Source of the DNA: Candidatus Omnitrophota bacterium | Lineage (GTDB): Bacteria > Omnitrophota > Gorgyraeia > Velamenicoccales > Velamenicoccaceae | Reading direction: 5' to 3' | Assembly: GCA_043819345.1 (NCBI GenBank) | Contig: JBDREX010000009.1 | Location: 39,911-103,910 of the forward strand | DNA: 64,000 nucleotides | Part shown: piece by piece, positions 1 through 64,000 of the stretch | Numbering within the stretch: position 1 is the stretch's first letter | Layout of the letters: the number at the start of each line of letters is the position of its first letter | Notes under the pieces: generated by a model | The model's database searches: none | What the model saw: the letters and a program-made list of their open reading frames with translations, nothing else | What the model was told of the DNA's origin: nothing | Made by a program: the position numbers and the translations under genes

Positions 1-3000
1 AGGCGTTTTTACCAAAAAATAAGACGGCCCTAATATACTGATGATCATTGTCTCCATAATCCGCTGTCTGAGGCCCGTAAACCGTTGGAAAAACCGGAGC
101 AACAACCTGCATAGTTTCTGGGCGTTTCTCAAACATCCCCACTAAATCTTTCTTGTGCGCTGCATCAACATCATTGCGATCATATAAAACCGTATGTTCC
201 GGTTCAAAATCTGTCTGCAGGACAGTATTTTTAGAAAGAGATATCTCCAGATAAACGTAAGGCGCTCTGCGGCCCCCCGAAAGAGGAGAAAGGGTTTGTA
301 AAAGCTCTTTATTCTTCAAATAAGCTCGAATCAAATTTTGTGCTATGCTATGCCTATAAGCAAACAACACCCACTGCGCCCGGGAAACAGAATCATCTAT
401 GGAAGGAATCATAAAATTAAAAGCCGTCAGGTCAAAATAATGAAGTGGCACTTTTCTGAATTTTTTTAATAATCCTTCATTTAATACCGGTAGAATAGCC
501 TCAAGATATCCTGACGTGCTGTAAAGAAGTTCAAAATCTCTCACAGGTGCTAATTCGTTATGTAAAATCTCCAGACCAACAGGAATAGCTAGGGGATTAC
601 GGCGCTTCGGAATACGAATCGTATGAACTTTTAGGCCTATTTTCTCATCTTCTCTCTTACTCAACAACTCCGCCTGAGAAAGATTAAACGCCTCTAGCAA
701 TTCAAAAGCCGGCATGCCTTTAACTTTTTCAAGAAGAAACTCAACCTCTTCTTTATATCCTTTCTTGAAACTTACTTTAGCCCTCAGCAATGGTGATGCT
801 ACCACTTGATTTGCAAAAGAATCCCCGAAAAACATCATCTCCAAGGCCAGCTTATCAACCCGTCCGCGCACCTTCTCCGGAGAAAGCCTCAATAGCTCTC
901 GTGGCCCTTCCTGTATTTTTTGCCACTGTCCATTCAAAAATATTTCGGTTTCAAAACTAATCTCTATTAAAATCTGCAGTAAAAACTCCTCTAAACCCAA
1001 AAATGACATTTCCAAATACTCGCTCGCTTCCAAAGCCAAAGCCATAACCACAGATCGCATAATATCTCGCTCCGAAGCCCCTTCTTGACACATATCAGCC
1101 TCAATAACATTAATATTCCCTTCCCTGGTTACTAAAAAGGCGATGTCTCCTAAAGGCTGAGAAGAACTCTTTTGGTAGATATGATAATACCCTTTTGCTT
1201 CTTCCTTCTCGGGAATTTGTTCTTCGTCTTGCAAAACCAAATAGATAACCGAATAATCCCTTAAGTGCTTTATCAATATTTCAGGACAAAACTTAATGTT
1301 TTGTTGTTTCTGCGCCGTCTTGATACCCGCTAAAGAAACATCTTTATGTGAGGCGAGATATTGACCCACTTGACACGATAACACTAGTAAATTAGACAAA
1401 TGAACAACATCCAATTGGGAACCGCCAGCTAAAACTCCCCTCACAACAGCACTAGAATCCTGATAAAAATTAACAGCCCGCTCATATCCAAAGCCTTTTA
1501 ATACATTTTTCAGCCAATCCTGGCCCATACGTTCAAGAGCAAAATGACGATGTTCATAAAAAAGAGATGTCGTTCCCATTTTGCTTCTCGGAGTTGCCAA
1601 AAATAAAGGTACATCCTGGCAAGACTGCATCTGATGATTATGTGTTACGGTCGTATTGATTTTTTCAGAACCTCCTGATGTAAACATAATACCCAAATCA
1701 ACAAGCCTGGATTTTTTAAACTCCAAAACACATAAAGGCGTATGTGTTTTATGCGCCTGTCGTATCAACCCATAATGCTCAGAAGTAGAGATTTCATCTG
1801 AAAAGAAAGATGCCGCCCTCAAAACACCCTTCCCTAAAAAGATATCTGCCAAATCACCTAATGTTGTCGCGTGATAAGTAAAAAGAGAATGGTAGGGAAA
1901 TTGCGCACTATGCCTGAACAATTTCGAGTTACTCCAACGGTATTCCGTCTGAGTCAATCCAGGTAATCCTACCAATGAACGCATATTGACATTAGAAGAA
2001 TCCTGAACAATATTTAACAAATCATAATAATCCATCACCAATGATTGTCCGAACACGCTGCGCAAAGAAGTGCTTACGGTTTTACTTTCTTCAAAAAACC
2101 GAGCTAACCGCTCCAAATACGCAGACCTGCTCAAAACCTCCTTTAAAATAACTAACGGCTGAGATAAAGCGGCCAGCTGAGTAGCTAAAAATTCAAAGGA
2201 TGCCTCGCCGGATAAATAACCTGTAATAAAACTATTAACCAACCTGGCTTTATCAGAAAACATTAGCAAAGGCACGTCTCTGCCATAATCAATTTTCCTG
2301 CGGAAAAGACTATAGACCGCTCTATTGTTTTTTACGATATGATAACCTAGCTTTGCACATAATATTTTAACGGTCTCCTGGCTTTTTAATCCAGCATGGA
2401 CAGCTTTTTCTATGCGCCCATCATCCAGCCATGGATTATCAATCTTATAAAGAAGCATTTTAGCCTGTTCTTTAGAAAAAATTCCCTCCATAAAAAGAAG
2501 GATCACAGCAAGATTTAAAAACTTCTTCTCATTAGCTGTCATCTTTAATCCATTCTCCAGATCAAACGCCCTGACAAATATTAGCTGATCCGGAGATTTT
2601 CCATAGGGAGAATGATTCACAGCACCCACTCTCATAAAATAGTCTTCTGTTGAAATAAGATCATAAATCAAAGGATTGCCATTTGATTCTTCTTTAACTC
2701 CTCCGTCATTCTGAACCAAATTTATTTCTTTAGGATTAAATATGAGATTTCTTTCCCTCTTCAGATAGTGATTAATTTCTAAAACGATTTCCTGTTCTAA
2801 TTCCAAGCGATTGCCGTAAAAATTAGCAATCGTGTCCCAAAGAGTAAGATAAACTCCACCCAAACATTCAAGAGCTAAGGCCCTATTGTTATGGAAAAAG
2901 CTAAATAATAGCTGTCTCATGTAAGGAATACACGCCTCTGTCAAAGGCCCGACAACTTCCGTATCCCCACTGTTAAGGCGGTTTAATAAAAGGTCTACCT

Positions 3001-6000
3001 CGTCAATAGAAACCACCTCCACTACCTCCAAATTGGAAATAGTTATCGCTTCAGCACTTGGCCCCTGTTGTATCCGCCTTTTTCTGCCCAGGCTATTTCT
3101 AACCTTTCCTTGAAAAGTAATATAATAGCGCTTATCTTCAAAAATCCGCGAAAAGTATTCTTTCAATTCGCCTTTTTTGATAGCCTTCAAATCACCTACT
3201 TTTCTATTAAAATCAACAACCTGCTGATAAAGATAATTAATACGTGTAATCCGAGTAGGCTCTAATGCCTGAACCCGTTCTATGCTGGATTCAAAGTTTT
3301 CACCGCCAAAGAATGAAACAGCTTCTGAAGACAAAAAGAGATCTTTAAGCCCTCGTGCTTCAACAGTTTTATAAAGATACTGGTATCGTAATCCCAATAA
3401 ATGCATAATTTTATCTAATTGATATTCTGCCTTTCGGCAAACTTTCCCAAAGAAAACTCTTATCTCCAAGTCAAGCCCATCCTCAAGCTGATAATTCACC
3501 ACAAGTTCTTCCAAATATCCTGTCCAGCGAGGAGGAAGCCCTTGATGAATACGCTGCTCATGAAACTTTCTAAAAGCAATGATCCTACTGCCCAAAGCAA
3601 TACATAAAAAGGCCTTTAAAAGCCTTGCTTCCCTAGCTTTAAAGCCTTGTCTTTCTTTATGAGCTAAATATGTTTTCTCCCGGGCTGCCATCCACTCGGC
3701 ATCTTTCTGTCTTAATCTTTCCTGCCACTCTCTTTGCTCCTGAAAACCTTTCTTCGGCCGAAGCTCAGCGTCTCCAACAACATTCCTAATCCTGCGAATA
3801 ATCTTCTCATCTGTCCATCGCAGACAATGAACATACTCTGCAGGGTTTAATCCAGCGAATACAAAAAATTTCATTTTGCGCAAAGCGCGTTCCGGCGCCA
3901 CATCACCACGTTGTTCAGCAGGAATCCGGTCATAGGCGATACCATAATCTCGCAACTGTCTCAAGACAGAAGCCCGTTTGGCCCTTTTCCTCCGCTCAGC
4001 CTCTTGCCTTTTTTGGTCCTCCCACACTCTCTTTAGCCCCGCTTTTACACGCCCAACAACAGAAGGAATTTGCTCTTGAGAATAAGCAGCTACCCAAAGA
4101 TATTCTTTGGGGTCTAATCCCGCCCGAAAAATCAACTGCACTTTTTCTAAAACAGCTTGGGGTGAATTTTCTGCCAGAAATGGCGCATCCAAAGATGCGT
4201 AGCAAACTCCATATTCAGCCAGGCGGCTCCTTGCCTTCTCTTCTTGCTTTTGGCGTTCTATAATTTCTTGAGCCAGGCAGGGAATATTATTTTTAGCCGC
4301 AGACAAGAGACCTAAATTTTCTTTCGGCCTTAAACCAGCCTCGTGTATCAAAACAGCTTTCTCAAACACGCTGGCTAGTGTATTTTCTCTTCGGACCTTC
4401 GCCTCAAGTTGCTCATATTCAATACCCCAAGCCCTCTTTAAATCAAGCTCCGTTGGTGCAATGAGGCCCCTTTGAGACAAGTCTCTAACAAGCTCTTCTT
4501 CAGAATACTGTAATAAGGAAATGCGGTCTTTTGGATTTAAGCCATAGGAAAAAATCAAATCGGCTCTTTGTAAAACTGTATGCGGCCGGGCCTTCTCTTT
4601 TATGTATTCAGGCAATCCCTCGTAATAAATACCATGCAGTTCAACCAAATAAAACTTAGCCGACCGAATTTCAAGCCCTCTTTCTCTTGATGCCAACGAC
4701 AGCTCTGATACACTTTCCAGGCTTCGCTGTAAGTAGGAAATACAATCCGCGGGCTCCAACCCTTCTTGAGCAATAGCCTCAACCTTTTCTAAAACTTTTT
4801 CAGGCGTATTATGATCTTTGATCTCAGGAGGCAATTCATTGTAAGAAATAGAAAAACAGCCCTCTAAAATTTCAAAAGCTGTCTGCCGCTGCTTATGATT
4901 TTTTTCAATCTGAGCTTCTCTTCGGTCTTTTTTCCTTAAAAGAGACGCCTCCCTACCAGCTTTCGCCCTGATATGCTTGAGGCTACGCTTCATCCAACTT
5001 AAATAAGACAATGGATCTAGCCCCTGCCCTGAAATAATATGGGCTTTAACTAAAACACTTTCTGGCGAATTGTGCTTACGCACACCGGCCGGCAAATCCT
5101 CATAAACAATATGAAATTTTTCCGCAAGCTCCTGAAGCGCCAACTCAAGTATTTTCTGTGTTTGCATTACGTCTTCCGTCTTACGAAAAATTTCCGGCTC
5201 AATAGCATCTTTACCAAGCCTTAATAAATATAGGTGCTCTTTTGGATTCAATCCATGTGCGTAAATAATATCCGCTTTTTCCATAACAAGCGCCGCTCCA
5301 TTGGCCAATCTTAAAGACGCAGGTAAATCTGCTGAATAATTAATACCATAAGTATCCTGTAATGCCCCTAGCGCTTTCTGCTCCCTATTCGCATCTTCGT
5401 CTTGTTGACACTTAATACGCGCGGCCTCTTGCGCTATCTGTTGTTGCGTATAAGCCAGTAAATACATATATTTATCAATGTCCAGGCCAAACCCGGAAAT
5501 CACACGCAATTTAGCTAAAGCGGTTTGAGGAGAATTATCTCTCTGAAGGTATGGTGGAATATTCAGAGAATACTCTAAATCAAATTCATTCCTCAGAGAT
5601 TGCAAAGCCGTTTCCTTCTGTGTTTTTCTCTGTTTTAGGCTTTCCACTCTTTGAGAAAATTCCGTACGGCTGCAAAGAAGTAAATAAGTACATTCTCTTG
5701 GCTCTAAACCATAGGAGGCGATTTCATCAGCTTTTTGGAGTATCTTTTCAGGAATATTGCGTTTTTTAATCTTTTCATCCAAAGCCTCATAATCTATATG
5801 ATGGCGCTCTGCTAATGCGGAAATAACCGCCTCTTTCTCTTCCCTGTTTTTTTTCAGAGACTCAGACTGTTTAGCAAGCTTACCCTTGCCTAAAGCTAAT
5901 AATCCAATGTTCTCTTTAACATCAAGCCCATAGGAAGCAACAATCCCTGCTTTCTCCAGGAGTCCAATGGGAGAATTATCCCTTTTGATACCAGCCGGAA

Positions 6001-9000
6001 AACCTTCCTCGTCATAGCCAACGCCATACCGCTCTTTTAATTCCAAGACAGCCTTTTCCTGCTCTTCTCTAGAACCCCTGACAGCTGAAGAAACCCGCCC
6101 CATCTCCTGCCCAGAATCGCTAATTCTCACCTGGCTTAAATAACCCAATTCATGACCTGTTTGAGCTATTGTTTTCATTAAGCGCGAAAAAGAAATATTC
6201 CCCTTCATATAAATACCAATAAAAGCAATGATTGTCTGCGCACCAGCAGGATAACAAAGTGAAGGCATATCTATCCCACCGCAAATCTTTAACAAAAATA
6301 AATCACAAACCTCTTTATTATGTTCCTTGATAAAACATCCCAAGCGCTTCAATAATTCTTCTGTAGCCCCACTTTTCACTCCTTCTCCATCAGACATATC
6401 TGTCAATGCATAATGAAGTCTCGCCCATAACAAGGCCGCTTCTTCAAAAAGCAATAGCCCTGACAGATGTAAAATAACCACCGCGAACGACAAGAACATC
6501 CTTTCCTCATTCGTAAAAAAGACAGGTGCTTCATCCTTCTCTTCTTCTTTATTCATCAGACACTTTTCGGGATCCATGTTATAGGGTGATAATGTCCCTC
6601 CACACATCATCCGCTCAGAATAACTCTCCGCAGATACCCTAGCCAGGAAGGCATCTTCAGCCTCTTCACCTTCTAATACAATCTCCTTATAGATAGACTG
6701 CTGCTTTTTTACAGCCTGTAAAATATTACGGCGGATAGCCATATCAAGCGCTTTTTTATCTCCGGAAAATTCCTCTACTGTTTTTTTCAAAACCACATAC
6801 GCCATGCTCCAATATTGACTCACATATTCTCTGCTAAAACGCTGGTGGAGCAATCTTCTGCAGAAGGGGATATAGGCTTCAACTACACTTTGACATGCAT
6901 CCTCGCGTCCTGAATCCAGGCGATCCACTAAAATCGATAGCTCACTCTCAGGCAACTCCTGGATATTCTCAAAAACATACATCATGCCCTCTCCAAAATT
7001 CAAATCTTTTATATCCTGTTTTCTTTCTTTTATAACACGCGCAACAGAACTTTTAAGAGCACTAATCCAACCGTCAGCTTCTGCAATAGCCGACCAAAAC
7101 GCCTGCCTAAAAAACCCTTGCTCAATTTTAAACCGGCCATCAACCTCTTCATTAAATAAAGCAACCATCTGATAGACCCTGCAGAACTGTTTGGCCTCCC
7201 CTATCTCCTGTATAAGGCCATCTTGCGGAGCATCAATTCCCACAAGAAACATAAAAGCTTCCTTGCAAAAATACCAGATCAACCCATATTTTTTTATTGC
7301 TCTTCGCAAAGAATCTTCTGACACGCCTAAGTTAAGAGCCGCTGTTGCACAATTTAAAATGCCAACTCTATTAACAGCTTTGATAATACGGCTTTTTATC
7401 CTTTCCTCAATAATATGTGCATTCGCCAAAGCGATCCTCAAGAAAAACTCTCTTTCAATAGGAACAGCCCCTAATCCTTCCATAAAATCACAAAACACCT
7501 GATAAGCCACTTGTCTGCTCCCTAAAGTTTGCGCCATGAAATAGATAACACTCCTTCTATTTCTTCTGTTCACCCTCGAGTATAAAGGCAACAACGCGCA
7601 TCTTTTTATATAACCCAGGATAACCTCTTTTTTATAAATCATGAGATATAAATAATCTTTCGCTGTCAAACCCTCGGACACAATCGCCTCAGCTTTATCC
7701 AATAAGGTCGCGGGAAAGTTACGCGTTCTAATCAGGTTAGAAAAATCAGTAAAATAATTTATTCCATGCCGCTCTAAAAGCTGACGCAATGCGTCTATCT
7801 CCAACAGTAAATTAGAAACGCTAAGCACCATAAAACAAATGCAATCCTTCAAGCAAAAGCCAGCGGCAACAATAACCTCCGCTTTTTTCATGATAGAACT
7901 TGGATAATTACCCGTCTGAATCGTGGAAGGAATATCAATATAATAATCGAGATTGTATTGCTCGCATAATATCCTTACAGCTCTGGCCTCCTGTTGGACA
8001 ACACCTGCCGAATATTTCATAAAAGGAATACATCGCTCCAAAGCAACGTGTTCAAGTGCCGCAGCTTTCACCTTCGCCAATAAAGAAGAAGGCAGATTAC
8101 GACGCATAAGGAAAGCTCCAAAATGAAAGTAATAATCCAGGCCATAGGCAACCGCCATAACTTTTAAAGCTTCCAGTTCCTTTCTTAATCTGGCCACATT
8201 TAGAAACATGAGCCTTTCACATCTTTTTACATTAAACCCTGCAATAGAAATAATACGCGCTTTATTTAATATCGTTTGCGGTAAATTTTTCTTGCGAATA
8301 CCCGGCGACAAGTCTTGTTCATAATCAAAATGGTACAAACTGAATAATTCAACAAGCGCTGATCGCTGTCGATCAAATCTGGCTTCTATAGCATTCTGAC
8401 TTGCCTTCATAAAATAGATAAACCGTTTCGCACTAAAACCTCTTGAGGCGATAAAATCCGCCTTCGCTAATATATGATGCGCCAAATTAAAACTGCGGAT
8501 AGGCCCAGGAATGTCACAATAGTAGTCTATCTCATGCCTTATTCTTAAGGCGCTAAGAGCCTCCATATGCGCTTTGACTCCAGCTCCTAATGGGCTTTTT
8601 CCTTCACAGTTGGATTGTTCCATATCATATATCGCCTGCGCAAAAACCAACCCCTCCTGCGTTAAACCAGCTTTAAGGCTCTCCTGAATTGATTCGATCT
8701 TATTCACACATATCTTCCTCGCCTTCGAAGCAAAATCTCTAAGTTTTTTTTCAGGGAACAACTCTTGATGGGCAAATAAAAATGCCTCAGCAAGCTCAAA
8801 ACTTTGAAGAGCCTCAATATAGCGATAACGCAGAAACAATTCTTTCCCATAGTCCAATTCACGCCGCGCGGCCTCTAAAATAGTACACCTTTGCTCAAAA
8901 AGCTTTATCCGAATATTGCGAGCCTTTTCATAAGCAGACACTTCCTTATCTATTTCTTCAGAAAAACTATCACTATTCCTTTTACTTCTAGGATTTTCTA

Positions 9001-12000
9001 GCAACCCCAGGCCTTTCAATTTCAGAAGAACCATTCTCAGCTTCACGCCCCAATATTGCGCCAATTTATTACGGTTTAAACCTGCATGAGCTTTAATAAA
9101 ACGCAATTCTTCTAATTTTGCCAAAAATTCCCGTGGAGATTTTCGAAAATTAACAGAGGCCTCCATCAAACTCTTCCCTTCAAAAACCTGATCACACAAT
9201 CCAATCAAGTCTCTCTCTTGATGAATATCCCATGGACTTACTTGCTTTATTTCAGCAATAATTGTTTCCAATTTTCTACGCCCCTGCGTGCCATAAAGCC
9301 GCGCCATACCAGACATGCCAAAATCAAAATAAACTGAATCAATGTTTCTTAAAAACCCCAGCGCTTCTTCCAAAACCGCAGGAGGTTTATCAAAATCCAT
9401 CCTCCATCTGACCAAGTTAACTTCTCCCCTTACATAACGACACCAAAGCTCCTCCCACTGCGCCGGCTTCCAATTATAATATCCAAACTTTTCATAAAGA
9501 GTGTTTTCGATAAAACAGTTATTACAGCCTATAAAGGAAGCTAACTGCTGGGCACTATAATCTATGTAGTGATCTCTAATGCAAAGCATCACTCCTATAA
9601 TCTCCTTTAATTCTGCGACACTCCTGCCCAATTTAGCAGCAAACTTCTCAACTCTTCGGCCAATAGGCCAATTCCCATTTGTTAAATGCTTCTTAATCCA
9701 GGAGGCAATAGCCAACCCCTCGCCTTTACGAAAATCAATCCTATCCGCCGATGAAAATAAGGGCGCTTGTCGAATATCGCCTGGATAAACAATGAATACA
9801 TTATCCGAAGTCCTCAATGCCTGCCGTTGATTCTCAAAAGTATTAGACGTTGATTCACTACTCTGGGCGTTGCTGCAATTTGAATGTTCATGAAGACTGC
9901 TGGAAACAAGGTGACAATGTCCAATCATTCGGCCAGAAACAGGCGCTTCATCTTGAAAGAAATCTTTAATAAACAATTCAGCCTCCTGTGGCGAACAGCG
10001 TGAAAATTCGCAAGGACTCAAAAGATAGTCTTCCAAGTGCTTCAAATCTGTTATCTCAAAAAAAGTTGTTTTTTGATCACGACAAGAACCTATGCTGAAA
10101 AAATGACGAGAAAGCCTTGTATAGCCTTTAACGATATCAATAAAAGAATCAAAAATGCTTAAATAGTATTCTTTTTGATTCTTCTCATCAACCAGCAAAA
10201 GAAAAACATGATGGCTAATATAAGTATTCTTATCCAGCCAGCATTGCTCCGGATAATAAAAAGCACAAACCTGTTCAATACGAAACGAATCATCACACTC
10301 CCGTTTTAATAAGTGCCCTAACAGGCCATTTGCTACAACACAGACATAAGAAGGTAAAAAAACTTTCTCAATTGTTTCAATTTTTCTGCCGAATGATGCA
10401 CGAATAGAACTCAAATATAGCTGTTTCGCCTGTGCCCCGGCACAATAAAGTTGTATTGTATGGCTAACAAATGAAACAAACCGGGCAATTTCCTCCACAG
10501 ATTCCAGCCGATTGTTTTCCTGAAATCTCGCTGCTGATGAAGAAGAAATACCTTCTAATGCGCCGCGCGTTTTCTGAACAAGAAAGTATAATTCTCTACC
10601 TTTTTCAAAAAGAGAAATATAGGGGCACTGCGGCAATCCTATTAAACTTATACCATCGTCTATACATCTTTCCTCAATACCAAACTTTTTATAAAACCGC
10701 TTCGCCCTGGCATTACCGCTCGTCATAATCGTAAAAAAGTTAACTCCTTCTCCATAAACATATATCAACGCACTCATCATTAATAATTTTTCAATATTTA
10801 AAAATCCAACTTCATCGCTCGCACCTCTTTTATTACGAAACTTCTTATCAACATAAATAGCAGCACAATGAAAATCCCTGAGAAAATAAACCTTATAATG
10901 ATTAATATCCGATTTCTTCAAAAACTTCTCAGCTTTGGCGGAGAAAGGCAGCCGCAAAGAACTCAAAGACCAACTAAGATGATCTCCTTCGGAAAATGAA
11001 AAATCACAAAAAGCGACATTCTCTTTTGTCAAAAGATCAAAAACATCCATAAGACATTTTGTTCTACCGCGGCGAAGCGTAAAAATAAGTTTCTTTTGTG
11101 ACTCATAAACCGTAAACCCATCTTCAACAAGCTGAGAATAATTAAATGCATAATGAGCCCATAAAGAAGAACTACACGAGAACACGTATGTTCTTCTCTC
11201 CAAATAATTAGTCGCCTCTTTGATTAAATGTTTCTGCCAGGCTCTTTGATAATCTTTTGTTTTTGCAAAGAAGGCCAAGATCGTCGTTCCAAACAATTTG
11301 CTATTGGAACACTTCCAAATAACTTCCGGGCGCGGCTCCGGCCTCAACCTCCACCAAGATGCACTGGCCGGATAAATCACCGCACTCTCTCCAGGGTGTT
11401 CAATCATAGATAAAACAGGATATTCTCCTACAGCATACGTCAAGCCAAGCCCATAGCGGCCATTAACTCCTCTTGGGACATATCTAGTGATCGCGGTTCT
11501 AATTAAAACTCTGTTTTTTTCTTTATCAATAAATCCCGCGCCATTATCACAACAAATAAGTATTCTGAGCGTTTCTTCAAATAAATAATCCACAATCAAA
11601 GCACACCCTTTACTCACGTGCTGATGAATATTCTGAAGAACACACCCTAAAAACTGCCGCTCATTATATGCAGTTTTATCTGGAAAAACCTCGGTGGCCG
11701 CCTTCCACGGAGCCAAAACATCATGTCTCGCTAAATCTTCTATATCAACACTGAGATTATCCCTCTGCATCTGATCTCCAGCAAAAACATAGGCCCGGGT
11801 ACATTCCAACCTATTAATAGTCTCTTTACAGCGATTGAAATCAGTCCAATCTATACCACTCACCCCCCAAGGACGCATCAAATATTCAGTCTCCTGTACT
11901 AACCGGAAAACCTCATTTTTCACAAAAGAAAAAGGTGGCACAATAGCTCTCTCCTGCTTAGTTGAACGTGCAAAGATAGGGCTTGAAGAGATTTCAAACC

Positions 12001-15000
12001 ATTCCGATATATCATTCACAAGGCCTTGTTCAACCATCAACCGCCGTGCCTGCTCAGCAAAATCACCAACACGCTCAACTGTCTTACGGGCACTGCGCGG
12101 AATAAGATGTTTTTGATGAGGCGCCCAAAGTGTTGAAATCAAAGGCTTTCTCATCGAATCTGCTAAGTAGGCCACAAACGAATCCTCAGACAAAACCAAG
12201 CTGCACAAATCTACACAAGCCGCAAGCTTTAAAAGATCAGTTCGGCCAATTTCCACCAACTGCGCTTGACGGCCTTTAAGATCAAAAAGCTCATCCTGAA
12301 GGTTCGCGACGGCAATCTGATCGCCACTAGACTCCGCAAACCCCTCATTAACAACAACAAGACCCTTAAAAGACCTGACTAAATTAGACAGTCCTGCTTT
12401 CCAAAAATGATAGGTTCTCCCAAATAACATCTTAGGACCATAAAAAAGATTCACAAAAATAGAAGGAGTATGCCTCAACAGAGGATATTGTTTTTTTAAC
12501 TGCTCAATAGCATCCTTAACCCCCAAACCAAAAAACGCCTCCCTAAACACCGGCGGAAGATCATCATCCGCGAGGCCTTCAAAACCAAGTTTTTTCAGCC
12601 AAAGGGAGATCTTTTCACATGAATACAATAAGCGTGACTGACTCTGATGCTGATAACTCTCTAAACCATCCGTAATATCGGTATAAAAAGAATTTTCAGA
12701 AAGCCTATAACTAATTGTGGGATATATTAAAGCCTCCGAAGGAAGATTTTCATCAGAACTGGTAATAATCAAATTTTTTTCTGATGTGCGCAAAGACCCG
12801 ATAGAAAAATCCTGCACCGAATGAACATGCGTCCTACGGCTAAAGCGATAACAAGAAGCCGTCGGATCATAAATCTCAATTGAGTTCGCATAAGGAAAAT
12901 TCTCTTCTATAACAGGAAAAAGCACCCAGCTATGCCACAAAGCATCAGCTAAATCCATATCAGGACCAAGATAAAAAACTCGCTGGTATTGTTTGCGGGC
13001 CTGCTCATTAAATTTTTCAAAAAATGGGCCCGCATGCGCAATAATATTTGAGGAAGCACAATCATCTTCGTTTTTTCTCTGCTCCTGACCATTCGATACC
13101 TCCTGCAAACCAGTAATTTCTATATCAAAACTTTCGCCAACACTCCGCAAAACAACCATTCTATCACCCATGCAAACCAAACGATGATGAATCCCCGTTA
13201 AAAAAGAATTATCAAAAAATTCATCTTCAACTCTCAAAACAAAAACAATCCTTCCAGAAAGATCGGTTTTATACTCGATATCTCTTACGCAAATACGTGA
13301 AAAAACAATCTTCTCTTCAGCTCTCGTAGGCCTGAAAACCAACTGGCGAGCCGAAATATCCAAGATGAGTTTTCTAAAAGAATCATTTTTGCCTTCAAAA
13401 TTGATATCTTCCCCTAATTCGTTATCCCATCCATCTTTATAAAAATTTCCCCATTCTCCAAGGATTCTTTGCACCGTTTCCTCTGAAAAAATAATCTTTT
13501 TATTTTTAAATGCTATCTTTGTTTCAGTATGTTGGCTGGCGGCATAAATATAACTACCATTGGCCTGTTTCTCAAAACGATCTCCCTCTTTACTGCCCTC
13601 AAGCTCCTTGAGCTTCAAGGCAAAAAGCTCAACCACATCCTTGGCCAAAGGCTCTGTTTTCCCGGAAACGACTGTTGTTATTTCGCCACATGAACGTTGG
13701 CCTTCCTCAACCCATCCTTGCTCATCATCATACCGATAGTCAGGACTTTGCCGACCACTGCGCACGGCAACAAGCTCAGTTAAATACCAATTTTTATAAA
13801 TTAAGGGCTCTATATTCCCCTCTTGAGCCCAAGCCGTCTCAACCCCTATAGGCAACCTCAAATCTCCTATGTATTCATACACATGATTCAGGCTGAAGGC
13901 AAAAATACTCCCCATATCACAAAAAACTTTCAACCTTATTATTTTAAGACCCGGATCAATCTCATCAATCATGACCCTAAACCGATGAATAAGATGATTA
14001 AATCTCGTTATAGTCACGATAAACATACACTCACGATCAAGATGAAATTCACTGCGATTGCGTATATTCCGATCCAGAATCCTACCGTCATTAGCCACGA
14101 CAAACGAATCAATCATATCGTGAGCCTTTAAAAAACAAAGGATGCTGTTGGTGCCATTCACCGCATGAGGCGTTAAAAGACAAAAATGTGGTTTTGCCTT
14201 TTCGCCATTAAACCATGGATCATCAAAACCAAAAATCAACTGGTCCCCATCCCTGGCTTCAACAACCTTATAAAAACCTTTCCCAAGCCCATGTTTCCTC
14301 AAAGCATTTATATCAAGACACCCTGTATCCATATTTCGATATATAAAGGTATCACTTATTTTTAAAACAGTCGTTTTCGCCAACCCTGTTGATAGATATC
14401 TCCAGCAGCCCGAGCCGATCATATACTCATATCCATCTCCATAAAACGGCGAATGATCGCTATAAATAAGGCGATTCAACAGCCACCCCTTATAATGAGA
14501 GGGATACGCTTCCCAATAGACCCCTTTAGCCGCGTGAGGATCCCAACCAACACGATTTCCATATTCATCATAATCTTCTAAATCATCAGATGTAAATATT
14601 TGCAAACGGCCTTTTTTCACTTTCACCTCAAAGCTAACAACCCTATTATCCATGTCAACACATGTCAGCTTTAACTCTACTTCAAAAACAAGCTCTTTGA
14701 CCTGACTCTTAAGCACATCTTCTGTGGGACAGTCCAAGGCCTTTCTCTGCGTGGTCGCGCCACGATCTTTTCTAACAAGGATCTTTCGCGGCAAATGCGG
14801 ACTCATGTTTCTTAACTTCTTCACCTTGGTATCATTTTCAAATAAACGTAAAACAACCATCTGTCCTTCATAAAACTTAAAGACACTCGCGTTATGAATA
14901 CGTAAATCCACTTTCTTACCATTCTTATCGAAAAGCACAACCTGAAGCGATTCCGGTGTTTCAAAAAAGCATTTAATCCAGTCTTCATTGCTTCGCATAT

Positions 15001-18000
15001 TAATTGTCAAAAGGCTAAAGAATAAAGCACCATATTTATTTATAAAACGCGGATTCCGCGGACGAAAAATAAGCTGTTTATTGTCTTCGAGCCTGATCAT
15101 CCTGCGCTGTCCACAAGAAATCTCATAACTCTTTAAATCTGAATCCGTTAAAATCCAATGAGAAGGCGTTCGCCGCAAAGATGAAGAAGACACCACATCT
15201 GAATTCCGACCATTTTTTTGTGATGGACTGTCTATAAAAGGATCTCTAATAAAATATGAGGGAAACGGCAGGAGAAAAGAAAGAGTTTTTACAATTATGA
15301 GCCATCGGGGCAACCGTTGATAAAGATAGCCTCCCCAAATACTGAATTCAACCGCTTTGTAGCCAGTCTTTTCTAGCTCTTCTTTAGCCATAGCGCGTTT
15401 TGACAATGACAGGTAATACCAGAGCATCTTCCAACCATAAAGCACCGTTAAAACCTCAGATAAAGAAGGCACCTGCCCCTTTTCCAGACACGCGACAAAA
15501 CATAAACCTAAGAACCAAACAACTTTCGCGTTGCGAATATCAAGAGCTATGTCACACATCCGCGGATGCCACTTTTGAAGCTCAGAGAAAGAAAAAAGCT
15601 CTCTTATCTTGCGCTCGCCTAAATCAATAGGTGAAGAATTGTTCTCAATTGCTTGAAAAGTTTTTTCATAATAGGCCTTCCCTCGCCTAATCATGGTCGC
15701 CACAATATCCTGACTGATAGCACTCAGACGCTCATCGTTAATCATAACAGGCCAGCCACAAAGCTCCTCAATAGTCGCCACCTCAGCCCCCTTACTAAGG
15801 TTAACCGGGCCTTTAAAACTACTCACCGAAACCATAGCCTCACTTGCCACAAACACACCATCTTTATTTTTAGACACAAAGAAGCGAATGTTATAATCAA
15901 CTCCTCGATCCGGCACAGGATTCATCCGGCCGACCGCCAAGTCAGTTAAATGCTTAATGAATGAATATGTCCCGCCTGAATTATATCCACCAATCTCCAA
16001 AACACGAAAACCCAGCTGGCCATCATGCTCCTGTGTCAACAAAACATCAAAAGACCCGAAATCCATCCCCTCTTCCACATTCCTTTGATAAACACCATCT
16101 TGAATCATAGCCTCTTTCATAGCTGACATAGCTTTGCTAGCCGCCTGCTCCATTTCCTTTATCAACTGCTTTACTTCAGCACGCCGCTTTCTTAATTCAA
16201 CCGGAGGAGGTGGAATAATTCTCTCCTCAACAATAACATTCCTGCCTGCTAAAAGCATCTCAGCAACAATCTGAGCTTTTTGCGTAAGATTACTTCTTCT
16301 TGAATAAAAAACATTATCCCCACAACAATCATCTATAGGCTTGCAAACAATCTGTTTCAATCCATACCGCCTTAAAAAGCCTTCTAAAAATTGCTCAATG
16401 ACCTGTGTTAAATCATCCGTATAACGATATGGCTCCACATCAATATAGCTAATGCTCTCCCGGCCTTTCTGATGCCATTTCCTAAAAGCCGGGGTTTCCT
16501 TTGCAGCTGGATCCACCAAAAGAGCCATATATTTTGGACAAGGCACGCCAGCGTCTTCTAAAATACAGTGCGAAATAACTTTATCTTCAGAATATTTAAC
16601 AAAATGCACAACATCCACCATGGGCACACCAGATTCAGCAAATCTCTTAAAAGCACGGCTATCCGCATAGACATAAGCCACAGGACAGGGCTTATTAAAC
16701 CTAACAAAAGCTATTCTTCCATCTACAACTCCAACCGCGCACTTAATAAGCGGCACTTGTTTCCCTTCCACTTTCTTAAACGTAACCCATTTAGGATCAT
16801 AGACCCACAAAACATAAGCGCCGGCATGTTTGGCACCTTCCACAAGCGAAGTTAGCCCATTATGGTCAAAATATAAAGCACCATAACGGACAACAGCAAA
16901 TTTCTTATCAGGACCCAAATCGAACGCATCTATAAAAACAGGCCTTCCAAAGCCATGCGCATAAACGTCTTGACAACAGCGCAGATTCCAAAAATTTGAA
17001 GTGCTTATCGCTTTTGTCTGCGAAATTATCTTTTCATCCATCAATCCCGCATCCATCAAATAGCCTCCTGCAACTTCATAATAAAAATCTTTACCAAGAG
17101 TTGCCGCCTTTCTTATGCTATTACGAATCAATATCTGGCCGGGCAAAGACAAGGTCTCTGTTACAAAAAAACGAATAATCGCCCAAGCTTTTGGAATGAA
17201 TGATTTTTTATAAAACTGCCAAACATTGCCTCTCATAAAGCTCTTAACCGACCTTATGTTCCATAGCATTTCCATCCACAAGATGCCTCCAAAGCTTCGT
17301 ACTGTAATCATCTCAAACAAACGCGCTGCCGGAATATCAAAAAACGTAACAATGCCCTCGTGCAACTTATTAATAACTTCATAACCCGGCTTAGGATTAC
17401 TCTTTAGCAAATCAATACATCTGGCCATCGCATAAAATAAAGAAAACTCGGCAACATAACGCAAGCTAAGGGTAAGGCTATCAACTTCTATATCTGCCTG
17501 TAAGTAAAGAGTTCTAAGGGCCAGATAAAATCTTCCGGCATAAATAAGAAAATCCTCATCACAACCTCTGGCAAACTCTAAATAGGATTTAAGGCGATTT
17601 TTCTGTTCCAGATAAGACATATTCAAGAAAGCATTCCTCATGAATTCAGCATAAGCCATACATGGTTTTTCAATAATGCGCATGGCCTCATCATAGCGTT
17701 TCTCTAAAGCAAGGCGTTTAATCATCTTTACTTCATACGAAACTTTAACGCTGGCCGGCGAGCCAACAGAAAACCTGCAAGAAAGACAAACTGTAAGCCG
17801 ATCCAGAAGAAATGACGCTATTAATCCACACCACAAAGGCACCGATCCAAGACCATGCGCCATCCAACCAAAAGCGATCGTTGGTAAACTCCACACTAAC
17901 ACCCAAAAGGCCGGTATCACGGCATAAGCCAGAATAACAGCACTCTTACGCACCAATAAAGAATTAGAAAAGCGCGTCCTGCTCACCAACATCAATAATA

Positions 18001-21000
18001 AAGCGCCCAAATACAACGGAACCTGATCTCTTTCAGAGACACGGCAAAATAACGCGCGATCAATACAGATCTCCTTATCTGCTATACAAAAAAGATCTTC
18101 CCATTTCTTATGCTGAGCCCTATCAAAAGGCCTGAATATCCCGTAATAAGAGTTGAGGGCTCCAATATGGCCGAAAAACTTTGATAGGCGGCGATACACA
18201 ATCACGCTGACAATAGCTGCAAGCAATATAATATTGTTCTTTATAAAAAAAGGTTTAAAGAAAAAGAAACCTGCTGTCATAGCAACTACCAAGAAAACAT
18301 AATAACCTAATACCGTCGTCAACAAACACATCATCCCTTTATCTGTCAGGCGCGCATAAACGCCGGTGTCACTCCTAAAAGTAGAAACAAAAAGTTTTTG
18401 GATTATCTGCTCATCCATATCAATGGGTGAAGACAACTTAATATCTTCTGTTGGCTGCGCTAGGATCTGCTCAATAAGACTTATAGCATACGGCATGGCT
18501 ACTGACATCTTACACCTTAAAGAGCCGTATGTTTCATGCCCGTCCAAAGGCTCATAATCCTGCGGATACGAAGGCTCAATGTCCTGAACAGGCGAAATCC
18601 GTTCAACACGCCTGTTTAACCCAAGAAAAGAAAGATCCCTCAACACTCTGAGCCGCTGAGTTTCCTTCATAACAAAAATAAGGCCGCACTCGGCATAATC
18701 CTCATTCGTGACAACTTGAGGCTTATGTTTGGCGAGAAAAGCGTTTTTATCAAGCGCCTGCCTCAAATAGTCAACATCCTGCGGCGGCTCAAACCCTCTT
18801 GAACGCACCTCAACCTTATCCGAAAAACCAAAAGCAAGCAGCTCTTTTTCAAGCTCATCTTTAGCTAATGGCGATCTTTCCTGATTATGTTTACACATCA
18901 CAAGCACAACTAACGAACTTGAAAAAACAGCTTTTTCCAAATCCTCAGGCACAAAAACAATGCCACCGGCTTTATTAATTAACTGCTTAGCCATGTTAAA
19001 TCTCCCTGTCTGGAGATATAAAATACCCGACTTCAACAAAAGATTTTCAGGAGGAAATTTTTTAAGATAAGCCTTTTCTACGACAGATGTCAAAAGTTCA
19101 ATGGCACGTTTTTCACCCCAGTTAACCCCGTGAATTTTAAAATCATTATCGTCTAGATCATAAAATTCAACCAACTCCCATAACGCGGCTTCTTCAAAAG
19201 ACTTTAGAACATCCGGCATAACATCAAAAAGCTGATCGGCCCAACCTGTAAACAATACCTTGTGCTGAAGATCATAGAGATCATACCGGCCAAATAAAAT
19301 TTTTGAAATATCTAGTGCCTGACAGTAATGCTCAATCGCGTCATGGCAAACAACCTCAAGAAAATATCTGGTCATCATAGGCACAGAAAAACTCTTCATA
19401 AGCCCATTCTGGCTTAAAAAATTATCCTTTCGGCAAAGAACAAGGCTTGTCTCATAATCAACTGTTTCAGCGTTATGCTTCATTAAACTGTGATATAAAG
19501 AATAATGCATGCGCACATCTGCCTGATAATCATAGAAAGCGGCACTACTGGCATATAACTCACCCATTCGTTGATCTGTCTGAAATATTTTATTAAAATA
19601 GAAATTTTTTCTGGCACTAAAATACAATGGAAAGAGATTGAAAAGAGGGAGAAGGAATTCTAATATATAAGGAGGGGCATGATCCTTTAGATGAATCAAG
19701 AATATCGTTAATACGTGATTGACTTTTTCACAAGCAACCTTACCTTGATATACTTGTGTAGCCGCAAAATCATTATCTCGCGATTTTTTTATAGCCAAAA
19801 CAATCTTCAACGATCCTAAACAATTCACACGAGCCCCGAAAACAGGAAATGATTTTTTAGAAAAAGGTGGAACGTCCTTGTTTTGACGGTCAGATAACGG
19901 AGAGCTACCGCCATCTTGATGCTCCAAATCCAATAAATAATTTCTCTCTCTAGCCCGCACCTCCTCCTGTTGTTGCACTTTCAGGTAGATGCTCTCAATA
20001 TACTTCTCAACCTGTTTTGGCAATAAACCAGATTCCCGAATAATATCAGACAATTCAGTCCCATACGTCTTGATAATTGCTAACTCATCCTCATGTAAAT
20101 GATCTTTAACAGACAAGAACTCCTCTAGGGTTAATATCGCTTCATTAATATAAATTTCCTCTCTGACTCTTGAGGCCTTCTTTCTGGAGACCATAATAAG
20201 CGGCTCATTAATTTTTTGTAGGTGCTTATTCACCGCAAGTAAAGCCCTTCTGAGTTTCTTGACATCCAGGGAGACCTCCTTGGCTAGAGCCTCTACACTG
20301 TTCCATTCAAAACTCTTAAGCTCCCTACCTCTAAAAACAGCCCACTGACAGAGCACAACCACTTCCCTTCTGATGGAACAGACAATTTCTTCTCTCTTTT
20401 GCTCAAGAAGCAAACAATTAACCTGATCAATATGAACAGATACAGTTCCCGCGCTAATAAGGGCCTGCAAAGCAATGTCCTTCTGACATATAATAAGCTT
20501 CTTCTGTTCTGGAGAACGCTCAATAGCCCACCTATACAACCTATAAAAACCATCATCTTCATGGACAGAAACACCTTTTTTCTTATTCCGTAGCATCTGC
20601 CTATTGACAGCAGACAAGTTCCTTCGCACAGCCTTAACGGGAATTTTTAAAACTTTCGCGATATCAACCGGAGCCCATAAACGCACGCCATTTTTAGAGC
20701 TTTCTTTAACGCCCCACCTATAGATCAAATTAAAATAATACTTTGGATCCTTTATTTTAATTTCAGAAAACCCTTCCCGCACAAGGGCTTTGTTCACTTT
20801 CGGCAGCTGAACAGAAACGGTCGTATCATTCAACTTAAGTTCTCGCGCCAAATTGATTTGTGTCCACCTCTTATAGACCTCTGTACTTTTTCTTTCTTTA
20901 GCCCATTGAAATAATTTTGCAAAAGTTTCACTCTTAGATAAAGAAATAAGGATGGGGCTGCGGCCCTCACTCAAAAGCCGATTATTAACCTTATTAAACT

Positions 21001-24000
21001 GACCTATCAAACCCGTATAACCCAACCCTAAGTGACTGGCCAAAGCCTTTTTAGACCATCGTATCAACTCCTCTTCAGGCCCCCTATTAATGGCCCACTG
21101 ATAAATAATCTTAAAAATCTCGCTTAAAAAAGAAGCATCATCCAGCTCTTCAATCTCAATCACATGTAATCCCTCAAGGCCTGCCTGAAAACACATTCGG
21201 CTCGTGCTGCTTTGAGGAGCCGCAGAAGAACTTTCAGATATAGATTGTTCCATCTTCTTCTTATCTTGATACTCAGACAATGGGGAAGATAGCAAAAAGC
21301 TCTTTTCCGAACATTCTAAATAACCTAAATCTTTATTATCTAAATTTGTTTTTTTCAAAACAACCATTTTTGCCAGATTGCCATAGTTACCTATGTTGTT
21401 GAACTTAGAATAAAAAAGCCCTTCTAATACGTCTCTCTGCTTATTAAAAGTAGGACAGAACCTTGACCTACGGATATTTGAAAAAATCTCTTGTTCTTGA
21501 CTATTAAACTCATGCCTACCCAACCCTGCAATGAAAAAACCACCAAAAGACAGAGCCGCATAAATAGCATTAAGGTTATCAATGGTATAAAACATTTTTG
21601 GTGTTGAGAAATCGGGCTGCGAATTGATCTTTATAGCAATATCAATTGTTCCGGTTTTTCTATGCAGATAATCAGCGATACTATCTATAATCTCAAGCTC
21701 TATGTCAAACCGGAACAAATCCCGAAAGTCTTGAGCAAATGTCAAAAGAGGAGGATATTGTGTCACAGCACGAATACCAACCGAATCCCCCAGTGCTTTC
21801 TCAAGCGTTCGCTGAAGTGGCAACCCATAACAAAAAATACCACATTCCACATCTAAAACATTTTTCACCCTTTCTGCAGCAACACTTTCTCCGCCATGTT
21901 CAAGCGCAATTCTTATGTTTTCGGCAAACTTCGTCATTTCGCAAAATGTATCAACGATCATTTCAGCACGTTTCTCACTTGTTTGAGCATCTTTCATCAC
22001 AATGGTTGAGTAAAAATTCTTAAACCCCGGTGAATTTAAAAAATCATACCGGGTTAAGCCAGCAAGCAAACTGCAACCCAACGGCTGCATTTTTTGCATA
22101 GTAGCTTCTTTTAAAGAAGGATTTCGGGTTATCCAAGAAGGCAAATAAGGGACTAACATATATCTAAACGAATCATTATCGTTTATAGGAGAACTGCCAA
22201 TAACACAGCTCTTAGACGCAAGAAGGCTACTGGATGAAAGTTCTGAAAAAACGTGCATAAGCACCTGTGGAAAAATCACCGCAAAATTATCTATATCTTC
22301 ACTATTAAAAGAAATTTCCAAAATACCATAACGCCTATTCAACGTTAATCTCGTAGGATAATTATCATCCACAACAAGGCTAATCAAGCGAAGCCCTCTT
22401 TTAAAAAGCCCAAAATAATCACTCAAGACTTCCTCTTGGCCTTGTAATACAATAAAATCCGCGTGCCTTTCTTTAAAAATAGGATCAATCAATCTATGAG
22501 GAATATTTGAGAACACTAATAACTCATTTGAAATCTCCTTAATTGTATGGATAGAAAGATTTTCATATCCTGCTTTAAGCATATGCCTTTTTGCTAATTC
22601 TAAAATATGTTTCGAATGAGGAAAAAATCCCAGGCTCCAATAAAAAGAAAACGCGCCACTTTCTTGGGCTTCCCGATTATTAACCTGCTGCGGCACAATA
22701 AACAATTCATCCAGGCCAAAACTCAAATGGGCCTGCAGTAAGGAATAGATGCGATAGCGAAACACATCTTTACTTAAACCAATTCTCATTTCAGGAAAAA
22801 CATAAAAGTCCAACAAGGCTTCTTTCTTGTGACGGACAAGAAGACGATACCCCCCATACCCAAAAGGAATATCCAGGCCGCGATGATTTAAAACATAAAG
22901 TTCCGCTATATAAGGTGTCATCTGTTCTTTAGAAACAACGAAAAACCGGAATATCTTTAAAACAGAATCATACTGTAATTGAATCTGGCTCATAAATACA
23001 TTTCTGGAATCAAGCATAAACATCCAGGAAAACACTCTGTTGTGAAGAAAAAGAGATTTCTGAAATAAAAGTATGCGCTCTGCTGCTTCCCCGTTTGAAA
23101 CTTTTACGCACCCTTGCCGAAAACTTTCAGAGAGCGCCTCTAATTGCAAATGTGCTTTTGCAAGATCAAGATCTTTAAACTTTTTAAAAACTGTCTCACT
23201 CTGACAGACTTTCGCAAACTGCAATAGAACATTCGCTGAATATTCCCGTATCGCATTAGAAATATAATCTGAACCCTCAAAAACTCTTTTTTTCATTCTC
23301 TGCCATTCATATTCTTGCTTCTTAGCCATAGCCTTATCAAAAATCTCCTGACAAGAAACTAATATCCTCAATAAATCGTTTTCTCTCAATGTCCCGCCTT
23401 GAAAAATCGGATACAACAACATACGCTTTGCCTGATTCAAGCTATCCTGCTTCTGTAAAAGCCTATCCCCGATTCGCGCAAGCTCCGTTGGAGTAAATTG
23501 CCACATCTTTAACGAAGTTCTGCTCAAAAGTTTAATCACCGCAGAAGAACAGACGTCCATCCTTACAAAGCCTTTTCTTGTTTCCAAAAACACCTGCGCT
23601 GGATCATATAAAAACTCATATTCATTTTTAAGAACATTCTCCCTACAAAAATAAGCAACATTAGACAACCGAGGCAGACGGACTTGAAATAAATCCTTAA
23701 GCTCAAATTTAACAATCTCAGGAAATTCACTCCGGGACGATAAACGCCAGCTCTCCACATAGATATATTGAGGGTCTTCGCCTTTTAGGTTTTTTTCAAG
23801 CCATATATCTGTTGCCTGGAACCGGTTCAACCAATCATGAAAAGCATTTGCTGCGACATAAACATATCTTTCATCATATTCCCTCCTGAGCAACATAATA
23901 ATACGCAGGTACTTTATAATCGCCTCTTTAATAAACTGCCGCCCTGCACTACGCACCTGCTTACTACAAATAATGATCTCTTCCGGCGTAAATAGATCCT

Positions 24001-27000
24001 CATCAGGTTTTATAGCTTCGCCCTGTGCGTATTTTCTTTGCAGAGCCCGGGTCACAGAATCACCTAAATACTCCTTTTGGAACTGATCCAGATATAAAAG
24101 TCGCTCCAACGTTCTTTTTGCTGACTTTTTAAACCCTATTTCCAAAAACTGATCCACAGCACATACAACAGCTTTAATCATGGCCAAACCACCCCAATCC
24201 ACCATAGGCGCATACTTATAGGTTTCAACAGACAGAAAACGATAATTGATCGCGTGCCAATCGTAATTCAATTCCAAAAACAATGAAGCCATGTCTCCAA
24301 AATCTTGAGCCAATTCAAAGATAAGATTTTGATTATGCGGCCCGTGTTCCTTATCAATGCAGTTAAGCAAATGAATATCTTTCTTCAATAATAAATAAGC
24401 GGCTCTGTCCCGCACATTATCCGGCGGAAAGTCCATGTAAATTTTCCAAGCATTAGTCTGCCTCATTAAATGATCCCGCACAGTCTCCCTGTCTTCCCCA
24501 GAAAGCCCCTCTAAAAAAGCTATCCCTGGCCGATAATCAAATCTTCTTTTTTCGTCCAGATGACGCATATAGAAACCAATCTTCTTCACCATATCTTCGG
24601 GATTAAAAATCTGGCTAGCGGGCCAATGGACAGCTTTCAAAAACAACGGAAAAGCTTCAATATGGCCATCCGAAAAAATTGTCTTTAACGTAATAATCCC
24701 CCGAATAAAACTCATCGCCCTAATATATTTTAAATGATATTTTCTATATAATTCTCTTTCCTGTACGATGAGTGCAAAAGCGCGCTTTAAATCATCTAGA
24801 GCCTTATTATCCAACCCAAAATTATACCGGGCCTTTGCTCTTTCGTAATAGAGCGAAGCCTTCTCTTTTAAACCAGCCTCTTCTTGCATTCGCTGTGTCA
24901 AAACGCTTATCCTTGTTTTAAACCGAAACCTTCTCAACACCTTTTGATGATTTAATGAAATTCGCAATACGTCAATTAAGGCTGCTTCCTGTTTATCCAT
25001 ATGAAAACCTTTAACGTATGGCACAAGACTATCATGCAGAAAACCAAAAATAATAGAGACGTCTTCATTGCCTTCAAAATCGGAATTCGTATATTCATAA
25101 AGCCAATCACGGACCCATCCTTTTTCATGAGGTGCACCAATACCACACTGATTCATAAGCTCTTGCTCTATCGTGCTAAATTCAGCTTTCCTCTGAGCAT
25201 TACAAAGCCTGGCTCTATATTTTCCCCCGCAACAAACAGCTAGCAAACCTAAAGCGACCGCCTCCGGAGCCCGGCCAGCCCCTATAATCATATGAATCTG
25301 GCCTAAAGCAAGCCCGACACCTGCCGAAACCTCACCGTGCTTGCGTAGTGTTAAATGCCCATTGACATAAACCCCTTTAGGATCTATGGCCAACCTTTTT
25401 TCCATCAGCTTTAAATCATCTGTTTCAACACTCATCAGTTTAGCCAGCTTCCTGATATCGGCAAAATGCCTGGAACGCCAGAGAATATCAATTTTGATCG
25501 CCTTCATACCGCAACCCAATTTTTGAGCCACCCGCTGGACTGTGCCAACAATATCGTCCAAATCCAGCTCAACCCCTTCTGCCCCTGGACAAACAACAAT
25601 TTTATCCATATAATTACCATCAGAAACAGACGGAAACTTATCGCCCTTAACAACAATCAAAACAACCTCGCCGCCACGGGCTGTCGGCGACATAATCACC
25701 CAGGACTGCTCAATAGGATCATAATAAACTTTTAGTTCTTCTGCCCCTTCTCCAAATTTTTCCTGTGCTTTGGCCCCTCCAGAGAGCGCATGCCGTTCCC
25801 TCTCGGGATTTTTTACAACCAAAGTCGTATTTGTCCTTTCAGCAAAATGTTTAAGTTTCGTTTCAACCTGGCGAATCATTTCTTTGTTAGCCTCCATAAC
25901 CAGATAAGGGCTATCTACTATTTGAGCCGCCTGCCATTTACCTATATGCACTCCGGTTTCCGCGATAAGCTCTTCCAATAAAGGATTATATTTATCCAAC
26001 GGCTGTTCTTTTTTCTCATAAATACCAGGCAAAAACAACTTCGTCCTAACGCTATCAATGCTATCAAGCCAATAGTCCGCGCCCGCCTCAAAACATTTTC
26101 TAGCACACAAACACACCTGCCGCTGCACCAAAGTATTATTTGCACGGCGAAAAGATGGCCAATGGTTTCTTTCGTTTCGGCCCACATGAGCCTTCATCCA
26201 AATGGGACTGGAAACCAAGTTCGTTTCAATAAGGCCTGCTACCTGTTTTTTTATCAAATCATATTTTCTTTTGTGGACTTCTAATAGTTTGGCCGTTGTA
26301 ACAAAAGATCCAAAAAGCGCCTGAGAAGTCCTCTCGTCATTACCAAAATAGATAAAGCTTCTATTGCTTCTCTCAATAGGAACACATTTCGTTTTCCTAT
26401 AAAGCTCAACACTCAACTCCATTTTTTGCTGAACAGATAAATCCCAATAGCCAGGCTTTCCAATTCTGCTGAAAAATGCAGAACTAATCCTATAAATTTT
26501 TCCAAAGTCAGCGGCTGATTTATATTGGGTCAGAAAATACTCAACAACATAATAAGCGGCCGCTTTTTGCTCAAGAGAATAGGCCTGCATCTTCTGCAAC
26601 AACTCATAGGCAAAACAACCGAATTCCTGCAGCTTTTTCCTTTTTTGTACTTCCTGAACCACAAAAGAAACTATCTCCTCTTGCGAAGAATCAAGTCTTA
26701 TTGCTAAAACTCCTCTGTTTTGGAAAGCCTCTTTCTGATTAGTGTAGCGCGGAAAAAAATGCATTGAAAAACTAAGTCTATAACTCTCCTCACGAAAAAA
26801 CTGTCCCAGCCGGGCCTTTATGAGCGCAACAAAACGAAATCGTTCTTCTTCATTGCCTATATCTTGTAAATAACCTGCCTTTTCCTGAGGATTTAACAAG
26901 TCTAATAACGGCCTCAACACGAAATCTTTGAATTCTTCCATAAGGGATTTTTGATCTTTTAAATAAGTCATTGCCATGATGTGGGCCATAATCAACAAAC

Positions 27001-30000
27001 TTAACTTTCTCGTATAGGCCCAGTCTGCAGCAGACTGAAAAAGAGCGGACAAACGAATGAAGAATATTTCTATATCAAAACCTCTTAAATAACAAATAAT
27101 ATCTGCCAATCCTACATTTCCATTTTTTTCGTTAAGCGCATACAAGAGGGCTGAATACTCTAAAACCGGATCTTTGTGTGTTAAGCCCACAACGCATACC
27201 CCCTGTTTTTCAGCCGTCTTTTTAAAATGTAAAATTTGCAAACGCAACTGCTGGATTTCCTGACTAAGTTTATTCTGATGAAACGTAATCCGCCTCCATA
27301 GCAAAGAAAGTTCCGACATCTGTGAATCCAGTTGGCTAAAACACGTTAAACATATTTCTTCTTGCTGGCTAAAACCAGCCAATTCCTGCTCTATTCCATT
27401 TAGTATATCCTCTAATTCCTTTACTCGCTGTTGCTGCCCCATAGATGCCAAAAACAACCGAACCTTTTGAATGGCCTCAGCCAACTTTTCCTGATATCCA
27501 TGATACAGCTCAATAGGGTGATTGGAAAAAGCGGCCATTTCAAACAATAACGAATTTTTACCGGCCTTTTGAACTTTGACCAAATCCGAAATCATCAATA
27601 ATGTATTATCTTCCCGCAAACATAGAAGACTGAAAAAACCAATATTTTCCTTTTCAAGAAGACACTCTTTGATCCATCCAAACAATGGAACATGAACACT
27701 TGAAACATTTTTTCTAAGCATTTTTTTAACTAACTGGCTTCGCTGAGCCAGCTCTTCGTCAATTCTTAATAAGCTTTTTTTCTTTTGTGAAATCAATGCC
27801 GACAAAACGGCTATACGTTTTTTCCACAAAAAAAGCTCATTCTTTAAGCGAAGCAAAAAATCTCTTTCGCGAATAAAATCTGCCTTGGTTTTTTCTACAC
27901 TATCCCAAGCCCCTCTTATGGCCTCTTCAACGGGTTTCAAAAGATCCCTTTTATCTTCCAATATCCGTTTTAGGCGGTTCATCCTAAGGACTTCCATTAA
28001 TACCTCCGGGCCAAAATCAGGCAAAATCATCTTTCCATCTTCACGCCCCTTATCCATCAACAAAACTAAAACACCATCCCGATAGCCAGCCCCTGTCGGA
28101 TATTCTTTTCTGGCAAAGACCACTTTCGTCCTCCCGGCAAAATAACGGACAACCACATATGTTCCATCTTGAATCCAGGCTGACCTCACGACAGGGTATG
28201 AGAGGAAAAACTTACCATCGCCATCATACAAGAAACTATCTTCTGCCAGCTGATCCCTGTTGGGTAACTCACACAAAGGGTCGCAACCAAGAAACTCGGC
28301 AATTTGGCGGTCTAAATCAGCATCTTGAGAAATATCAAAAATCAAGTCACGGCCATTTCTATCTGTAATATCTTCACCTTTCTGGTCTTTCATATACCAC
28401 ATAAGACTCGGCGAACCTTTGCAAATCTTTATAGCCACTGAGGCTTTTGGATATTTCCCAACAGTCCTTCGTATACCACATTCGCTCACTAAACCAATTG
28501 AATCTGAAGATGTATATAAAATATAACTTTTCTCCACATCTACATATTCATCCCTCCAATTCAAATATGTGTTAATTAGTTTTTTCTTAGGGTTAAAATT
28601 TTTCACATCCCCTTCCTCTAAAACTTCGTATAATTTACTAATCCTTTTTGACTCCCACTTCAATCCATCACGAGACACTTTAACTTCCGTAAAAAATATC
28701 TTTCCGTCCGGATTACGCTCAATCTTCTGCATGTGACAGAATGAATAATCTTTTCCAAAAACATAATGAGCCCTACCCCCCAGATTCAAAAATCCCAGAT
28801 CCCCCAATGTAAACCACCGTACCTGATGATCCGGCGTTAATAGATGGTCTTTTTCTTTTAAATTCGCCTCAAAAGCGATACCCCTCTTTTGAGAACAGCT
28901 GTAAATAATTGAAAACCTCCTATCCTGTTCCTGCAGTAGATCCGTGCAACGGCTAACAATGCCCTGATCAAATTGAAGAATGACAAAAAGGTAAGGAATA
29001 TCTCCATAATGCATCGTCCACAACCCTTTCTTATTCTGAGGCAACTGGCCGTCTATACCGGGTTTGCCTACTATCTGCAGTCGCATATTCTGCGATAAAC
29101 AGGCAATTGTTGCGCAATGATTCCGCCCTGTTAAAACAGAAAAAGATAAATCACCATTAAAATGGTGGCGGGAGCCTTCTTGCGACATATCCAATGAGCC
29201 GGTTAAAACATCCACAAAAGGGAAAATAAGGCTTTCCCCGGGATTCCTGGCTAAACCGCTCATTGGAAACGCAACACTTTTGTTTTGTATATATTTTTCA
29301 CTAAGCAAGCCCTGAATCGTCCGTCCATAATTGCCAAAAATCTCTGAAGCTTGATTCTGACGCAAGAGTAATAAAACGATAGCCATATGAAAACACCCGC
29401 AAGAAAGAAGAAAATTATTATGAAGACCTTTATCATCAATCAAGGCCTCCTTCAGTGCCTTGGCTGAATTTTCAGGATCAACAGCAAGGACTTCTTCAAC
29501 CAAAGAGCGTTTTTCTGCTTCATCACCTGTCATAAACTCTTTCCATAGCGCAATATTATTTGCCTCAACAGAACTACTCACGTCTGATTCTAAACCTGCT
29601 TTCAATTCCTCATAATTCAGGCAACAAGCCGATCCAAATTTGCCTGTCTTCAATACCTTTTTAGCGCTTCGTATTCTTTCAAGAAAAGATGGATGACCAG
29701 ATCCCCACACTATTTCAAACCAGGACGGTTCTAAAACATTAGTGTCTAAGACAACAAGTTTTTTCATCACTGAAATAAAAGCATGCGCATCGGCAGATAT
29801 AGATAAAGCATATTTATCAGCAGCCCGCTCTCCTTTCCTGCAAACATACTTCTCAAATAGTTCATACAATAACGACACAGGCAAAAACAGAAAACAAAAC
29901 CCTAGTAAAGCCGCATGAGTTGAAAATATTTCTATTTGAAAGATAGGCGGCAACCAGGCTGATCGCAGTAACAAAGAAAAAAGATATAACTGAACCCCAT

Positions 30001-33000
30001 CATATACAAATCTCATCCCTGCAGTTTTATCAATATGCCGAGGCTTCCCGTGTCCGATTTCATGCGCAACCACAAAACAAAGCTCCTCTTCAGAAAATTC
30101 TTTTAACATCTTTTCAGATAAGTAAATGCGCAGATACTTTCCAAAACCTATAACACTGGCTTTCCTGGCCGCAGATTCTCTTCTTTCCCGTAATTGATAA
30201 ATCTGCCTTTTTGGAAAATTTGTCCGGGCAATACAAGCGCTTAATTTTTCACTTACCCCTCCTGTCTCTAGCGGCATAGCTCTATTAGAAAAAGGAATGA
30301 AAACATACGTGTGAAGATGCTGAAGCAATAAATCATATGCCCATGAAATAAGCCATGCATATACCCAGGAATACTGTCCAGCGCACTCAAAACAAAATAA
30401 TAAAATCAAAATTTTAAAACCATCGAACAAACACAAACATAAATTTTCAGCACTACTAAAATAAGGATTCCCTAAATTTTGAAACATTCCACCAAAAAAC
30501 ACCGGCACCTCAAGGAGCCCGCAAACCCAGGCAGCCACACTTAAAAACATCAAACCACCCCATATTGGACCGTAATTTAAAGCTCTTACAAAATGATCAA
30601 AATAACTAAAACCGCCCATTGTAACTAACCACATCAAAATGGCAAAGGCAAAAATATCTTTTAAGACCAAGGCCCGCACCGCTTTTTTAAAATTCATCTG
30701 CGCGCGGCTATAACCATTTTCAGCATAGAGATCACATAAATCTTCAGGACAGGGCTTCCTATTACTTCTAAAAGCATAGGCATAATGAACGCATTTTAAA
30801 ACAAAAAAACCAGTTCTAAATATTACAATTAGGCCAGAATAGAGGCCCAGAGGGCTTGAAAAACACAAGCAAATACTCCTATATAATTCACAACATAAGT
30901 CCTTGGAATATGCCTGAAGGGAAAAGAAAAGAAGCTGTAGAGTTTGATAGAAGCCCTTAACACGATAGCCGGCCGCAGGGTTATTGCCGGCTATCCCTAA
31001 AACAGCGCGAGTCTGCCTCGCGTTATTAAAACCAACCGCCTCCAACTCATCCTCAGTGTGATTTACGCTAAGAAATGAGCTTAATAGATCATTCTTATTT
31101 TGCTGAAAATCCGAATTTCTCTTCTGAATACTCTCATCCTCCACATCAAGCGGCTTGGCATTAATCATTCTTTGCTTCGGGATACTGCCTTCACCCTGAT
31201 GCCCGCTATCCTGTCTTTTTCCCTTATTCAATTGCCACCAAACCAATAAAGGCAAACCAGCACAGATGCCAAGAAAAAGCAAAAAATTCATACTCGGAAT
31301 AATAACTCTACCAAGAGATGAATTGACCTGTAACAGCATAGCAAACTTCCTCTGCGCGAATAAAAGATCTTCCCTTATCGGCATGATAGGAGAAGAAAAT
31401 AAAGACATGATTTCCTGTATACGAATCTGTACCCATTGTTCTGTGGCTGATACAGGAATAACAAATAAATTGCCCGTCGCAAATCTAGGATCGGAAAAAA
31501 TATTATCCAGTTTATACATTTTCTCCATCAAGCCCGGAGCTGTTAAAATAACCTCATACTGCTTACAAAAAGCGCTCGCCTGACCACAAAAGCGAAAATC
31601 ATCTTCTTTAAGATCAAAGAGCATCTCTCCCTCGCCTATAGCTTGCCATGCTTTTGAAATCAGCTCTTTGACTCTTTCTTCCCAGTGAAAAGAATTACCC
31701 CGAGATACAGTTTTAACAACATCAACTAATATAACGCGGCGCTTAACACTCTCATGTAATCGCAACACAAGATCGCGTGCCGCTATTTGTTTAGACTCTT
31801 TATCATCAAGTGTCTGATAATGTGTCAAAAATAAAGCCAGTTCCGCAGGAAAATAATGAGTTTTTAGCCCCGGATAAAATTCAGGAATCGGCATAAAACT
31901 TAGAAGCGTCAGATACTCCTCTTCCAAAGCCCTGCTGAATACAATTGGTAGCGGCCTAAGGTGAAAACGGCGCAGGCCCTGATTAAGAATTAATCTCCCA
32001 ATCCTTTCATTAGTATCAATAAAAGGATGAATATGAACAAAATGATAGAAAACCTCTGCTAAAAACATGATAGCCTCTTGTGTGCGCTGCATCTCATCCG
32101 TAAGTACATCAATCCTATCAAAACCTTTATTGAGCCATTCAAGATAATCATTCATTAAAGAAGGAATTTGGTTTTGGCTAAAACCGCTTTGGGTATCTGT
32201 TGAGGCCTTTACAAAATTCCAACCGGATGTCACCACCTCTGAACGCCGAAAACCTACCCTATCGGCATAATCCGTCTTAATAGAGCTAACCAGGATAAGA
32301 GATTTAAAACAATCTAACAAAAACCCCGTATCAATCGGCTCCGTCGAATTCATCTTATTCGCAAAAGCCGCGACTTCTATATAAGCCTTCATTTCTTGCG
32401 CGTTAGCAAATAAATGCCCCATGCTCTCTCTATCCTTATCGGGCATGTATTCCAGCTCTATATCAGCGATAAAATCCAAAGGCTTCACGATAGACTTGAT
32501 TTGTTCCGCAACAAATTGGCGTCTTGATGCATTAAGAAACTCTTCTTGTTCTTGGCCAAACGGCAAAGACTGCAACCCTTGATATTTCGGCCAAATAGTA
32601 CCGAAAATATGGCCAGATAGCTTATTTTTCATAATAGCCTGAGATATTTCAACAAGACAGTCAGCATTATTACGATAGCGAAGGCCCTGCCAAAAAGCCC
32701 GTAACGCTTCTTGTTCTTCCTGCGAGGAAAATGAGAATAATGAGGAAAAGGCCTGTGCCTCCCTTAAAGATCTTTCAAATAATCCGAGATAATAAAAGAT
32801 ATTTCTTGTCTCATTCAATAACTGAGATTCTACAAAGAGACAGGAAAACCTATTCTTTCTTGATTTTTCCAAAGCATACAAAACCACCTGCTGAACTTCA
32901 TAACGCAAAGGCGAAGATGAAGTCAAATCCCGTACAGGATTGCTTACGGGCGGCATTACTGAATCTCCATGAGAAACCTTCGTCTTCTTAAACCAAACAA

Positions 33001-36000
33001 GACGCTTAATCACAGAACCAATGCCTCTAACGATTTTATCCAGAAACGTTGTACTCTCCAATAAAGGGGCATCAAGCTTCTTCTGTGCGGCCAAAAGGTA
33101 ATCTCTCAAATGGCACTCGTCCTGAAAACGCGTATCAAATCCAGTCATCAAGTCGTAAATAAATTGACCTTCCTCTGTCATAAATACCCTTGCTTGACGG
33201 CCATTATTCTCCGGAGAACAAATATGTGTTAAAAGACGTGGAATACCACGAACACCCTGATACATACGAAGAGCTTTCTCTAAATCGGGTGTCATCGTAA
33301 AAAAACTATTTCCCCAGTCAATAAAAACAATCCCATATTTCTTAGACGTCCCCGCGTAAACCGCATGCGCGTCCTTAGGGTTAATAGATACTTCAGCCTC
33401 CGCAGCGCGCAGATCCCATCCTTTCTGTTCAGCAACATAATTTGATATCTCAGAAAAAATTGTTGCAGTCGCCGCGCAATTCGTTACAGGATGTTTCTTT
33501 TGATTTACGGCACTATCTCTCAACCACGGATAAGCTTCTTCAAAAGAATTAACAGGCAAAGGAGTTCCTTTGTAATTATATGTGCTAGCATACTCATAAA
33601 GCCTGCCAATGCCAGCTGTAAGCTCCATCGGATCTCCAACAGCATTCGTAAAGTTAACAAGAAATTCCTGAGGAGTGGCTGAATTTTTATATACATCCGA
33701 AACAATCTTTTGTGCCTTAAGATCATTTTTAGCGCTGACATATTGCTGTGTAAGGTTTTTTGAAGAAAGACTATTAAAATCACTCTCTTTAGGCCTCAAG
33801 CCAGCATCAATACTCAACTTCATATATTTCCAGCGCTCTTGTTTCGCCCCAAAAAGATAATCAAAAGCTATCTTAAAAGAATAAACATCGTCCCTTTGGC
33901 CACAATCATAATTCCAATGACCCCAGGAAAGGAATGTTTTTAAAACCATGCTATCATTGAGAGAATAGTGGAAAGCCGCATCCACCCCATAACCTTTCTT
34001 CCACAAAACAGGATCTTTTGTATAATGAGGCGCCAGACTATAACCATAGCCTTTAGTGTTAAAATCAAAGCTAACCTTATAATCCTGTTGTTCTATTTTT
34101 TCTTTTTGCATAAAACCAAAGTTCAAATAGTTCTGTCGCGCTGTCGTATAAGTCACATCAAAACCTGCCACATAGCCTACGGGTACCAGTTTATACTCCT
34201 GCTGAAAAGAATCCCATCGCACTTCTTCATACCGGCGGTCAAAAACGCCGCGTAATAGCAAATTGCCCTTTCGCCACAAAATATTGCCTCCCTGGCTTAT
34301 GCCTTCTACCCCCCTTACAATGCCATAGGAATCAATCTTAGTCATAATCTTCCACTCGTCATGCCCCTCATAAAAAGAAACAACGAGATTTTCGGAAGGC
34401 TTCAGTATAACCCCATAACTATATTGTGTATCATCTGTAGCCATATTTTGTTTATGCTGCGGCCTGTCAACAAAAGACTCTTCAAACATCTGTGAAAATT
34501 CTAACGGAACATCTTGCGACCGAAAACAAGCCCTGGAATTCAGATGAAAAAACCCGCCGCTGGAAGCCCATTTGCCAACCAAAGGAACATTAGAGCGCAT
34601 CTGAGTTATATTGAGGTCCATCCCCATATAACCCGAAGACTCTAGGATATTATAGGTAAAATAATTCGGATTAAAACCAAACAGGCCCCCCTTAAAAAAC
34701 AACTTCCCTGAACTTGGGATAAGATATTTCCAAACGCCTTCCAGATTGCCGGTAATATCTACAACATCAATATCTACTAATCCTGCCTCATATCCTATAC
34801 TATTTTCTCCCACTTTTAACTTAATCTGCCCAGGAAAACTCTGCGGCCAATAATTGAGCTGCTTAGGAGCTCCAAATAACTCTGTAGCCGCCTGATGAAA
34901 AACAGGCCCTTCAGCTCCCACAAAACGCGCCGGCACAACAAAGAGAAAAATAGCTAAAGCGAGAGCTATATAACGCCTCAATGGCGAAGAAAATAGATTT
35001 TCAACATCTAAATCCCTCATTTCCCCCTTGACAAAGGATCTCTCTTTAGGCAAAAGAGTTCTTTTGCGCAGCCTCCCAACCCCCTCAAAAGAATCTTCTT
35101 TCATTAAGACAACGCGCCTATCAACGGTGAGTTGAAGATTGTATTCATCACTATCATGACAATCTGCAAGCTGATCAGGATTAATCAATCTCATCGCCCT
35201 TCCCAGTGACTTTTCAGGCAAGAAGCAATTAATTGACTCAACGGAAACAAAATTTAGATCACGCACAATTCTGCATATTAATGAAACATCATGATTCTTA
35301 CCACTGGCACCATATGCCAACAACAACTTATTATCACGACGGATCATCATCCTGGCCATATCAAAAACAAGCTGCCATCTTCTAATACTTTCTTCCTTTC
35401 CTAAGGAATTAAACTTCTCACTCTCTTCATTGATATGCATACAAAACTCCCAATGATAGGAGCTCTTAAGATAAATAAGCCGATCAATTGATTTAATAAA
35501 ATTACTATCCAAATTTAACGCAGGCGTAAATATGCTGGCAAAATACACACCATCACCCACCAGACAAATAAGCCTATCAAGAATATCGCCATAACACTTA
35601 TCGTATAAAGGATCATCATAATCGCCGCTAGGATCATTATCATACCAATTAAACATTCCCAACAAGAAGACCCTGTTAAAAAACTTTGCCATTTTCTGTA
35701 AAGCTGCCAGATCCTCAACAACAACTCCATGCTCTATAAGCTCTTCCACTCTTGCGGTAAAAATCCGCATTAATTCAATAATCCATGGCCATGGCATGGA
35801 ACAAACTATTCTTGAGACATTACGACAACAATATTTACATTGATTTGAACATCCCTTCGTAATAGCCGCAAAAACTTTTGTCAGCTCTTTCCTCTGACAC
35901 AGTTCAAGCAATTCCAATAAATCTATGTTTTGAGAATATGACTCAAACAAATGAAATTTGGGTTGGCGTAAACAGTTATAATCATCTATGAGTTTTTGGA

Positions 36001-39000
36001 AAGAAACAACGCGCCTTTCAAAATCCGCCCTAATCCTACATACAGTACTTTTGCCTTCATGGCTTAACGGAGCCGAATAGTTTTCCATTAATACCACTCT
36101 TTTTGCAAGTTCATTCCTCATCTGTTTTTTAGGCAAAGTAGCCAGGTCCTCATCTGCAAGAATCCGTTTCGTCAACTTAAGGTAACCATCTTGAACCAAG
36201 CCATTCAAAAAAGGCTCCGGCAAATGAGGACACAGTTGCCGAGCCTCATATTGAAAAGTATTGATAGAGGATGAAGAGAGATCGTCAGAAGACAATAGCC
36301 TAATGAAATCGCCCGCGCTCTCAACAATGCCCATAGTAGCTTCATCCCATAATCTATAAGCATGCGGCCTATCATTCTGAAATCTTGAAAACATAGGACC
36401 CTTTAAGGATACAACAGCGCTGGAAACAGCCGGATAATCAATACCTAAACAAATATGCAGCCCACTAGCCGACTCTATGCTTATCACACCTTTTTCAGCC
36501 ATTTGACGAATAGAAGTTGATATCCATCTTCTTAACCATAAGGAAGCGGGCCCTTCTAATTCCATTCTGACTTGAGGTATCTTTAAAGCCAATAAAGCAT
36601 CTATTGTTGAAACAGAAAGACTTTGCGCACCTTCTTCGTCTTGCGATACAAGTATTTCTTTCGCTACGGAAGGAAGATTTTCAACAATAACACGGCGCAG
36701 GTCATTCCCTAAACCCAGATCTCTCTCATAACGACCAACCTTCTTAACAATCCGGCTAACAAGGTAATCCAGCGGATATTGCACAGGCCTGGAATCACTT
36801 TCCTGACGCTCTCTGACAACCCATGGAAACTTTTTGCCCCATTGCCCTGTCCGAAAATCACACGTATCTATCGTCGATGACTCCTTATTTAAACACAAAA
36901 TCCTTAAACTAGCCTCAACAGGATCGTGCCCATTTTGACCCCCAAAAAATAAACCCGCCTTACCAAAAAATTGTATCATTTTTTCATCTATAGGAATCTC
37001 TTCATGCGCCAATCCAAAAGATAACAACTGAAGAGCCTCTGCTATTGGCACATTGTTTTCAAAAATAATAATATAAGGCCTTTTATCCGATGGATCGGGA
37101 CCGATAGATGACACGTAATAACGACCATCGCCAACACCACAAAAATACGCGATAATCTCATTTGTCTTGGCATCTTTTATCCTTTTCATCGGCGCCCAGG
37201 CCACCTTACCATATTTAAGGATATTAAGTTTTTCTACAATAATGTCCGGAGTCTGCATAGGAAGCGTGAGATATCCTTTACGAGTGGCACCAATATCAAT
37301 ACGGTGCACCCGGTCAGGCCTTAAAACCATGGGCTCCCAAAGCGACTCATCTCTAACGGCTAAATTTACTAAAAAGCTATAGAGAAAGACATCCTCTCCG
37401 TATCCAATACGAAACTTATCTTTACCAGCCTTTAACTGCTCTTTTTCATAAATATGGATTAATCCAAAATGATTGTAGAGACGAATTTCATCAATAAAAT
37501 TGACATACAACAAATACTGAGGGACAGGTTCTGCTATCGTGCTTTCATCAAGCAACATTGTAAAAATGCTGCCTTTTGACAGTCTATCTGTTATTTTAAT
37601 CATTTTCTTTTTCAAAACTTCCGCCAGCTTAGTGCCACCTGCGGGAGGTAACCCAAAATAAATACCATCAAGAGATATACTCGTATTCGTTGCTACCTCA
37701 AACCCGCCTCTATGATACGGTTGCTTGCCTGAAATAATTTTTTTAATAAAACGCTTGTCCTGAAAAACCTTCTCTAAGCATCTGTCCGAAAAATTTAAAA
37801 CAGCTCTAAGATTAAGTAAAAATGATTGTCCAACAACCTGGCTTTTAGAATCTCCTTGAGCGACTTGATCAACACAGAAAGAGCTAGAAAACCCATTCGT
37901 AGAATCATACAAAACCACATCGTTATTCTGATAGATAATTAATAAAAAGTTTTTTGTTTTTATGTCAACCAGTATCTTGACTCGCCCGTTAAAAAAATCA
38001 TTTTGCCTCTTATTGATCAAAGATGTAATATCCAGCAATGCGACAAAATCTAAAAGCCTAGTCCCAAAATTAAGATAAACTTTATATCCGCATCCATTTG
38101 TAAACTGAGCCGTAACGCTCCCCTTGCTGACTATTTTTGGAAAAAACTGGCACTTCCTATCCAAGTCTAATACAATTTCTCTGATTTCAGCCAGATCAAA
38201 ACAATCCAAAAGTGTTTCTTTGCCTGGTATAAACACCGGTTTTAAAAAACTGCTGCTCGCCACATCATCTAATTTGGATGAGTTTGCTTGCGCCTGATAG
38301 CTCTGGTCACGCAAATACTTAAATCCACCCATCCCTCTAAGATAAACACAAACCTGGGCGAAAGTAATATCTATCTGTGGAAACATAGAAAGCAAATGTT
38401 CATGCAGCTCCTTGGCTGTCTTAACGTGAGGGTATTGAATAAAAATTTTCTCAAATAGCGCCATCCTGCTTCTAGCCTCCTTCTCCTGCTTAATAGCAAC
38501 CCAGGATGTATGGCGCAATACAAGCGCACGATTAATATGGTGCTTTAAAGAGGCCTGCTTACCAACAAACCCTTTTGCAGAAAACTTTGGATATAAATCC
38601 CATAATGATAATTCTTTAATATTCCCTTGAGCAAAATATTCATCCAGCCATAATCTGGCATATTTTTCAATCTTTTCAGCTTTTCTTTCCAGCCAGCTCC
38701 CCCTGCCCAGTTTATCAACGGCCCTTGATAATCTCGGCAAGTCCCATCGGCCAATTTCAGGGCACAAAAAAGCTAACCGCGCCTGTACTTGCCCTAAAGA
38801 CAAAAAGAAATTCTCTTCAAGCAAGGCATCCAGATCCTGATCATTAATAACGACCCCTCTTTGCCACTTTCTAACTACAACCGGTGAAGATGCCTTAATT
38901 TGAGACAACGTGTACAGCAATTTCACGCGCCATTGATTGAGATATTCCTCAACACTACCACAAACACTCACACCATTGATTCTGGTTTTAAAAGCCCTCT

Positions 39001-42000
39001 TTTCCGAAGAGTTCAAAACTGGGACACGCACAGAATAAGAAAAACCTGACGGGCCTAAGCGATAATATTCAAGACTGGCATCCACATGAACAATGCCGTT
39101 TCCATCATGGTCAATACATACATCGCAAACCTTGAATAATTTCTGAATATTACTCATCCGGGATAAAAAGCTTAAATAAGCATCATCCAGCGCGTCGCAA
39201 GGAGCAAAATCCTGCCCGGCAGAAAATAAAGGCAAAAGAACCGTCAGATAATCCTCAACAGCCAAAAGAAGTTTGCCATGGATATCGTCACGCCGAGCCT
39301 GTGAAGCATCTACTAAGCTAATTATATGATTGATAGCTATCTTTAAGAGCCTAGTTTCCCGCTTAATCCTCCTTTTGAGGACTTTCTGGGCTATTTCAAC
39401 ATCAGAGATAAATTTTTGACATTCCACAAACTTACGAAATTGTTCATAATGACGGCACAGGTCCTCTACGTACATCATACTACCCTGCAAAAACCTTGAA
39501 ATCAGCTCCTCTAGATACTTTTTCTCATCATCAGATAACCTGACAATTTTGAGATGCCAAACTGGACGCAGAATATATCCGTCCTGTCCTAATCCAATTT
39601 CCTGCCTATCAAGAGATGAAGAAACAGAATGATCAGTCTCTTCTGAAACATCTTTGAGATAAACCTCACCAGACTGTCCTTCGTCATCAAAACTATGCCC
39701 TTCAACCATATTATGTTTATTCGGCCAAAAATACCCAACAGATTTCGTTATGCCTACCACTAAAACCGCCCCGGCCATATACATAACAATGTCAAGCATA
39801 TCGCATCGTGCCCCAGGTCGAATTTTTTGATAAACAGGTAATTTTTGTAATAGCTCTAAAACAAACGACAAAAGCAGCATCTTTTTCATTGTCGTCTTCG
39901 CGGGAAGCCCAAGCTGAAATAACGCGTAAATAGTTAACAACACACCTAAAACAAAATCATCCAGATAATAATGAGCAAATTGACCTAATAGGCTAAATCT
40001 TGAAACGCTGGGTTTTAAGAAAAATAGGTTCACCTGCCTGCAGGTTAAACCAAGAATCATCAAGACAATGGACAATCTATACTCCCAAAGCAAGATCTTC
40101 AAATACTTCAGCAAAAGTACCATGAGCTTAAAAAAACGCTTCCCAAAAGAATAAGAACGCGGCTGTACAAAACTGCAGCCATGAGAATCATTCTTTACTC
40201 TTTTTCCACGAGTCTCTTTATTGTTCTTTTTCTTCGTCACTTCCCTTGCCGTTGAAACCGTAACAAATTTTGCGCCTGCATGGCTCTGTTTATGAAATTT
40301 CCATCTAATAGGACTGGAACCTAAATCGTCTAATCCAAAAACAGAACCCGAATAAGACAATTGAGAAAAAATAGAAGAGCTGGAGCCATCATATTCAGAT
40401 TCCCGGCTATCTGGCCTTTTTGGAAGGTTTTCTTCAACAATAACATTGTTTTGAAAAGAAGAAGAATAGGCCTGACCGTTAAAGGAGCCTTCGAGATACG
40501 GCAAAAATGAAACTTTGCAGGAAAAATCAACAGGTTCTTCCACCTTTTGCGAAAGGTAAGTAATAAACCATTCCACAAAAATCACTAAAGCGTTTTTAAC
40601 ATGAGAAGTCTTTAAAAAATTTATTCCTAGCTTATAATAAGCGATCACAAAAGAAGGATCTATCTGGATAGCTGCCTGCAACTCAATAATAGCTTTCATG
40701 GGTTGGCCTAGTTTGGAATAAGCACAACCCAAATTATAATGAGCTAAAGGCTGCTTCACATCCAACTCTAAAGCCCTCAAAAATTCCCGAACCGCGGCAC
40801 CATGTTGATTCAGCTTATCCAAACAACACCCGAAATTATTATGAGCCATACCATAAAAACTATTGAGCATGACGGCTTTTTCAAAAAGAAGAGACGCCTG
40901 AGGATAATGGCCTAAAATCATATAAATTCTTCCCATATTAGACAAAATATTAGGTGTCATCGCATAAGAATTGAGCTCCTGTAAATCATGATACATAATA
41001 TTTAATAACTCTCTGTCAGGCAATAGTCTTACATGTTTTTGTCCAGCTTTAAGCTGTGCCAGCAAGAAGAAAACTTCACGAGAGGAAAGACAATAATTTT
41101 CTTTTAAGACAAAACGCCCATGCCCTTTGTGCACATAATACTTCTTAAGATCAATCACCCTGACAAGGTTATTGATATAATCAATAAAAAGGGCTTTCTC
41201 TTTAGAAATCGTTATCCAATTAAATACATGCTCTCCTTCCTTCTGACTACGCAAAGGCACAACAAAATTCTTTGAATTAATACCCGCCCAATGCAACAAA
41301 ATATGTGTCAGCTGAGCAACAACTGTGCACGCCAAAAGATCTCTTTTTTCTGAAATCTTCTTTTCTTTTGATAAATGCGCTTTGTCTATCTCTTCAAAAA
41401 TAACTTTACCCCCCTCGTCCAAACACTTAACTAATTGTTGTGTTAACATGCTTGCATTGAACAAATACAAATAAGCGTTCTTTTCTAAATCCTCCATCAG
41501 CTTTAAAAGCAGCCTCTGCAATGCAATAACATCACACGCCGCCAAAGCCTGCCTTAAAGACGGGACATAAAGACTCTTGTAATGAAGCACCTTATCTAAA
41601 ATCATAAACTTCTGTTTAAGCTGCTGAATATCATTTTGGCAATAGGCGATCTTTTCTAAAATAATGTCTGGGGGTTCCTCCTTTATCAACTGTGTGGACA
41701 AAATAGAGCTAACGCTTTTATCAAGGTCTATTTGATTATAAACATGAAGGTCTCTCTCTTGCGGCTCCCTGGTTTTACCAATATAATTAGGGAGCACAAA
41801 AAAACCATAACCTTGTTTTGAAGCTATTTTAAAAACAAGCCTGCTCAACTCAGGCGCGGAAGGAATGATGCAATATTTAAAAAGCTTTTTCTTTAAAATC
41901 AACTCTCGACTTCCAGCGGATTGCCCTTCTATTGATTTTAAAAGCTTAGACACAAAAAATAACTCTCCTGCCACCCATGGATGCTTCTCCTGCTTCGCTA

Positions 42001-45000
42001 AACACAATAAAACCTCAGCACTGATATGCCGTCTCTGTAAAAATTCTAATTGTGACCGATAAGATACCATGAGCTCTTCCAAGATATGTGCCACACATGC
42101 TTTTAGCAATTCCACATCATCTTGATTGTTCATATCAACACCTTTTCTCATTGCGATTTTCAACAGCTCTGAATCCGCATAAAAATGAGCAAACTGATGT
42201 ATATCGCTGATTTTTTCACCCGCCTGAACATAAAAGCTTATTAAGAAATCTTTATATGAATTATCTTTTTTTGACTTCTGTAACAAATAATCAAATACGC
42301 TCATATCAAAAACCGGCTGAGTCACCACATAGCTTGTGCCTGAATATATCTCCTGAGCAACCTCATAGCTTACGTGCACTAAAAATTCCGTTTCATCGGG
42401 ATAGGTAAAAACAGCACGTATGTTGTCCCGAGAAATCTCTTGAATAACCCGTAGATCTTTAAAAGCAGGATCATTACAATCTTTCAATTCAATAACAGCG
42501 TTATCCAAAAATTGATAAAAGGCGCCTGCGACAGTTTCCATCAACTTATTCTGTGTTGAAGCCCGGTATACTTTTATCACCCTTTTAGTTCCTATGCTTA
42601 TTAAAAAGACAAAAAGAATAATATCCAACCATATCACCCATTTACGAAAAGTCCGCTTTTCTGACGGCATTTTTTGCTCGGCCTCTTTTAAAGCTGTCTT
42701 CTTTCGCTGCCACGGATTTTTCAACAAAGGTGAAGCTGCCTGCTTTAATCTCTGTGTTTTCAAAACATCCACAAATACTTCAAATTGGTCCTCGCAGGCA
42801 ACAGGCAAATTAATAACACATACACGATGAGAACGCATGATAGAGACAAGCAAGGCTATAACATGGCCGAATCTCTGCTTCATGTTCGCCATCTTCACCT
42901 TTAGCTCTCGCTCCGGAATCGTGATGCCCTCTTTAACAAATTCCTGAAAATAACACGCTGTCTGAATAATACCATTGCCGATATCAATGTCCGTCAGGTC
43001 ATACGTTTTTCCCTTGCTGTTTTCAGCCGGAATCCTCAACTCTCCAAAAGTGATAGAACGCACAATAGCATCTATACTATTACCCCTACTGTCTGCCGAT
43101 ATATTTCTCTTTAAATATGCATAAAACTGCTCACTCTTAGCCGCCATATTTATCCAATCCTTATGTTCCATCAAAGTCAGAATCTCTCTGCCGCTTGAAA
43201 AAATCAGTCGCGCCAACCCTCTTAAGCTCGCCATATGTTTTTTCAGCGAAATTTCTTTTCTCTGATTTGGTTCCATATTAAAAACCTCTTCTTCATAGAA
43301 AGCATAATAGATTGTCCTCAAAAATATCAAGGCATCTCTTACGTCAGCACACATGTTTTCCGAACTATTTTTATTAGACAAAAGCCTGCTCAAAAATTCA
43401 TGCACGAGAAAACTTCCACATGGATGACCCGCGATATGGCTTTCCAAAAATGCGTACCTCATACTCGCAGCCTGCAACATATCAGACTTAAATAGTTGCA
43501 GGACAGCTCTCTTAACGTCATCCTCGCTTAATCTTAACGCCTCATATATCCCATTTAAAACGGCTAAATTTTGCGCATATAACAAATCATAAACCCTCAA
43601 ACGCAATTGGCCTCCGTCACATCCAAACACATAATTCATATAGCGGCTGGAAAGCAATGGCCGTAAAAAATTGTTCTTTATCTGCATCTTCAGAATCGTT
43701 TCCGGAGAAAAATGCGGATTTTTTTCATGAAACCAATAATGCTGTTTAATAAAAACCATCAAATCATGTGACATATCGACACTGATATCTGAAGTCTTGA
43801 GCACATCAAGCATCTTTTGTTCTATGAAAGAGTGGTTTTGGCTCTGGGTAAAATACTCATCCAACAAACAACCATCCAGGCATTTTAATGCCTTAAACAA
43901 GTTAATTAATCTCCGCGCCACGGCCTGGCTGCCTCTTACAGTAGAAGCAAATCGCAGTAAAAGTGCCGGGGTTAATGAATAACTGCTACCAGAAGAATAG
44001 TCACCATCATGGCAACCGGTAACACAGGAGGAGGAAATGATCTTTTCATCGGCCGCCCCATAAACGCTAGAAAAAACAGGCGTTGAAGCAACATCGAATA
44101 ACCTGCCACGGTAGGTTCGAATGCTACGACACAGGGCAGCCGATGAAGAAGCTATATTATCCAAGAAAGAATCTCTGTCATTAATACCCTTCTTTTCACA
44201 AACAAAACTCTTGCCTATCGCAAAAGAGCCTTCCTTGATCTCTTTTTCGCGATTAGCATCAATAATCGTATGATCCTCCCTTACATCAAGATAATTCCAA
44301 AAAATTATATCTATACAAAGGCCGGCGAAAAACGAAAAACAAAACCATATTTTAGCGACGCAAAAAAACATTTTAAAGAATTCAAAACCTAAAAAGATCT
44401 TCACAATAGGCAGGATATATACCGCAAACGTCATACCAACTGAAAAGACTAGAAATGGGGCCAACAACAAAGAAGCCACACAAATGTTAGGATTATGAAA
44501 AAGATTAATAAACCATCCATCCCTTATTAACTGATTCAATGAGAATAATTCCGGTGTATATATTTCTTCATACCACTTAAGCCCCCAACGAACGCCTTTA
44601 GCCTGTTCCATTGGTTTTTTAACCGCGTGATAACCAAATTTTTCATCATACCTCATACGAGACGATTGTTTTTCAAGAGGGATACCACATGTATAGGTAA
44701 GAAAAAGATCCTTTCTGTCCCGTAATAAAATTTCTCGTGTCCACCCCAAAAGATCCTCTTGTGTCACTTTTCTATCCTGCGCACACCACCAACTCCAACC
44801 ACCATGGCCGACGACCGCAATATTACGCACGCCAACATCCTGCAATTTTTCTTTCAACTGATCACTTGTTGCCCCATTTATTATGTCTAACCGATATCCT
44901 TTTAACCACCAAATCGCCCGCATAATTGTATAAAACTCCATCTCCCAAATTTCCCCGATAAGGCTTTCATCATTAGTCATCAAAACAGTTAAAACATTTT

Positions 45001-48000
45001 TTCGGGCAAATAAACTTTTTAAGAACTTCTTAAGAAAAACACCTATGGTACTCGAGGCACCACAATGGCTCTCTTCCGGCGGATTCGTATACAACGGTTC
45101 AGACGGCCAACGCGCAATCTCTGCCTGTAGTTTTTTATCCAACTTTTCAAAAAAGACTTTCCAGCGCCGAGGAGCTGTTAAGTAGATCTCGTTATATTTT
45201 TCCCAATCCACCTTTTGAAAATAGCCGTCATAAATCTCATTCAATACTCTTACTTTTTCTTCATCCTTAAGCTTCATAAAAGAATCATAGGCCTTGTCTT
45301 TACCATATTTTTTAATAATGCCGCGATTCGCCCATTCAAAAAGGCTCGGTTCAACAAACTCAAAATAATGACCCATATTACACATCAGTAATTCATCATT
45401 ATGTTTGTTTACCATATTTCGCACAATCGGCCTTGCGATAAAAAACAAAGTCCCACATAGAATGACAATAGTAATCATGATTTTAACCAAAGAATTTCCA
45501 CGGCAAGGCCTCAATGACTTAATAAGCTGATGTCTTGATAAGGAGGAGGAAGCCAAGAAGGCGGCCGCCCCGGAAGCATCAAAGAATAATGATGCCAAAA
45601 GACTGATATCGAATAACCTGCCACGGTAGGTTCGATAAGCCTTCAGAGCCGCCGCCTTGTAAGGATTTTTGATATAATTGATTAAATGATTACTAAAAAG
45701 GTGAGAGAAACAAACAAAAAAACCTACTGGAATCATTTTTACAACAGCCTGGCTTCGTGCCAAACCAAAAAAACCAATCAACTGTGCTATATAAATATTT
45801 GTATTCAAAAATAGAAAGGCGTTGAGAACAGAAGATGCGGCCAGATACTTTTTCAAAGCAATAATCTCCGGAAGCGCAATAATACCCTGCCTATCAACCA
45901 TTCTAGATAAGGGCCTATACGCAATACTCTTTAAACTATGTATAACCTCTATCATCTGCCTACGGGCATGGCCGATAGCCCTCCTTAAATCCCCCACTCT
46001 CTCCTCACTCAAAGGCTGCGAACTCAAATGAAACTCGTCAATCTCTAGTACAATATTGAGGATGTTATTCATATAATTTGCTATGGTTGACAAACAAATC
46101 CCATAAATGGCCAATTGGGGTTTAGCACCTGTTAATCTGACAGTTAGACTTTGCTTCAAGGCATCCAAAGCCAATCTCATCTCGTCCATCTCCCCCATAT
46201 TAATTGTGCCCGAAGAAAAATACTCATCAAGGAAAAATGCATATTGGCTCAAAAGATGTAAAAATGCATTGATGCGAAAATCCCTGTTCCCAAAATATCT
46301 GATAATATAATAAGCGGCCTCGTCTTTTTCATTCTGTGTTAACTCATGGTCCTCACTCTGCCGGCTCTCTGAAGACTCAACCATTTGCTCATCCGGCACA
46401 TTCCTAGCTCCTGTGTTAACCCCCTGTATGTCCCTAGTTTCAGCCACCAACATCTTGCCCTGGCATTCAAATACCTGAAGTTTCTCAATAGCTTCCAGGA
46501 CAATTTCGGAAAGATCAAAAGAATCAATCAGACTCCCACCCACCCTAACTTCAACAGCACTTCCTTTGATTGAAATTCCTTTTAAGAAGAATATGATTTC
46601 AGTACAACTTTTTTCTATATCTTCAATAACTGTGTCCGAACCTGATTTTAAACTCGTTATATATAAAAATAAAACTTCAATCCTCTCAGACAAACGATAC
46701 CCTTTTAATGCCCTGCGCCCTGCCCCTTTTATAACGAGAGCATAAGGATCATTGGATATATTAAGCTCAGCTATAAAATCTTCCACATGCTGCTGCATCT
46801 CCCTAACAAGGCTTTGAGAATATGTTTGAGACAATACCTTTATGCTTGCAGAAATATAAACTATGAGCTGTTCAAGCTCAGTCGCTGTGGAACTAGCGAC
46901 AAATTTCCACTCTTTTTTTTCGGCTGCTCTCAAGAAAGCGCTTTCCCGATAATTAATAAAAAACAAATCAGATGGAATAAAACCTTTTTGCGCAGAAGAC
47001 GAGAAGGCTTCAATCAATCCCTGACGATAGTTGCTTTCCCTAACACAACCTTGGTGAATCGTTTCACCTAAAACCCATTTTCTGGCAAGATAAAAAGCAC
47101 CATAAAACTTTTCTGCTTTCACGGTATCTCTTTTTTTATAAAGGTTCTGCAACTTAGTATAGAACTCACTCAACTCTATACTCGTATCTGCAGAAAAAAT
47201 AATTTCAGCAATTTTGCTTTTAGCATAAACTGTTTTGACACCGACAACCGCGTCAATAAACCCTTCATCCTCATTGCAAAATAATGCAAGAGAATTACAA
47301 AGACCCCTTTGCTCGCATAAAAAATTAAGATACACGCTCAAAGGATTATGAGTTGTCGCTTCACAAAGAACATGGTGGATTGCCTGGCCGTGTCCAAAAA
47401 GAATTGGGCCCTCATATAATTCCATGGCCTCTATCTGAACGTTTGAGTAATCACCTATTCTCAATTCATGCAAATTATTTGTTTCAACCAACACAACTTT
47501 TTCATAAGGCGTAAAAGAAACAATGCCGTCATAAAAATCATCGGAACCAAGGTTATAGTGGCCACCAGCCGGTAACGTCTCAATCCACATATGCTCATCC
47601 GATGAGATGAACTTAACAATCTGATGTAATTTCGTTATCCAGGGCGTAGATGTATGAATAAACCTGTTCCATCTGGCCAAGAAGTTTTCATGATGCGAGG
47701 GACTACTGGCATCAGGCCAATCACAAGAAGTAGAAGCATGTCTTTTCCCAGAGGAACGAATCCTGCGTTTCGCATAGTCAAAATCTATAACCTGTGCAGA
47801 TTGTCCCGTGAGCCCATATCTTTTAAAGGCTATATATAAAAAGCCTGCTACCATAACAGGTACATTCACGGTTAGCATCCCATGAAGGAATAAACCAACT
47901 CCTACCCAGAAATAATGCCGCGTCATTTTCAAAATTTGATTCTTGGAAATCACTAAACCCGGATAAATAGAACACATGATATAAGAAAAGAGTGTCATTA

Positions 48001-51000
48001 ACATTATTAAAAAGATACCTTCCATTATCGTGCGATAGCAAATAAACAATCCCGTTTCCGTAATACGAGAAATAGGCTCTATAAACATCTTGTCTAGACA
48101 AATTCCATACATAACCCCTTTAAGAAAAGAAGCTGCGTGAGCCAATCTCAAACGCAAAGAAGGTTGAAATTCTAAAACCTGCGCGCATGCATTAGCATGC
48201 TTAATAAGAGATGAAGACACCATGTTTTCCAAAGAAGGCAAGAGATGCATCTCCTGTGCCAAGCGCACGCTTGCCACCATCGCCAGAAAATGCCTGTCTA
48301 AATCAAATGCCTTAGACATAAGATGAGCCCCGTAAGAGGAATGAAACTCCGGAGCATCAACATTGTAATCATGACAAACAAAACAGGAAATATGTTGAAA
48401 TGGAAAGACCAGGCTTAAGAGCTGAAACTGTTTATATCTGCGCAACCACAAACCATTATCCATGCCTTTGTGATGGCGCAATAACCCATGCCGATTAATG
48501 ATTTCCTTTGAACCAATATATCTCTCTAAAACACCTTCTTCCAGAAAGCTCCACTTATCCTCCAAAACACTATCCTGAATCCGTAAGACTTCTTCAAAAT
48601 AACTCCGTTGAGCGCCATAAAAAATAGAGACGATAAGCCTCATCCTCTTTAAAACATCTCCCTCTGATACACTATCCCATTGTTTTCGCGTACCTTCAGA
48701 CAAATAATCTCTTATAACTGCATTCGCGCTATCAAAAGATGGCCACATGAAACGACAGGAAAAAGAAAATCTCTCTCTCAAGACAACCTGAAAAACTCTC
48801 ATCATCATGATATATGAAATAAACTCCCTCTTGCGGCACAAATTTTCAACCGCCGCTATGATCTTATCGTCAATAAGATCATAGCGGGATAAAATTAAAT
48901 ATATTTGCCCTATTTTTCTGTCAATATGTTCACACAAACTCTCCAAAGAAGAATACCCTTGCTTAACACAGGATTGAATCTCATGAAATCCTTTTATGTC
49001 TTTTTGCTGAAACAAACAATCCAGCTCCCAAAAAATAGAAGAATATTCCCGCATACAACTTTCTTTTATCCCCGGAACTTTCTGATAATGACGGCTCAAC
49101 TCTCTTCTCAGCTTCAAGCATGATTTCTTCAAATACAACCCTTCCTCATAACGCCTGACAAAAAACCATGCCTTATCAATTAATTCTTTAGCTCCAGAGG
49201 CTAAAATCTGTGCCTCACCCAAATTCCTTTCATTTCTCTTGCAATAATCCCGCTGAAACTTCTTCATCTCTTCTACAAGCGCAATAATCTCTTCTGGAAA
49301 AATATCAAAACTGAAAAATAAGGCATCCTGTTGTCTCTGAACACGGCTATCTCTCGCTAAACTAAAACCCATGCGTTCCATATTTATCATAGCACGGCGC
49401 AAAGGTGTAATCCGAATTGATGAAACATCACGAACAATGCTGTCTATAATAGAAAAGGCATGTTTTTTAATATAGGTAATGATTAGATCCATCTGTTTAA
49501 AGGTATCATTGATTAAAAAAGGCAACTGCGGTTCACCTTCCATAGCGCTGGAAACGGTTTTATCCAATTTGGCAATAAGATTTTCCATTGTACGCGAAAT
49601 ATCACTCCGCATGAGATCCGGACGAGCACTATATATTAAAGATTGCACAGCCTCCCAATCGCGGTAGTAACAGTTTTTTAATACTTTATCGGCATCATAG
49701 TCATCAAAGCTTTCCAATAAGCGCCATATGGATTCAAACACGCCAAAACCAAATAACCTTTCTGTTTGATGAATATAAGGAATAAGCCTAGATTGCAACT
49801 GTGCAAACGACAAAGACGCACGCAAAGCAAGGCCCTGATCACCAAATAAATCCATAACACGCTGTTGCACCAAAAACGGATTTCTTAAATACATAAACTC
49901 CCGTTTCGCATTCCTTATTAAAAAGATATACTTTAAACGACGCTGTAAGGTCGTCATATCCTCATGTAAAACAATGCGCTCAAGCCCATATAGCGAATAA
50001 ACCAACCGCACCGGAACATCTCTTTTTCTAGAAAAAATATTCAGGAACTCCTGAGAAGAAACAGTCGCGTAAGAAAAAGTTAACTGTGTTTTTTGACTAG
50101 AAAATAAACATATCTCACCCTCATTCCACAGTCGCTCCACATCATGCGGAGCTGCCGGCAAAGTTTGGAGCATCTTTAAAGACATCTCCTTTACAGCAGA
50201 CGAAGAAACACTCTCCAGCAACTCAGCAAACTCATTCTGGAGGTCATCAATAGTTTTAATCTGATTTTGCTTCACACGTTCATCAGGAAACCACTGGCCT
50301 AACCCCTCCGTAATGATCTGCTGATTTCCATCAAGCTTTATATGTTCTCTCTCTAATGGATCCCATGGTTCAAGCTTATATTCATACCGTTTTCCTAATT
50401 GAATCTTCTGCCAATTTAAAACAAAAACCTGTTTTCCTTGTGCATATGCCTGCCTGGCTGTATCAACGGTCGCGCTATAACGAGCACACTCAGCAATAAC
50501 CAATATCCTTGATAATCCACTGATAATTCTGTCACGGGCAAAATGCCTTAAAAGACAACTCTTTCTATCATAGGCAAAATCATCATATTCAGATAAAAAA
50601 CAACCATCAAATTGTAAAATCCCCTGTTCAATAAATTTGCGTTCCGGATGGCACGTATTAGAAAATGCACCCTGAGGATCAGACGAAAAACCATCCCCTA
50701 AAACAGAAACAACCCTTCCCCGTTCATCCAAAGCGCCAATCTCAGAAGCCAACTCACTGCCAAAATCATGCCCTGTGACCAATGTCCAGCTATGCATTGC
50801 AGCTGTTTGTGCCAAAGCCTGAACAACACGAAATGTAGCCAAGGTGATGCGCGTCGCACCTGAAAAGTTAACCGTATGCAAATTCCGTAAAACACCCGCG
50901 TTACCTAAATAATAAAGCTCCTGCGGCAACTGAAAATCTTTTTTCCTATACTTTTGCTCATGCCTGGAAATCATCCTTTTAATCTCCTTGCACTTAAAGA

Positions 51001-54000
51001 AGCGCATGGTATCCAGATAATATTGATCAACATAATCCATCGTTTCCGCGACAGAAGGAAATTCTCTCAGTTTAATCTTTCCCATATTAATAGGTGAAGA
51101 CGCCTTGTCTAGCAGGGCTTTAAACGCAGCCTGCAAGCGAGGAATTGTTTCAATGATGGGCTGACGCGCTGTAAAAGCCGGAAACCACTCGGCCAAACCT
51201 TCGCGGACAATCTGAAGGCCACCGTCTTGCTTAATACTCTCTTTCTGTGTCGGGCTATAAATTTCAATACGACCTCCTATCTCCATTCCTAGGCGAACCC
51301 TCTCCCAATTCAAAGCAAACACTTTCTTGCCTTGCATATAAGCCTGGCGTACCGTATCAACTGTTGCGCTATTCTCAGCAGCTTCTACAATCATCAATAC
51401 TTTTGAAAAACCGCTCAACATTCTGTCACGATCAAGATGCCTTATAATCCGCTCATCTTTTGATAGCGCATCCTGCTTATACTCTGAAACAAAACAACCA
51501 CCAAATTGAAGTATCAATTCTTCAAAAAATCCCCGATCAGGAAGCAAGATTCTTGGCAAGACATGCTTATTTCGTATCTTCAGCGCATCACCCAATACAG
51601 CAATAATGCGCCCCTTCTGACTCAACGCCCCTAGCTCTGAAGCCAATTCACTACCCCAAACATGCCCTGTCACCAAGGTCCAATCATACGCGGCGGCCGC
51701 TTGAGCTAGAGCATAAATAATACGTGTTCCGGAACAAGACAAATTTGTCGTCCCTGAAAAATTTATAGTCTTAACAAAAGATAAAGCATTAGAATTACCG
51801 TAATAATAGATTTTTTCAGGTAACTGCACATCCTTAATTTCATAGGGCCGCCCGGAACGAAATTTTAACCGTTCATACCCTTTTTCTTCATATTCTTTGA
51901 TCAAAGACGGAAATTTTTCTTGCACATAACTGGCAACATCACGCAAATAACTAAAATTCCGTAAATTCATCCTACCCTTAGATACCGAAGAAGAAGCACC
52001 AGAAACACCGGGAGAAAATCTCACATGGCGAAAATCAGGCCCAAGACCGAGGAAAAATTCATTAAGTTTTTTAGCAGATGCCTTCAGATCAATCTTACCC
52101 TCTTCTATTAATTGCTTAATCATCTTATGAGATGTAGTTGGCTTCCACCACTGGTGGTTAAGAAAATCCAACGACTGATTCTTTTTTAAAGCTACAACAA
52201 TACGTATTTTCCAGTATTTAATATAATCAAAATACTCATTCAAGACGCGGCGTAAAAAATCATAATTATACTCCTGATTATACTGAAGTAAGCCCAAATC
52301 ATTGAGCACAACAATCCTTTCAGGTATCAATTCTAACTTTAACGATGCCTCTGTATAATACCGCTTGTAACCAAAAAGATTTTCTTCTCTTAACCAACCG
52401 GATGTGAGTTGGTTAAGCTTTTCCCAGGCATCAGGCGGCATATTATCCTTATAAAATACTAGGTCAATCAGTTCGCCTCGCATCTCAACATTCTCATGCT
52501 GATTCACCCTGCCTATCTGCTTACCCATACGTTTTAACACCGGTTGAGGAATACCCTGCTGTATAAAAAATGCGTATCCGTAAACCTGCTCATACTCCAA
52601 ATATCCTAAATCATTCAATTCTGCTATCTTATCAACATCAACAGCCAACCATAAAAAACCGCTGCCATAAATTCGCCCATAACCATAGGGATGTGTTTTT
52701 CCAGACCAAAAAGAAGTTTCCTCAACCAACCCTTTCCAAGCTTCAAGCGGCATATCCTGCTTATAAAAACGCAGGTCTAATAAAGCACGATGCGCACGAA
52801 CTTCTTCATACAGTTTTTTTACGGATTCCTGAATCGGCGGCTCCGGCCTTATTGAAACAAGTGCTTCTGTCTTCCCTCTAACAGGCTTCCATTGATCCTT
52901 TAAAAACAAATAAACATATATTTCCTGGTTTACCTCTTTAGGTAAACAAACTATATTCCCTGGCCTAATCTGTGGGATACCTTTTCTGTTCAAATGGATT
53001 TGAGGATTAACCGTTAAAATTTCTCTCCACCGTGATCCAAGATCATAGGAATGATCTTTCGCTGTTCTTGTATTTTGAAAAATATATTTTGACAGATTCC
53101 ATAAAGTATCTCCTGCCTCAATACGACAGGTAACCACTTGTTTATTGCTAGGTTCATAGGCATAACGCGACATGTCTGTGAAAGGGACAGCGGCTGAAAC
53201 AGAAGCAGGCAGATAAAGTAAAACAAAAAGAAGGATTGTAATAAAGAAAAACGCGATTCTCAAGCGCCCATTACAATTGTTTTGTTTTAAAACAAGAGAG
53301 CCTGATATGCTTGATGATACATCCTTATCATCGTTATTTTCAGATGAAAACATGGCCCTAGCCAGATGAGAAAATCCAACCATACAAAAAGCATGTAATA
53401 CAGCAGCCATCATGACAAAATAATTTCTATCAAGAACCCCATATAATAAAATACCAAAACTCATAAAATAATACGTCAGCGAATCTTCATACATATTTCT
53501 AAAAAAGCAGCTACACAAAGAGTTAAAACTCTTTGTGATAACATAGCTATAAATAAGAAAAACCGCTATTATAATTAGCCTATGTGTAGAGGATCCTTGT
53601 TTATAGATATTCTCAAAAATTTGAAAAGGATTATTTATAAAGTTATCTATTGTGCATCCAATCCCAAAACCGATAAAAGCAGATGTAAAATAACATGCCT
53701 CCTGGAAAACTATGTTAAAAAGAAAAGTAAGCTTTTTAAAAAGAGGCGAGCTCGCGCTCAATTCTTTCTGGCCTAATAGCTCTTTTGATATTTGTTCAAT
53801 CGCCTTAAAAATATCGCGTTCACGAACAAGAATACTTGCAAAGCGCCACAAATCACTTGAACCTGAATCAATACCACTTGCTTCTAAGGCAATACCGGCC
53901 AAATAATACCCAAAAACATAGGGCCCTTGAGCCACAAAAGTTTTGTCCCTATCAAAATATAATTTTTCCCCGTCCAATCCTTCTCCGATAAACAGATTTA

Positions 54001-57000
54001 TCTGAATTAAATATGAGCGATCTCCTGTATTAACAAACTCACGCACTATCTTCCTACCAAAAGACACATACTCTTCTTCTTCCGCGCTCAGATCTGAAAG
54101 TTCAATTTTTCGGATTGCTTCAACAAAAGTTGCGCATGGATTTTCCTTGCCCTCATAACCCAAAATGGGCTCAAGCACATGAAAAGCTTCGTGACAGGCA
54201 AGCGCCATATAGTCCTTATCAAAAAATTCTGCTCTTAAATAAACAGCTTTACCAGGAAATGTAACAGCCTGATATTTCGCATATTGCAAAGGCACCATAA
54301 AAAGAACAATGGCTGTTACAACACCTGCCGTAGCAGCAATAGAATTATCCCACACCGTTCCTTTCCGCCTCTCCAAAGTACAAATAAAGATAGCCCCTGA
54401 CAGAACAACAAATAGTCCGACACCTACAACAGTTTTACAAACAGTATGCATAAAAGAATACATTAACAAATGCCAACCATCCAAAGCAAAAACAGGGCAA
54501 CAAGAGACCTGAGAGAATTTTTCTATAGCGGAAAACTCCTTCGTCAATAAATATAACTCACGATAATAAAGACACAACTGGCGCTGTGACAACGGATGTC
54601 TCAGAAAATAAAAGACAGCGATGGGGATAGAAATAATAGCAACATAGATTAAAACTGGCGTGATATTTTTAAGCATTGATTTCAGAAATCTGCCTATAGG
54701 ACTTGAAGAAGGGAGTAATTCCAGCATTTCCGCCAACTTAACGCAAGCAACCATATACCTAAAACTTTCATCCAAGTCAAACCGGCCGGCCAGCTGTCTA
54801 GCCACAAACGCATAATCTAAATCAAAAGAATCCCAGCCATATCTTGTCTTAAAAAGATTATCGCGACTGAGAGATAAATCCGCCGGAAAAGCCAATTTTA
54901 AAAGCTTAACCTGTTGATATAACTTTACATAAGACAGTTCTGAAAAATGCCTGGCTTGCTCTAATTCTATATTTCTTTCTTTCTCAAGGCCCTCCAAAGC
55001 AAATACATACCCTGTCTTAACAATCCGAAAACACTGCAAAAGAACCTCATGAAAAATATCCATAAGCAGGTTGGCCTGTAAAACACGCTGATTCCCCGAA
55101 GACTTTTCAAAAATATCCTGCACATCAGATGACAACTGTAAACGGCCATGATCCGTCAAATACTCTTTAATAGTACGAGAAATATCCGCATAACTTGACA
55201 TTTCTTCAAAAGTATCAAAAAGCACAGCAAATCTGTTGATAACAACCTGAAACATTCTCATCCGCATCAATTCAATCAAAAGATCAATATCCCTGATTTT
55301 AGAAATCATATTGGTCTCAGTCAGGCAACCTCTCTCTCCATAATTAGATATTAAAACCATCACCTCCGAACGAATCAAAATAGCACGAGCCTTAAAGCGG
55401 ATTAAAAATTCCTCCTGTTGGGCCATGATGCGGACAAATCTTTCAAAAGGCATACGGCCATTAGTATTTTCTAATAGAGATAGCACTCTAAAGAAATGCC
55501 TCACGTATCCTCGCAAACCATTCACATAAGAAGCAACAGACAAAAGCTCCAACAGCTTAACCTCTTCATCTGATGTTATTGGCCGAGGAGCAAAACCTCT
55601 ATTTCTTGGATAACTCCTCATCAACTGATAAGCATAATCGATTAAAGCTACAACATCAGCATCTTCTGCTACTTGCCGTCTTTGTGCTATGCTGCGATTA
55701 AAGCCGCTAATCTTATAGGTCAAAGATCTGACTTTTTCAAGCGTTTCTTCAACCAGCGGCTGCTCAAACCCGGCAACAATCGATCTTGTTTCTTTTAAAG
55801 AATTAAAACCTGGTACTTCACCATTAATCTCAAATTTCAATACTTCACAAGCCTGTTCCAGCTCATGAGTCGCAATCATTAACTCTCGCATTAACTCTGA
55901 GCAAGAAGGCCTATTGCGAACAACTCTATTTTTCTCAATAACATAAAGAAGGTCTGCTTTTAACCTACCTGAGAAAACCATATCTAAAATAGGAAATACT
56001 TCACAGAGATTACGCCAATAGGCTTTTTGTAAACGCAGAGGGCTTGAAAATTCAGTCGCCCCCACCACACAAGACAACTCTTGCACGAAACAGCTTCCCT
56101 CAAACATATGTAAATATCCCTTAAGTCCTGAATCCAACTTTCTGGCTTCACTTACAGGAGAACTCAAAGGATCAATTTCATCTAAAAACAAAGGCAAATA
56201 TGGCCTTTGATCTTTATCAAAACGGCCGCGGTTTTTTTTCTTGGCGCCAACAACAGACCAGCGCCGCAGGCAAGGCAATGACGGAAACGCAGCATTTTCT
56301 ATAAGTTTCATCGCCTCTTCATCTGTAAACTCAACTGTTTCAGCCGTCTCTTTAACCGCGGGAGACAGCGTCTGTAATTCCACCTTAAATATTCCCCGCC
56401 CTAAATCATTAATACGAACATCAAACAATTCACCTCCAAGATCATTGATGATCTTCGCGCCTCTCCCCCTCACTCTGCCCGGAGTCGTGTTTGTTGATAA
56501 ACCAGGTGTGATCAAAATATTGGCAAGATCTTCCTTAGAACCTTCGAAATAACAAAGATTCGATGTTTTAATCAAAAGTTGCCTACCGAACAAAGAAATA
56601 TCCAGCACCACTTCATTCTTTGCTTCATTAAATAAGAATCCTCCCTCTGCAAGCCTTTCTTCTATCTTTCGTCTCTGCTCATCCGCATTCTTGATTCTAT
56701 TGACAAGAATCAAATAGATCTGCCCAGCAACGATAAAAGGAATCTTTATTTCTCCAACCTTATCGGCTGTCACATCCCGATACTCATAAATATAATCTTT
56801 GACTTTCCTAATAGATCCAACACCGACAAGATGAAGAATATGCCTCAGCTTAAAAGATCCCTGTAACATCGTCGTCTCAGGTTTGAATCGAACAATATAA
56901 TAATGCCGCAAAGACACAAACAGCCAATACATCAAAAACACTCTACCCGTCAAAGAAAGCTCTTTATCGCGATTATCAACAGTTTCAAGAAAATCTCGTT

Positions 57001-60000
57001 CTCTATAATTCCCCATCATGTCTTTAATATCCTTGAGAACAGCTTTGAGATTAGGATTTTTCGGATCAACATTATAAAGAGTCAAAAGATATAGTATTCT
57101 GGCTCTCACGTCATGCTCAAAAGCATCCGTTACACAACCTGCTTCAACCATATCCAACACCTGCACTTCTTCTTCTCTAATAACTTCTGCAACAACTGGC
57201 AGTTCCCAAGCATAATACTCATCCCTTAAACTAACCAGAACTGAAACCAACCTCTCTAAAAATTTTGCAATATCGGCCAAATATTTTTCAAAATTTTCTT
57301 GCGATTGCTCAAGTTTTTTTTGCCTTAAAACACATACCCAACTAGCAATTCTTTCAGGCAACCCATACTTATAACAAAGAGTGTCATAAACAACGCCTCG
57401 CATAATAATAGGAGCGGCCTGTCGTTTTAGATTAGAAATAGACACATCAAAAGCGTCCGGAGAAACATCCCAGGACAAAACCTTAAACATATCCACAAGT
57501 TTCTCTATCCAACGCTTCCAATAATAAAGCTGTGCCCTTAAATGAAACCAGTCTTGCCCTAAAATATCGGCTCGGCCCAACAATACGTCATCGAGATTTT
57601 TCAAATACTGCAGCTCGGCCTTCGCCACATCCAGATGATTGCGAAGATCCACCGTATCTAAATGGGTTTGAGATACCAAGCAATACAAAAGCTCGCCTAT
57701 TTTCTTATCAAGTGAAAGCTCAGAACTAAGAAAACCCGCCAAACGCTTCTGGCTCAAAACAAGAGTTTGCGAAAGTTTCAACAAACGTTCAATCTCTAAG
57801 CGGTATTGCGATGGATTAAGAAGAATTTTTTCTTCAAGCGACTGAATGGTGTTAGATAACATATCAACCCATCTCTCTAGCGCCACAATCTCATCACGAA
57901 TCTCATCCGGGCTTAACGGACTTGAAACCGACATAATTTCTTCTAAAATAAAAAGATAAGGATAGCTAAGATTCTTTGAATAAATTCTTACAACTGAAGC
58001 ATTGGTCTTGGATAAGTTTTGATGAATTGCTTTGATTGTTTTCGTGTTTGCTATATCCAACCACCCGCCCGCGATATTAACATAGCAATGTTCTAAATCT
58101 AAATGCAGTTTACACCCTTGCCCAAAAATTCTGACTTCTGAAAAAACCTCTTGTTTTTGATACAGACGAATTAAATCAATCATGGTAATAAAACCGCCCA
58201 CGGATTGAACTGTTTGCGCGATCTTCTCTTTTGTTGCTTGCTTCTTTAGAGGCAACCCACTGTTATAAGCATTAGCAACGCCTTCTACAGCACTGTTCCA
58301 CACATATAATGTTGCCATAGCGCGTGAATATATGCTTTGCTCTACTTCCAACGTATCATCTTGATAGAGCGCAACGCCAATTAAATGCGGTTTATTCAAC
58401 ACAACGCTCTTATGTAGGGCTAAGTATTGAGAATTGCCTTTCAGATCATCTACCGCCAAAGGCGAAGAAAAACGACAAGACACTCTATCCAAAAACTTGC
58501 GCTGCAGCAAAAATTCAGTCGCCCCCACCACACAAGGCTTGCCCTGCACGGCACAACTCAAATCGGATAACCTGCCACGGTAGGTCCGAATGATTTTAGG
58601 GGCGACTGTATTACTAAGATTATTATTTTCAGCGAAAGCGGCTGGAATAAAGAAAGCGGATAAAGCACTGGATGTCTTATAAAAAATACTCGTTATTCCA
58701 TCATACCCACCCGCTCTCGGCACTAATTTACCACCAAAACCAGCTCTTGTTTCAAGTTCTTCCTGTGTCATGTATCCCAGATGACGCGTTAAAGCACTGG
58801 ATGCAAGTGTATTCTCTGCATCCGAAAGGTAATATTGCTGCAGGCGACTTGGCTTTTTAGCTTCATTCGGAATAGGCTTTAAGCCGATTTTCAGAAAAAA
58901 TAATATATTGATGCGTAATGTGTTTAGCTTATCTTTTAAAAACTGATAATCCTTTAGCGGACAGATAACATAAGGATTAAGCCAAATAAGAGGCATAATC
59001 ACAGCCTTGCAATAAGGCTTGTAAAGATAAACCCTCAAATTGCCATCTTTATCTTCGGCAATAGATTCAACGCGCACAAGCTCTTTTTCAATGATTTTCT
59101 TCTTGTTTTTATTATGTTTCTCAAAGAAATCGATGTCCCCCTGATAGAAACGAAGAATCTCATTACCCGGATAATGCCTGACGATAAACTCAGCTAGGCC
59201 TATCATAAACCATAACTCTATAAAACTAAAAATCATGCTAAGCCCAATATAACCGGCAGAGAGCCAAGCTAGAACCTCTAAGCCATTTTCAGCCAACACA
59301 CAAACAGCACAAGTCAAATATAACAATTTAAATGTCATAACCACAAAGCTTATGAGCTGATTCACGGAAAGAGTGCAACTGATAGCCTTAGGCAAATTGT
59401 TATTGGCGATGGTGACCTGTTTAAGATGTCGCTTACGAAATCCCTTAAAAGAAATGGGCGAAGAAAAATGATCTTTTGTGTGGTGCAATTGATAATAACT
59501 CTCACCGGCATACAAAGCAGCTTTAACCCGGTCTTTAAGTGCCCTCATTGCTTCCAATCGATTTGTTTTATTGCGTTTATTCATCATTCTTCTAAACACC
59601 TTCCAAGACGCCTCAAATGCGACATCACAAGAAATAAGATCTAAATCGTCAAGCGATAGCTCAAGAACACGATCAATATTTTTAAAAATACGAAGCCCAA
59701 AAACAATAGCTAATGACTCTACAAATTCAGGATAACGGGAAATTTCATAAGCACCTGTCAAAGCCACTCTCAAAGACATCTCTTCATTGCTAGTGATAAT
59801 TTTCACAAATTCCTTCATGATAAAACCATGTCTGGAAGAATAAAGCACCTTGGGAACATCTCTAATAACAAAGGTTCTTAAAGAAGAATTCTCCGAGCTG
59901 TCACCTTGCGGATAGCCCCAAGAAAAAACAAACTGTTTCGTCTGTTGTAGGGCATAAGGCAATTGTTCTCTTAATATCTCTATATAATGGACACTTAAAC

Positions 60001-63000
60001 CATAAAACTTAAAAGTAGAAAACTCAAACAACCTGTTACCCGCCGCAACCTCGGCTTCCCACAAGCTATTCATTCTGCCTGCAAGATCAGAAGAAAAATC
60101 CTTGTTTTCACAATCTGGATAAACGATTGCATCAGTAAATGCCTTAGGCCGTCTAGTTTTATCAGGAATAACTCTTTCAACAGACCTCTCATCATTGCCG
60201 ACTAGTTTATCCGTCAGAGCTCTGTCCATCACAGATTTATCTCTTGTGGCTAACTCTGTTTTGCGTACCTCTTTAAAGCGTTGATTACAAGAACGCATCT
60301 GGACCAATTCTTGTTTTTCACAGCTCTTATCAACTATTACCATTAACGCCTTCCAGGAATCTTCAAATCTAGAATCACAAACAACCTTTTGGAAACCTCT
60401 GCATGACAAGATCAATACTTGATTCACCTCATAAATAATATCCTTACCAAAAATGGCCACTAAAGAATTTAGATATTCAAAATAAGCCCCCATCTTATGA
60501 GCATACGCTAAACCTACTCTTAGCCCCATACGATTATCACCAGTAATAACGCGCGCGAATTCCTGTATCAGAAAAACATGCTTCGTTTTATCATGCTGCT
60601 TATCTATTTCTGCTGCCATAAAGATTCTCACAGGTGCTTTCTCCAGACAAAATTCACTTTTTAAAAAAGACTTTTTATCTGACCCGCGATAAGCAAAAAC
60701 AAACCGCGAATCATCCTGCAAAACAAAAGGAAGGCGCTCTCTTGGAAGCTCCATATATTCTATTGTGAGCTCAGGCATAGACGGCTCTACATAAACAACA
60801 GCCTGATTCCCATCTGAAATCTCATGCCTCCATAAAATTTCAACTTCTATAGGCTCCATATCCAGCAACGAAAGATCACCTACGAAGGGTTTAAGAGAAG
60901 AAGAAACATACGTCACGCCTTGTTCAACCACCTCATCAATTTTAATAACTTCAAATGATGTCTTTTCTAAAACATTCTCATGAGAAATCACAACTCGCTT
61001 AATGTCCAAAACTTGCTCACGCTCATTTAGGGCCGCAATCGGAATAGAAGAGCTTTTCAAAAGACTTTCTAATGTTGACAAAACTAGAGAAATAGTTTTC
61101 AACAAAGCCAAAACTCTATCCGGATCACAAATCTTAAGATTTGTGATAAAATCCACCAAATACATCGCCTGAGGTGCCAAGCCAATCTTCTTTTCAAATG
61201 GATGCCCCGTTGTAAAGATTCGGCCCAAAACTTGCAAAGCGCAATTATGGCTCAAATACCAACCTCTTCCCACCAGCTTATAGACAAAAGTAGCCTGTTG
61301 ACAAACTCTATCCCAATCCCAGCCCTGCTCATTTGTTGATTGCAAAATCCCCGCCCCATATTTACGCAATATGCCTATATTCCTTATTAGCTTAGTCCTG
61401 AGAGACTCATCAATATCAATAACACCATGTTCCCTACCCGTATCTACCATTAGTCTTTCATCTACATCTAATAATTGTTGAACCAATATAAATAGTTCCC
61501 CCATCAGAAAAGGTTCTTCGATTATTGGCACATTTAAAGTTTCCATATCAGAAGCTTTACCCAAAACAATAATCTTCTGCTCCGCGTTAACAGCTCTCAC
61601 CTGCGCGATCAAACTTCCCGCTTCTTCCTTGCTCAAACGATTCAAGGAAATCATCACTAAGTCAGGCCTCAATCTTGAATACTCACTCATAGCCAAACCC
61701 TTATCAACAGCTACATACTCTTTTAAAACATTCTGAAATTGCACACCTAAAAGCAGCTCAACAATTTCGGCGACAGATGAAAGATCAACCATAAGTATTC
61801 TGATCTCGCGCTTTACGGCAGGCTTCTCTTCTTTAGCATGTAGAGCGAGATAACGATCTAATTCACTCATACCACGGCTAGACTTTGATTCCTGCTTTTT
61901 AATAAAATCAGCCAAGACATTTTCAAAAGACCTCTCTTCTGTAATATCTACACACTGAGACTCCATCAAACGCTCAACCTGTCCTTTAAAGCCAACGGAT
62001 ATCTTTTCAAGTAATAAAACATCACCTGTCGCGCCTCTCGCCCATGCCTGATAAGCCTTTTGTTGAAATTGCTCATCAAAGTCATCAAGATACCGATCCA
62101 TATAAATATTTCCAAAAACAAGATACATCTTCCAAGAAATCGCTAATTTTTCATCTAAAGCCACAGCAGCATCAACACACTCAACCGCCTCTATGAGATT
62201 TTCTGCTGCATAATACGCCAGAGCCAATTCGGCGTAAATACCGGCATTTCGCGGATCGGAAGCAAGAACTTCCCGTAAAGACCGAATAGCTTCTTCGGCC
62301 CCACCTTCAGCGGCCACCGCAATCGATTTTTCATCCTGAAACTGTGCTTCCATGTTTTTCGAAATCGGACTACATGCCCCATCTTCAGTTTTCGCAAGAC
62401 CTAAAGTAACGCGTATATAAAACATGTTATTCTTAAAACAATCGCTTTGATCAACAACACGCACTACCCTGCTCAATACGGCCTCATCCGCAATCACTTT
62501 AGCACGCCAACGATAATCCTGAGAAAACTCTTCAATCAATATCCTGCCACTTTGCGCCAATAAAGAGCCAAGATTACGATATAGCCTCATGCGCGCCGAA
62601 ACAGCTTTATCACTAAATAAATCCGTTTCCGGCTCAAGATTTGTCATATCTTCTAGAATACCCGGCTGCGTACGGCCCGCTTCATGCAAAACTTTTCTTA
62701 AATAAACAAAATCAAAGGGCCCGTAATGATCACTCAGACGCTCATATGTCATATCGCCTTTATCTATGACAACACCCTCAATACCTGCCAATCCTGCAAA
62801 TTCTTTCAAAACCATAAGAATAAAATCATTCGTATCCAGAAAAACTAAGTAACCACTCTGTGGTTTTAAAGTGAGCCATACAATGCCTTCCATACCTACG
62901 CCCGGCATAAAAACACGACCAGCCATCATTTCTTCCTCAACCCCATCACAAAAAGGAATAAAAGCCTCCGGCTGATGATTCTGCATAAGCGGCACATAAT

Positions 63001-64000: not shown

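Follow-up and report, generated by a model that had tools for sequence, protein, structure and literature searches.

An internal 64-kb segment of a giant bacterial gene, probably built of fused whole-protein units with a recurrent four-residue motif at their junctions

The window analysed here, that is the whole stretch of 64,000 nucleotides, is an internal segment of a genuine giant minus-strand gene, which we state with very little reservation. The best overall explanation for its product is likely to be a chain of fused whole-protein units that would be subject to polyprotein-like processing. Giant prokaryotic ORFs are by now catalogued by the thousands, and the question at stake is whether their products are one chain or cut pieces. 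A new lead on this question is a four-residue motif, SS[PSA][LIVM], found where free-standing homologues start and stop, which leads to a cleavage hypothesis that can be tested by proteomics.

The open frame and its content

Translation of the reverse complement from nt 64000 down to nt 2 (2..64000, minus strand) gives a single ORF with no TAA, TAG or TGA in 21,333 codons and open at both ends. The ORF is therefore at least 21,333 aa long with both ends beyond the window, the N-terminus lying past nt 64000. This length passes the threshold for a "large" ORF (at least 10,000 aa); the threshold for a "giant" one is 30,000 aa, and 21,333 aa are only the part visible in the window. Amino acids are numbered so that residue i lies at nt 64000-3(i-1) downwards. 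About 1,477 stops would be expected from the base composition of the coding strand, and the log10 of the probability of finding none ranges from -459 to -949 according to the stop rate used (P by chance below 1e-450). The remaining five frames have 1,031-2,077 stops each and a longest stop-free run of 153 codons, and no start-to-stop ORF in them is longer than 105 aa. The preliminary description of this DNA had reported a frame without stops, five fragmented frames with a longest ORF of 105 aa and about 60% A+T, and these counts, together with a measured GC content of 39.9%, bear it out.

The coding signal is uniform. A self-trained codon log-odds score prefers the giant frame in 212/212 stretches of 200 aa, with a margin of at least 0.48 bits per codon, and GC1, GC2 and GC3 are flat throughout the window, in which no tRNA genes or Rfam matches were found. 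Among the 191,997 possible single-base substitutions, 9,872 (5.1%) create a stop, so that around 33 nonsense changes are expected per 1% of neutral divergence. Given this share of stop-creating substitutions, the intact frame implies purifying selection, which keeps it open. Stops, codon signal and substitution count all agree with the earlier claim that the window lies inside a single giant gene of more than 64 kb that is maintained.

The product had also been called a largely non-repetitive mosaic, and this holds: TRF finds no DNA tandem repeats in the window, no DNA repeat is longer than one of 75 nt (81% identity), and self-BLAST recovers only old duplications of 22-56% identity. Few domains can be annotated in this mosaic (eight domain types in 21 kaa). 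Searches of the window with Pfam and NCBIfam gave no adhesin, Ig-like, RTX, condensation, adenylation, KS, AT or carrier domains, and no SecA_DEAD, SecA preprotein-binding, HEAT or glycosyltransferase domains, of which the SecA ones may be encoded beyond the window; neither an S8 nor a C39 peptidase was found in the window.

Protein-sized units and the motif at their junctions

The junction motif was found blind by 4-mer counts, in which SSPL and SSPI occurred ten times each with less than 0.5 expected for either. The pattern SS[PS][LIVM] was observed 37 times against 2.7 +/- 1.7 in shuffled sequences, and the wider SS[PSA][LIVM] 46 times against about 5, which means that about 5 of the 46 sites are expected by chance. 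Its density is 2.16 per 1000 aa, while in 152 ordinary proteins the motif is 11-fold rarer (0.19 per 1000 aa). The sites start at aa 57, 217, 983, 1033, 1513, 1734, 1777, 1845, 2026, 2613, 2652, 3099, 3417, 3562, 4003, 4301, 4600, 4817, 5262, 6151, 7874, 7895 and 8127 (sites 1-23) and at aa 8371, 9193, 9243, 9671, 10362, 10869, 11048, 11475, 12597, 13485, 13923, 13936, 14238, 14699, 15027, 15190, 16122, 16272, 17339, 17610, 18033, 19304 and 20849 (sites 24-46); one example is the SSSV at aa 4003-4006 (51983..51994, minus strand). The serine codons within the motif are a mixture of TCN and AGY, therefore selection acts on the peptide and not on the DNA. An origin of the motif as a DNA-level relic or as a start-codon signal was rejected on the same mixed codons and on the many fourth codons that cannot start translation, and a vestigial methionine behind the junctions was also ruled out, as methionine is not enriched there (p=0.13). 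The excess of the motif pattern seen in the +2 frame is compositional (35 observed, 26 +/- 5 expected).

The residues around the motif are acid-rich before it and basic-rich after it. A hydrophobic segment follows within 50 aa in nine cases, compared with 3.3 at random positions (p=0.006), and the ends of 8/28 internal paralogous alignments fall within 10 aa of a motif where random placement would give 1.4 (p<0.001). Divided at the motifs, the chain falls into about 45 protein-sized units with a median of 328 aa, and their lengths are distributed like those of ordinary proteins. This internal organisation, protein-sized units split by SS[PSA][LIVM], had been overlooked in the preliminary description.

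Four units agree in length and in both termini with complete proteins. Two of them are DprA/SLOG-like and adjacent, namely unit 1 (aa 4003-4300, 298 aa; 51101..51994, minus strand), flanked by SSSV and SSPI and matching Pfam DNA_processg_A (9.6e-39) and TIGR00732, and unit 2 (aa 4301-4599, 299 aa; 50204..51100, minus strand), flanked by SSPI and SSSA/SSAV and also with domain matches. Projected on the chain, the ends of 93 DprA-like proteins that stand alone fall at aa 4010/4293 for unit 1 and 4307/4597 for unit 2, adjoining the motifs at aa 4003, 4301 and 4599-4600. The third is a low-molecular-weight protein tyrosine phosphatase (LMW-PTP) unit (aa 15027-15189, 163 aa; 18434..18922, minus strand) between SSSL and SSPI, with a Pfam LMWPc match of 1.9e-6. 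Residue 7 of the LMW-PTP in PDB entry 2cwd aligns to aa 15032, which maps its residue 1 to aa 15026; the bracketing motifs are at aa 15027 and 15190, and the PDB chains with untagged lengths have 157-164 aa. The fourth is a Ste24-type M48 integral-membrane zinc protease (aa 11048-11474, 427 aa; 29579..30859, minus strand), flanked by SSPL and SSSV, with matches to Pfam Peptidase_M48 (6.7e-19), M48_N (1.1e-10) and PDB ZMPSTE24 (3e-13).

In some units a hydrophobic segment stands at the start and resembles a signal peptide or an anchor. The unit at aa 3562-4002 (51995..53317, minus strand) starts with SSSI, followed by a signal-peptide-like segment read from the sequence, RLRIAFFFITILLFVLLYLPASVSA|AVP, and then by a possible LysM-like stretch, whose Pfam LysM match is sub-threshold (E=0.2). 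The junction SSPL at aa 9671-9674 (34979..34990, minus strand) has the signal-peptide-like segment RRYIALALAIFLFVVPARFVGA|EGP directly after it. Several other units fit a single free-standing protein poorly, among them some of more than 1,000 aa and an 888-aa unit containing a partial GlpX-type fructose-bisphosphatase-like domain (aa 12746-12854; 25439..25765, minus strand; Pfam FBPase_glpX 7e-12), where the match spans profile positions 67-174 of 307. Taking these correspondences and the motif statistics together, we consider it probable that the ORF consists of whole proteins fused to one another, with a junction motif that is under selection.

The other recognisable domains are TPR repeats at aa 564-616 (62153..62311, minus strand; Pfam TPR_19 E=5e-5), a TPR array at aa 7684-7810 (40571..40951, minus strand; Pfam TPR_1/TPR_2 about 1e-14, PDB consensus TPR 1e-68) and a Fic-like domain at aa 10609-10674 (31979..32176, minus strand; Pfam Fic 3e-8). 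A relaxed-threshold Pfam search, carried out unit by unit, produced sub-threshold noise only. PADLOC gives the label ShosA/PsyrA-like to the DprA-like domain and SoFic-like to the Fic domain, a similarity at domain level only that does not speak for a defence system. The earlier statement that the translation carries many intact catalytic signatures was right for the M48 HExxH motif (HEIGH, aa 11313) and for the LMW-PTP P-loop (CKHNQERS, CX5RS), and was overstated as a whole, the Fic motif being degenerate (HPFIDTNERIGR). The many membrane-spanning clusters that had been described were likewise overstated: in a simple and crude hydropathy scan 20 segments exceed KD 2.0 against 9.6 +/- 3.2 in shuffles, but there is no excess at KD 1.6, and the sole cluster backed by a protein family is the seven-segment Ste24-like region.

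Near the end of the visible product a 56-aa helical repeat core was recovered by an iterated HMM in 15 copies. Five are in array 1 (aa 18481-18792; 7625..8560, minus strand; alignment A1) and ten in array 2 (aa 19317-20066; 3803..6052, minus strand), both within the last ~3,300 aa. Three repeat units modelled by AF2 are all helical with a pLDDT of 92.7. Profile searches of Pfam and PDB gave no sequence match for the repeat, which is a new and confidently modelled repeat family. Fold searches gave no significant match; four mTERF-family entries head the list (E 0.65, TM 0.24), and the mTERF unit is of about 30 aa, whereas the repeat here is of 56 aa plus a linker. Two further modules, X (aa 18942-19309; 6074..7177, minus strand) and X' (aa 20257-20648; 2057..3232, minus strand), are paralogous with 27% identity (alignment A2); the AF2 model of X is poor (pLDDT 45) and X has no match in a PDB profile search.

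One chain or separate proteins

In the explanation that we favour, the polypeptide would be made as a single chain, its hydrophobic segments would insert it into the membrane, and cutting at or beside SS[PSA][LIVM] would release separate proteins, giving a bacterial polyprotein. Ste24 cleaves N-terminal to aliphatic residues, and for that reason the embedded M48 protease fits as cutter, being compatible with the aliphatic fourth residue; the chain's own protease could thus be the cutting enzyme. A second candidate would be a subtilisin or HtrA-type enzyme cleaving after the aliphatic fourth residue. Proteolytic processing at the motif, as a putative site, is a proposal to which we give somewhat less than an even chance. 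The full form of this reading, in which dozens of once-independent genes were fused into a true polyprotein that is cut at the junctions into cytoplasmic, membrane and secreted proteins, is a possibility that we advance with a little more reserve.

The alternative that survives best accepts the same giant gene and takes its product to be an uncleaved, membrane-tethered mega-protein, an adhesion or enzyme scaffold in which the motif is a hinge or helix-cap linker. Ser-Pro is a common helix N-cap, which would suit the linker role, a scaffold would also go well with the TPR arrays and the long arrays of helical repeats, and the M48 unit is the only candidate processing protease in the window; a scaffold is moreover the standard proposal in the literature for the giant proteins of Omnitrophota. 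It is hard to see, however, why a generic linker should keep the same four residues at about 40 sites, encoded by mixed serine codons, in a form 11-fold rarer in ordinary proteins. In addition, units retain signal-peptide-like segments of N-terminal type with AXA-like ends, which are easiest to explain by units acting separately. We regard the uncleaved scaffold as a real but tentative possibility.

It could also be that mRNA processing or internal initiation leads to separate expression of each unit, and that genes packed without stops gave the long frame as a by-product. A hint of an RNA- or DNA-level element is a 27-nt imperfect palindrome that occurs three times (copy 1 at 58563..58589, minus strand, in frame and encoding RTYRGRLSD; further copies at 45609-45635 and 44094-44120). 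The copies share identical rare codons and one compensatory pair, and each lies 28-40 aa upstream of a junction. This hairpin is nevertheless limited to three copies, as neither a mismatch search nor a covariance model found more, and none was found in viral contigs. Only 7/478 in-frame ATG codons are preceded by a Shine-Dalgarno-like sequence, which is below the other frames, and such internal starts were rejected for lack of enrichment. The fourth codon of the motif is often one unable to start (CTT, TTA, GTA, GTT), ribosomes coming from upstream would read through where there are no stops, and in the part scanned (nt 1-20000) sites resembling promoters and terminators occur at about background level. 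Separate expression is thus improbable.

Still less probable is an artefact of assembly or sequence, whether by chimeric joining, by collapse of a region or through a frame that has decayed or lost its function. It finds some room in the lack of an independent copy (a search for the exact 50-mer of nt 1-50 found it in none of the genome, metagenome and viral contigs), but it could not erase the ~1,000-1,500 expected stops, and composition and codon usage are uniform, long repeats are absent and catalytic motifs are intact. Repeat adhesins and NRPS/PKS are the commonest very large bacterial genes, but a classical giant repeat adhesin or megasynthase is refuted for this window, where tandem DNA repeats and the corresponding Pfam/NCBIfam domains are absent and the repeat array, of a new type, makes up only ~8% of the length, and we hold it to be extremely unlikely; modules of that sort may occur in the gene beyond the window.

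If the polyprotein reading is true, the motif sites would for the first time map concrete cleavage points on a giant protein of a prokaryote, and giant genes of this class would stand in for operons and not encode single mega-proteins. If the motif or an analogue proves enriched in the published giant ORFs, structure prediction could be applied to their dark matter in separate pieces, each unit could be given a new reading of its topology, and "gene fusion plus proteolysis" would become a genome-organising strategy in reduced, host-dependent bacteria.

Relatives and comparison with known systems

Relatives were sought by several routes. An exhaustive HMMER search with aa 3700-4899 against 1.84 billion representatives gave 3,323 matches; the best 150, which are those listed, were all on the DprA-like domains, with none on the unannotated flanks and none of giant length. 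With tblastn no relatives were found for aa 1-5000 in genomes or for aa 10001-15000 in metagenomes, only pattern matches. Protein homology searches with aa 1-5000, with alignment A1 of the repeat and with the domain segments joined into a query of 1,710 aa returned no scoring match, a weak negative given that a known member of the collection, 47% identical over 272 aa, was missed.

The giant repeat adhesins, such as the 36,805-aa protein of Chlorobium chlorochromatii and the RCC1-type giants of Oscillospiraceae, share with this ORF its extreme length, and an association with an episymbiotic or predatory lifestyle has been proposed for them. They are dominated by one type of repeated domain, whereas the ORF here is a mosaic without DNA tandem repeats.

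The viral polyproteins (picornavirus, flavivirus, potyvirus, nidovirus) are alike in being long ORFs of complete protein units with a short conserved motif at the junctions, an embedded protease and membrane anchors between soluble units. They are however of 7-30 kb and not of at least 64 kb, and the content here is of bacterial type with no viral hallmark genes. Their protease is chymotrypsin-like or papain-like, while the one here is a Ste24-type metalloprotease and the cleavage a putative one.

The closest setting is that of the giant ORFs of Omnitrophota. The preliminary description had mentioned a 2023 preprint with a largest protein of about 85,000 aa, and this was accurate, since West-Roberts et al. 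(2023) report proteins of up to 85,804 aa, mostly from Omnitrophota and with many TM helices; the Nielsen & Lui 2026 preprint extends the range to 147,155 aa. In these two sources and in Seymour (2023), such ORFs are described as having TM helices in ~2% of residues, divergent SecA_DEAD and SecA preprotein-binding domains in most but not all cases, an N-terminal C39 or S8 peptidase with a signal peptide, and often flanking T2SS/T4P genes. In West-Roberts et al., the absence of information on cleavage points is said to have blocked unit-wise analysis, and text searches of that paper and of Nielsen & Lui 2026, with selected sections of them, gave no description of the junction motif or of units that are whole proteins.

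Judged by its sequence architecture, the present ORF would belong among the giant ORFs of the "multi-enzyme" kind, for which Omnitrophota are the main source; to an origin from Omnitrophota we give an even chance. Set against the Archaeovorin or "multi-enzyme metabolic cluster" ORFs (39,678 aa in Velamenicoccus archaeovorus), it differs in carrying two DprA/SLOG units, a Ste24-type M48 protease, an LMW-PTP and a Fic-like domain, and the SecA_DEAD, HEAT, GT5/GT1, methyltransferase and NUDIX domains of that class are not in this segment. Common to both are a non-repetitive ORF of tens of kb, a succession of TPRs and varied domains of enzyme type along its length, few annotated domains and poor conservation, scattered hydrophobic segments at roughly one per 500-1,000 aa, and a fructose-bisphosphatase-type domain; for that class, too, post-translational cleavage has already been suspected.

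An open frame of 21,333 codons

One minus-strand frame of the window, whose residues are numbered here from aa 1 at nt 64000 downwards to nt 2, contains no stop in its 21,333 codons when the reverse complement is translated. Each of the remaining five frames holds 1,031-2,077 stops, with a longest stop-free run of 153 codons, and no conventional ORF outside the frame is longer than the 105 aa given in the preliminary description. At the GC content of the window (39.9%), about 1,477 stops are expected from the composition of the coding strand, and the log10 probability of finding none by chance lies between -459 and -949, according to the stop rate applied. This is far beyond chance. The finding is real, and the earlier reading of the window as an internal piece of one giant gene was essentially right.

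The frame is coding over its whole length. When codon log-odds were derived from the frame and used to score it against the two shifted frames, it was preferred in every one of 212 windows (200 aa each), with a margin never below 0.48 bits per codon. Along the window GC1, GC2 and GC3 stay level, GC per 2 kb is uniform (0.37-0.42) and the strand skew is strong and constant. Neither tandem DNA repeats nor DNA repeats above 75 nt were found in the window, nor were tRNA genes or Rfam families at gathering score. An artefact of assembly or sequencing is very unlikely, being opposed by the absence of stops, the uniform coding signal and the lack of repeats of that length. Stop-creating changes make up 5.1% of the possible single-base substitutions, which corresponds to about 33 nonsense changes per 1% of neutral divergence; since the frame is nevertheless intact, it must be under purifying selection. 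The window thus lies within a single ORF that is 64 kb or longer and is maintained by selection.

The coding strand has 24.6% G against 15.3% C (GC skew about +0.23) and more T than A over the whole window. This asymmetry exceeds the usual coding bias alone and the gene may be on the leading strand.

Domains, repeats and relatives of the product

The amino-acid composition of the product is ordinary, and Pfam and NCBIfam recognise little of its 21,333 aa. These include TPRs (aa 564-616 and 7684-7810), two adjoining DprA/SLOG-like domains (aa 4058-4231 and 4354-4529, E 1e-39), a Fic domain (aa 10609-10674) with a degenerate motif (HPFIDTNERIGR), a Ste24-type membrane protease (aa 11078-11448, Peptidase_M48_N and Peptidase_M48) with an intact HEIGH motif, a partial stretch resembling GlpX fructose-bisphosphatase (aa 12746-12854), a low-molecular-weight phosphotyrosine phosphatase (LMW-PTP) domain from aa 15032 with the intact P-loop CKHNQERS, and only a weak hint of GT9. 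A PDB sequence search was concordant, returning DprA, ShosA, consensus TPR and ZMPSTE24/Ste24. The DprA-like units (window 50204-51994, aa 4003-4599) match the PADLOC ShosA model at 7e-40, equal to Pfam DprA, and PsyrA was also matched; possibly this domain is a SLOG module that binds nucleotides, and not a DprA of DNA uptake.

The many membrane-spanning clusters that had been proposed were borne out in part: 20 segments exceed a KD of 2.0, against 9.6 +/- 3.2 in shuffles, but no excess is seen at KD 1.6. The clearest cluster in a hydropathy scan, with seven segments, is the Ste24-like region. A second HExxH (HEAFH, window 54179-54193, aa 3270-3274) lies in a 318-aa unit (aa 3099-3416) with three strong hydrophobic segments and no family match, which could be another membrane metalloprotease.

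Self-comparison of the protein revealed only old internal duplications (22-56% identity). Towards the end of the segment, over its final ~3,000 aa, a new helical repeat of 56 aa with the consensus ALxxLxxxxGIxYxxxLPxxIxxxNxPxxxLxKAxxIxxxGLxPK occurs in 15 copies forming two arrays (window 7625-8560, aa 18481-18792; window 3803-6052, aa 19317-20066). It has no match in Pfam, in PDB sequences or in large databases. Three repeat units, modelled by AlphaFold (AF2) with the remaining copies as alignment, gave a confident, all-helical model (pLDDT 92.7), whose nearest structural neighbours were mTERF proteins, not significantly (E 0.65), and which had no match in BFVD. Behind each array comes a module of about 370 aa, X or X', the two being paralogues (window 6074-7177 and 2057-3232, minus strand). 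By eye ELSILVDRLDSGREDACQSVVEAYIPFCRRLL and LLLNRLNSGDTEVVGPLTEACIPYMRQLL in these modules resemble sigma-70 region 2, a likeness without Pfam or PDB support and with a poor AF2 model.

One exact 50-mer of the window (nt 1-50) had no copy in genome, metagenome and viral collections, and degenerate-pattern searches with two 5,000-aa pieces gave no relatives. An exhaustive HMMER search of aa 3700-4899 against 1.84 billion representative proteins returned 3,323 matches. The best 150 of these all fall on the DprA-like domains and include neither a protein of giant length nor a homologue of the ~600 aa flanking the domains. The top match and closest protein found (P0001) is an ordinary multi-domain protein of 1,055 aa with 47% identity over 272 aa; it couples the DprA-like domain with what looks by eye like a radical-SAM-like domain, behind a signal peptide. 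A word-index protein search returned no match, which is a weak negative because it also missed P0001.

A recurring tetrapeptide at unit boundaries

Blind counting of 4-mers in the translated frame placed SSPL and SSPI on top, with 10 copies each where fewer than 0.5 are expected. SS[PS][LIVM] occurs at 37 sites, compared with 2.7 +/- 1.7 over 200 shuffles (maximum 8), and as SSA[LIVM] is enriched too, the widened motif SS[PSA][LIVM] has 46 sites, about five of which are expected by chance. This density of 2.16 per 1,000 aa compares with 0.19 in 152 ordinary proteins, where the motif is not enriched over shuffles. When the first Ser is omitted from the pattern the enrichment is gone. The Ser codons are a mixture of TCN and AGY, and therefore the constraint is on the peptide and not on the DNA. 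Position -1 is occupied by V, F, S, A or L, and acidic residues are enriched from -5 to -3, basic ones from +4 to +11.

Several copies of the motif stand close to where free-standing homologues would begin or end. The two DprA-like copies follow each other at an interval of 298-299 aa, and motifs lie at aa 4003, 4301 and 4599-4600; in an alignment of 93 free-standing DprA-like proteins of 200-330 aa, the N-termini fall at median aa 4010 and 4307 and the C-termini at aa 4293 and 4597. Residue 7 of the LMW-PTP 2cwd (161 aa) aligns to aa 15032, which places its residue 1 at aa 15026, and motifs at aa 15027 and 15190 delimit a unit of 163 aa. The Ste24-like unit between the motifs at aa 11048 and 11475 has 427 aa, about the size of a complete Ste24. 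Moreover, 8 of 28 ends of internal paralogous alignments are no more than 10 aa away from a motif (1.4 at random positions, p<0.001), and nine motifs have a hydrophobic segment in the 50 aa that follow (3.3 at random positions, p=0.006). Two of these segments resemble classical signal peptides with AXA-like ends (aa 9671, SSPL-RRYIALALAIFLFVVPARFVGA before EGP; aa 3562, SSSI...RLRIAFFFITILLFVLLYLPASVSA before AVP). The 45 complete pieces between motifs have a median of 328 aa, akin to an ordinary proteome; the GlpX-containing piece (888 aa) and several pieces above 1,000 aa fit poorly, and Met shows no enrichment after junctions. On this evidence the motif marks unit boundaries, and the product consists of protein-sized units fused head to tail, with a motif conserved at the protein level joining them.

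After the segment at aa 3562 there is a possible LysM-like stretch, GDTLWNLS ... NPQI ... PGNIVCLP (window 52940-53125, aa 3626-3687), sub-threshold in Pfam (E=0.2).

A 27-nt imperfect palindrome, TCGAACCTACCGTGGCAGGTTATTCGA, has three in-frame minus-strand copies encoding RTYRGRL[F/S]D (58563-58589, aa 1805; 45609-45635, aa 6123; 44094-44120, aa 6628), each 28-40 aa upstream of a junction motif. The copies share identical, partly rare codons (P ~1e-8 given the peptide) between unrelated flanks, and in one of them a pair of the predicted stem has changed from A-U to G-C, a compensatory change that costs a Phe-to-Ser substitution. A covariance-model search found no further copies. The palindrome could represent either an element of RNA or DNA or the outcome of local gene conversion. 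GGGGCGRCYG has four minus-strand copies, all in frame as G-A-[A/T] (58516-58525, aa 1826; 56053-56062, aa 2647; 45562-45571, aa 6144; 44050-44059, aa 6648), each 5-19 aa before an SS[PS][LC] junction and two inside an identical CVVGATEF. Together the two elements suggest a junction cassette of ~45 aa shared by a subset of units.

Since the frame lacks stops and shows no enrichment of in-frame Shine-Dalgarno-ATG starts (7/478), the chain would be translated as a single polypeptide. Its hydrophobic segments would enter the membrane, and cleavage at or next to the motif would then yield separate proteins. We put forward this proteolytic processing tentatively, giving it somewhat less than an even chance. 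The aliphatic fourth residue would be compatible with two known protease logics. Ste24-type metalloproteases cleave on the N-terminal side of aliphatic residues, and one such protease, its active-site motif intact, is part of the chain itself. Subtilisin/HtrA-type serine proteases cut after aliphatic residues, their classic substrates ending in Ala-Ala-Pro-Leu or Ala-Ala-Pro-Phe; a cut after the fourth residue would leave unit tails of the form S-x-aliphatic, similar to class I PDZ ligands. The main rival to processing is that the chain remains whole and the motif is a hinge, which leaves the upkeep of so specific a tetrapeptide unexplained. It is unlikely that the units are expressed separately, whether by processing of the RNA or by internal initiation, given that such starts are not enriched, that the fourth motif codon often cannot serve as a start and that a covariance-model search added no palindrome copies.

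Comparison with known giant ORFs

Giant ORFs are by now a well-documented phenomenon. The 39,678-aa protein of V. archaeovorus has 42 predicted TM helices, and ORFs above 20 kb, with few annotated domains and poor conservation, occur in most Velamenicoccia genomes. ORFs of at least 10 kaa are also found in other PVC phyla, Actinobacteriota, Myxococcota and others. West-Roberts et al. report 46 ORFs above 90 kb, encoding up to 85,804 aa, and explicitly state that cleavage points are unknown. A 2026 preprint (Nielsen & Lui) counts, across its samples, 3,650 predicted proteins with 10 kaa or more (maximum 147,155 aa) and finds that TM segments are ~2% of residues and that 80% of clusters are singletons at 30% identity; it assembles a domain-architecture catalogue of 916 proteins and defines a 'multi-enzyme metabolic cluster' class. 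Text searches of both preprints found no mention of the junction motif or of units equal to whole proteins.

SecA_DEAD, HEAT and common glycosyltransferase domains were not seen in this 64-kb segment. With its mosaic of unrelated enzyme-type domains and TPRs, sparse hydrophobic segments and orphan sequence, the window has the architecture of the 'multi-enzyme metabolic cluster' class, as judged on an internal segment whose gene ends and flanking genes lie outside it. As regards giant genes, the window is a new example, orphan in sequence, of a known kind, and for that reason would by itself be no surprise to a specialist in 2026. What the window adds beyond another giant gene is the recurring SS[PSA][LIVM] junction, which makes the question of one mega-protein or many products directly testable.

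Follow-up and report, generated by a model that had tools for sequence, protein, structure and literature searches.

A recurrent Ser-Ser-[Pro/Ser/Ala/Thr]-hydrophobic motif as a punctuation mark at module edges of a giant Omnitrophota protein

Results

A single open frame fills the window

The window, that is, the whole 64,000-nucleotide stretch of DNA analysed here, is one open frame on the minus strand, with 21,333 codons and no stop, while each of the other five frames carries 1,031–2,077 stops. The frame starts at base 64000 and is open at both window ends, and the ORF runs on past both. Its codon-position composition is typical of coding DNA; no RNA genes, tRNAs or DNA tandem repeats were found within the window. 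Residue i of the frame starts at base 64000 − 3(i − 1), and site coordinates are plus-strand numbers, though the frame is on the minus strand. At 21,333 uninterrupted codons, the ORF exceeds the 10,000 aa that mark Omnitrophota-type multi-enzyme giant proteins.

Pfam families are scattered along the chain (DprA twice, Fic, M48_N with M48, glpX, LMWPc and TPR) and none dominates; GT9 and ATP-grasp give weak matches, and about 93% of the chain is without annotation. Forty hydropathy peaks (Kyte-Doolittle, 19-aa window, ≥1.6) correspond to about one per 533 aa; giants of this type have numerous TM helices, which make up about 2% of their residues. No marker gene lies in the window. No SecA_DEAD-like, C39 or S8 domain is present within the window, the ORF being incomplete at both ends. 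The window thus belongs to a single giant protein with many enzyme domains, predicted to be membrane-anchored and no shorter than 21,333 aa, and no homologue of it was found in GTDB species genomes, metagenome contigs or large public protein collections. The frame and its main motif-bracketed modules are as follows:

2–64000, minus: single ORF, 21,333 codons, no stop, coding-type codon-position composition
51101–51994, minus: DprA-like unit 1 (aa 4003–4300, 298 aa), motif-delimited
50207–51100, minus: DprA-like unit 2 (aa 4301–4598, 298 aa), motif-delimited
31397–32917, minus: Fic-containing segment (aa 10362–10868), Fic motif degenerate (HPFIDTNERIGR)
29579–30859, minus: Ste24/ZMPSTE24-like M48 membrane metalloprotease module (aa 11048–11474, 427 aa), HEIGH intact
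18434–18922, minus: LMW phosphotyrosine-phosphatase module (aa 15027–15189, 163 aa), C-X5-R-S loop intact

A short motif family is strongly enriched

In the giant protein, SSPI (10 copies, 0.21 expected, p = 4e-14) and SSPL (10 copies, 0.37 expected, p = 1e-11) rank first and second among its tetrapeptides, by enrichment as well as by frequency. An earlier note on this DNA had listed 20 SSP[LI] sites by eye; all of its five-residue strings translate exactly as and where listed, and a regex scan of the frame returns exactly 20 copies against 0.58 expected from residue frequencies, in agreement with its estimate of about one by chance. The enrichment withstands permutation, since 2,000 global shuffles give a mean of 0.58 and a maximum of 5, and 2,000 shuffles within 30-residue blocks a mean of 0.67 and again a maximum of 5. 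The SSPV variants that it mentioned are present at two sites. Its definition was too narrow. The SSP[LI] copies form the centre of a broader set of sites that follow S-S-[P>S>A>T]-[LIVAFMC].

With φ for the hydrophobic position (L, I, V, A, F, M or C), SS[PS]φ, the core set, occurs 46 times against 4.4–5.6 expected, and SS[PSAT]φ gives 63 overlapping matches, equal to 59 non-overlapping sites, against about 9 (8.6) expected. Before φ, Pro is more frequent than any other residue and fills about 40% of the positions, and Gly is absent there (SSGφ 0, 2.4 expected). Thr does not stand in for either Ser (TS[PS]φ 1 and ST[PS]φ 4, each with 2.0 expected). No gapped pattern of 3–4 residues outside the family is over-represented at p < 1e-7, and control proteins (14,790 aa from E. 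coli; 7,541 aa of ordinary DprA proteins) carry the motif as often as chance predicts. The gaps between sites are bimodal: seven span 13–50 aa, none 51–122 aa, and the remainder at least 123 aa. The sites, in chain order, are:

63821–63832, minus: SSAL 57, variant, N-terminal edge of paralogue module A, matching SSSL 6151 in register
63341–63352, minus: SSPL 217, preceded by V, at the C-terminal edge of paralogue module A
61043–61054, minus: SSSI 983, 16 aa ahead of tandem 1002–1493
60893–60904, minus: SSSL 1033, possibly a chance copy
59453–59464, minus: SSPI 1513, 20 aa past the end of tandem 1002–1493
58790–58801, minus: SSAL 1734, variant
58661–58672, minus: SSAL 1777, variant
58457–58468, minus: SSPL 1845
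57914–57925, minus: SSPL 2026
56153–56164, minus: SSPV 2613
56036–56047, minus: SSPL 2652
54695–54706, minus: SSPI 3099 (SSSPI, from 3098), directly after the end of paralogue 2880–3098
53741–53752, minus: SSPL 3417
53306–53317, minus: SSSI 3562
51983–51994, minus: SSSV 4003, start of DprA-like unit 1
51089–51100, minus: SSPI 4301, junction of DprA-like units 1 and 2
50195–50206, minus: SSSA 4599, end of DprA-like unit 2, overlapping the end of its last helix (AF2 model)
49541–49552, minus: SSAM 4817, variant
48206–48217, minus: SSSL 5262, 6 aa past paralogue 5033–5256, in register with SSSPI 3098
46991–47002, minus: SSSA 5667
46883–46894, minus: SSTA 5703, variant
45539–45550, minus: SSSL 6151, N-terminal edge of paralogue module B
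45044–45055, minus: SSTI 6316, variant, C-terminal edge of paralogue module B, matching SSPL 217 in register
44138–44149, minus: SSSA 6618, double site with 6656
44024–44035, minus: SSSC 6656
40454–40465, minus: SSSF 7846, 21 aa past the TPR array, forms a triple site together with 7874 and 7895
40370–40381, minus: SSSI 7874
40307–40318, minus: SSPI 7895, between the TPR array and a cluster of three TM helices
39611–39622, minus: SSSL 8127
38879–38890, minus: SSPV 8371
38246–38257, minus: SSSF 8582
37877–37888, minus: SSSF 8705
36869–36880, minus: SSTI 9041, variant
36413–36424, minus: SSAV 9193, variant
36263–36274, minus: SSSI 9243
34979–34990, minus: SSPL 9671, RR and a hydrophobic helix directly after
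32906–32917, minus: SSPL 10362, start of Fic-containing segment
31385–31396, minus: SSPI 10869, end of Fic-containing segment
30848–30859, minus: SSPL 11048, N-terminal edge of Ste24-like M48 module
29567–29578, minus: SSSV 11475, C-terminal edge of M48 module
26474–26485, minus: SSAF 12506, variant
26201–26212, minus: SSPI 12597
23537–23548, minus: SSAV 13485, variant
22223–22234, minus: SSSL 13923
22184–22195, minus: SSPI 13936, double site with 13923
21278–21289, minus: SSPL 14238, double site with 14257
21221–21232, minus: SSSA 14257
19895–19906, minus: SSPL 14699
19538–19549, minus: SSAA 14818, variant
18911–18922, minus: SSSL 15027, LMWPc profile position 1 aligns 2 aa later
18422–18433, minus: SSPI 15190, end of LMW-phosphatase module, before TM cluster
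15626–15637, minus: SSPI 16122, downstream of weak ATP-grasp match
15176–15187, minus: SSSL 16272, start of paralogue 16270–16399
11975–11986, minus: SSPI 17339 (SSSPI), projected C-terminus of GT9-like region
11162–11173, minus: SSSL 17610
10532–10543, minus: SSSA 17820
9893–9904, minus: SSSL 18033, last core site
6080–6091, minus: SSAV 19304, variant, end of paralogue 18942–19309 and start of repeat array 19296–20124
1445–1456, minus: SSAV 20849, variant preceded by D, perhaps a chance copy

The motif lies at module edges

Not one of the 59 sites falls inside the ten Pfam, NCBIfam or PDB envelopes of the chain (1,466 aa; 4.1 expected). Boundary markers were defined as projected domain ends and the ends of internal-paralogue alignments. 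Of 36 independent markers, 15 have a core site no more than 25 aa away, where 10.9% would be expected to (p = 2e-6). For the extended set of sites the figure, at the same distance, is 19 of 41, where 14% would be expected (p = 8e-7). The earlier reading of the motif as a module-boundary signal therefore stands as to a real protein-level signal tied to boundaries, while several of the domain calls attached to it do not. As had been claimed, a copy at aa 4301 separates the two DprA-like units of 298 aa, another at aa 11048 borders the M48 membrane protease on its N-terminal side, and a third at aa 15190 stands after the LMW phosphatase and ahead of a TM cluster; site 16122 does have a weak ATP-grasp match (aa 15781–15834) upstream of it. 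The copy placed between TPR and VanZ-like segments (aa 7895) is indeed past the TPR array and before a TM cluster of three helices, but VanZ-like, like the GHKL and beta-barrel calls, has no Pfam, NCBIfam or PDB support. Nor does any SSP[LI] stand just ahead of the HTH-like array (aa ~18400–20120), near which only the wider-family sites SSSL 18033 and SSAV 19304 occur. Junctions within the 75-aa repeat array at these residues lack the motif, the array's sole nearby site being SSAV 19304 at the start of its second block.

In the cases that can be tested, the motif closes one protein-sized module and the next starts within a few residues. The DprA-like units are bounded in order by SSSV 4003, SSPI 4301 and SSSA 4599; the first strand of the phosphatase begins 1–2 residues past the motif at aa 15027, and a TM helix abuts the motif at aa 11048 and at aa 9671. 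The bracketed modules have the sizes of free-standing proteins (LMW-PTP 163 aa, M48 427 aa, DprA-like 298 aa). One junction that lacks the motif is between the tandem units 1002–1243 and 1265–1493. Since the motif is preferentially at the edges of enzyme-sized modules, it may mark cuts or punctuation in giant bacterial proteins.

Paralogues, flanks and codons place the signal in the protein

The internal paralogues of the giant protein have diverged at the DNA level. SSSPI 3098 aligns with SSSL 5262, and the module at aa 57–220 and its copy at aa 6151–6319 each have a motif at the N-terminal edge (SSAL/SSSL) and another at the C-terminal edge (SSPL/SSTI), while the residues adjoining these motifs are unrelated between copies. 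Old internal duplicates keep the motif in register despite diverged neighbouring residues, a pattern that calls for selection acting on the peptide. Site 1033 is not conserved in its paralogous unit.

The usual upstream context is (D/E)(D/E)-(L/I)-(uncharged), with Asp/Glu enriched at −4/−3, Leu/Ile at −2 and an uncharged residue at −1; among the 46 core sites, just one has an acidic residue directly ahead of the motif. In a leave-one-out test, these upstream residues carry information (p = 6e-7) and those downstream do not (p = 0.71). The proposed split of copies into those followed by basic or aromatic and those followed by acidic residues is not significant. The flanks are compositionally ordinary and are not long disordered linkers.

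Both Ser positions use TCN and AGY codons in near-genomic proportions, and 21 of the 46 core sites mix the two; this variety of Ser codons places the signal in the protein, not in the DNA. No nucleotide pattern is conserved at the sites beyond what the residues force. At position 3, CCT and TCT, one transition apart, dominate. Shine-Dalgarno-like words are not enriched near the sites (1.37 vs 1.85 per 120 nt), nor is Met. An Rfam search of the window gave no matches. With Ser codons mixed and nothing returned by Tandem Repeats Finder, the sites are not a serine microsatellite or low-complexity tract. GC3 heterogeneity tracks the segmentation by the motif (z = 3, p about 0.001), for the 46-site set only. 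In most copies, SS[PSAT]φ is a selected, protein-level punctuation mark. No such junction motif is described in the giant-protein papers (West-Roberts et al. 2023; Nielsen & Lui 2026).

In an AF2 model of DprA-like unit 2 (pLDDT 72.6), the last helix covers residues 300–316 and the motif residues 315–318, with pLDDT <50 from residue 318 on; this helix-terminal location is seen with adequate model confidence at this one site. In a low-confidence 1,200-aa model, all four motifs are in coil between helices.

Discussion

A recurrent short consensus at the borders of functional modules, as in a polyprotein, is what this protein displays. We propose that the motif is most likely an endopeptidase recognition site in a polyprotein-like giant, a tentative reading to which we give a probability of roughly 0.4. 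One dedicated endopeptidase would read the motif and cut the precursor into module-sized products. Considering that the sequence information lies N-terminal of and within the motif, that the pattern is small-small-(Pro/small)-aliphatic and that MARTX toxins have similar sites, the likeliest cut would be just after the hydrophobic residue; an informative upstream and an uninformative downstream flank are as expected for P-side recognition. Site pairs 13–50 aa apart would then free short spacer peptides. A bolder and rather doubtful step is to take the motif as the cleavage code of a cellular polyprotein, in which dozens of enzymes, membrane proteins and regulators are freed by one protease. In that event, one ORF of more than 64 kb would be a translation unit replacing many genes, as in RNA viruses, and the same rule could be used for in silico cutting of other giants for structure and function prediction.

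S8 subtilisin-like and S1 chymotrypsin-like enzymes accept small-small-(Pro/small)-aliphatic at P4–P1, with AAPF, AAPL and AAPV as classic substrates. By analogy, the small-small-Pro-hydrophobic preference of S8 and of alpha-lytic/chymotrypsin-like S1 proteases may resemble the motif, but these enzymes are not strict for Ser at P3/P4, a beta-branched Ile at P1 is unusual for them, and neither type is found in the window. The 21,333 aa contain no detectable S8, S1, C39 or C80 protease domain, and the sole protease is the Ste24-like M48 module with its intact HEIGH. Some observations speak against cleavage: tight folded junctions would be a poor protease substrate unless cut co-translationally; no characterised protease has precisely this preference, with Ile and Val accepted at P1 and Pro present at P2 in no more than about 40% of sites; and some module junctions lack the motif, while site 1033 is unconserved in its paralogue. 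Double-glycine leaders cut by C39 proteases have GG, GA or GS at −2/−1 of the cut and hydrophobic residues at −4, −7 and −12; the motif has no Gly pair, and its upstream flank has D/E at −4/−3 and L/I at −2.

Viral polyprotein sites (picornavirus 3C, flavivirus NS3, potyvirus NIa) are degenerate signals of 4–7 residues with mainly P-side recognition. The giant protein likewise has a degenerate signal at the borders of protein-sized modules in one ORF, but it is predicted to be membrane-anchored, its ORF is at least 10 times longer, bacterial-type enzyme domains are scattered along it, and its consensus is another one. MARTX and clostridial glucosylating toxins are also very large bacterial polypeptides with unrelated effector or enzyme domains and a short recurring inter-domain site, namely LESL|SAV, LDAL|SGN, KGSL|SGA or GGSL|SED (PMC2900308 Table 1). 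Their small-small-Leu sites, x-x-(A/S)-L|(S/G/A), resemble the SSAL and SSSL copies. The toxins are cut by an internal cysteine protease domain (peptidase C80), whereas no C80 was detected here; P1 is strictly Leu there and L, I, V, A, F, M or C here, so the sites are not identical. In addition, the giant protein has about 60 sites vs 1–5, its commonest residue before the hydrophobic position is Pro, its cleavage is predicted, and no RTX or glycine-rich repeats were detected in the window, unlike in MARTX.

As the main alternative, the motif may be structural punctuation that is never cut, in which Ser-Ser-Pro/Ser/Ala/Thr stops the last helix of a module and the hydrophobic residue packs on the next. 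About 60 unrelated folds would thus fold independently during translation, under a lineage-specific linker convention kept by folding selection. Pro just past a helix C-terminus is a known helix-stop feature, and the terminal helix running into the motif in DprA-like unit 2, the four motifs in coil, the tight junctions with ordinary flanks and the final motif residue at aa 15027, contiguous with the first phosphatase strand, are consistent with it. Generic capping, however, is far less sequence-specific: it tolerates Thr, Asp, Asn and Gly, while here Ser is not exchanged for Thr and Gly is excluded at position 3. The motif is also not enriched in ordinary proteins, so a generic helix-capping motif was rejected (SSGφ 0, controls at chance). 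The Asp/Glu enrichment at −4/−3, close to a helix C-terminus, goes against the helix-dipole preference, and double or triple sites 13–50 aa apart are hard to account for as helix stops. We hold uncut punctuation to be possible, if on the unlikely side. That a dedicated enzyme glycosylates or phosphorylates one of the two serines, or that a chaperone, translocase or scaffold docks on the peptide and so handles the chain module by module, is improbable. The strict need for Ser at both positions and a potentially accessible place at module edges would suit it, as would the existence of sequons with a hydrophobic residue after the modified Ser/Thr; yet no known sequon is matched, there is no Asp before Ser, about 40% of sites have an intervening Pro, the window has no recognised kinase or protein O-glycosyltransferase (its one glycosyltransferase signal is the weak GT9 match), and modification alone leaves the coincidence with module ends unexplained. 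The Bacteroidota O-glycosylation motif, D-(S/T)-(A/I/L/V/M/T), was rejected, with an acidic residue before the motif in 1 of 46 sites and DS[PS]φ at 2 vs 3.2 expected.

A recombination or insertion scar, in which a cassette DNA target read in frame encodes a functionless SS(P/S)-hydrophobic peptide, would place the motif at junctions of unrelated modules, and both the larger GC3 differences between motif-delimited than between shifted segments (46-site set only) and the CCT/TCT dominance at position 3 fit it. This reading is largely refuted by codon diversity, as TCN and AGY are not interconvertible by single synonymous steps; the sites share no consensus at the DNA level, searches for direct or tandem DNA repeats came back empty, and diverged paralogues keep the motif where flanks have decayed, which leaves it highly improbable. 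An artefact (chance, serine-rich low complexity, codon slippage, internal translation starts or RNA processing sites) has next to no likelihood. SS dipeptides (166 vs 106) and SSS runs (33 vs 7.5) are indeed mildly enriched overall, and about 4–9 of the 59 sites are expected by chance; single SSS or SSA copies may be such. For the family as a whole, an artefact is refuted by shuffling (0 of 2,000 above 5 SSP[LI] copies, also with local composition preserved), by mixed codons, by the empty repeat and Rfam searches and by the lack of enrichment in Shine-Dalgarno-like words and Met.

Among Omnitrophota giants ('Archaeovorins', West-Roberts et al. 2023; class 1 'multi-enzyme clusters', Nielsen & Lui 2026), the cleavage points are stated as unknown (West-Roberts et al. 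2023), and most have unique sequences (West-Roberts et al. 2023; Nielsen & Lui 2026), as here, where no homologue was found. No SecA_DEAD, C39 or S8 domain was found in the part of the ORF that the window covers. The giant protein shares with them an ORF of more than 20,000 aa, unrelated Pfam families in a chain that is largely without annotation, and internal paralogues diverged at the DNA level; its putative TM-like helices, at roughly one per 500 aa, may be a further likeness.

A strict tetrapeptide family in a giant reading frame

In a six-frame comparison, the minus-strand frame that begins at base 64000 runs through 21,333 codons with no stop; the remaining five frames hold 1,031-2,077 stops each, and their longest open stretch is at most 153 codons. 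This open reading frame (ORF), the giant, is open at both window ends (window 2-64000, minus strand), and its codon positions are as in real coding DNA, the first being G-rich and the third T-rich (T makes up 40% of third positions). Window GC is 40%; because the coding strand is G- and T-rich, the plus strand has a strong GC skew of about -0.23, which stays between about -0.2 and -0.3 across all 4-kb windows. Sites are numbered below by residue of the giant, residue i starting at base 64000-3(i-1).

An earlier note, made by a model from the sequence alone, had listed 20 copies of SSP[LI] and proposed a module-boundary signal. All 20 of its five-residue strings translate as written, the coordinates being plus-strand numbers for a frame on the minus strand, and a regular-expression scan returns exactly 20 SSP[LI]. 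Composition predicts 0.58 copies, and the permutation test that it called for (2,000 global shuffles and 2,000 within 30-residue blocks) reaches a maximum of 5. SSPI (p=4e-14) and SSPL (p=1e-11) hold the top two places among the tetrapeptides of the giant, in enrichment as in frequency, and among gapped patterns with 3-4 fixed residues within 6 positions, this family is the only one to pass p<1e-7. Control proteins (E. coli, 14,790 aa; ordinary DprA, 7,541 aa) are at chance level for the motif.

The SSP[LI] definition is too narrow. The wider family is S-S-[P>S>A>T]-phi, where phi is a hydrophobic residue [LIVAFMC]; its overlapping matches merge into 59 non-overlapping sites, including 46 core sites (SS[PS]phi), and 22 sites are SSPL, SSPI or SSPV (SSP sites).

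Observed and expected counts of the motif and its variants in the giant
SSP: observed 23, expected 3.3 (next residue L 10, I 10, V 2, S 1)
SSS: observed 33, expected 7.5
SS[PS][LIVAFMC]: observed 46, expected 4.4-5.6
SS[AT][LIVAFMC]: observed 17, expected 4.2
S-S-[P>S>A>T]-hydrophobic, overlapping matches: observed 63, expected 8.6

Thr replaces neither the first nor the second Ser before P[LI] anywhere in the giant; the counts of TS[PS]phi and ST[PS]phi are one and four (2 expected for each), and Gly is never found at position 3 (2.4 expected). The upstream flank is informative (leave-one-out PWM, p=6e-7): Asp or Glu stands at -4 in 15 and at -3 in 14 of the 46 core sites, against a background of 12%, Leu and Ile are enriched at -2, and -1 is hydrophobic or small, being charged in just two core sites. 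The downstream flank of the core sites carries no information (p=0.71), so the division into basic or aromatic and acidic downstream residues, which the earlier note had seen, is not a signal.

The motif is a protein-level signal

The 12 bases encoding the motif vary between copies. Both TCN and AGY codons are used at each Ser, in roughly genomic proportions, and the two families are mixed within the site in 21/46 core sites; at position 3 the codons are mostly CCT and TCT, one transition apart. The nucleotide profile of the sites holds nothing beyond what the residues force. Neither Shine-Dalgarno-like words (1.37 vs 1.85 per 120 nt) nor Met residues are enriched near the sites. Together, these observations rule out DNA-repeat and slippage origins as well as an internal translation start and an RNA signal. 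An RNA or DNA element was also rejected, as the whole 64-kb window has no match to Rfam families, tRNAs or DNA tandem repeats.

Motif copies lie outside recognised domains and near many module borders

Recognisable domains are sparse and cover about 7% of the chain; they are two DprA-like units, described below, and those in the following list.

Recognisable domains of the giant
aa 563-657 and 7662-7825, minus strand: TPR
about aa 10595-10700, minus strand: Fic
aa 11078-11448, minus strand: Ste24/ZMPSTE24-like M48 protease
aa 12746-12855, minus strand: glpX, partial match
aa 15032-15116, minus strand: LMW phosphatase
aa 15781-15834, minus strand: ATP-grasp, weak match
aa 17245-17319, minus strand: GT9, weak match

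None of the 59 sites falls within a domain envelope (4.1 expected); the earlier note had placed its 20 copies outside recognisable domains by eye. Its association of the motif with boundaries also holds: of 36 boundary markers independent of the motif (projected profile ends and the ends of internal-paralogue alignments), 15 lie at most 25 aa from a core site vs 10.9% expected (p=2e-6), and with the extended site set 19/41 markers are near a site vs 14% expected (p=8e-7). Several motif-bracketed modules are as large as free-standing proteins. The LMW phosphatase module (163 aa) is bracketed by SSSL 15027 and SSPI 15190; profile position 1 lies two residues past SSSL 15027, and the C-X5-R-S loop is intact. 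The M48 module (427 aa) is bracketed by SSPL 11048 and SSSV 11475. Two DprA-like units (aa 4003-4300 and 4301-4598) are delimited by SSSV 4003, SSPI 4301 and SSSA 4599, spaced exactly 298 aa apart.

Gaps between core sites are bimodal: seven measure 13-50 aa, all others are at least 123 aa long, and the range 51-122 aa is empty. Thus, two or three copies are often found at one junction, and module size has a lower limit close to that of a domain. GC3 heterogeneity fits segmentation at the 46 core sites better than it fits segmentations shifted circularly (z=3, p about 0.001); this is only suggestive, because cutting at just the 22 SSP sites gives no such association, and neither hydropathy nor charge nor GC12 tracks the motif segmentation. 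Many module borders are marked by a peptide that is strictly defined and under selection. Wherever it could be tested, the boundary interpretation has support, and the original observation is confirmed and extended.

An AF2 model of DprA-like unit 2 with its flanks (22-sequence alignment, mean pLDDT 72.6) has a confident Rossmann core (pLDDT >85). Its last helix spans residues 300-316 and the motif residues 315-318, and pLDDT is below 50 from residue 318 on; the N-terminal copy (residues 17-20) follows the last helix of the previous unit and precedes about 45 poorly predicted residues. In ordinary DprA proteins, the point that corresponds to the unit's terminal motif is the start of a variable linker to the winged-helix domain. 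For aa 10340-11539, from Fic to M48, the AF2 model built on the sequence alone was unusable (pLDDT 35.7). The suggestion that the motif sits in disordered linkers failed, as the flanks do not differ from random positions in their propensity for helix, strand or disorder; the junctions are tight rather than long flexible linkers, with flanks of ordinary composition.

Conservation in internal paralogues

Since no orthologue was found in any searched collection, internal paralogues are the only evolutionary ruler. The DprA-like units are 40-48% identical, and each of their three borders retains the motif. For the pair aa 2880-3098 and 5033-5256, SSSPI directly follows the first copy and SSSL comes six residues after the second. 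A TM-anchored module occurs twice, at aa 57-220 and aa 6151-6319, with 44% identity over a 119-aa core and 36% over the entire alignment of 157 aa. Both copies are flanked at both ends (SSAL/SSSL and SSPL/SSTI); the residues adjoining these four motifs are unrelated and the codons differ. There are counter-examples: SSSL 1033 has no match in its paralogue, and no motif separates the tandem units 1002-1243 and 1265-1493. In an array of 75-aa HTH-like repeats (aa ~18400-20120), the only nearby family site is the variant SSAV 19304, located at the point where the paralogue 18942-19309 gives way to the array's second block.

The 119-aa core lies at window 63416-63772 (aa 77-195) and 45128-45478 (aa 6175-6291), minus strand, the copies being about 6,100 aa apart. 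It opens with a TM helix, contains the invariant stretch DWEKYNEIYLT-x-PRRW, and has no Pfam match and no relative in genome, metagenome or viral contigs.

Relatives and class of the giant

Five stretches of the giant, about 9,700 aa in all, served as homologue queries. Word-indexed protein searches gave no matches for aa 1401-3500 and aa 10301-15300, and only ordinary DprA at about 30% identity for aa 4003-4600. HMMER, run in full against 1.84 billion representatives, gave no matches for aa 2001-3200, neither aa 3900-5300 nor a conserved paralogue alignment (A2) hit GTDB species genomes or JGI metagenome contigs, and A2 found nothing in a viral scan. With these queries, no homologue of the giant as such turned up in 5.8 billion clustered proteins, the 1.84 billion representatives, GTDB species genomes or JGI metagenome contigs. 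The architecture of the giant, of more than 21,333 aa, with scattered unrelated enzyme domains in mostly dark sequence, about 40 TM-like segments by hydropathy, internal repeats diverged at the DNA level and unique sequence, matches that of Omnitrophota giants of the 'multi-enzyme' class (bioRxiv 10.1101/2023.11.21.568195; 10.64898/2026.06.07.730766), a match of architecture rather than proof of membership.

The discovery of predicted bacterial proteins 20,000-147,000 aa long is recent and unexplained, and the central question in the literature on them is whether each acts as a single chain or is cleaved, and at which points. The 2023 giant-gene preprint suggests cleavage by the giants' own C39/S8 domains and finds the split-and-predict approach blocked for lack of known cleavage points (10.1101/2023.11.21.568195). 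No marker gene and no SecA_DEAD, C39 or S8 domain was found in the 64-kb window. Such a motif is not described in either giant-protein paper (10.1101/2023.11.21.568195; 10.64898/2026.06.07.730766), and the words motif, linker and cleavage do not occur in the 2026 one. A strict tetrapeptide that brackets protein-sized modules offers a concrete handle and makes the processing question directly testable: it predicts exact termini to seek in metaproteomes, gives a rational rule for dividing giant ORFs before structure prediction, and is a peptide for testing candidate proteases or binding partners.

Candidate function of the motif

In kind, the motif stands closest to the signals that mark junctions or processing points in polyproteins and in multi-effector toxins. 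As to function, we infer from the sequence that it may be the recognition site of one dedicated enzyme, most probably an endopeptidase that would act at module borders; we put the probability that the motif is cleaved at roughly 0.4. This reading is suggested because the information is N-terminal only, Ser is strict, junctions carry several copies, the modules are protein-sized, and the pattern resembles both S8/S1 substrates and MARTX/clostridial sites. The order small-small-(Pro/small)-aliphatic is like that of S8/S1 protease substrates. In MARTX and clostridial toxins, a cysteine protease domain cuts x-x-(A/S)-L, after the Leu, between effectors, and the motif here is similar (PMC2900308 Table 1). 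Against cleavage stand the tight junctions, the junctions that lack a motif, and the failure to find such an endopeptidase in the window, where the M48 module is the sole protease recognised. A structural role for an uncut motif, as a helix stop or folding separator, is somewhat unlikely; even uncut, it would be a rare case of a 'domain separator' with sequence specificity, on which selection acted independently about 50 times within a single protein. A modification or docking site is improbable. The diversity of codons rejects a DNA-level recombination scar, and a pure scar is very unlikely; the chance that the pattern is an artefact is negligible.

Several known signals were considered besides the endopeptidase site. 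Pro at +1 would block signal peptidase I, and a signal peptidase I site was set aside on its consensus, as were, on theirs, the phosphopantetheine attachment motif and the Tat motif; rhomboid sites were set aside likewise, most copies being far from TM helices. Residue counts at the sites rule out a double-glycine leader and the Bacteroidota O-glycosylation sequon, and the sulfatase S-x-P-x-R motif is ruled out by Arg at +4 in just 5/22 SSP sites.

Further modules of the giant

Modules and repeats
Window 29579-30859, minus strand (aa 11048-11474): complete-looking Ste24/ZMPSTE24-type integral-membrane zinc protease, HEIGH and ERAAD intact
Window 50207-51994, minus strand (aa 4003-4598): DprA-like tandem
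Window 31397-32917, minus strand (aa 10362-10868): Fic module
Window ~3640-8800, minus strand: HTH-like array of about 20 diverged repeats of ~75 aa, no Pfam match
Window 6073-7177 (aa 18942-19309) and 2057-3232 (aa 20257-20648), minus strand: paralogous modules of ~370 aa, 24-31% identity, no Pfam match
Window 20219-21124, minus strand (aa 14293-14594): short array of diverged ~64-aa repeats between sites 14257 and 14699, no Pfam match

The repeats of the HTH-like array have a helix-turn-helix look, with the consensus '..L..L...YGI.YE.LP..IK..NSPE.VLEKA..I...GL.PKEY..LL', and lines of the ~370-aa modules such as 'ELSILVDRLDSGREDACQSVVEAYIPFCRRLL' resemble sigma-70 region 2 by eye. The DprA-like tandem retains the Rossmann fold but has diverged at the DprA signature positions, with FSGATR in place of VGSRxxT and TGHDFGSE in place of SGxAxGID, and its PDB matches include the DprA-like antitoxin ShosA; the units are probably not canonical DNA-processing proteins. 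The active-site motif of the Fic module is degenerate, reading HPFIDTNERIGR in place of HxFx(D/E)GNGRxxR, which suggests that AMPylation activity may be altered or lost.

Follow-up and report, generated by a model that had tools for sequence, protein, structure and literature searches.

Omnitrophota are known to carry giant genes that run to tens of thousands of codons, and the question they pose is whether their products stay whole or are cut. Cleavage of giant Omnitrophota proteins by embedded C39 and S8 domains has already been proposed (bioRxiv 10.1101/2023.11.21.568195); the cleavage points were stated there to be unknown, and their lack blocked analysis. That study and a second one (bioRxiv 10.64898/2026.06.07.730766) name C39, S8 and a signal-peptidase-II domain and do not name M48, and the junction motif described below, like the words "junction" and "linker", is absent from both. 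Relative to these published giant genes, what is new here is the presence of an M48A domain and of a junction motif.

Among described enzymes, the M48A domain is closest to Ste24p and ZMPSTE24 (MEROPS M48A, CAAX prenyl protease 1; structures 4IL3, 4AW6, 2YPT, 5SYT and 6BH8). Ste24 encloses a chamber with side portals, and its clearing of clogged translocons depends on catalysis (PMC6078402). ZMPSTE24 needs a Leu at P1′, and the L647R substitution blocks cleavage (PMC6078402). The module in the present gene shares with these enzymes both Pfam domains in common order, the HExxH, ExxAD and HP...R blocks, the size and, as modelled, the chamber fold. It differs from them in forming part of a chain longer than 21,333 aa, whereas they are free-standing, in having lost the EExFGFN block, and in its altered DGSxRS...NA and LFDTL blocks; a prenylated CAAX substrate would not be expected in a bacterium.

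MARTX toxins, large clostridial toxins and viral polyproteins are long modular chains with an embedded protease and a short border consensus. The present ORF shares this concept, since its candidate protease is embedded in the chain and a short consensus recurs at the module borders. However, the protease of those systems is a soluble cysteine or serine enzyme, whereas a membrane-chamber zinc protease is predicted here; their scale is an order of magnitude smaller, and their cleavage has been demonstrated, whereas here it is a hypothesis.

A stop-free frame of protein-sized units

The minus strand of the window (the whole 64,000-base stretch analysed) contains a frame with 0 stops over 21,333 codons, compared with more than 1,000 stops in each of the other five frames (six-frame stop count, whole window). 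Both window ends are open, so that the ORF exceeds 21,333 codons and the gene 64 kb. Seven Pfam families score above their gathering scores, all in this single frame, which carries DprA (two copies), TPR, Fic, M48, GlpX-like and LMWPc. A crude hydropathy scan of the whole frame, which is not a topology predictor, gave 56 hydrophobic 19-residue segments in 23 clusters. Giant multi-enzyme ORFs are defined by more than 10,000 codons, many unrelated Pfam families with none dominating and many predicted transmembrane helices, and the frame has all of these. Like the multi-enzyme giant genes of Omnitrophota, it is a stop-free ORF far longer than 10,000 aa in which hydrophobic helices abound, unrelated enzyme families are tiled, most of the sequence is Pfam-dark and close relatives are few. 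Its units are protein-sized (median 323 aa), with the motif SS[P/S/A/T][L/I/V] between them. The coordinates of the M48 module, its neighbours and the other modules discussed are given in Table 1; no family was recognised in the 1,118-aa downstream neighbour.

It is scarcely credible that this frame is an artefact, that is, a run of separate genes or a mis-assembly. No point in support of such an origin was found, and the stop count and the seven Pfam families sharing one frame speak against it. Near-cognate start codons at the fourth position of the motif show no excess (0.53 against a background of 0.52), neither tRNA nor Rfam elements were found in the window, and a similar stop-free multi-enzyme ORF is present on an independent metagenome contig.

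Table 1. Features of the window, listed in order of position (strand and residue numbers refer to the stop-free frame).
Feature	Position	Strand	Residues and remarks
Stop-free frame, part of giant multi-enzyme ORF	1..64000	-	runs past both window ends
Low-molecular-weight phosphatase module	18422..18922	-	163 aa, SSSL to SSPI; CX5RS kept
Downstream neighbour, 1,118 aa	26213..29566	-	aa 11479-12596; ends at SSPI (aa 12597)
Predicted complete Ste24-type (M48A) protease module	29567..30859	-	aa 11048-11478, both flanking junction motifs included
Downstream junction SSSV	29567..29578	-	aa 11475-11478, end of M48 module
Peptidase_M48 catalytic domain (Pfam)	29657..30271	-	aa 11244-11448
GHPSFLERI	29698-29672	-	conserved H11436, P11437, R11442, C-terminal block; aligned to ZMPSTE24 SHPPLLERL
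GERAADKYA	29833-29807	-	presumed third zinc ligand E11391, plus D11395; aligned to ZMPSTE24 EFQAD block
HEIGH	30064-30050	-	putative zinc ligands H11313, H11317 and catalytic base E11314; aligned to ZMPSTE24 HELGH (H335, E336, H339)
Peptidase_M48_N, CAAX prenyl protease N-terminal membrane helices (Pfam)	30500..30769	-	aa 11078-11167
Upstream junction SSPL	30848..30859	-	aa 11048-11051; first membrane helix of M48 module directly after
Upstream neighbours	30860..32917	-	Fic-like module and 179-aa module, each bounded by SSP[L/I]
179-aa module, one hydrophobic helix	within 30860..32917	-	aa 10869-11047
Fic-like module	within 30860..32917	-	aa 10362-10868, degenerate motif HPFIDTNERIGR
Two tandem DprA-like modules, 43% identical	50192..51994	-	bounded by SSSV, SSPI, SSAV
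HEAFH, second HExxH	54193-54179	-	in module aa 3099-3420; without support as protease site

The M48 module

Family profiles and the predicted fold show bases 29,567-30,859 of the minus strand to encode a whole Ste24-type (MEROPS M48A) zinc metalloprotease, one self-contained unit of the ORF measuring 427 aa from motif to motif. A preliminary description of this DNA had placed an intact M48 protease within a giant protein, and the profile search bears it out: Peptidase_M48 (PF01435) is matched at E 1e-19 (71.5 bits against a gathering score of 20.3; profile positions 2-184 of 186) and Peptidase_M48_N (PF16491) at E 4.5e-12 (46.6 bits against 27; profile positions 6-95 of 179 only), with the catalytic residues retained. 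The span first proposed, 29,660-30,900, differs slightly from the natural module limits. PF16491 is specific to Ste24 and sits upstream of the catalytic domain; through this match the assignment to an HtpX/Ste24 type narrows to Ste24 (M48A), and HtpX falls away. The membrane helices described as the protease's own anchor do exist, but the Peptidase_M48_N match and the ZMPSTE24-like fold indicate that they are the Ste24 chamber itself and not an added anchor.

Among solved structures, ZMPSTE24 (phmmer, E 1.8e-16) and Ste24p are the best matches of the module, both by sequence and by predicted fold. The structure prediction superimposes on them over about 415 columns (TM-score 0.66 when normalised to the query, 0.73 to the target) and matches 4AW6, 2YPT and 4IL3 at E 5e-13 to 1e-9. 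As the model itself is of moderate confidence (pLDDT 66.6; mostly 70-90 across residues 100-450), we assign the module a Ste24 membrane-chamber fold around the active site with moderate confidence. HtpX (M48B), Oma1 (M48C) and BlaR1 (M56) are also membrane proteins with a zincin core and HExxH plus a downstream Glu. However, no HtpX structure was among the fold matches of the module model, and BlaR1 was matched only marginally (E 7.5e-3, TM-score about 0.23).

HMMER retrieved 3,349 relatives of the module (best E 3.3e-42). The best 150 of them are all free-standing proteins of 291-674 aa, mostly about 400-430 aa, which align with the module from end to end, and none of these 150 is a module of a giant protein. 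Bacterial proteins annotated as "STE24 endopeptidase / M48 family metallopeptidase" (about 400-430 aa) thus match it over their whole length, yet stand alone. Sequence identity is 19-21% with the solved structures and 22-30% with the closest relatives in bacteria, and the module is a long-branch outlier among its free-standing homologs, whose C-termini map to aa 11447-11462. Taken by itself, the M48 domain is an ordinary, though divergent, member of its family.

The hallmark blocks HEIGH, GERAADKYA and GHPSFLERI lie on the minus strand in a single open frame, exactly where they had been reported, and present HExxH, ExxAD and HP...R in family order. Residues H11313, E11314, H11317, E11391, D11395, H11436, P11437 and R11442 all occupy invariant columns of the homolog alignments. 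In contrast, of 45 columns with a conservation of 90% or more across the free-standing homologs, the module deviates at 20, so that its specificity or activity may depart from that of canonical Ste24. The family EExFGFN block is deleted, LFDTL has become LSEKM, and DGSxRS...NAFF has become RERRES...KASV, which puts K11280 at the equivalent of ZMPSTE24 N265; the N265S substitution leaves ZMPSTE24 with 25-30% activity (PMC6078402). Such losses of family-invariant positions, together with the deleted block, would fit a catalytically weakened or repurposed module, one whose Ste24 chamber survives as a scaffold or binding unit in the membrane, with proteolysis reduced to a marginal activity. ZMPSTE24 is also reported to have roles that are independent of catalysis (PMC5379977). 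We nevertheless consider a weakened module quite improbable: the zinc ligands, the catalytic Glu, ExxAD and HP...R have all been kept in a protein so divergent, and their full retention argues for selection on catalysis.

A second HExxH, HEAFH, had been suggested as the site of another metalloprotease; it lies at its reported place, but this candidate found no support. The whole frame contains two HExxH where 0.61 are expected by composition, so that HEAFH is no more than chance would give. The module carrying it has no Pfam or PDB match, its hhalign alignment with M48 has a probability of 0.1%, and its single-sequence AlphaFold model (pLDDT 42) is unusable.

The junction motif

The junction motif SSP[L/I] of the preliminary description is real and proved to be broader. 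In the whole 21,333-aa frame SS[P/S/A/T][L/I/V] occurs at 47 sites against 5.1 expected, and SSP[L/I] at 20 against 0.57, with at most 5 in any of 2,000 shuffles. Of the 23 SSP occurrences, 22 have L, I or V as the next residue; the codons vary between sites, and the motif is a true protein-level signal. It is found at module boundaries: 8 of 25 boundary estimates lie no more than 10 aa from a motif site (1.3 expected), paralogous units align motif to motif, and the tandem DprA-like modules are bounded by variants of the motif, which therefore marks module edges. For the M48 module, residues 2-7 of the homologs align locally to aa 11052-11057, so that residue 1 would fall at about L11051; in the MAFFT alignment the start of the free-standing homologs has its mode at aa 11047. 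For the phosphatase module, the motif lies one residue ahead of profile position 1. In these two units the motif thus falls approximately at the start of the stand-alone protein, with Met1 of the free homologs near its [L/I/V] residue, and the gene reads as once stand-alone proteins joined head to tail.

With 47 candidate cut sites and one candidate enzyme in the same gene, the question of cutting becomes directly testable. If cutting does take place at the motif, giant genes of this type would yield ordinary proteins in fixed ratios from a single message, and the motif would let giant proteins be divided computationally into pieces amenable to modelling; failing that, it would still be useful for marking module borders. 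Helices commonly have an S-P-hydrophobic pattern as their N-cap, and this resemblance leaves some room, though clearly less than an even chance, for the motif being a linker, a helix-start signal or a modification site in a giant protein that stays uncut, with the M48 chamber tethered within it. The motif is also not universal, being absent from the related giant ORF on the metagenome contig (L001), where GSFF and GSSG flank the DprA unit, and peptides of a 39,678-aa giant protein have been detected in 'Ca. Velamenicoccus archaeovorus', with processing not reported. Against an uncut protein stand the strictness of the residue after SSP, maintained with varied codons, and the position of the motif, which coincides with where free-standing homologs natively begin; a passive linker would explain these two points less well than a recognition site.

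Possible roles of the protease

Cutting of the junctions by the M48 module is possible. In its strongest form, the module would be a dedicated self-processing enzyme that cuts at SS[P/S/A/T]|[L/I/V], in cis or in trans, and frees the enzyme units, much as a viral polyprotein protease or the MARTX cysteine protease domain does; we think this unlikely. A shade more doubtful is the full picture of a bacterial polyprotein with a junction code, in which the embedded Ste24-type protease releases dozens of native-length enzymes and membrane proteins; if it holds, cells would have their own equivalent of viral polyprotein processing, and the M48A family would have gained a new function. These proposals draw on the enrichment of the motif at module edges and on the mapping of Met1, since a cut ahead of the [L/I/V] residue would release proteins of native length. 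An aliphatic P1′ suits zincins, as the need of ZMPSTE24 for L647 illustrates, and the changed substrate-side residues could reflect a new specificity. Apart from M48, the frame (21,333 aa) gave no detectable peptidase family, even with the threshold relaxed to E <= 1. Because the ORF extends past both window ends, further peptidases could be encoded beyond them, and proteases of the cell are an equal possibility. The one related giant gene that was found, L001, lacks the motif and M48 alike over the 6,950 codons covered, a co-occurrence argument that amounts to two genes only. What Ste24 chambers are known to admit is a chain end or a stalled chain, and not a loop between folded domains. Given a Ste24 topology, the module's own upstream junction would moreover lie on the membrane face opposite the active site. 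Finally, N-terminal Leu is destabilising under the bacterial N-end rule, and a cut ahead of Leu would expose such a residue.

The module is probably not a dedicated processing enzyme. On balance, from its sequence and modelled fold, we favour a Ste24-type unit of a modular giant ORF that is cargo with a role in quality control or de-clogging. Its helices would insert into the cytoplasmic membrane, forming the Ste24 chamber, with zinc bound by H11313, H11317 and E11391, with E11314 as the base and with the site facing the chamber interior. Unfolded chain segments would come in via the side openings and be cut ahead of an aliphatic residue. The module would be one cargo unit of many (DprA, Fic, GlpX-like, phosphatase), a membrane protease serving quality control or the de-clogging of chains under insertion. 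Two observations count against this cargo role: M48 is the sole detectable peptidase family in the frame, which keeps a processing role open, and the aliphatic residue that follows the motif fits the P1′ Leu requirement of ZMPSTE24. The cargo role is favoured by the nature of the remaining units, which are unrelated cytoplasmic enzymes, and by the identity of about 30% to nearest relatives found for every module tested. The M48 module has the composition of the remaining gene and no close relative in genome or metagenome scans. The DprA module has none in the genome scan either, and its homologs, from mixed taxa, are about 30% identical.

A complete Ste24-type unit in a modular giant open frame

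Minus frame 0 contains no stop in 21,333 codons, the whole window, and the open frame extends past both window ends; each of the other five frames is interrupted by more than 1,000 stops. The window gave no match to tRNA or Rfam models, and the region has no overlapping plus-strand ORF of note. The ORF belongs to the "multi-enzyme" giant-ORF class known from Omnitrophota (bioRxiv 10.64898/2026.06.07.730766; PMC10066038). About 95% of the chain lies outside any Pfam match, and a 900-aa query in a word-index protein search gave no match. In a crude hydropathy scan of the frame, 56 hydrophobic segments were counted. The phosphatase unit keeps CX5RS as CKHNQERS; in the Fic unit, HPFIDTNERIGR replaces the active-site motif HPFxDGNGRxxR. 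The coding strand is skewed over all 64 kb, both G over C (G 15,725, C 9,782, skew +0.23) and T over A; in a gene of such length, mutation bias linked to transcription or replication could be the cause.

Features located in the giant open frame (aa numbers follow the minus-strand frame)
Feature	Window position	aa	Strand	Basis
HEAFH	54193-54179		-	same open frame
Two tandem DprA domains	50192-51994	4003-4603	-	Pfam, whole frame
TPR repeats		about 7730-7784	-	Pfam
Fic domain	31979-32176	10609-10674	-	Pfam; motif degenerate
M48 module	29,567-30,859	11048-11478	-	
HEIGH	30064-30050		-	same open frame
GERAADKYA	29833-29807		-	same open frame
GHPSFLERI	29698-29672		-	same open frame
GlpX-type fructose-bisphosphatase, partial		12746-12854	-	Pfam
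Low-molecular-weight phosphatase, CX5RS		15032-15116	-	Pfam
Phosphatase unit	18422-18922	15027-15193	-	

The preliminary description had reported the M48 hallmark blocks in order behind a multi-helix region, and this was borne out. A 733-aa translation matches Peptidase_M48 (Pfam, E 1e-19, 71.5 bits, gathering score 20.3, profile positions 2-184 of 186) and, upstream, the Ste24-specific membrane-helix domain Peptidase_M48_N (E 4.5e-12, 46.6 bits, gathering score 27); an NCBIfam search gave no match. The top sequence matches among solved structures are human ZMPSTE24 (E 1.8e-16) and yeast Ste24p (E 6.5e-8), with HEIGH, ERAAD and GHPSFLERI aligned to HELGH, EFQAD and SHPPLLERL of ZMPSTE24. An AlphaFold2 model built from a 10-sequence alignment has a pLDDT of 66.6 (mostly 70-90 across residues 100-450) and matches ZMPSTE24 and Ste24p over approximately 415 columns (E 5e-13 to 1e-9, TM-score 0.66/0.73). 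BlaR1 follows as a marginal fold match. Because of the M48_N match and the ZMPSTE24/Ste24p sequence and fold matches, the module is of the M48A type, and its helices are those of the Ste24 chamber. The multi-helix region is therefore present as described, but it is the chamber itself rather than a separate membrane anchor, and the proposed HtpX/Ste24-type likeness holds for Ste24 and not for HtpX. The M48 module is a complete, catalytically equipped Ste24-type unit, bounded by junction motifs, in a modular giant ORF.

By itself, the protease domain is ordinary. HMMER, run exhaustively against 1.84 billion representative proteins, returned 3,349 relatives, and a word-index search agreed with this. 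The best 150 of the 3,349 are free-standing proteins, mostly of 400-430 aa and 22-30% identical to the module, which they match from their residue ~2-7 through their ends; no giant-protein member occurs among these 150. Close relatives of the module were found neither in species-representative genomes nor in JGI metagenome contigs. Base composition does not indicate a recent horizontal insertion (GC 0.385 against a module mean of 0.396+-0.023; GC3 0.321 against 0.367+-0.035).

The second HExxH, HEAFH, had been suggested to mark another protease, a proposal that we do not retain. The unit that carries it (aa 3099-3420) has no match in Pfam or the PDB and no similarity to the M48 profile, and two HExxH in frame compare with 0.61 expected. 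Its single-sequence model (pLDDT 42) is unusable. There is no basis for calling this unit a protease.

A junction motif at unit borders

The earlier description had also proposed SSP[L/I] as a junction motif. SSP[L/I] is strongly enriched (20 observed, 0.57 expected, at most 5 among 2,000 shuffles) and lies at unit borders; no other 4-mer of the protein is as enriched as SSPI and SSPL, and L, I or V follows SSP in 22 of 23 cases. However, this definition proved too narrow, internal paralogs revealing a broader motif. The DprA units are bounded by SSSV, SSPI and SSAV, spaced 298 and 299 aa apart. In a second paralog pair SSPI is aligned with SSSL at unit ends, and in a third SSAL is aligned with SSSL at unit starts. 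The resulting motif, SS[P/S/A/T][L/I/V], has 47 sites where 5.1 are expected and delimits units with a median length of 323 aa (mean 444 aa). Independent boundary estimates fell within 10 aa of a motif site in 8 of 25 cases (1.3 expected), a count reached in none of 20,000 random draws.

Codons at the motif vary freely, Ser being encoded by TCN and AGY and Pro by all four codons; the motif is thus under selection at the protein level. The same codon variety, together with the lack of any Rfam or tRNA match, ruled out a motif of the DNA or RNA. Internal translation starts were likewise rejected, near-cognate start codons at the fourth position having a frequency of 0.53 against a background of 0.52.

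At two units the motif coincides with native protein termini. Residue 1 of free-standing M48 homologs maps to about L11051 of SSPL (aa 11048-11051), and their C-termini fall at aa 11447-11462, just ahead of SSSV (aa 11475-11478). In the phosphatase unit, SSSL stands one residue ahead of profile position 1; with 163 aa between its motifs, the unit has the size of a free-standing enzyme (solved homolog, 161 aa). Conversely, some 65 N-terminal residues of free-standing DprA are missing from the DprA units, and the similarity to GlpX sets in ~80 aa past the junction of its unit. Thus a native N-terminus lies at the start of some units, not of every unit. A global alignment of free DprA proteins pushed their termini to the alignment edges.

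For the giant proteins of Omnitrophota, an earlier study put forward embedded peptidases of the C39 and S8 families as well as autoproteolysis; its authors state that the cleavage points are unknown (bioRxiv 10.1101/2023.11.21.568195). Neither M48 nor the junction motif is mentioned there or in the 2026 survey, whose set comprises 5,761 proteins of at least 10,000 aa (bioRxiv 10.64898/2026.06.07.730766). For specialists, the point to pursue is the junction motif and the way it coincides with the native termini of proteins.

Two further features of the frame were noted. A domain with no Pfam match occurs twice at 44% identity on the minus strand (window 63416-63772, aa 77-195; window 45128-45478, aa 6175-6291); in it a membrane helix is followed by a conserved DWEKYNEIYLTxPRRW block. 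The region at 2051-8803 (minus strand, aa 18400-20650) is a long, internally repetitive stretch with many overlapping self-matches at 22-35% identity, few junction motifs and no Pfam family.

Role of the M48 module

Conservation was measured in an alignment with 123 free-standing homologs. The module retains all catalytic positions (H11313, E11314, H11317, H11322, R11388, E11391, A11394, D11395, H11436, P11437 and R11442) and is identical in 25 of the 45 columns conserved at 90% or more. The EExFGFN block is deleted, LFDTL has become LSEKM, and DGSxRS...NAFF has become RERRES...KASV, which replaces the equivalent of ZMPSTE24 N265; an N265S substitution leaves ZMPSTE24 25-30% of its activity (PMC6078402). 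Judged from this alignment, the module is probably an active enzyme whose substrate-binding side is altered. A weakened or repurposed module seems quite improbable.

Proteases of the Ste24 family use their helices to build a chamber in the membrane that encloses the zinc site; unfolded chain is admitted via side portals, and cleavage requires an aliphatic P1' residue (L647R stops the cutting of prelamin A). These proteases also free clogged translocons, a function that depends on catalysis (PMC6078402). By analogy, the module's helices would enclose its zinc site in such a chamber, unfolded chain would enter by side portals, and any cut would need an aliphatic P1'. We lean slightly towards the module being cargo, one fused former stand-alone protein among many, with a function in membrane-protein quality control that could plausibly serve a chain with dozens of helices for insertion. 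That the module instead processes the giant protein, cutting SS[P/S/A/T]|[L/I/V], we consider unlikely. The P1' residue of the motif would suit the Ste24 family, a cut before [L/I/V] would yield native N-termini, and M48 is the sole peptidase seen in the window, no other family being found at E <= 1 (aa 1-19,400) or E <= 0.01 (remainder). However, the ORF continues beyond the window and other peptidases may lie there, and other units are as diverged as M48, so its divergence is not a specific sign of a new role. Moreover, chamber proteases are known to take in chain ends, not loops between folded domains, and if Ste24 topology holds, the module's own upstream junction would be on the membrane face opposite the active site. 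For cleavage of the motif by some protease, whichever it may be, the chances appear even.

A related giant gene

The two DprA-like units share 43% identity with one another but only ~30% with any free DprA, carry GHVWGSE where the GxAxGID region is usual, and have one solved-structure match, the DprA-like antitoxin ShosA. No close relative of the DprA module was found in species-representative genomes, and in a word-index protein search its profile matched only free-standing DprA proteins of mixed taxa. The profile of both units also led to metagenome contig Ga0209083_1000049 (185,985 bp), of which a 20.8-kb stretch (L001) has one stop-free frame of 6,950 codons; a second retrieved stretch (L002) is the same gene, 99.9% identical. 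The DprA unit of L001 is 47% identical to those of the window, and its other domains are RelA/SpoT, PRPP-synthetase N, glucosamine-6-phosphate isomerase-like, HD, GHMP-kinase and HAD. No M48 domain occurs in these 6,950 codons. The junction motif is not enriched in L001 (1 site, 1.5 expected), where GSFF and GSSG stand on either side of the DprA unit; this makes the motif lineage-specific.

L001 has a repeated element of its own, of ~130 aa (aa 520-625, 2750-2900, 3205-3336 and 3890-4037; frame +1 from base 2), with no match in Pfam or the PDB. It bears HExxxH instead of HExxH; a likeness of the HEAFH unit to it (VYLxxxFF...HE) was not significant (no HMM match, hhalign probability 0.4%). The repeat, whose terminal sequence is ...VYLHPYFFTLDQTLQLxILYHELISHIAKGIRDEDAAMGDT, stops a few residues ahead of the DprA unit and of the glucosamine-6-phosphate isomerase-like unit, and might be the junction element of L001's lineage.

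Follow-up and report, generated by a model that had tools for sequence, protein, structure and literature searches.

A candidate cis-acting structured RNA element at module junctions of a giant Omnitrophota gene

Stabiliser hairpins of operons, REP sequences included, are barriers to 3'-to-5' decay and determine the relative expression of the upstream units, and the hallmarks of REP are a 5' GTAG head and a linked RAYT gene. The put sequences of phage HK022 and the EAR of the Bacillus eps operons are cis-acting RNAs of processive antitermination. In polymorphic toxins, the VENN motif of CdiA and the PxxxxDPxGL motif of Rhs precede downstream sequence that is mosaic among strains. Rickettsia palindromic elements (RPEs) are repeated, hairpin-forming sequences of about 100-150 nt, located in frame within ORFs and translated as passenger peptides (PMC10969869), features that they share with the elements described here. 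The Correia and ERIC repeats give rise to transcribed hairpins, which are RNase III/RNase E processing sites and alter the mRNA level (PMC10969869).

The DNA analysed here, referred to as the window, is a 64-kb stretch from an Omnitrophota bacterium. Its minus strand holds a single stop-free frame of 21,333 codons that is open at both window ends. Minus frame 0 contains no stop and the other five frames contain 1031-2077, and a codon-usage score prefers the giant frame in 1062 of 1063 segments. All Pfam matches (DprA twice, TPR, M48 peptidase, GlpX-like, Fic and the LMW phosphatase LMWPc) lie in this frame, which also encodes 40 hydrophobic segments. The window is a fragment of a multi-domain giant ORF, the gene itself exceeding 64 kb. 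As a stop-free ORF of tens of kb, tiled with many unrelated Pfam domains and with transmembrane segments, it fits the class of giant multi-enzyme ORFs of Omnitrophota and PVC bacteria (bioRxiv 10.64898/2026.06.07.730766). Giant bacterial genes, a recent discovery, reach 147,000 codons, and the survey that described them leaves open whether the giant transcript or protein is one working piece or is cut smaller (bioRxiv 10.1101/2023.11.21.568195). Neither the region around the islands (aa 1600-2800) nor the translated hairpin array had a match among 5.8 billion proteins, a database from which the products of such giant frames appear to be absent. Terminator and promoter scans of the window gave totals at chance level.

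An earlier note on this sequence had drawn attention to two perfectly conserved nucleotide islands within the frame, island A (28 nt; two identical copies and a third with two mismatches) and island B (27 nt; two identical copies), which lie 25 nt apart at 58.5 kb and there encode the peptide RTYRGRLSDLSCAVQGKPCVVGATEF. These observations hold (Table 1). The two islands are the sole exact repeats of at least 20 nt in the window, none of 100 shuffles reproduced the repeat of island A and none of 100 that of island B, and no additional copy was found in the window with up to 8 mismatches. The GC-richness described for the islands is likewise seen in the elements that contain them (0.52-0.54, against about 0.40 for the window). 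The flanks, however, are not wholly dissimilar as had been thought: the copies have a common architecture of about 95 nt, with a second short block, GGGGC(G), at a fixed distance, and over a 44-nt stretch copies AB and B1 differ at 8 positions. Nor is the proposed closeness to transmembrane segments beyond chance: the nearest hydrophobic segment is about 190 aa away from both AB and B1, and 37% of random positions come as near to one.

Folding the sequence around the islands, as the earlier note had advised, predicts that they are parts of a three-way-junction RNA element of about 95 nt, of which the window has three full copies, at 44.1, 45.6 and 58.5 kb, and a decayed one at 56.05 kb. The closing stem, P1, has a GCCCC/GGGGC core within otherwise variable sequence. 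Hairpin P2 is topped by an invariant 19-nt sequence, ACCUACCGUGGCAGGUUAU, which lies within island A, and hairpin P3 is variable in sequence; island B corresponds to the 3' half of P3 together with the 3' strand of P1. In copy AB, P1 is formed by CAGUCGCCCCU/GGGGGCGACUG, P2 bears the invariant apex, and P3 reads GCCGUGCAGGG-CAAG-CCUUGUGUGGU, with five G-U pairs. Copy B1 has lost the P2 apex along with the P1 5' strand but retains P3 and the P1 3' strand. Five type-1 copies, folded independently, yield the common junction with MFE values of -44 to -55 kcal/mol (z -4.0 to -7.0), and of all 100-nt windows in the 64 kb, those of AB and A2 are the most and second most stable. A covariance-model scan of the window found no element copies beyond the known four, and no pairing of the apex with P3 or P1 as a pseudoknot is conserved among the copies. 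The earlier note had held that its view would fail if the islands were the cores of longer repeats. In form they are, but the longer repeat is an RNA structure and not an ordinary protein repeat.

Table 1. Positions of the host frame, the predicted RNA elements and neighbouring features in the window
Feature	Position	Strand	Basis
Host giant multi-domain ORF	1-64000	-	stop count, Pfam, codon-usage score
Copy A1, full three-way junction, 18-bp P1; island A at 44093-44120	44045-44148	-	MFE -47.9, z -6.13; 67.9 bits
SSSL motif, 3 codons past A2 end	45539-45550	-	motif search
Copy A2, full three-way junction; island A at 45608-45635	45560-45657	-	MFE -46.4, z -5.47; 82.4 bits
SSPL motif, immediately past B1	56036-56047	-	motif search
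Copy B1, decayed; island B at 56047-56073	56047-56140	-	model match 56055-56140, 11.7 bits, E about 2 (weak)
SSPL motif, 14 codons past AB end	58457-58468	-	motif search
Island B in AB: P3 3' half, P1 3' strand, U-rich tail	58510-58536	-	exact repeat, folding
Copy AB, full three-way junction	58514-58609	-	MFE -44.4 kcal/mol, z -4.27; model R1 98.9 bits
Island A in AB: P2 top and 4-5 stem pairs	58562-58589	-	19-nt invariant core 58567-58585
Block upstream of AB	58610-58779	-	common to L001 only; 74% identity over 260 nt including element

Outside the window, the 19-nt core is identical in four further metagenomic lineages (GC 43-58%). Exact matches occur at two loci of a Planctomycetia-labelled MAG with 43% GC and in two metagenome contigs with 53% and 58% GC, in ORFs that are otherwise unrelated; the further copies were catalogued as loci L001-L004 and L006-L008. 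Genome and metagenome collections were scanned with exact core patterns, so that the invariance of the core is partly a product of the search; the resulting set comprises about ten independent copies from four to five lineages, all recovered through the exact core match. The stems of these copies covary. In the lower stem of P2, eight of nine pairs change on both sides, and 87.5% of cells are paired as compared with 24-53% when the partner is slid. For the whole junction the corresponding values are 84% and 37-48%, with 14 pairs that change on both sides, a number reached in none of 500 shuffles. Within the window, the two mismatches that set island A of AB apart from the other copies form a compensating pair (TCGAA/TTCGA to TCGGA/TCCGA), at the cost of an F-to-S change.

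Taken together, the invariance of the core across genomes, the covariation of the stems and the compensating mismatches of AB support selection at the RNA level for island A, one of the explanations offered previously, and purifying selection on the RNA would account for its identity. The sequence of island B is not conserved in L001, where the corresponding region differs from the window with compensating changes. For the perfect identity of island B, micro gene conversion, which had also been put forward, or a recent duplication is the best reading, and the identity of the copies at 56.05 and 58.5 kb probably stems from such an event, superimposed on the helix constraint.

The element works on the sense strand. 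Every copy is in sense orientation to its stop-free frame, in nine of nine copies the fold of the sense strand has greater stability than that of the antisense strand, with 38 G-U pairs in total, and the inner P2 stem comprises 58 Watson-Crick, seven G-U and no A-C pairs. A signal on the DNA or the opposite strand, either a single-stranded hairpin for a recombinase or transposase (REP/RAYT- or attC-like) or an antisense small RNA, is accordingly improbable: although the plus-strand apex can form a 6-bp helix that is capped by a CACG loop and includes one G-U pair, and single-copy plus-strand folds likewise have low z-scores, such a signal sits poorly with the better sense fold of the whole element and with the G-U and A-C counts of the variable stems. 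Moreover, the element sequences contain no visible attC R''/R' sites, their location is not extragenic, and the plus strand shows no long ORF and no excess of promoters.

The core translates as RTYRGRL in the window and in L001 and L002, and this common frame, which includes all three island A copies of the window, is what speaks for a reading in which RTYRGRL[F/S]D and CVVGATEF serve as functional peptide motifs, with codon constraint behind the identical synonymous sites. That reading is refuted because the core changes frame between loci, and we leave it next to no probability: L003 and L004 translate the same 19 nt as PTVAGY, so that identical nucleotides do not stand for a conserved 9-aa peptide. 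In these two loci the RTYRGRL frame contains six to seven stops, each element type being open solely in its own reading frame. The sole differences between copies compensate in the RNA yet alter the amino acid, mismatches between AB and L001 are spread evenly over the codon positions (18:20:19), and neither L001 nor L002 conserves CVVGATEF. The giant frame crosses the element under one visible constraint, the absence of stop codons. The block upstream of AB may form an additional fold, as judged from two sequences only.

Three of the four window copies end 0-14 codons upstream of a recurrent peptide motif, SS[PS][LIV], a placement expected for 3.3% of random positions, and L001 and L002 show the same arrangement of element and motif. 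The motif marks module boundaries, and the element lies in the linker just upstream. Four of the roughly 37 module boundaries in the window carry an element, all of them between 44 and 58.6 kb. In both available comparisons (AB with L001, and L003 with L004), similarity between genomes ends at the 3' end of the element. This recalls the VENN and Rhs motifs, likewise short conserved stretches at which the downstream sequence turns mosaic; those motifs, however, are conserved as protein, whereas the conservation seen here is that of an RNA structure and is independent of frame.

The abrupt end of similarity would also be expected if the islands were portable homology patches at module boundaries that favour recombination or gene conversion, thereby shuffling modules of giant genes, their hairpins being incidental or stalling replication. 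Island B is identical in two copies with diverged 5' parts and a sharp boundary, all copies of one gene lie in one frame, so that exchange would preserve it, and 27-28 nt of perfect identity is close to the shortest length reported to allow RecA-dependent exchange in E. coli. We nevertheless consider this explanation rather unlikely, as it leaves unaccounted for the covarying stems, the strand-specific G-U pairs and the invariance of the apex among genomes with 40-58% GC, the sequence of island B is not conserved between genomes, and recombination may follow from the elements without being their function.

Copy number varies at one orthologous site, where L005 has no hairpin, L003 two and L004 three. 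In the L003 and L004 arrays the whole unit of 126-129 nt is conserved without spacers, and the arrays directly follow the stop codon of an embedded small gene. Its 87-aa product (AlphaFold pLDDT 66), a candidate RNA-binding partner, has no Pfam match, no fold match at E below 0.9 and no homologue in the window. A frameshift into the small ORF at an A-run of L004 was considered and dropped, the run not being conserved in L003 and L005. CRISPR arrays were likewise dismissed, given that the window copies are 1.5-13 kb apart and that the L003 and L004 arrays have no spacers. Dispensability at some sites (L005 lacks the array, B1 the apex) weighs against a functional element, as does its presence at only four of the module boundaries of the window, and variation in copy number and mosaic flanks fit a selfish repeat too.

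A selfish palindromic repeat of the RPE or MITE type, spreading inside giant genes and from one to another and surviving only where the frame stays open, with the core as target of a mobilising enzyme and no role for the host, is the alternative that we take most seriously, though we think it doubtful. Several copies occur in unrelated flanks (in the window and in L001-L004 and L006-L008), all in frame within stop-free coding sequence, the orthologous site holds none, two or three, B1 is decayed, each type is open only in its own frame, and in-frame palindromic insertions are known from Rickettsia (PMC10969869). Conserved terminal inverted repeats, however, are absent, the P1 ends differing among copies and covarying, and comparison of the empty site in L005 with the filled sites in L003 and L004 reveals no target-site duplication; both features belong to the Correia and ERIC repeats, which are MITEs, and the likeness to these ends with the repeated, transcribed hairpins, processing being known for Correia and ERIC only. 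RPE families encode a peptide conserved in one frame and are spread over many unrelated genes, whereas the present core is read in two frames (RTYRGRL and PTVAGY). Unlike RPEs, the elements have strand-specific, G-U-containing covarying stems and an apex invariant across distant genomes, and all copies reside in giant stop-free frames near module boundaries. The stems are kept paired through G-U wobbles on one strand, which implies continued selection on the RNA at each copy. Copy number is low, with exact core matches in a single genome among 185,579 species representatives (two matches, both within stop-free frames), placement just ahead of SS[PS][LIV] is consistent, and no transposase was seen within the little flanking DNA read.

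Searches for known families returned no counterpart. With Rfam 15, cmscan at E values up to 10 (positions 43000-60000 and 58400-58700, and L003) gave no match at the elements and only weak chance matches elsewhere or on the opposite strand; ARAGORN predicted no tRNA or tmRNA, viral contigs, plasmids and phages contained no element match, and a literature search for the core sequence found nothing. By eye, the apex recalls RfaH ops, the repeats of type I-F CRISPR, and helix 45 or the 530 loop of 16S rRNA, but these likenesses were partial, misoriented or permuted and were treated as chance. A UUUU(U) run follows P1 by 2-3 nt in AB, B1 and L002 and is lacking in A1, A2 and L001; a scan with the terminator consensus flags no element copy. 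No slippery heptamer for -1 frameshifting (X XXY YYZ) was found within 30 nt upstream in four of five copies, L001 alone having A AAA AAT at -16.

Among functional RNAs, the intercistronic stabiliser hairpins and REP/BIME sequences, such as that of malE-malF, come close in being very stable, sometimes tandem, in sense orientation and placed between coding units. They are, however, extragenic and untranslated, whereas the present elements are intragenic and crossed by an open frame, and they are not three-way junctions with an invariant apex. With put and EAR the elements share the form of compact multi-hairpin RNAs that lie in cis on the sense transcript of long transcription units, and a gene longer than 64 kb plausibly needs help of the antitermination type. 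The present copies differ in lying deep inside the gene and in being unevenly spread, and they match no Rfam family, whichever of these RNAs Rfam holds.

These data are best read as pointing to a new cis-acting structured mRNA element located at module junctions. We favour, with some reserve, the view that the islands represent the most constrained portions of a family of structured RNAs carried in the mRNAs of giant multi-module genes. The invariant apex would then be the contact site of a hypothetical conserved trans-acting factor, protein or RNA, and the stable fold would act on the giant transcript at the module junctions. By analogy with the stabiliser hairpins of operons, its likeliest role would be that of a barrier or of a processing-and-stability signal; alternatively, it may pause the ribosome between modules. 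Against a processing role, cutting a stop-free mRNA would yield costly non-stop messages. A more elaborate scheme of RNA punctuation would amount to a new mode of gene expression, in which modules comparable to those of an operon share one stop-free frame and a dedicated factor binds the 19-nt apex at junctions and cleaves or protects the transcript, or stops and frees the ribosome, to give separate products, with SS[PS][LIV] and the embedded small gene as parts of the same system; it strikes us as speculative and on balance unlikely.

The element may bear on how giant genes are expressed, and it occurs in giant genes of other uncultured bacteria. It provides testable landmarks within such a gene, namely a folded RNA element at junctions, with a covariance model that can be used on all giant genes, and a peptide motif at module boundaries, together with evidence for selection that keeps the giant frame open across both an RNA structure and an out-of-frame small gene. 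If the elements are selfish repeats, they would represent the second clear case, after Rickettsia, of in-frame palindromes inside genes. If they are sites of processing, pausing or protection, they would reveal how the cell handles messages of tens to hundreds of kb.

The minus strand of the window is open in frame 0 from end to end, with no stop in 21,333 codons, compared with 1031-2077 stops in each of the other five frames. This giant frame runs off both window ends (1-64000, minus strand), and the codon-usage score prefers it nearly everywhere. A conventional ORF listing returned nothing longer than 150 aa, because the entire window is one open frame. Its domains (two DprA, TPR repeats, an M48 peptidase with a membrane N-domain, GlpX-like, Fic and low-molecular-weight phosphatase) are mutually unrelated, and for a 1200-aa stretch a search of 5.8 billion proteins turned up no homologue. 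The frame matches the 'multi-enzyme' giant ORF class described for Omnitrophota and found in other PVC phyla (bioRxiv 10.1101/2023.11.21.568195, 10.64898/2026.06.07.730766).

A pattern search of the window bore out the positions and match counts of the two repeats in the earlier note. Island A (28 nt; plus-strand sequence ATCGAATAACCTGCCACGGTAGGTTCGA) occurs exactly at 44093 and 45608 and with two mismatches at 58562, and island B (27 nt) exactly at 56047 and 58510. The 25-nt gap separating them at 58.5 kb and the peptides quoted for them are also correct; their closeness to membrane segments, as stated in the note, does not exceed chance. Zero copies of either island are expected in shuffled sequence. 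They are the only exact repeats of at least 20 nt across the whole window, in which no further weaker copies within 8 mismatches were found.

Alignment of the copies with their flanks revealed a second common block, GGGGC(G), at a constant distance after island A. When folded separately, each of five full copies (AB, A1 and A2 of the window and one each from L001 and L002, two loci of a Planctomycetia-labelled MAG) adopted the same three-way junction, with minimum free energies of -44 to -55 kcal/mol and z-scores of -4.0 to -7.0. The junction consists of a closing stem P1, a hairpin P2 topped by island A, and a variable hairpin P3; island B supplies P1 with its 3' strand and P3 with its 3' half. 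No 100-nt windows in the 64 kb fold more stably than those of AB and A2, which lie more than 5 sd below the mean. The decayed copy B1, at 56.05 kb, has kept P3 and the P1 3' strand and has lost the P2 apex. The identity of island A reflects selection. For island B, whose two identical copies are 2.5 kb apart, a recent duplication or gene conversion accounts better for the identity; other genomes do not conserve the sequence, and its edge with the diverged 5' half is sharp. An anti-Shine-Dalgarno-like run, TTCCTCCTCCT, follows both A1 and A2. Three other unusually stable minus-strand folds fall outside the element family, and one of them (54270-54390) overlaps a weak chance match to a miRNA model.

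Coordinates of the element copies and associated features (aa, residues of the giant frame)
Feature	Sequence	Coordinates	Strand	Remark
Full copy AB	window	58514-58609	-	three-way junction by folding
Full copy A1	window	44045-44148	-	three-way junction by folding
Full copy A2	window	45560-45657	-	three-way junction by folding
Anti-Shine-Dalgarno-like runs	window	44020-44045; 45530-45555		after A1; after A2
Other stable folds	window	54270-54390; 38690-38815; 29170-29295	-	z -4.3; -2.1; -2.7
190-nt block	window; L001	58610-58779; 2185-2356		
LysM-like module	window; L002	52920-53126; 2176-2382		
456-nt tandem duplication	L002	803-1600		
Example SS[PS][LIV] sites	window	58457-58468; 56036-56047; 51089-51100; 51983-51994	-	last two at aa 4300; aa 4002
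Two DprA units	window	50200-51994		
Met-plus-membrane-anchor modules	window	63415-63769; 45127-45475		aa 77-195; aa 6175-6291
87-aa gene	L003-L008	L004 1146-1409 (minus); L003 173-436; L005 624-887; L006 529-792; L007 699-962; L008 243-506		
Hairpin array site	L005; L003; L004	885-997; 436-860; 740-1148		0; 2; 3 units
Region upstream of 87-aa gene	L003; L004	1-170; 1410-1580		

When 185,579 species-representative genomes were scanned for exact matches to the 19-nt core at the P2 apex, ACCUACCGUGGCAGGUUAU, it turned up in one MAG, labelled as uncultured Planctomycetia (GC 43%), where it lies on two contigs; both 8-kb loci are wholly stop-free in one frame. A metagenome scan returned two contigs with GC contents of 53% and 58%. 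They carry tandem copies spaced 126-129 nt apart, three in L004 and two in L003, within stop-free frames of which one spans at least 4277 codons. In each unit on these contigs a long P2 hairpin precedes another long hairpin, and the latter contains CUCCUCCUCC. Over the ~100 kb of related DNA compared, the relatives' giant frames have hardly any similarity to the window outside the element, the exceptions being a 190-nt block and a LysM-like module. The block, upstream of AB and also in L001, is ~70% identical with mismatches even over codon positions, and a prediction from two sequences only suggests that it may hold an additional RNA domain. The LysM-like module (RIEAGDTLWNLS...) has 45% aa and 72% nt identity with its counterpart in the Planctomycetia-labelled MAG, whose giant frame also holds a tandem duplication of 87% identity.

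The core is identical in 10 of 10 copies, an apparent invariance inflated by the collection of copies through exact match to it. The stem beside it varies yet stays paired (tcgg/ccga, tcga/tcga, cttcagg/cttgagg, ccttaag/cttaagg, cttcaga/tctgaag). In the P2 stem, 8 of 9 pairs are altered on both sides and 87.5% of cells pair, against 24-53% with slid partners; for the whole junction the values are 84% and 37-48%, with 14 double-changed pairs, a number attained in 0 of 500 shuffles. Such covariation would go unexplained if the element were a recombination patch, a reading that we find improbable even though both comparisons between genomes place a breakpoint at the 3' end of the element. The two mismatches noted for the 58.5-kb island A are present and constitute a single compensating stem pair, which changes the encoded F to S. 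In L003 and L004 the core is translated as PTVAGY, and the RTYRGRL frame contains 6-7 stops. With the core read in a second frame and a compensating pair that alters the amino acid, the peptide-motif reading is refuted. AB and L001 have diverged to the same extent at all three codon positions, and for each element type the frame being read is the only open one.

The inner P2 stem comprises 58 Watson-Crick pairs, 7 G-U and no A-C, while P3 of AB has five G-U pairs where a higher-GC relative has G-C. The sense fold is the more stable in 9 of 9 copies, and all copies are sense relative to the open frame. Together, these biases point to the mRNA rather than to DNA or an antisense transcript as the carrier of the signal; the DNA-level or antisense reading is weak, as G-U pairs and folding favour the sense strand.

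The giant protein carries the motif SS[PS][LIV] at 37 sites in the window, about one per 580 aa, and SSP[LIV] is observed 22 times against ~0.7 expected. Both TCN and AGY codons encode the serines, so the motif is selected at the protein level. Edges of internal duplications coincide with it: for the two DprA units it falls at aa 4002 and 4300, for a further pair at aa 3098 and 5261. The motif is thus a candidate for a boundary between modules or a site where the giant protein is cleaved. Of the four window elements, three end 0-14 codons ahead of such a site (random position, 3.3%), and SSSPL and VSSSL come just after the element in L001 and L002. This placement puts the elements in inter-module linkers. 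The element is an RNA three-way junction that is conserved, very stable and on the sense strand, has an invariant apex and sits at module junctions of giant ORFs.

Among the modules themselves, the two tandem DprA units are 44% identical, as are two paralogous Met-plus-membrane-anchor modules, the second of which begins right after A2.

In L003, L004 and four related contigs (L005-L008), an 87-aa gene lies ahead of the hairpin arrays, out of frame inside the giant frame; it has a Shine-Dalgarno sequence, an ATG and a TAA of its own. Its protein has no Pfam match and no fold match. Substitutions among homologues concentrate on its third codon positions, and the giant frame is open through the gene in every homologue; under synonymous randomisation of the gene it stays open just 1.3-1.6% of the time in each. 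The stretch looks like a selected dual use of sequence, with selection keeping the giant frame open. The giant frame therefore tolerates stretches set by something else if they are stop-free, and we read the elements as tolerated likewise, their sequence set otherwise and no stop permitted. The ~230 nt upstream of the gene are ~97% identical between L003 and L004 and the gene ~80%, indicating extra constraint.

The site after the gene holds 0, 2 or 3 hairpin units of 126-129 nt, multiples of 3; the assemblies of the short contigs L006-L008 end inside the array. This varying copy number at one site, the decay of one copy and the mosaic flanks would suit a selfish in-frame palindrome resembling RPE. 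We regard that origin as possible but doubtful, given that the element has neither terminal repeats nor target duplications and that strand-specific wobble pairs and consistent placement would be left unexplained.

Searches of the element against Rfam, tRNA, viral, plasmid and phage sequences gave no match, and a literature search returned no paper containing the core sequence. The two giant-gene papers (bioRxiv 10.1101/2023.11.21.568195, 10.64898/2026.06.07.730766) mention neither hairpins or RNA structure nor SS[PS][LIV], and a check of each for terms on stop codons, cleavage sites or linkers turned up no description of internal punctuation. We rate the setting as new for a structured cis-RNA or in-frame palindrome; the element's nearest functional analogues are intercistronic stabiliser hairpins. 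The presence of such an element in giant genes bears on whether their transcripts or proteins work as one piece or are cut into smaller units. The apex may be the recognition site for a conserved factor. On the giant message the fold might serve as a barrier to decay or a site of processing, might make ribosomes pause between modules, or might do both.

Follow-up and report, generated by a model that had tools for sequence, protein, structure and literature searches.

A 64,000-nucleotide stretch of DNA (the window) lies wholly within one minus-strand open reading frame (ORF), in which a signal-peptide-like segment, a LysM-like domain, two 104-aa repeats, and two DprA/Smf-like units follow one another. 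This raises the question of whether nucleotide or nucleic acid binding is coupled here to wall attachment, as the initial annotation proposed when it described an envelope-facing cassette, or whether separate modules have come to lie side by side through shuffling. The explanation that we hold with slightly better than even confidence combines shuffled modules, an exported segment, and DprA-like units that bind a ligand and do not load RecA.

Module structure of the giant ORF

The ORF encodes at least 34,956 aa, and its reading frame is open across 105 kb. It runs off the contig end, where the 5' end of this giant gene (>100 kb) is cut, in a genome (G000) of 1.9 Mb, whose relatives at the family level carry the name Candidatus Omnitrophota. 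A hydrophobicity scan found dozens of transmembrane (TM) clusters along the ORF, which also contains scattered, divergent "metabolic" domains, FBPase and TPR among them. The motif SS[SP][PLVIAM] occurs 69 times, compared to 5.8 ± 2.5 times in shuffles, at a median spacing of 330 aa, and near the cassette it falls at giant-protein residues 7282, 7723, 8021, 8319, and 8982. These data show a mosaic, many-pass membrane protein in which the recurrent SS[S/P]x motif delimits modules, and in which the cassette stretch consists of three adjoining modules, one of 441 aa and two of 298 aa. The features are as follows.

53306..53317, minus strand: junction motif SSSI, start of the 441-aa module (giant-protein aa 7282)
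53192..53287, minus strand: internal signal-peptide-like segment, KQNNCNGRLR + IAFFFITILLFVLLYLPASVSA|A; KD19 2.48
52940..53137, minus strand: divergent LysM-like domain, with a ~20-aa insertion between its two helices
52469..52780, minus strand: 104-aa repeat copy 1, core LDLRFYKQDMPLEAW at 52736-52780
52157..52468, minus strand: 104-aa repeat copy 2, core IDLVFYKDNMPPDAW at 52424-52468
51995..52156, minus strand: helical linker closing the 441-aa module (AF2 helices, pLDDT 64-85, model residues 321-390)
51101..51994, minus strand: DprA-like (SLOG) unit 1, 298 aa, junctions SSSV and SSPI, Rossmann core ~51308-51829
50207..51100, minus strand: DprA-like (SLOG) unit 2, 298 aa, junctions SSPI and SSSA, Rossmann core ~50414-50941
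48206..50206, minus strand: next module, ~663 aa, between the junctions at giant-protein aa 8319 and 8982

The 441-aa module holds the signal-like helix, the LysM-like domain, both 104-aa repeats, and the linker; the junction motifs thus split into separate modules what had been taken for one cassette coupled to wall attachment. AF2 modeled the whole 441-aa module poorly (pLDDT 44). The ~663-aa module that follows the DprA-like units had no Pfam match and no meaningful PDB match.

Components of the 441-aa module

The annotated signal-peptide-like segment is present in the ORF frame, with an n-region (KQNNCNGRLR), an h-region (IAFFFITILLFVLLYL), and a c-region (PASVSA|A); at least 7,300 aa of the ORF precede it. 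The charges flanking the helix are +3/0 on the N side and +1/-2 on the C side, and VSA or VYA also follows the helix in both paralogues of a congeneric genome (G001).

The LysM-like domain was found where it had been proposed, but its Pfam match (E=0.053, 13.9 bits, model positions 2-43 of 43) is below the gathering score of 20.9. It also matched NFP LysM2 (E=0.024) and the NCBIfam YneA model (E=0.019), and a profile of three paralogues searched against the PDB retrieved LytE 8i2e (E=0.034) and 4uz2 (E=1.6), both LysM proteins, and no other chains. AF2 predicts a strand-helix-helix-strand arrangement, at a pLDDT of only ~50-57. The G001 paralogues are 45-52% identical to the domain, and in one of them (C10) it sits in a short loop between TM helices. 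Since all of these sub-threshold signals agree, 52940-53137 is probably a LysM domain, although sequence by itself does not establish this statistically.

The two 104-aa repeats withstood scrutiny: their cores are spaced exactly 104 aa apart, and the local alignment of the copies scores 150, versus 27.7 ± 5.2 for shuffles (z=23.7, 31/71 identical). They have no Pfam or PDB family, a word search of 5.8 billion proteins returned no homologue, and AF2 models them at a pLDDT below 50. They were found in this genus only, where the second half of copy 2 together with the linker is 70-72% identical to G001:C5, in which the linker is conserved.

The DprA-like units

The assignment of both 298-aa units as DprA-like, first made from the letters, is solid. 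Pfam DNA_processg_A (PF02481) matched them in two stretches (E=2.9e-39), and in a whole-genome scan with a cut-off of 29.6 bits, units 1 and 2 scored 72.4 and 71 bits; unit 1 scored 73.8 bits against a ShosA model. The AF2 model of unit 2 (pLDDT 90.7, pTM 0.91) found H. pylori DprA (HpDprA) as its best Foldseek match (5mll/4ljr, E=1.7e-13, TMt 0.77), with ShosA 8zva and DprA 3maj and 3uqz also among the top matches, followed by Moco-carrier, LOG, and ThsA-SLOG proteins. Unit 1 carries its motifs at 51743-51760 (GTT), 51623-51670 (GSEL.SE), 51404-51442 (RDR), and 51305-51373 (SATVDT).

The units align to each other with a score of 666 (z=132, 129/298 or 43% identical), and the full length of the unit (HMM positions ~13-277 of 280) is covered by stand-alone proteins 250-330 aa long. 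This shows that a short DprA-like protein of ~280-300 aa, which consists of a SLOG Rossmann fold with its own N-terminal helix and C-terminal tail, has been duplicated here in tandem and in its entirety. Other bacteria encode this short protein as a gene by itself, and a few further long or giant ORFs contain it as a module. Our tree pairs units 1 and 2 as sisters (SH-aLRT 95) and joins to them (99) P0002, a B12-binding/radical-SAM protein fused to a DprA-like unit; they belong to a 43-row clade (support 84) that is distinct from canonical DprA.

Given this resemblance, one could suppose that the units are true DprA paralogues, binding incoming single-stranded DNA (ssDNA) and loading RecA, for instance on prey DNA. 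They exceed the PF02481 cut-off, HpDprA structures, both ssDNA-bound and free, match their fold best, and they keep the second DprA motif R-D and the RDR/SGLS block. However, the genome has its own canonical DprA, a 379-aa gene (267.8 bits) that falls on the canonical branch and is 59-60% identical to copies on Candidatus Omnitrophota/Omnitrophica contigs, and the units, in their other clade, together reach only 137 bits against a TIGR00732 cut-off of 191 bits. Pfam found neither SAM nor winged-helix domains in them. At the G-S/T/A-R site, the Arg is missing or shifted (unit 1 reads GTT, unit 2 GAT followed by R), and position -3 of motif 2 is His; in HpDprA, the R52E change lowers ssDNA affinity ~315-fold (PMC3950713). 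We consider RecA loading the least probable of the functions weighed here.

The glycine-rich loop is also remodeled in the units, from the family's SGG..GID..AH to TGH..GSEL.SE, so that in both of them other residues stand in place of the D and H that are near-invariant in GID..AH. Loss of these two residues could also mean loss of function. The units might accordingly be passengers in decay, remnants of a captured gene that still fold but have no function and persist only because the giant reading frame does: the D and H are replaced, 18-19 of the 44 columns conserved in at least 80% of the clade have changed (unit 1 keeps 25, unit 2 keeps 26), and modules turn over quickly between congeneric genomes. 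Yet the TGH..GSEL.S loop is common to unit 1, unit 2, and P0002, which are mutually only ~43% identical, the signature blocks SEY, R..R.R, E, S.T.D, and QG are intact, AF2 confidence is high, and the frame is open over 105 kb. We regard such decay as quite improbable. Because these departures are common to both units and their closest relative, the remodeled loop points instead to a specificity that may be altered but maintained.

Distribution of the LysM-DprA order

In a phylum sample of 401 genomes, DprA-like units occur within long ORFs (at least 4,768 aa) in 4, G000 included, and another genome, G023, adds one more; the architecture is thus as unusual as had been suggested. The LysM module is confined to one genus (g1), it is present in G001 without DprA units, and module order differs even between these congeners. 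Conversely, in the four other unit-bearing long or giant ORFs, neither a recognized LysM nor, for several hundred residues around the unit, a signal-like helix is present. The LysM-DprA order is unique to this genome, and functional coupling, including coupling to wall attachment, is therefore unsupported. Their adjacency looks like lineage-specific module shuffling and not like an obligate functional pair or conserved machine.

Membrane side of the segment

The next TM cluster lies ~1,700 aa downstream of the signal-like helix, and the maximum KD19 between giant-protein residues 7322 and 9030 is 1.26. With no hydrophobic stretch from the LysM-like domain to the DprA-like units, they lie on the same side of the membrane; the three modules and the ~660 aa of the next module belong to one TM-free segment.

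Which side this is depends on the evidence considered. The flanks of the helix have an N-in/C-out charge bias, the n/h/c layout with its VSA|A site is conserved in both G001 paralogues, and the LysM-like domain of G001:C10 occupies a short loop between TM helices. In addition, three relatives (P0002, P0003, and P0007) begin with a signal-like peptide and carry their DprA-like unit after it, without a clear TM helix separating the two (P0007 has one marginal stretch, KD19 1.62), and the genes flanking P0003 also begin with signal peptides, one of them encoding an ADK domain.

Alternatively, the whole ~1,700-aa segment could be cytoplasmic. The signal-like helix would then simply close a polytopic anchor, the LysM-like domain would be a repurposed or relic fold, and the units would act on cytoplasmic nucleotides or nucleic acids while tethered to the inner membrane face. 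The downstream TM cluster resembles a hairpin of two helices, and the loop after it is very basic (KRYG...KRRIRSSGKRH), which by the positive-inside rule would place the preceding segment in the cytoplasm. SLOG/DprA domains, like the radical-SAM/B12 domain of P0002, use cytoplasmic cofactors and nucleotides, other modules of the ORF are of cytoplasmic type (FBPase_glpX, Fic, LMWPc), and the LysM match is sub-threshold. Published work reports that TM-only giants are predicted to be mostly cytoplasmic and describes such topology calls as unreliable. We consider this placement rather unlikely, though far from negligible. Owing to the local signal features and the three relatives with signal peptides, we somewhat favor an exported segment; the signal features and relatives speak for the "envelope-facing" description, the downstream hairpin and basic loop against it. 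The genome encodes signal peptidase I, whereas TatC was not found in it, making export in a folded state unlikely.

Proposed role

Under the explanation we favor, the segment would leave through Sec and, at the VSA|A site, either stay tethered or be set free, and the LysM-like domain would attach it to peptidoglycan, whether the cell's own or that of a prey or host. The units would not be RecA loaders; most likely they would bind, and possibly process, a ligand derived from a nucleotide or nucleobase, or else a short single-stranded end. Judged by sequence features and gene contexts, such a SLOG-type role is likelier than RecA loading because the units form a separate clade, lack the ssDNA-binding Arg and the SAM and winged-helix domains, and have stand-alone relatives in nucleobase-permease, radical-SAM/TIR, and conjugative-element neighborhoods. 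A Xan_ur_permease gene lies within 2 genes of the relative in 4 of only six contexts, one relative adjoins radical-SAM/pVip-like, TIR_2, and CHAT genes, and one is in the region of a conjugative element that also encodes a relaxase and a T4SS coupling protein. The suggested nucleotide or ligand role therefore fits better than canonical DprA.

The exported giant might also be a prey-directed "polyvalent" effector platform, displaying its enzyme modules to a host or prey cell attached to it or delivering them there. Cleavage would possibly occur at the internal signal-peptide sites and at the SS[S/P]x junctions, with LysM docking on peptidoglycan and the SLOG units sequestering or degrading the target's nucleotides or nucleotide-derived signals. 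A role at the cell surface or against the walls of prey has been proposed for Omnitrophota giants, P0007 combines its unit with an ART-PolyVal ADP-ribosyltransferase domain of the kind typically seen in polyvalent proteins, signal peptides precede domains of cytoplasmic type elsewhere (radical SAM in P0002, the ADK neighbor of P0003), and SLOG domains are known sensors of cADPR-type signals, with a fold match to ThsA SLOG 7uxs. However, delivery, cleavage, and prey are purely hypothetical, the units' loop is remodeled, and the LysM-DprA association occurs in this genome only, so we view this as improbable, if a little less so than decay.

Comparison with known systems

The gene resembles the "Archaeovorin"-type Omnitrophota giants (West-Roberts et al. 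2023, 10.1101/2023.11.21.568195; 10.64898/2026.06.07.730766) in its ORF of >30,000 aa, ~2-Mb genome, dozens of TM clusters, scattered divergent "metabolic" domains, and ambiguous inside/outside topology. It differs in that no SecA_DEAD domain is present in the 34,956 aa on the contig (the 5' end lies off it). The main text of neither paper mentions DprA, SLOG, or LysM modules.

As in secreted LysM proteins (PF01476; LytE 8i2e, 4uz2, YneA), a signal-peptide-like helix directly precedes a strand-helix-helix-strand unit with G-D-T-L-W and I-R-P-G-x-x-x-x-L-P blocks. In contrast, the "signal peptide" here is internal, the LysM is below the Pfam threshold with a ~20-aa inter-helix insertion, and the module is confined to one genus.

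The units share with canonical DprA/Smf (PF02481, TIGR00732; 4ljr/5mll, SpDprA 3uqz) a Rossmann-like fold (TM-score 0.77 by target length) and the SEY, RDR-I-SGLS, E-A, S-x-T, and QG-K-V blocks, but they are tandem modules of a membrane giant in a separate clade, below the TIGR00732 equivalog cut-off, with the G-S/T/A-R Arg absent or shifted and no SAM or winged-helix domain. ShosA/PsyrA antitoxins of Shosta/PsyrTA defense (8zva, 9vzo; PADLOC PDLC03961) are likewise ~300 aa; the units score 71-74 bits by HMM (Foldseek E=1.2e-12), and the N-terminal extension before the Rossmann core aligns (query 12-221 versus chain 74-271). Unlike unit 1 (GTT), ShosA keeps GTR, and no phosphoribosyltransferase-type toxin partner was detected beside the units or the stand-alone relatives examined.

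Finally, although the units lack the PGGxGTxxE motif and are nearest in sequence to the DprA branch and not to LOG, YpsA, or ThsA, they share a fold class with SLOG sensors and enzymes (LOG, Moco-carrier, YpsA, ThsA SLOG; PMC6459960, PMC7272460). They match Moco-carrier, LOG, and ThsA-SLOG structures (Foldseek E=1e-5 to 1e-3) and, sub-threshold, Pfam LDcluster4, and their stand-alone relatives occupy nucleobase-permease and TIR/CHAT/radical-SAM neighborhoods.

The LysM/DprA stretch is a mosaic of modules within one giant reading frame

Giant genes have been described in the phylum Omnitrophota (10.1101/2023.11.21.568195; 10.64898/2026.06.07.730766), and the entire 64-kb window is a single open reading frame on the minus strand. 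Within the genome (1.88 Mb, 63 contigs, 92% complete) this giant ORF spans at least 34,956 codons (C9:10202-115070), and its 5' end runs off the contig. A hydrophobicity scan of the giant ORF returned 118 windows above threshold, giving several dozen transmembrane (TM) clusters, and further Pfam domains recognized in the window are TPR, Peptidase_M48 with its N-terminal domain, FBPase_glpX, Fic and LMWPc. We also observed an HExxH motif (ACHEAFHVLEP; 54179-54193, minus strand; giant-protein residues 6990-6994) just upstream of the stretch discussed below. It lies within a soluble loop of ~180 aa that has TM clusters on both sides and no Pfam match, and this loop may be a second, unrecognized zinc-protease-like module besides the M48 one. 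Two ORFs of 103 aa each, on the opposite strand inside the giant gene (52570-52881 and 56241-56552, plus strand), are most likely chance frames.

The initial annotation had described a signal-like segment, a LysM-like domain, two 104-aa repeats and two DprA/Smf-like units as one envelope-facing cassette. All of these elements are present in the giant-ORF frame where they had been placed. The view of the cassette as one piece, however, was not borne out, as a recurrent junction motif splits it into three modules. The giant ORF contains 69 copies of this motif (SS[S/P] plus an aliphatic residue), compared with 5.8+/-2.5 in shuffled sequences, at a median spacing of 330 aa. Copies at giant-protein residues 7282, 7723, 8021, 8319 and 8982 cut the region into four: a 441-aa module (signal-like helix, LysM-like domain, the two repeats and a linker), two DprA-like modules of exactly 298 aa, and a 663-aa module for which we found no Pfam or PDB relative.

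Features of the LysM/DprA stretch (window coordinates)
53738-53752, minus strand: junction motif, SS[S/P] plus aliphatic residue
53306-53317, minus strand: junction motif, SS[S/P] plus aliphatic residue
53192-53287, minus strand: signal-like segment, KQNNCNGRLR / IAFFFITILLFVLLYL / PASVSA|A, with basic, hydrophobic and AxA parts (n, h and c regions)
52940-53137, minus strand: LysM-like stretch, sub-threshold HMM matches
52736-52780 and 52424-52468, minus strand: cores of the 104-aa repeats, exactly 104 aa apart
51983-51994, minus strand: junction motif, SS[S/P] plus aliphatic residue
51089-51100, minus strand: junction motif, SS[S/P] plus aliphatic residue
50195-50206, minus strand: junction motif, SS[S/P] plus aliphatic residue

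Junctions of this kind are found beyond this gene. In other giant ORFs, as in P0003, a relative with a DprA-like unit behind a signal-like peptide, the unit is flanked by SSSP, SSSS and SSSG variants; the SSSP type is present in the ORFs of G184, G218 and G023. The junction may serve as a linker or as a site of cleavage or glycosylation.

The 298-aa modules are DprA-family members apart from canonical DprA

Assignment of the two units (unit 1, 51101-51994; unit 2, 50207-51100) to the DprA family, as first proposed from the sequence, is solid. The Pfam DNA_processg_A model (PF02481, cut-off 29.6 bits) matched the pair at E=2.9e-39 and 134.9 bits, and each unit by itself scored well above the gathering score, at 72.4 bits (unit 1) and 71 bits (unit 2). 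The LDcluster4 model reached 23.1 bits, under its 26.3-bit cut-off. An AF2 model of unit 2 built from 38 sequences had a pLDDT of 90.7, and Foldseek matched it to H. pylori DprA (5mll and 4ljr; E=1.7e-13, TM-score 0.77 by target length). Further close matches were ShosA, R. palustris DprA and S. pneumoniae DprA, followed more weakly by SLOG-fold structures of the Moco-carrier, LOG and ThsA-SLOG types (2iz5, 6y01, 5wq3, 5zbk and 7uxs, at E=8e-6 to 1e-3).

The units resemble one another strongly (z=132, with 129 of 298 residues identical), and a tree of 154 domains pairs them as sisters. They belong there to a clade of 43 members that is separate from canonical DprA and in which the closest sequence to the pair is the C-terminal module of P0002, another protein with the unit behind a signal-like peptide. 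Each unit of ~298 aa comprises a helical N-extension, a Rossmann core and a short tail. Since stand-alone clade members of 250-330 aa match this entire layout, from N-terminal helix through Rossmann core to C-terminal tail, we conclude that each 298-aa module is a whole captured gene that was later tandem-duplicated. A tandem-unit query found no match in the genome contig collection, and the homologues that aligned against the tandem all did so to unit 2 only. A word-indexed search of 5.8 billion proteins with one unit returned only four weak canonical DprAs.

An unlikely alternative is that the units have true DprA function. The genome has its own canonical DprA on contig C10 (379 aa, 267.8 bits), which is 59-60% identical to Candidatus Omnitrophota/Omnitrophica copies. 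The DprA equivalog model TIGR00732 has a cut-off of 191.15 bits, whereas both units summed reach 137.1 bits, and canonical DprA typically carries a SAM domain and/or a winged helix (PF17782), for which the units have no Pfam match. Two signatures of ssDNA-binding DprA, G-S/T/A-R and F/L/Y-x-x-R-N/D, were proposed from the HpDprA-ssDNA structure; the R52E substitution in HpDprA causes a ~315-fold loss of ssDNA affinity (Wang et al. 2014, PMC3950713). Both units depart from the first signature, which falls in the loop behind the first core strand: where 3uqz has GSR and ShosA GTR, unit 1 reads G-T-T and unit 2 G-A-T followed by R. At the second signature (H-L-D-R-D in unit 1, H-F-A-R-D in unit 2) the R-D is kept, and the first position is His versus the clade-consensus Leu.

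It is also unlikely that the units are decaying passengers. Among the clade columns conserved at >=80% (n=44), 25 and 26 are kept by the units, and the departures concentrate in the glycine-rich loop, where the clade's SGG..GID..AH becomes TGH..GSEL.SE. These departures are common to unit 1, unit 2 and P0002, though these are only ~43% identical, which suggests a derived, maintained specificity and not decay.

The domain upstream is probably LysM, followed by genus-restricted repeats

The initial annotation's call of a LysM-like domain stands in part: every weak match is to a LysM-type model, but the score falls below the Pfam gathering threshold. Pfam LysM (PF01476) covered the stretch over model positions 2-43 (full) at 13.9 bits and E=0.053, against a gathering score of 20.9, while the NFP LysM2 model gave E=0.024 and that of YneA, a LysM protein, E=0.019. 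A profile of the three paralogues matched just two PDB chains, both LysM proteins (E=0.034 and 1.6); LytE aligns with the first strand and helix and 4uz2 with the second helix and strand. The AF2 model of the domain has a strand-helix-helix-strand order (E18-22, H28-38, H49-60, E79-83) at a pLDDT of only ~50-57, with an insertion of ~20 residues separating the helices. Given this sub-threshold but consistent support, we consider it likely that the domain at 52940-53137 is LysM.

The two 104-aa repeats align with one another far beyond chance (z=23.7), and beyond the genus no relative of them was found in Pfam, the PDB or the protein databases. The LysM-plus-repeats piece had no matches in the word-indexed search of 5.8 billion proteins, and in an exhaustive HMMER search with the 998-aa cassette every match listed covered the DprA part alone, with the LysM/repeat part unmatched among the best 150. 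AF2 with three sequences gave LysM plus repeats a pLDDT of 44 and no usable fold for the repeat.

The LysM-DprA juxtaposition is lineage specific

The suggestion that nucleotide or nucleic-acid binding by the DprA-like units is coupled to wall attachment found no support, as the domain order is conserved neither among 41 close relatives nor among 401 phylum genomes. The LysM module is confined to this genus: within the close relatives it is present only in the same-genus genome G001, there without DprA units, and the DprA-like unit only in G023. Of the 401 genomes, just four, the one studied here together with G218, G334 and G184, carry the unit within a long ORF (at least 4,768 aa), the remaining matches being ordinary DprA genes of 300-400 aa. 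In the other long ORFs different modules flank the unit, and for several hundred residues around it we recognized neither LysM nor a signal-like helix.

Module order is scrambled even between our genome and G001. On contig C10 of G001, the LysM-like module is a short loop between TM helices. On its contig C5 (locus L013, ORF residues ~2225-2390), the LysM-like domain ends after the first helix and is followed in frame by the second half of repeat 2, where RW(R)EI now meets (L)ELIPER through an internal deletion; the module after this LysM remnant matches residues 5737-6289 of our giant protein. This deletion shows that modules erode in addition to being shuffled.

The segment lies in one compartment, perhaps outside the cell

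No stretch of giant-protein residues 7322-9030 rises above a hydrophobicity score (KD19) of 1.26, so the LysM-like domain, the repeats, both DprA-like units and the 663-aa module share one compartment. We lean toward this compartment being extracytoplasmic. The signal-like helix has the n, h and c regions and small-x-small site of a Sec signal peptide, although it sits inside the chain, 7,300 aa or more from the giant-ORF start, and not at the N-terminus as a Sec signal peptide does. Its N flank carries a charge of +3 and its C flank is nearly neutral; a VSA|A site is present, and the two G001 paralogues have VSA and VYA at the same place. LysM domains are normally extracytoplasmic, which we likewise count for export. 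P0002, P0003 and P0007 each begin with a signal-like peptide, and no clear TM helix separates it from the DprA-like unit that follows; P0003 is also placed in a row of large genes each starting with a signal peptide, which looks like a "split" version of a giant gene. Finally, signal peptidase I is encoded in the genome.

The rival explanation, a segment tethered in the cytoplasm, is plausible but less likely. Downstream, the first TM cluster consists of two helices in a hairpin, after which comes a strongly basic loop; this arrangement would place the preceding segment inside, and SLOG and radical-SAM chemistry is cytoplasmic. Helix parity and the positive-inside rule give contradictory sides at the segment's two ends, and the available text of both Omnitrophota giant-gene papers stresses that inside/outside topology calls are unverified (10.1101/2023.11.21.568195; 10.64898/2026.06.07.730766). 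Folded export through Tat was rejected, as no TatC was found in the 92%-complete assembly, which also counts against export.

Relatives of the DprA-like unit occur in nucleotide-centred contexts

The gene neighbourhoods of six stand-alone clade members, a small sample, give some indication of function. In four of the six (L053, L055, L056 and L057) a xanthine/uracil-family permease is at most two genes away, and two of these four have an intervening membrane protein of ~220 aa, the two proteins being homologues (32% identical; weak SdrD_B match). It is possible that permease, membrane protein and short DprA-like gene form an undescribed three-gene nucleobase-related module; we found no literature linking SLOG or DprA to permeases. 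At L051 (4846-10860), the short DprA-like gene is preceded by a pVip-like radical-SAM gene and followed by one for a 1,263-aa TIR_2 protein, with CHAT, RyR and DUF4062-STAND genes nearby, and this locus looks like a conflict-system island. One of the six lies in a region that also encodes a relaxase and the coupling protein of a T4SS.

In fused relatives the unit has unrelated partners. P0002 joins it to B12-binding and radical-SAM domains, and in the G023 ORF, at a distance of over 1,300 residues from the unit, there are dNMP-kinase-like and starch-synthase/glycosyltransferase domains. P0007 combines the unit with an ART-PolyVal ADP-ribosyltransferase domain, and a platform for prey-directed effectors is a further, rather unlikely rival explanation for our segment. 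The partner genes of the stand-alone relatives matched none of the giant-protein modules. Overall, within this small sample, the contexts centre on nucleotides and nucleobases, with no pointer to recombination. The neighbouring permeases, radical-SAM and TIR genes suggest a nucleotide- or ligand-centred role for a clade set apart from real DprA, and the automatic annotation "DNA-processing protein DprA" may therefore mislead.

At locus L058 (ENA ERZ24794679, contig NODE_6235, 4688-16157), large same-strand genes of 1,099, 1,580, 921 and 211+ aa lie in a row. Each starts with a classical signal peptide, and the complete ones end in Ala-Ala (...REAA, ...LIAA, ...YQAA), as does P0002 (...DSAA). 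The row gives the impression of a giant gene broken up into pieces that share a conserved tag at the C-terminus.

Proposed role and comparison with known systems

We propose that the segment would be exported and either anchored or released at the signal-like helix, that the LysM-like domain would hold it at the peptidoglycan, and that the two SLOG-type units would bind, and perhaps process, a nucleotide- or nucleobase-derived ligand without loading RecA. A far more speculative reading, to which we give little credence, is that each giant gene of Omnitrophota is an operon of secreted proteins fused into one: the captured genes would have kept their own signal peptides and been joined through SS[S/P]x, and the product would be exported via Sec. 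Signal peptidase would then cut at VSA|A-type sites and another protease at the junctions, releasing or tethering modules at the host or prey interface, and the tandem units, fixed to the wall through LysM, would bind or hydrolyse nucleotide signals after export or delivery. If true, the DprA branch of the SLOG fold would here be used outside the cytoplasm, or as an effector, for the first time. With a wall binder and a nucleotide-binding fold on one side of the membrane, the locus could settle whether giant proteins carry domains of cytoplasmic type on the outside of the cell.

Earlier work has already described both giant genes in Omnitrophota and DprA-like SLOG proteins. What is new is a rare DprA-branch module inside the giants (four of 401 sampled genomes, plus G023), of which the available text of the two giant-gene papers makes no mention (10.1101/2023.11.21.568195; 10.64898/2026.06.07.730766), its occurrence behind signal-like peptides, and a module-level anatomy of captured whole gene, tandem duplication and junction motif. 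The construction of a giant gene thus becomes visible: whole captured genes, an over-represented junction motif, tandem duplication, and reshuffling between species of one genus.

With numerous TM helices and more than 30,000 aa, the giant ORF resembles the published "Archaeovorin" subtype. That type, however, has a divergent SecA DEAD helicase domain, and SecA_DEAD (PF07517) had no match on contig C9, which carries the giant ORF without its 5' end, so the assignment is tentative. Nowhere in the 92%-complete assembly did this domain exceed the Pfam cut-off; its only trace is a fragment scoring 22.6 bits where contig C42 begins, and the canonical secA may sit in an assembly gap.

The ShosA HMM gives 71-74 bits on the units. 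ShosA/PsyrA antitoxins, however, have an adjacent phosphoribosyltransferase-type toxin, and we rejected an antitoxin role of this type, as neither the modules beside the units nor the genes partnering the stand-alone relatives gave a match to any PRTase or toxin model. In its fold, unit 2 belongs with the SLOG superfamily, alongside LOG, Moco-carrier, YpsA and ThsA-SLOG proteins.
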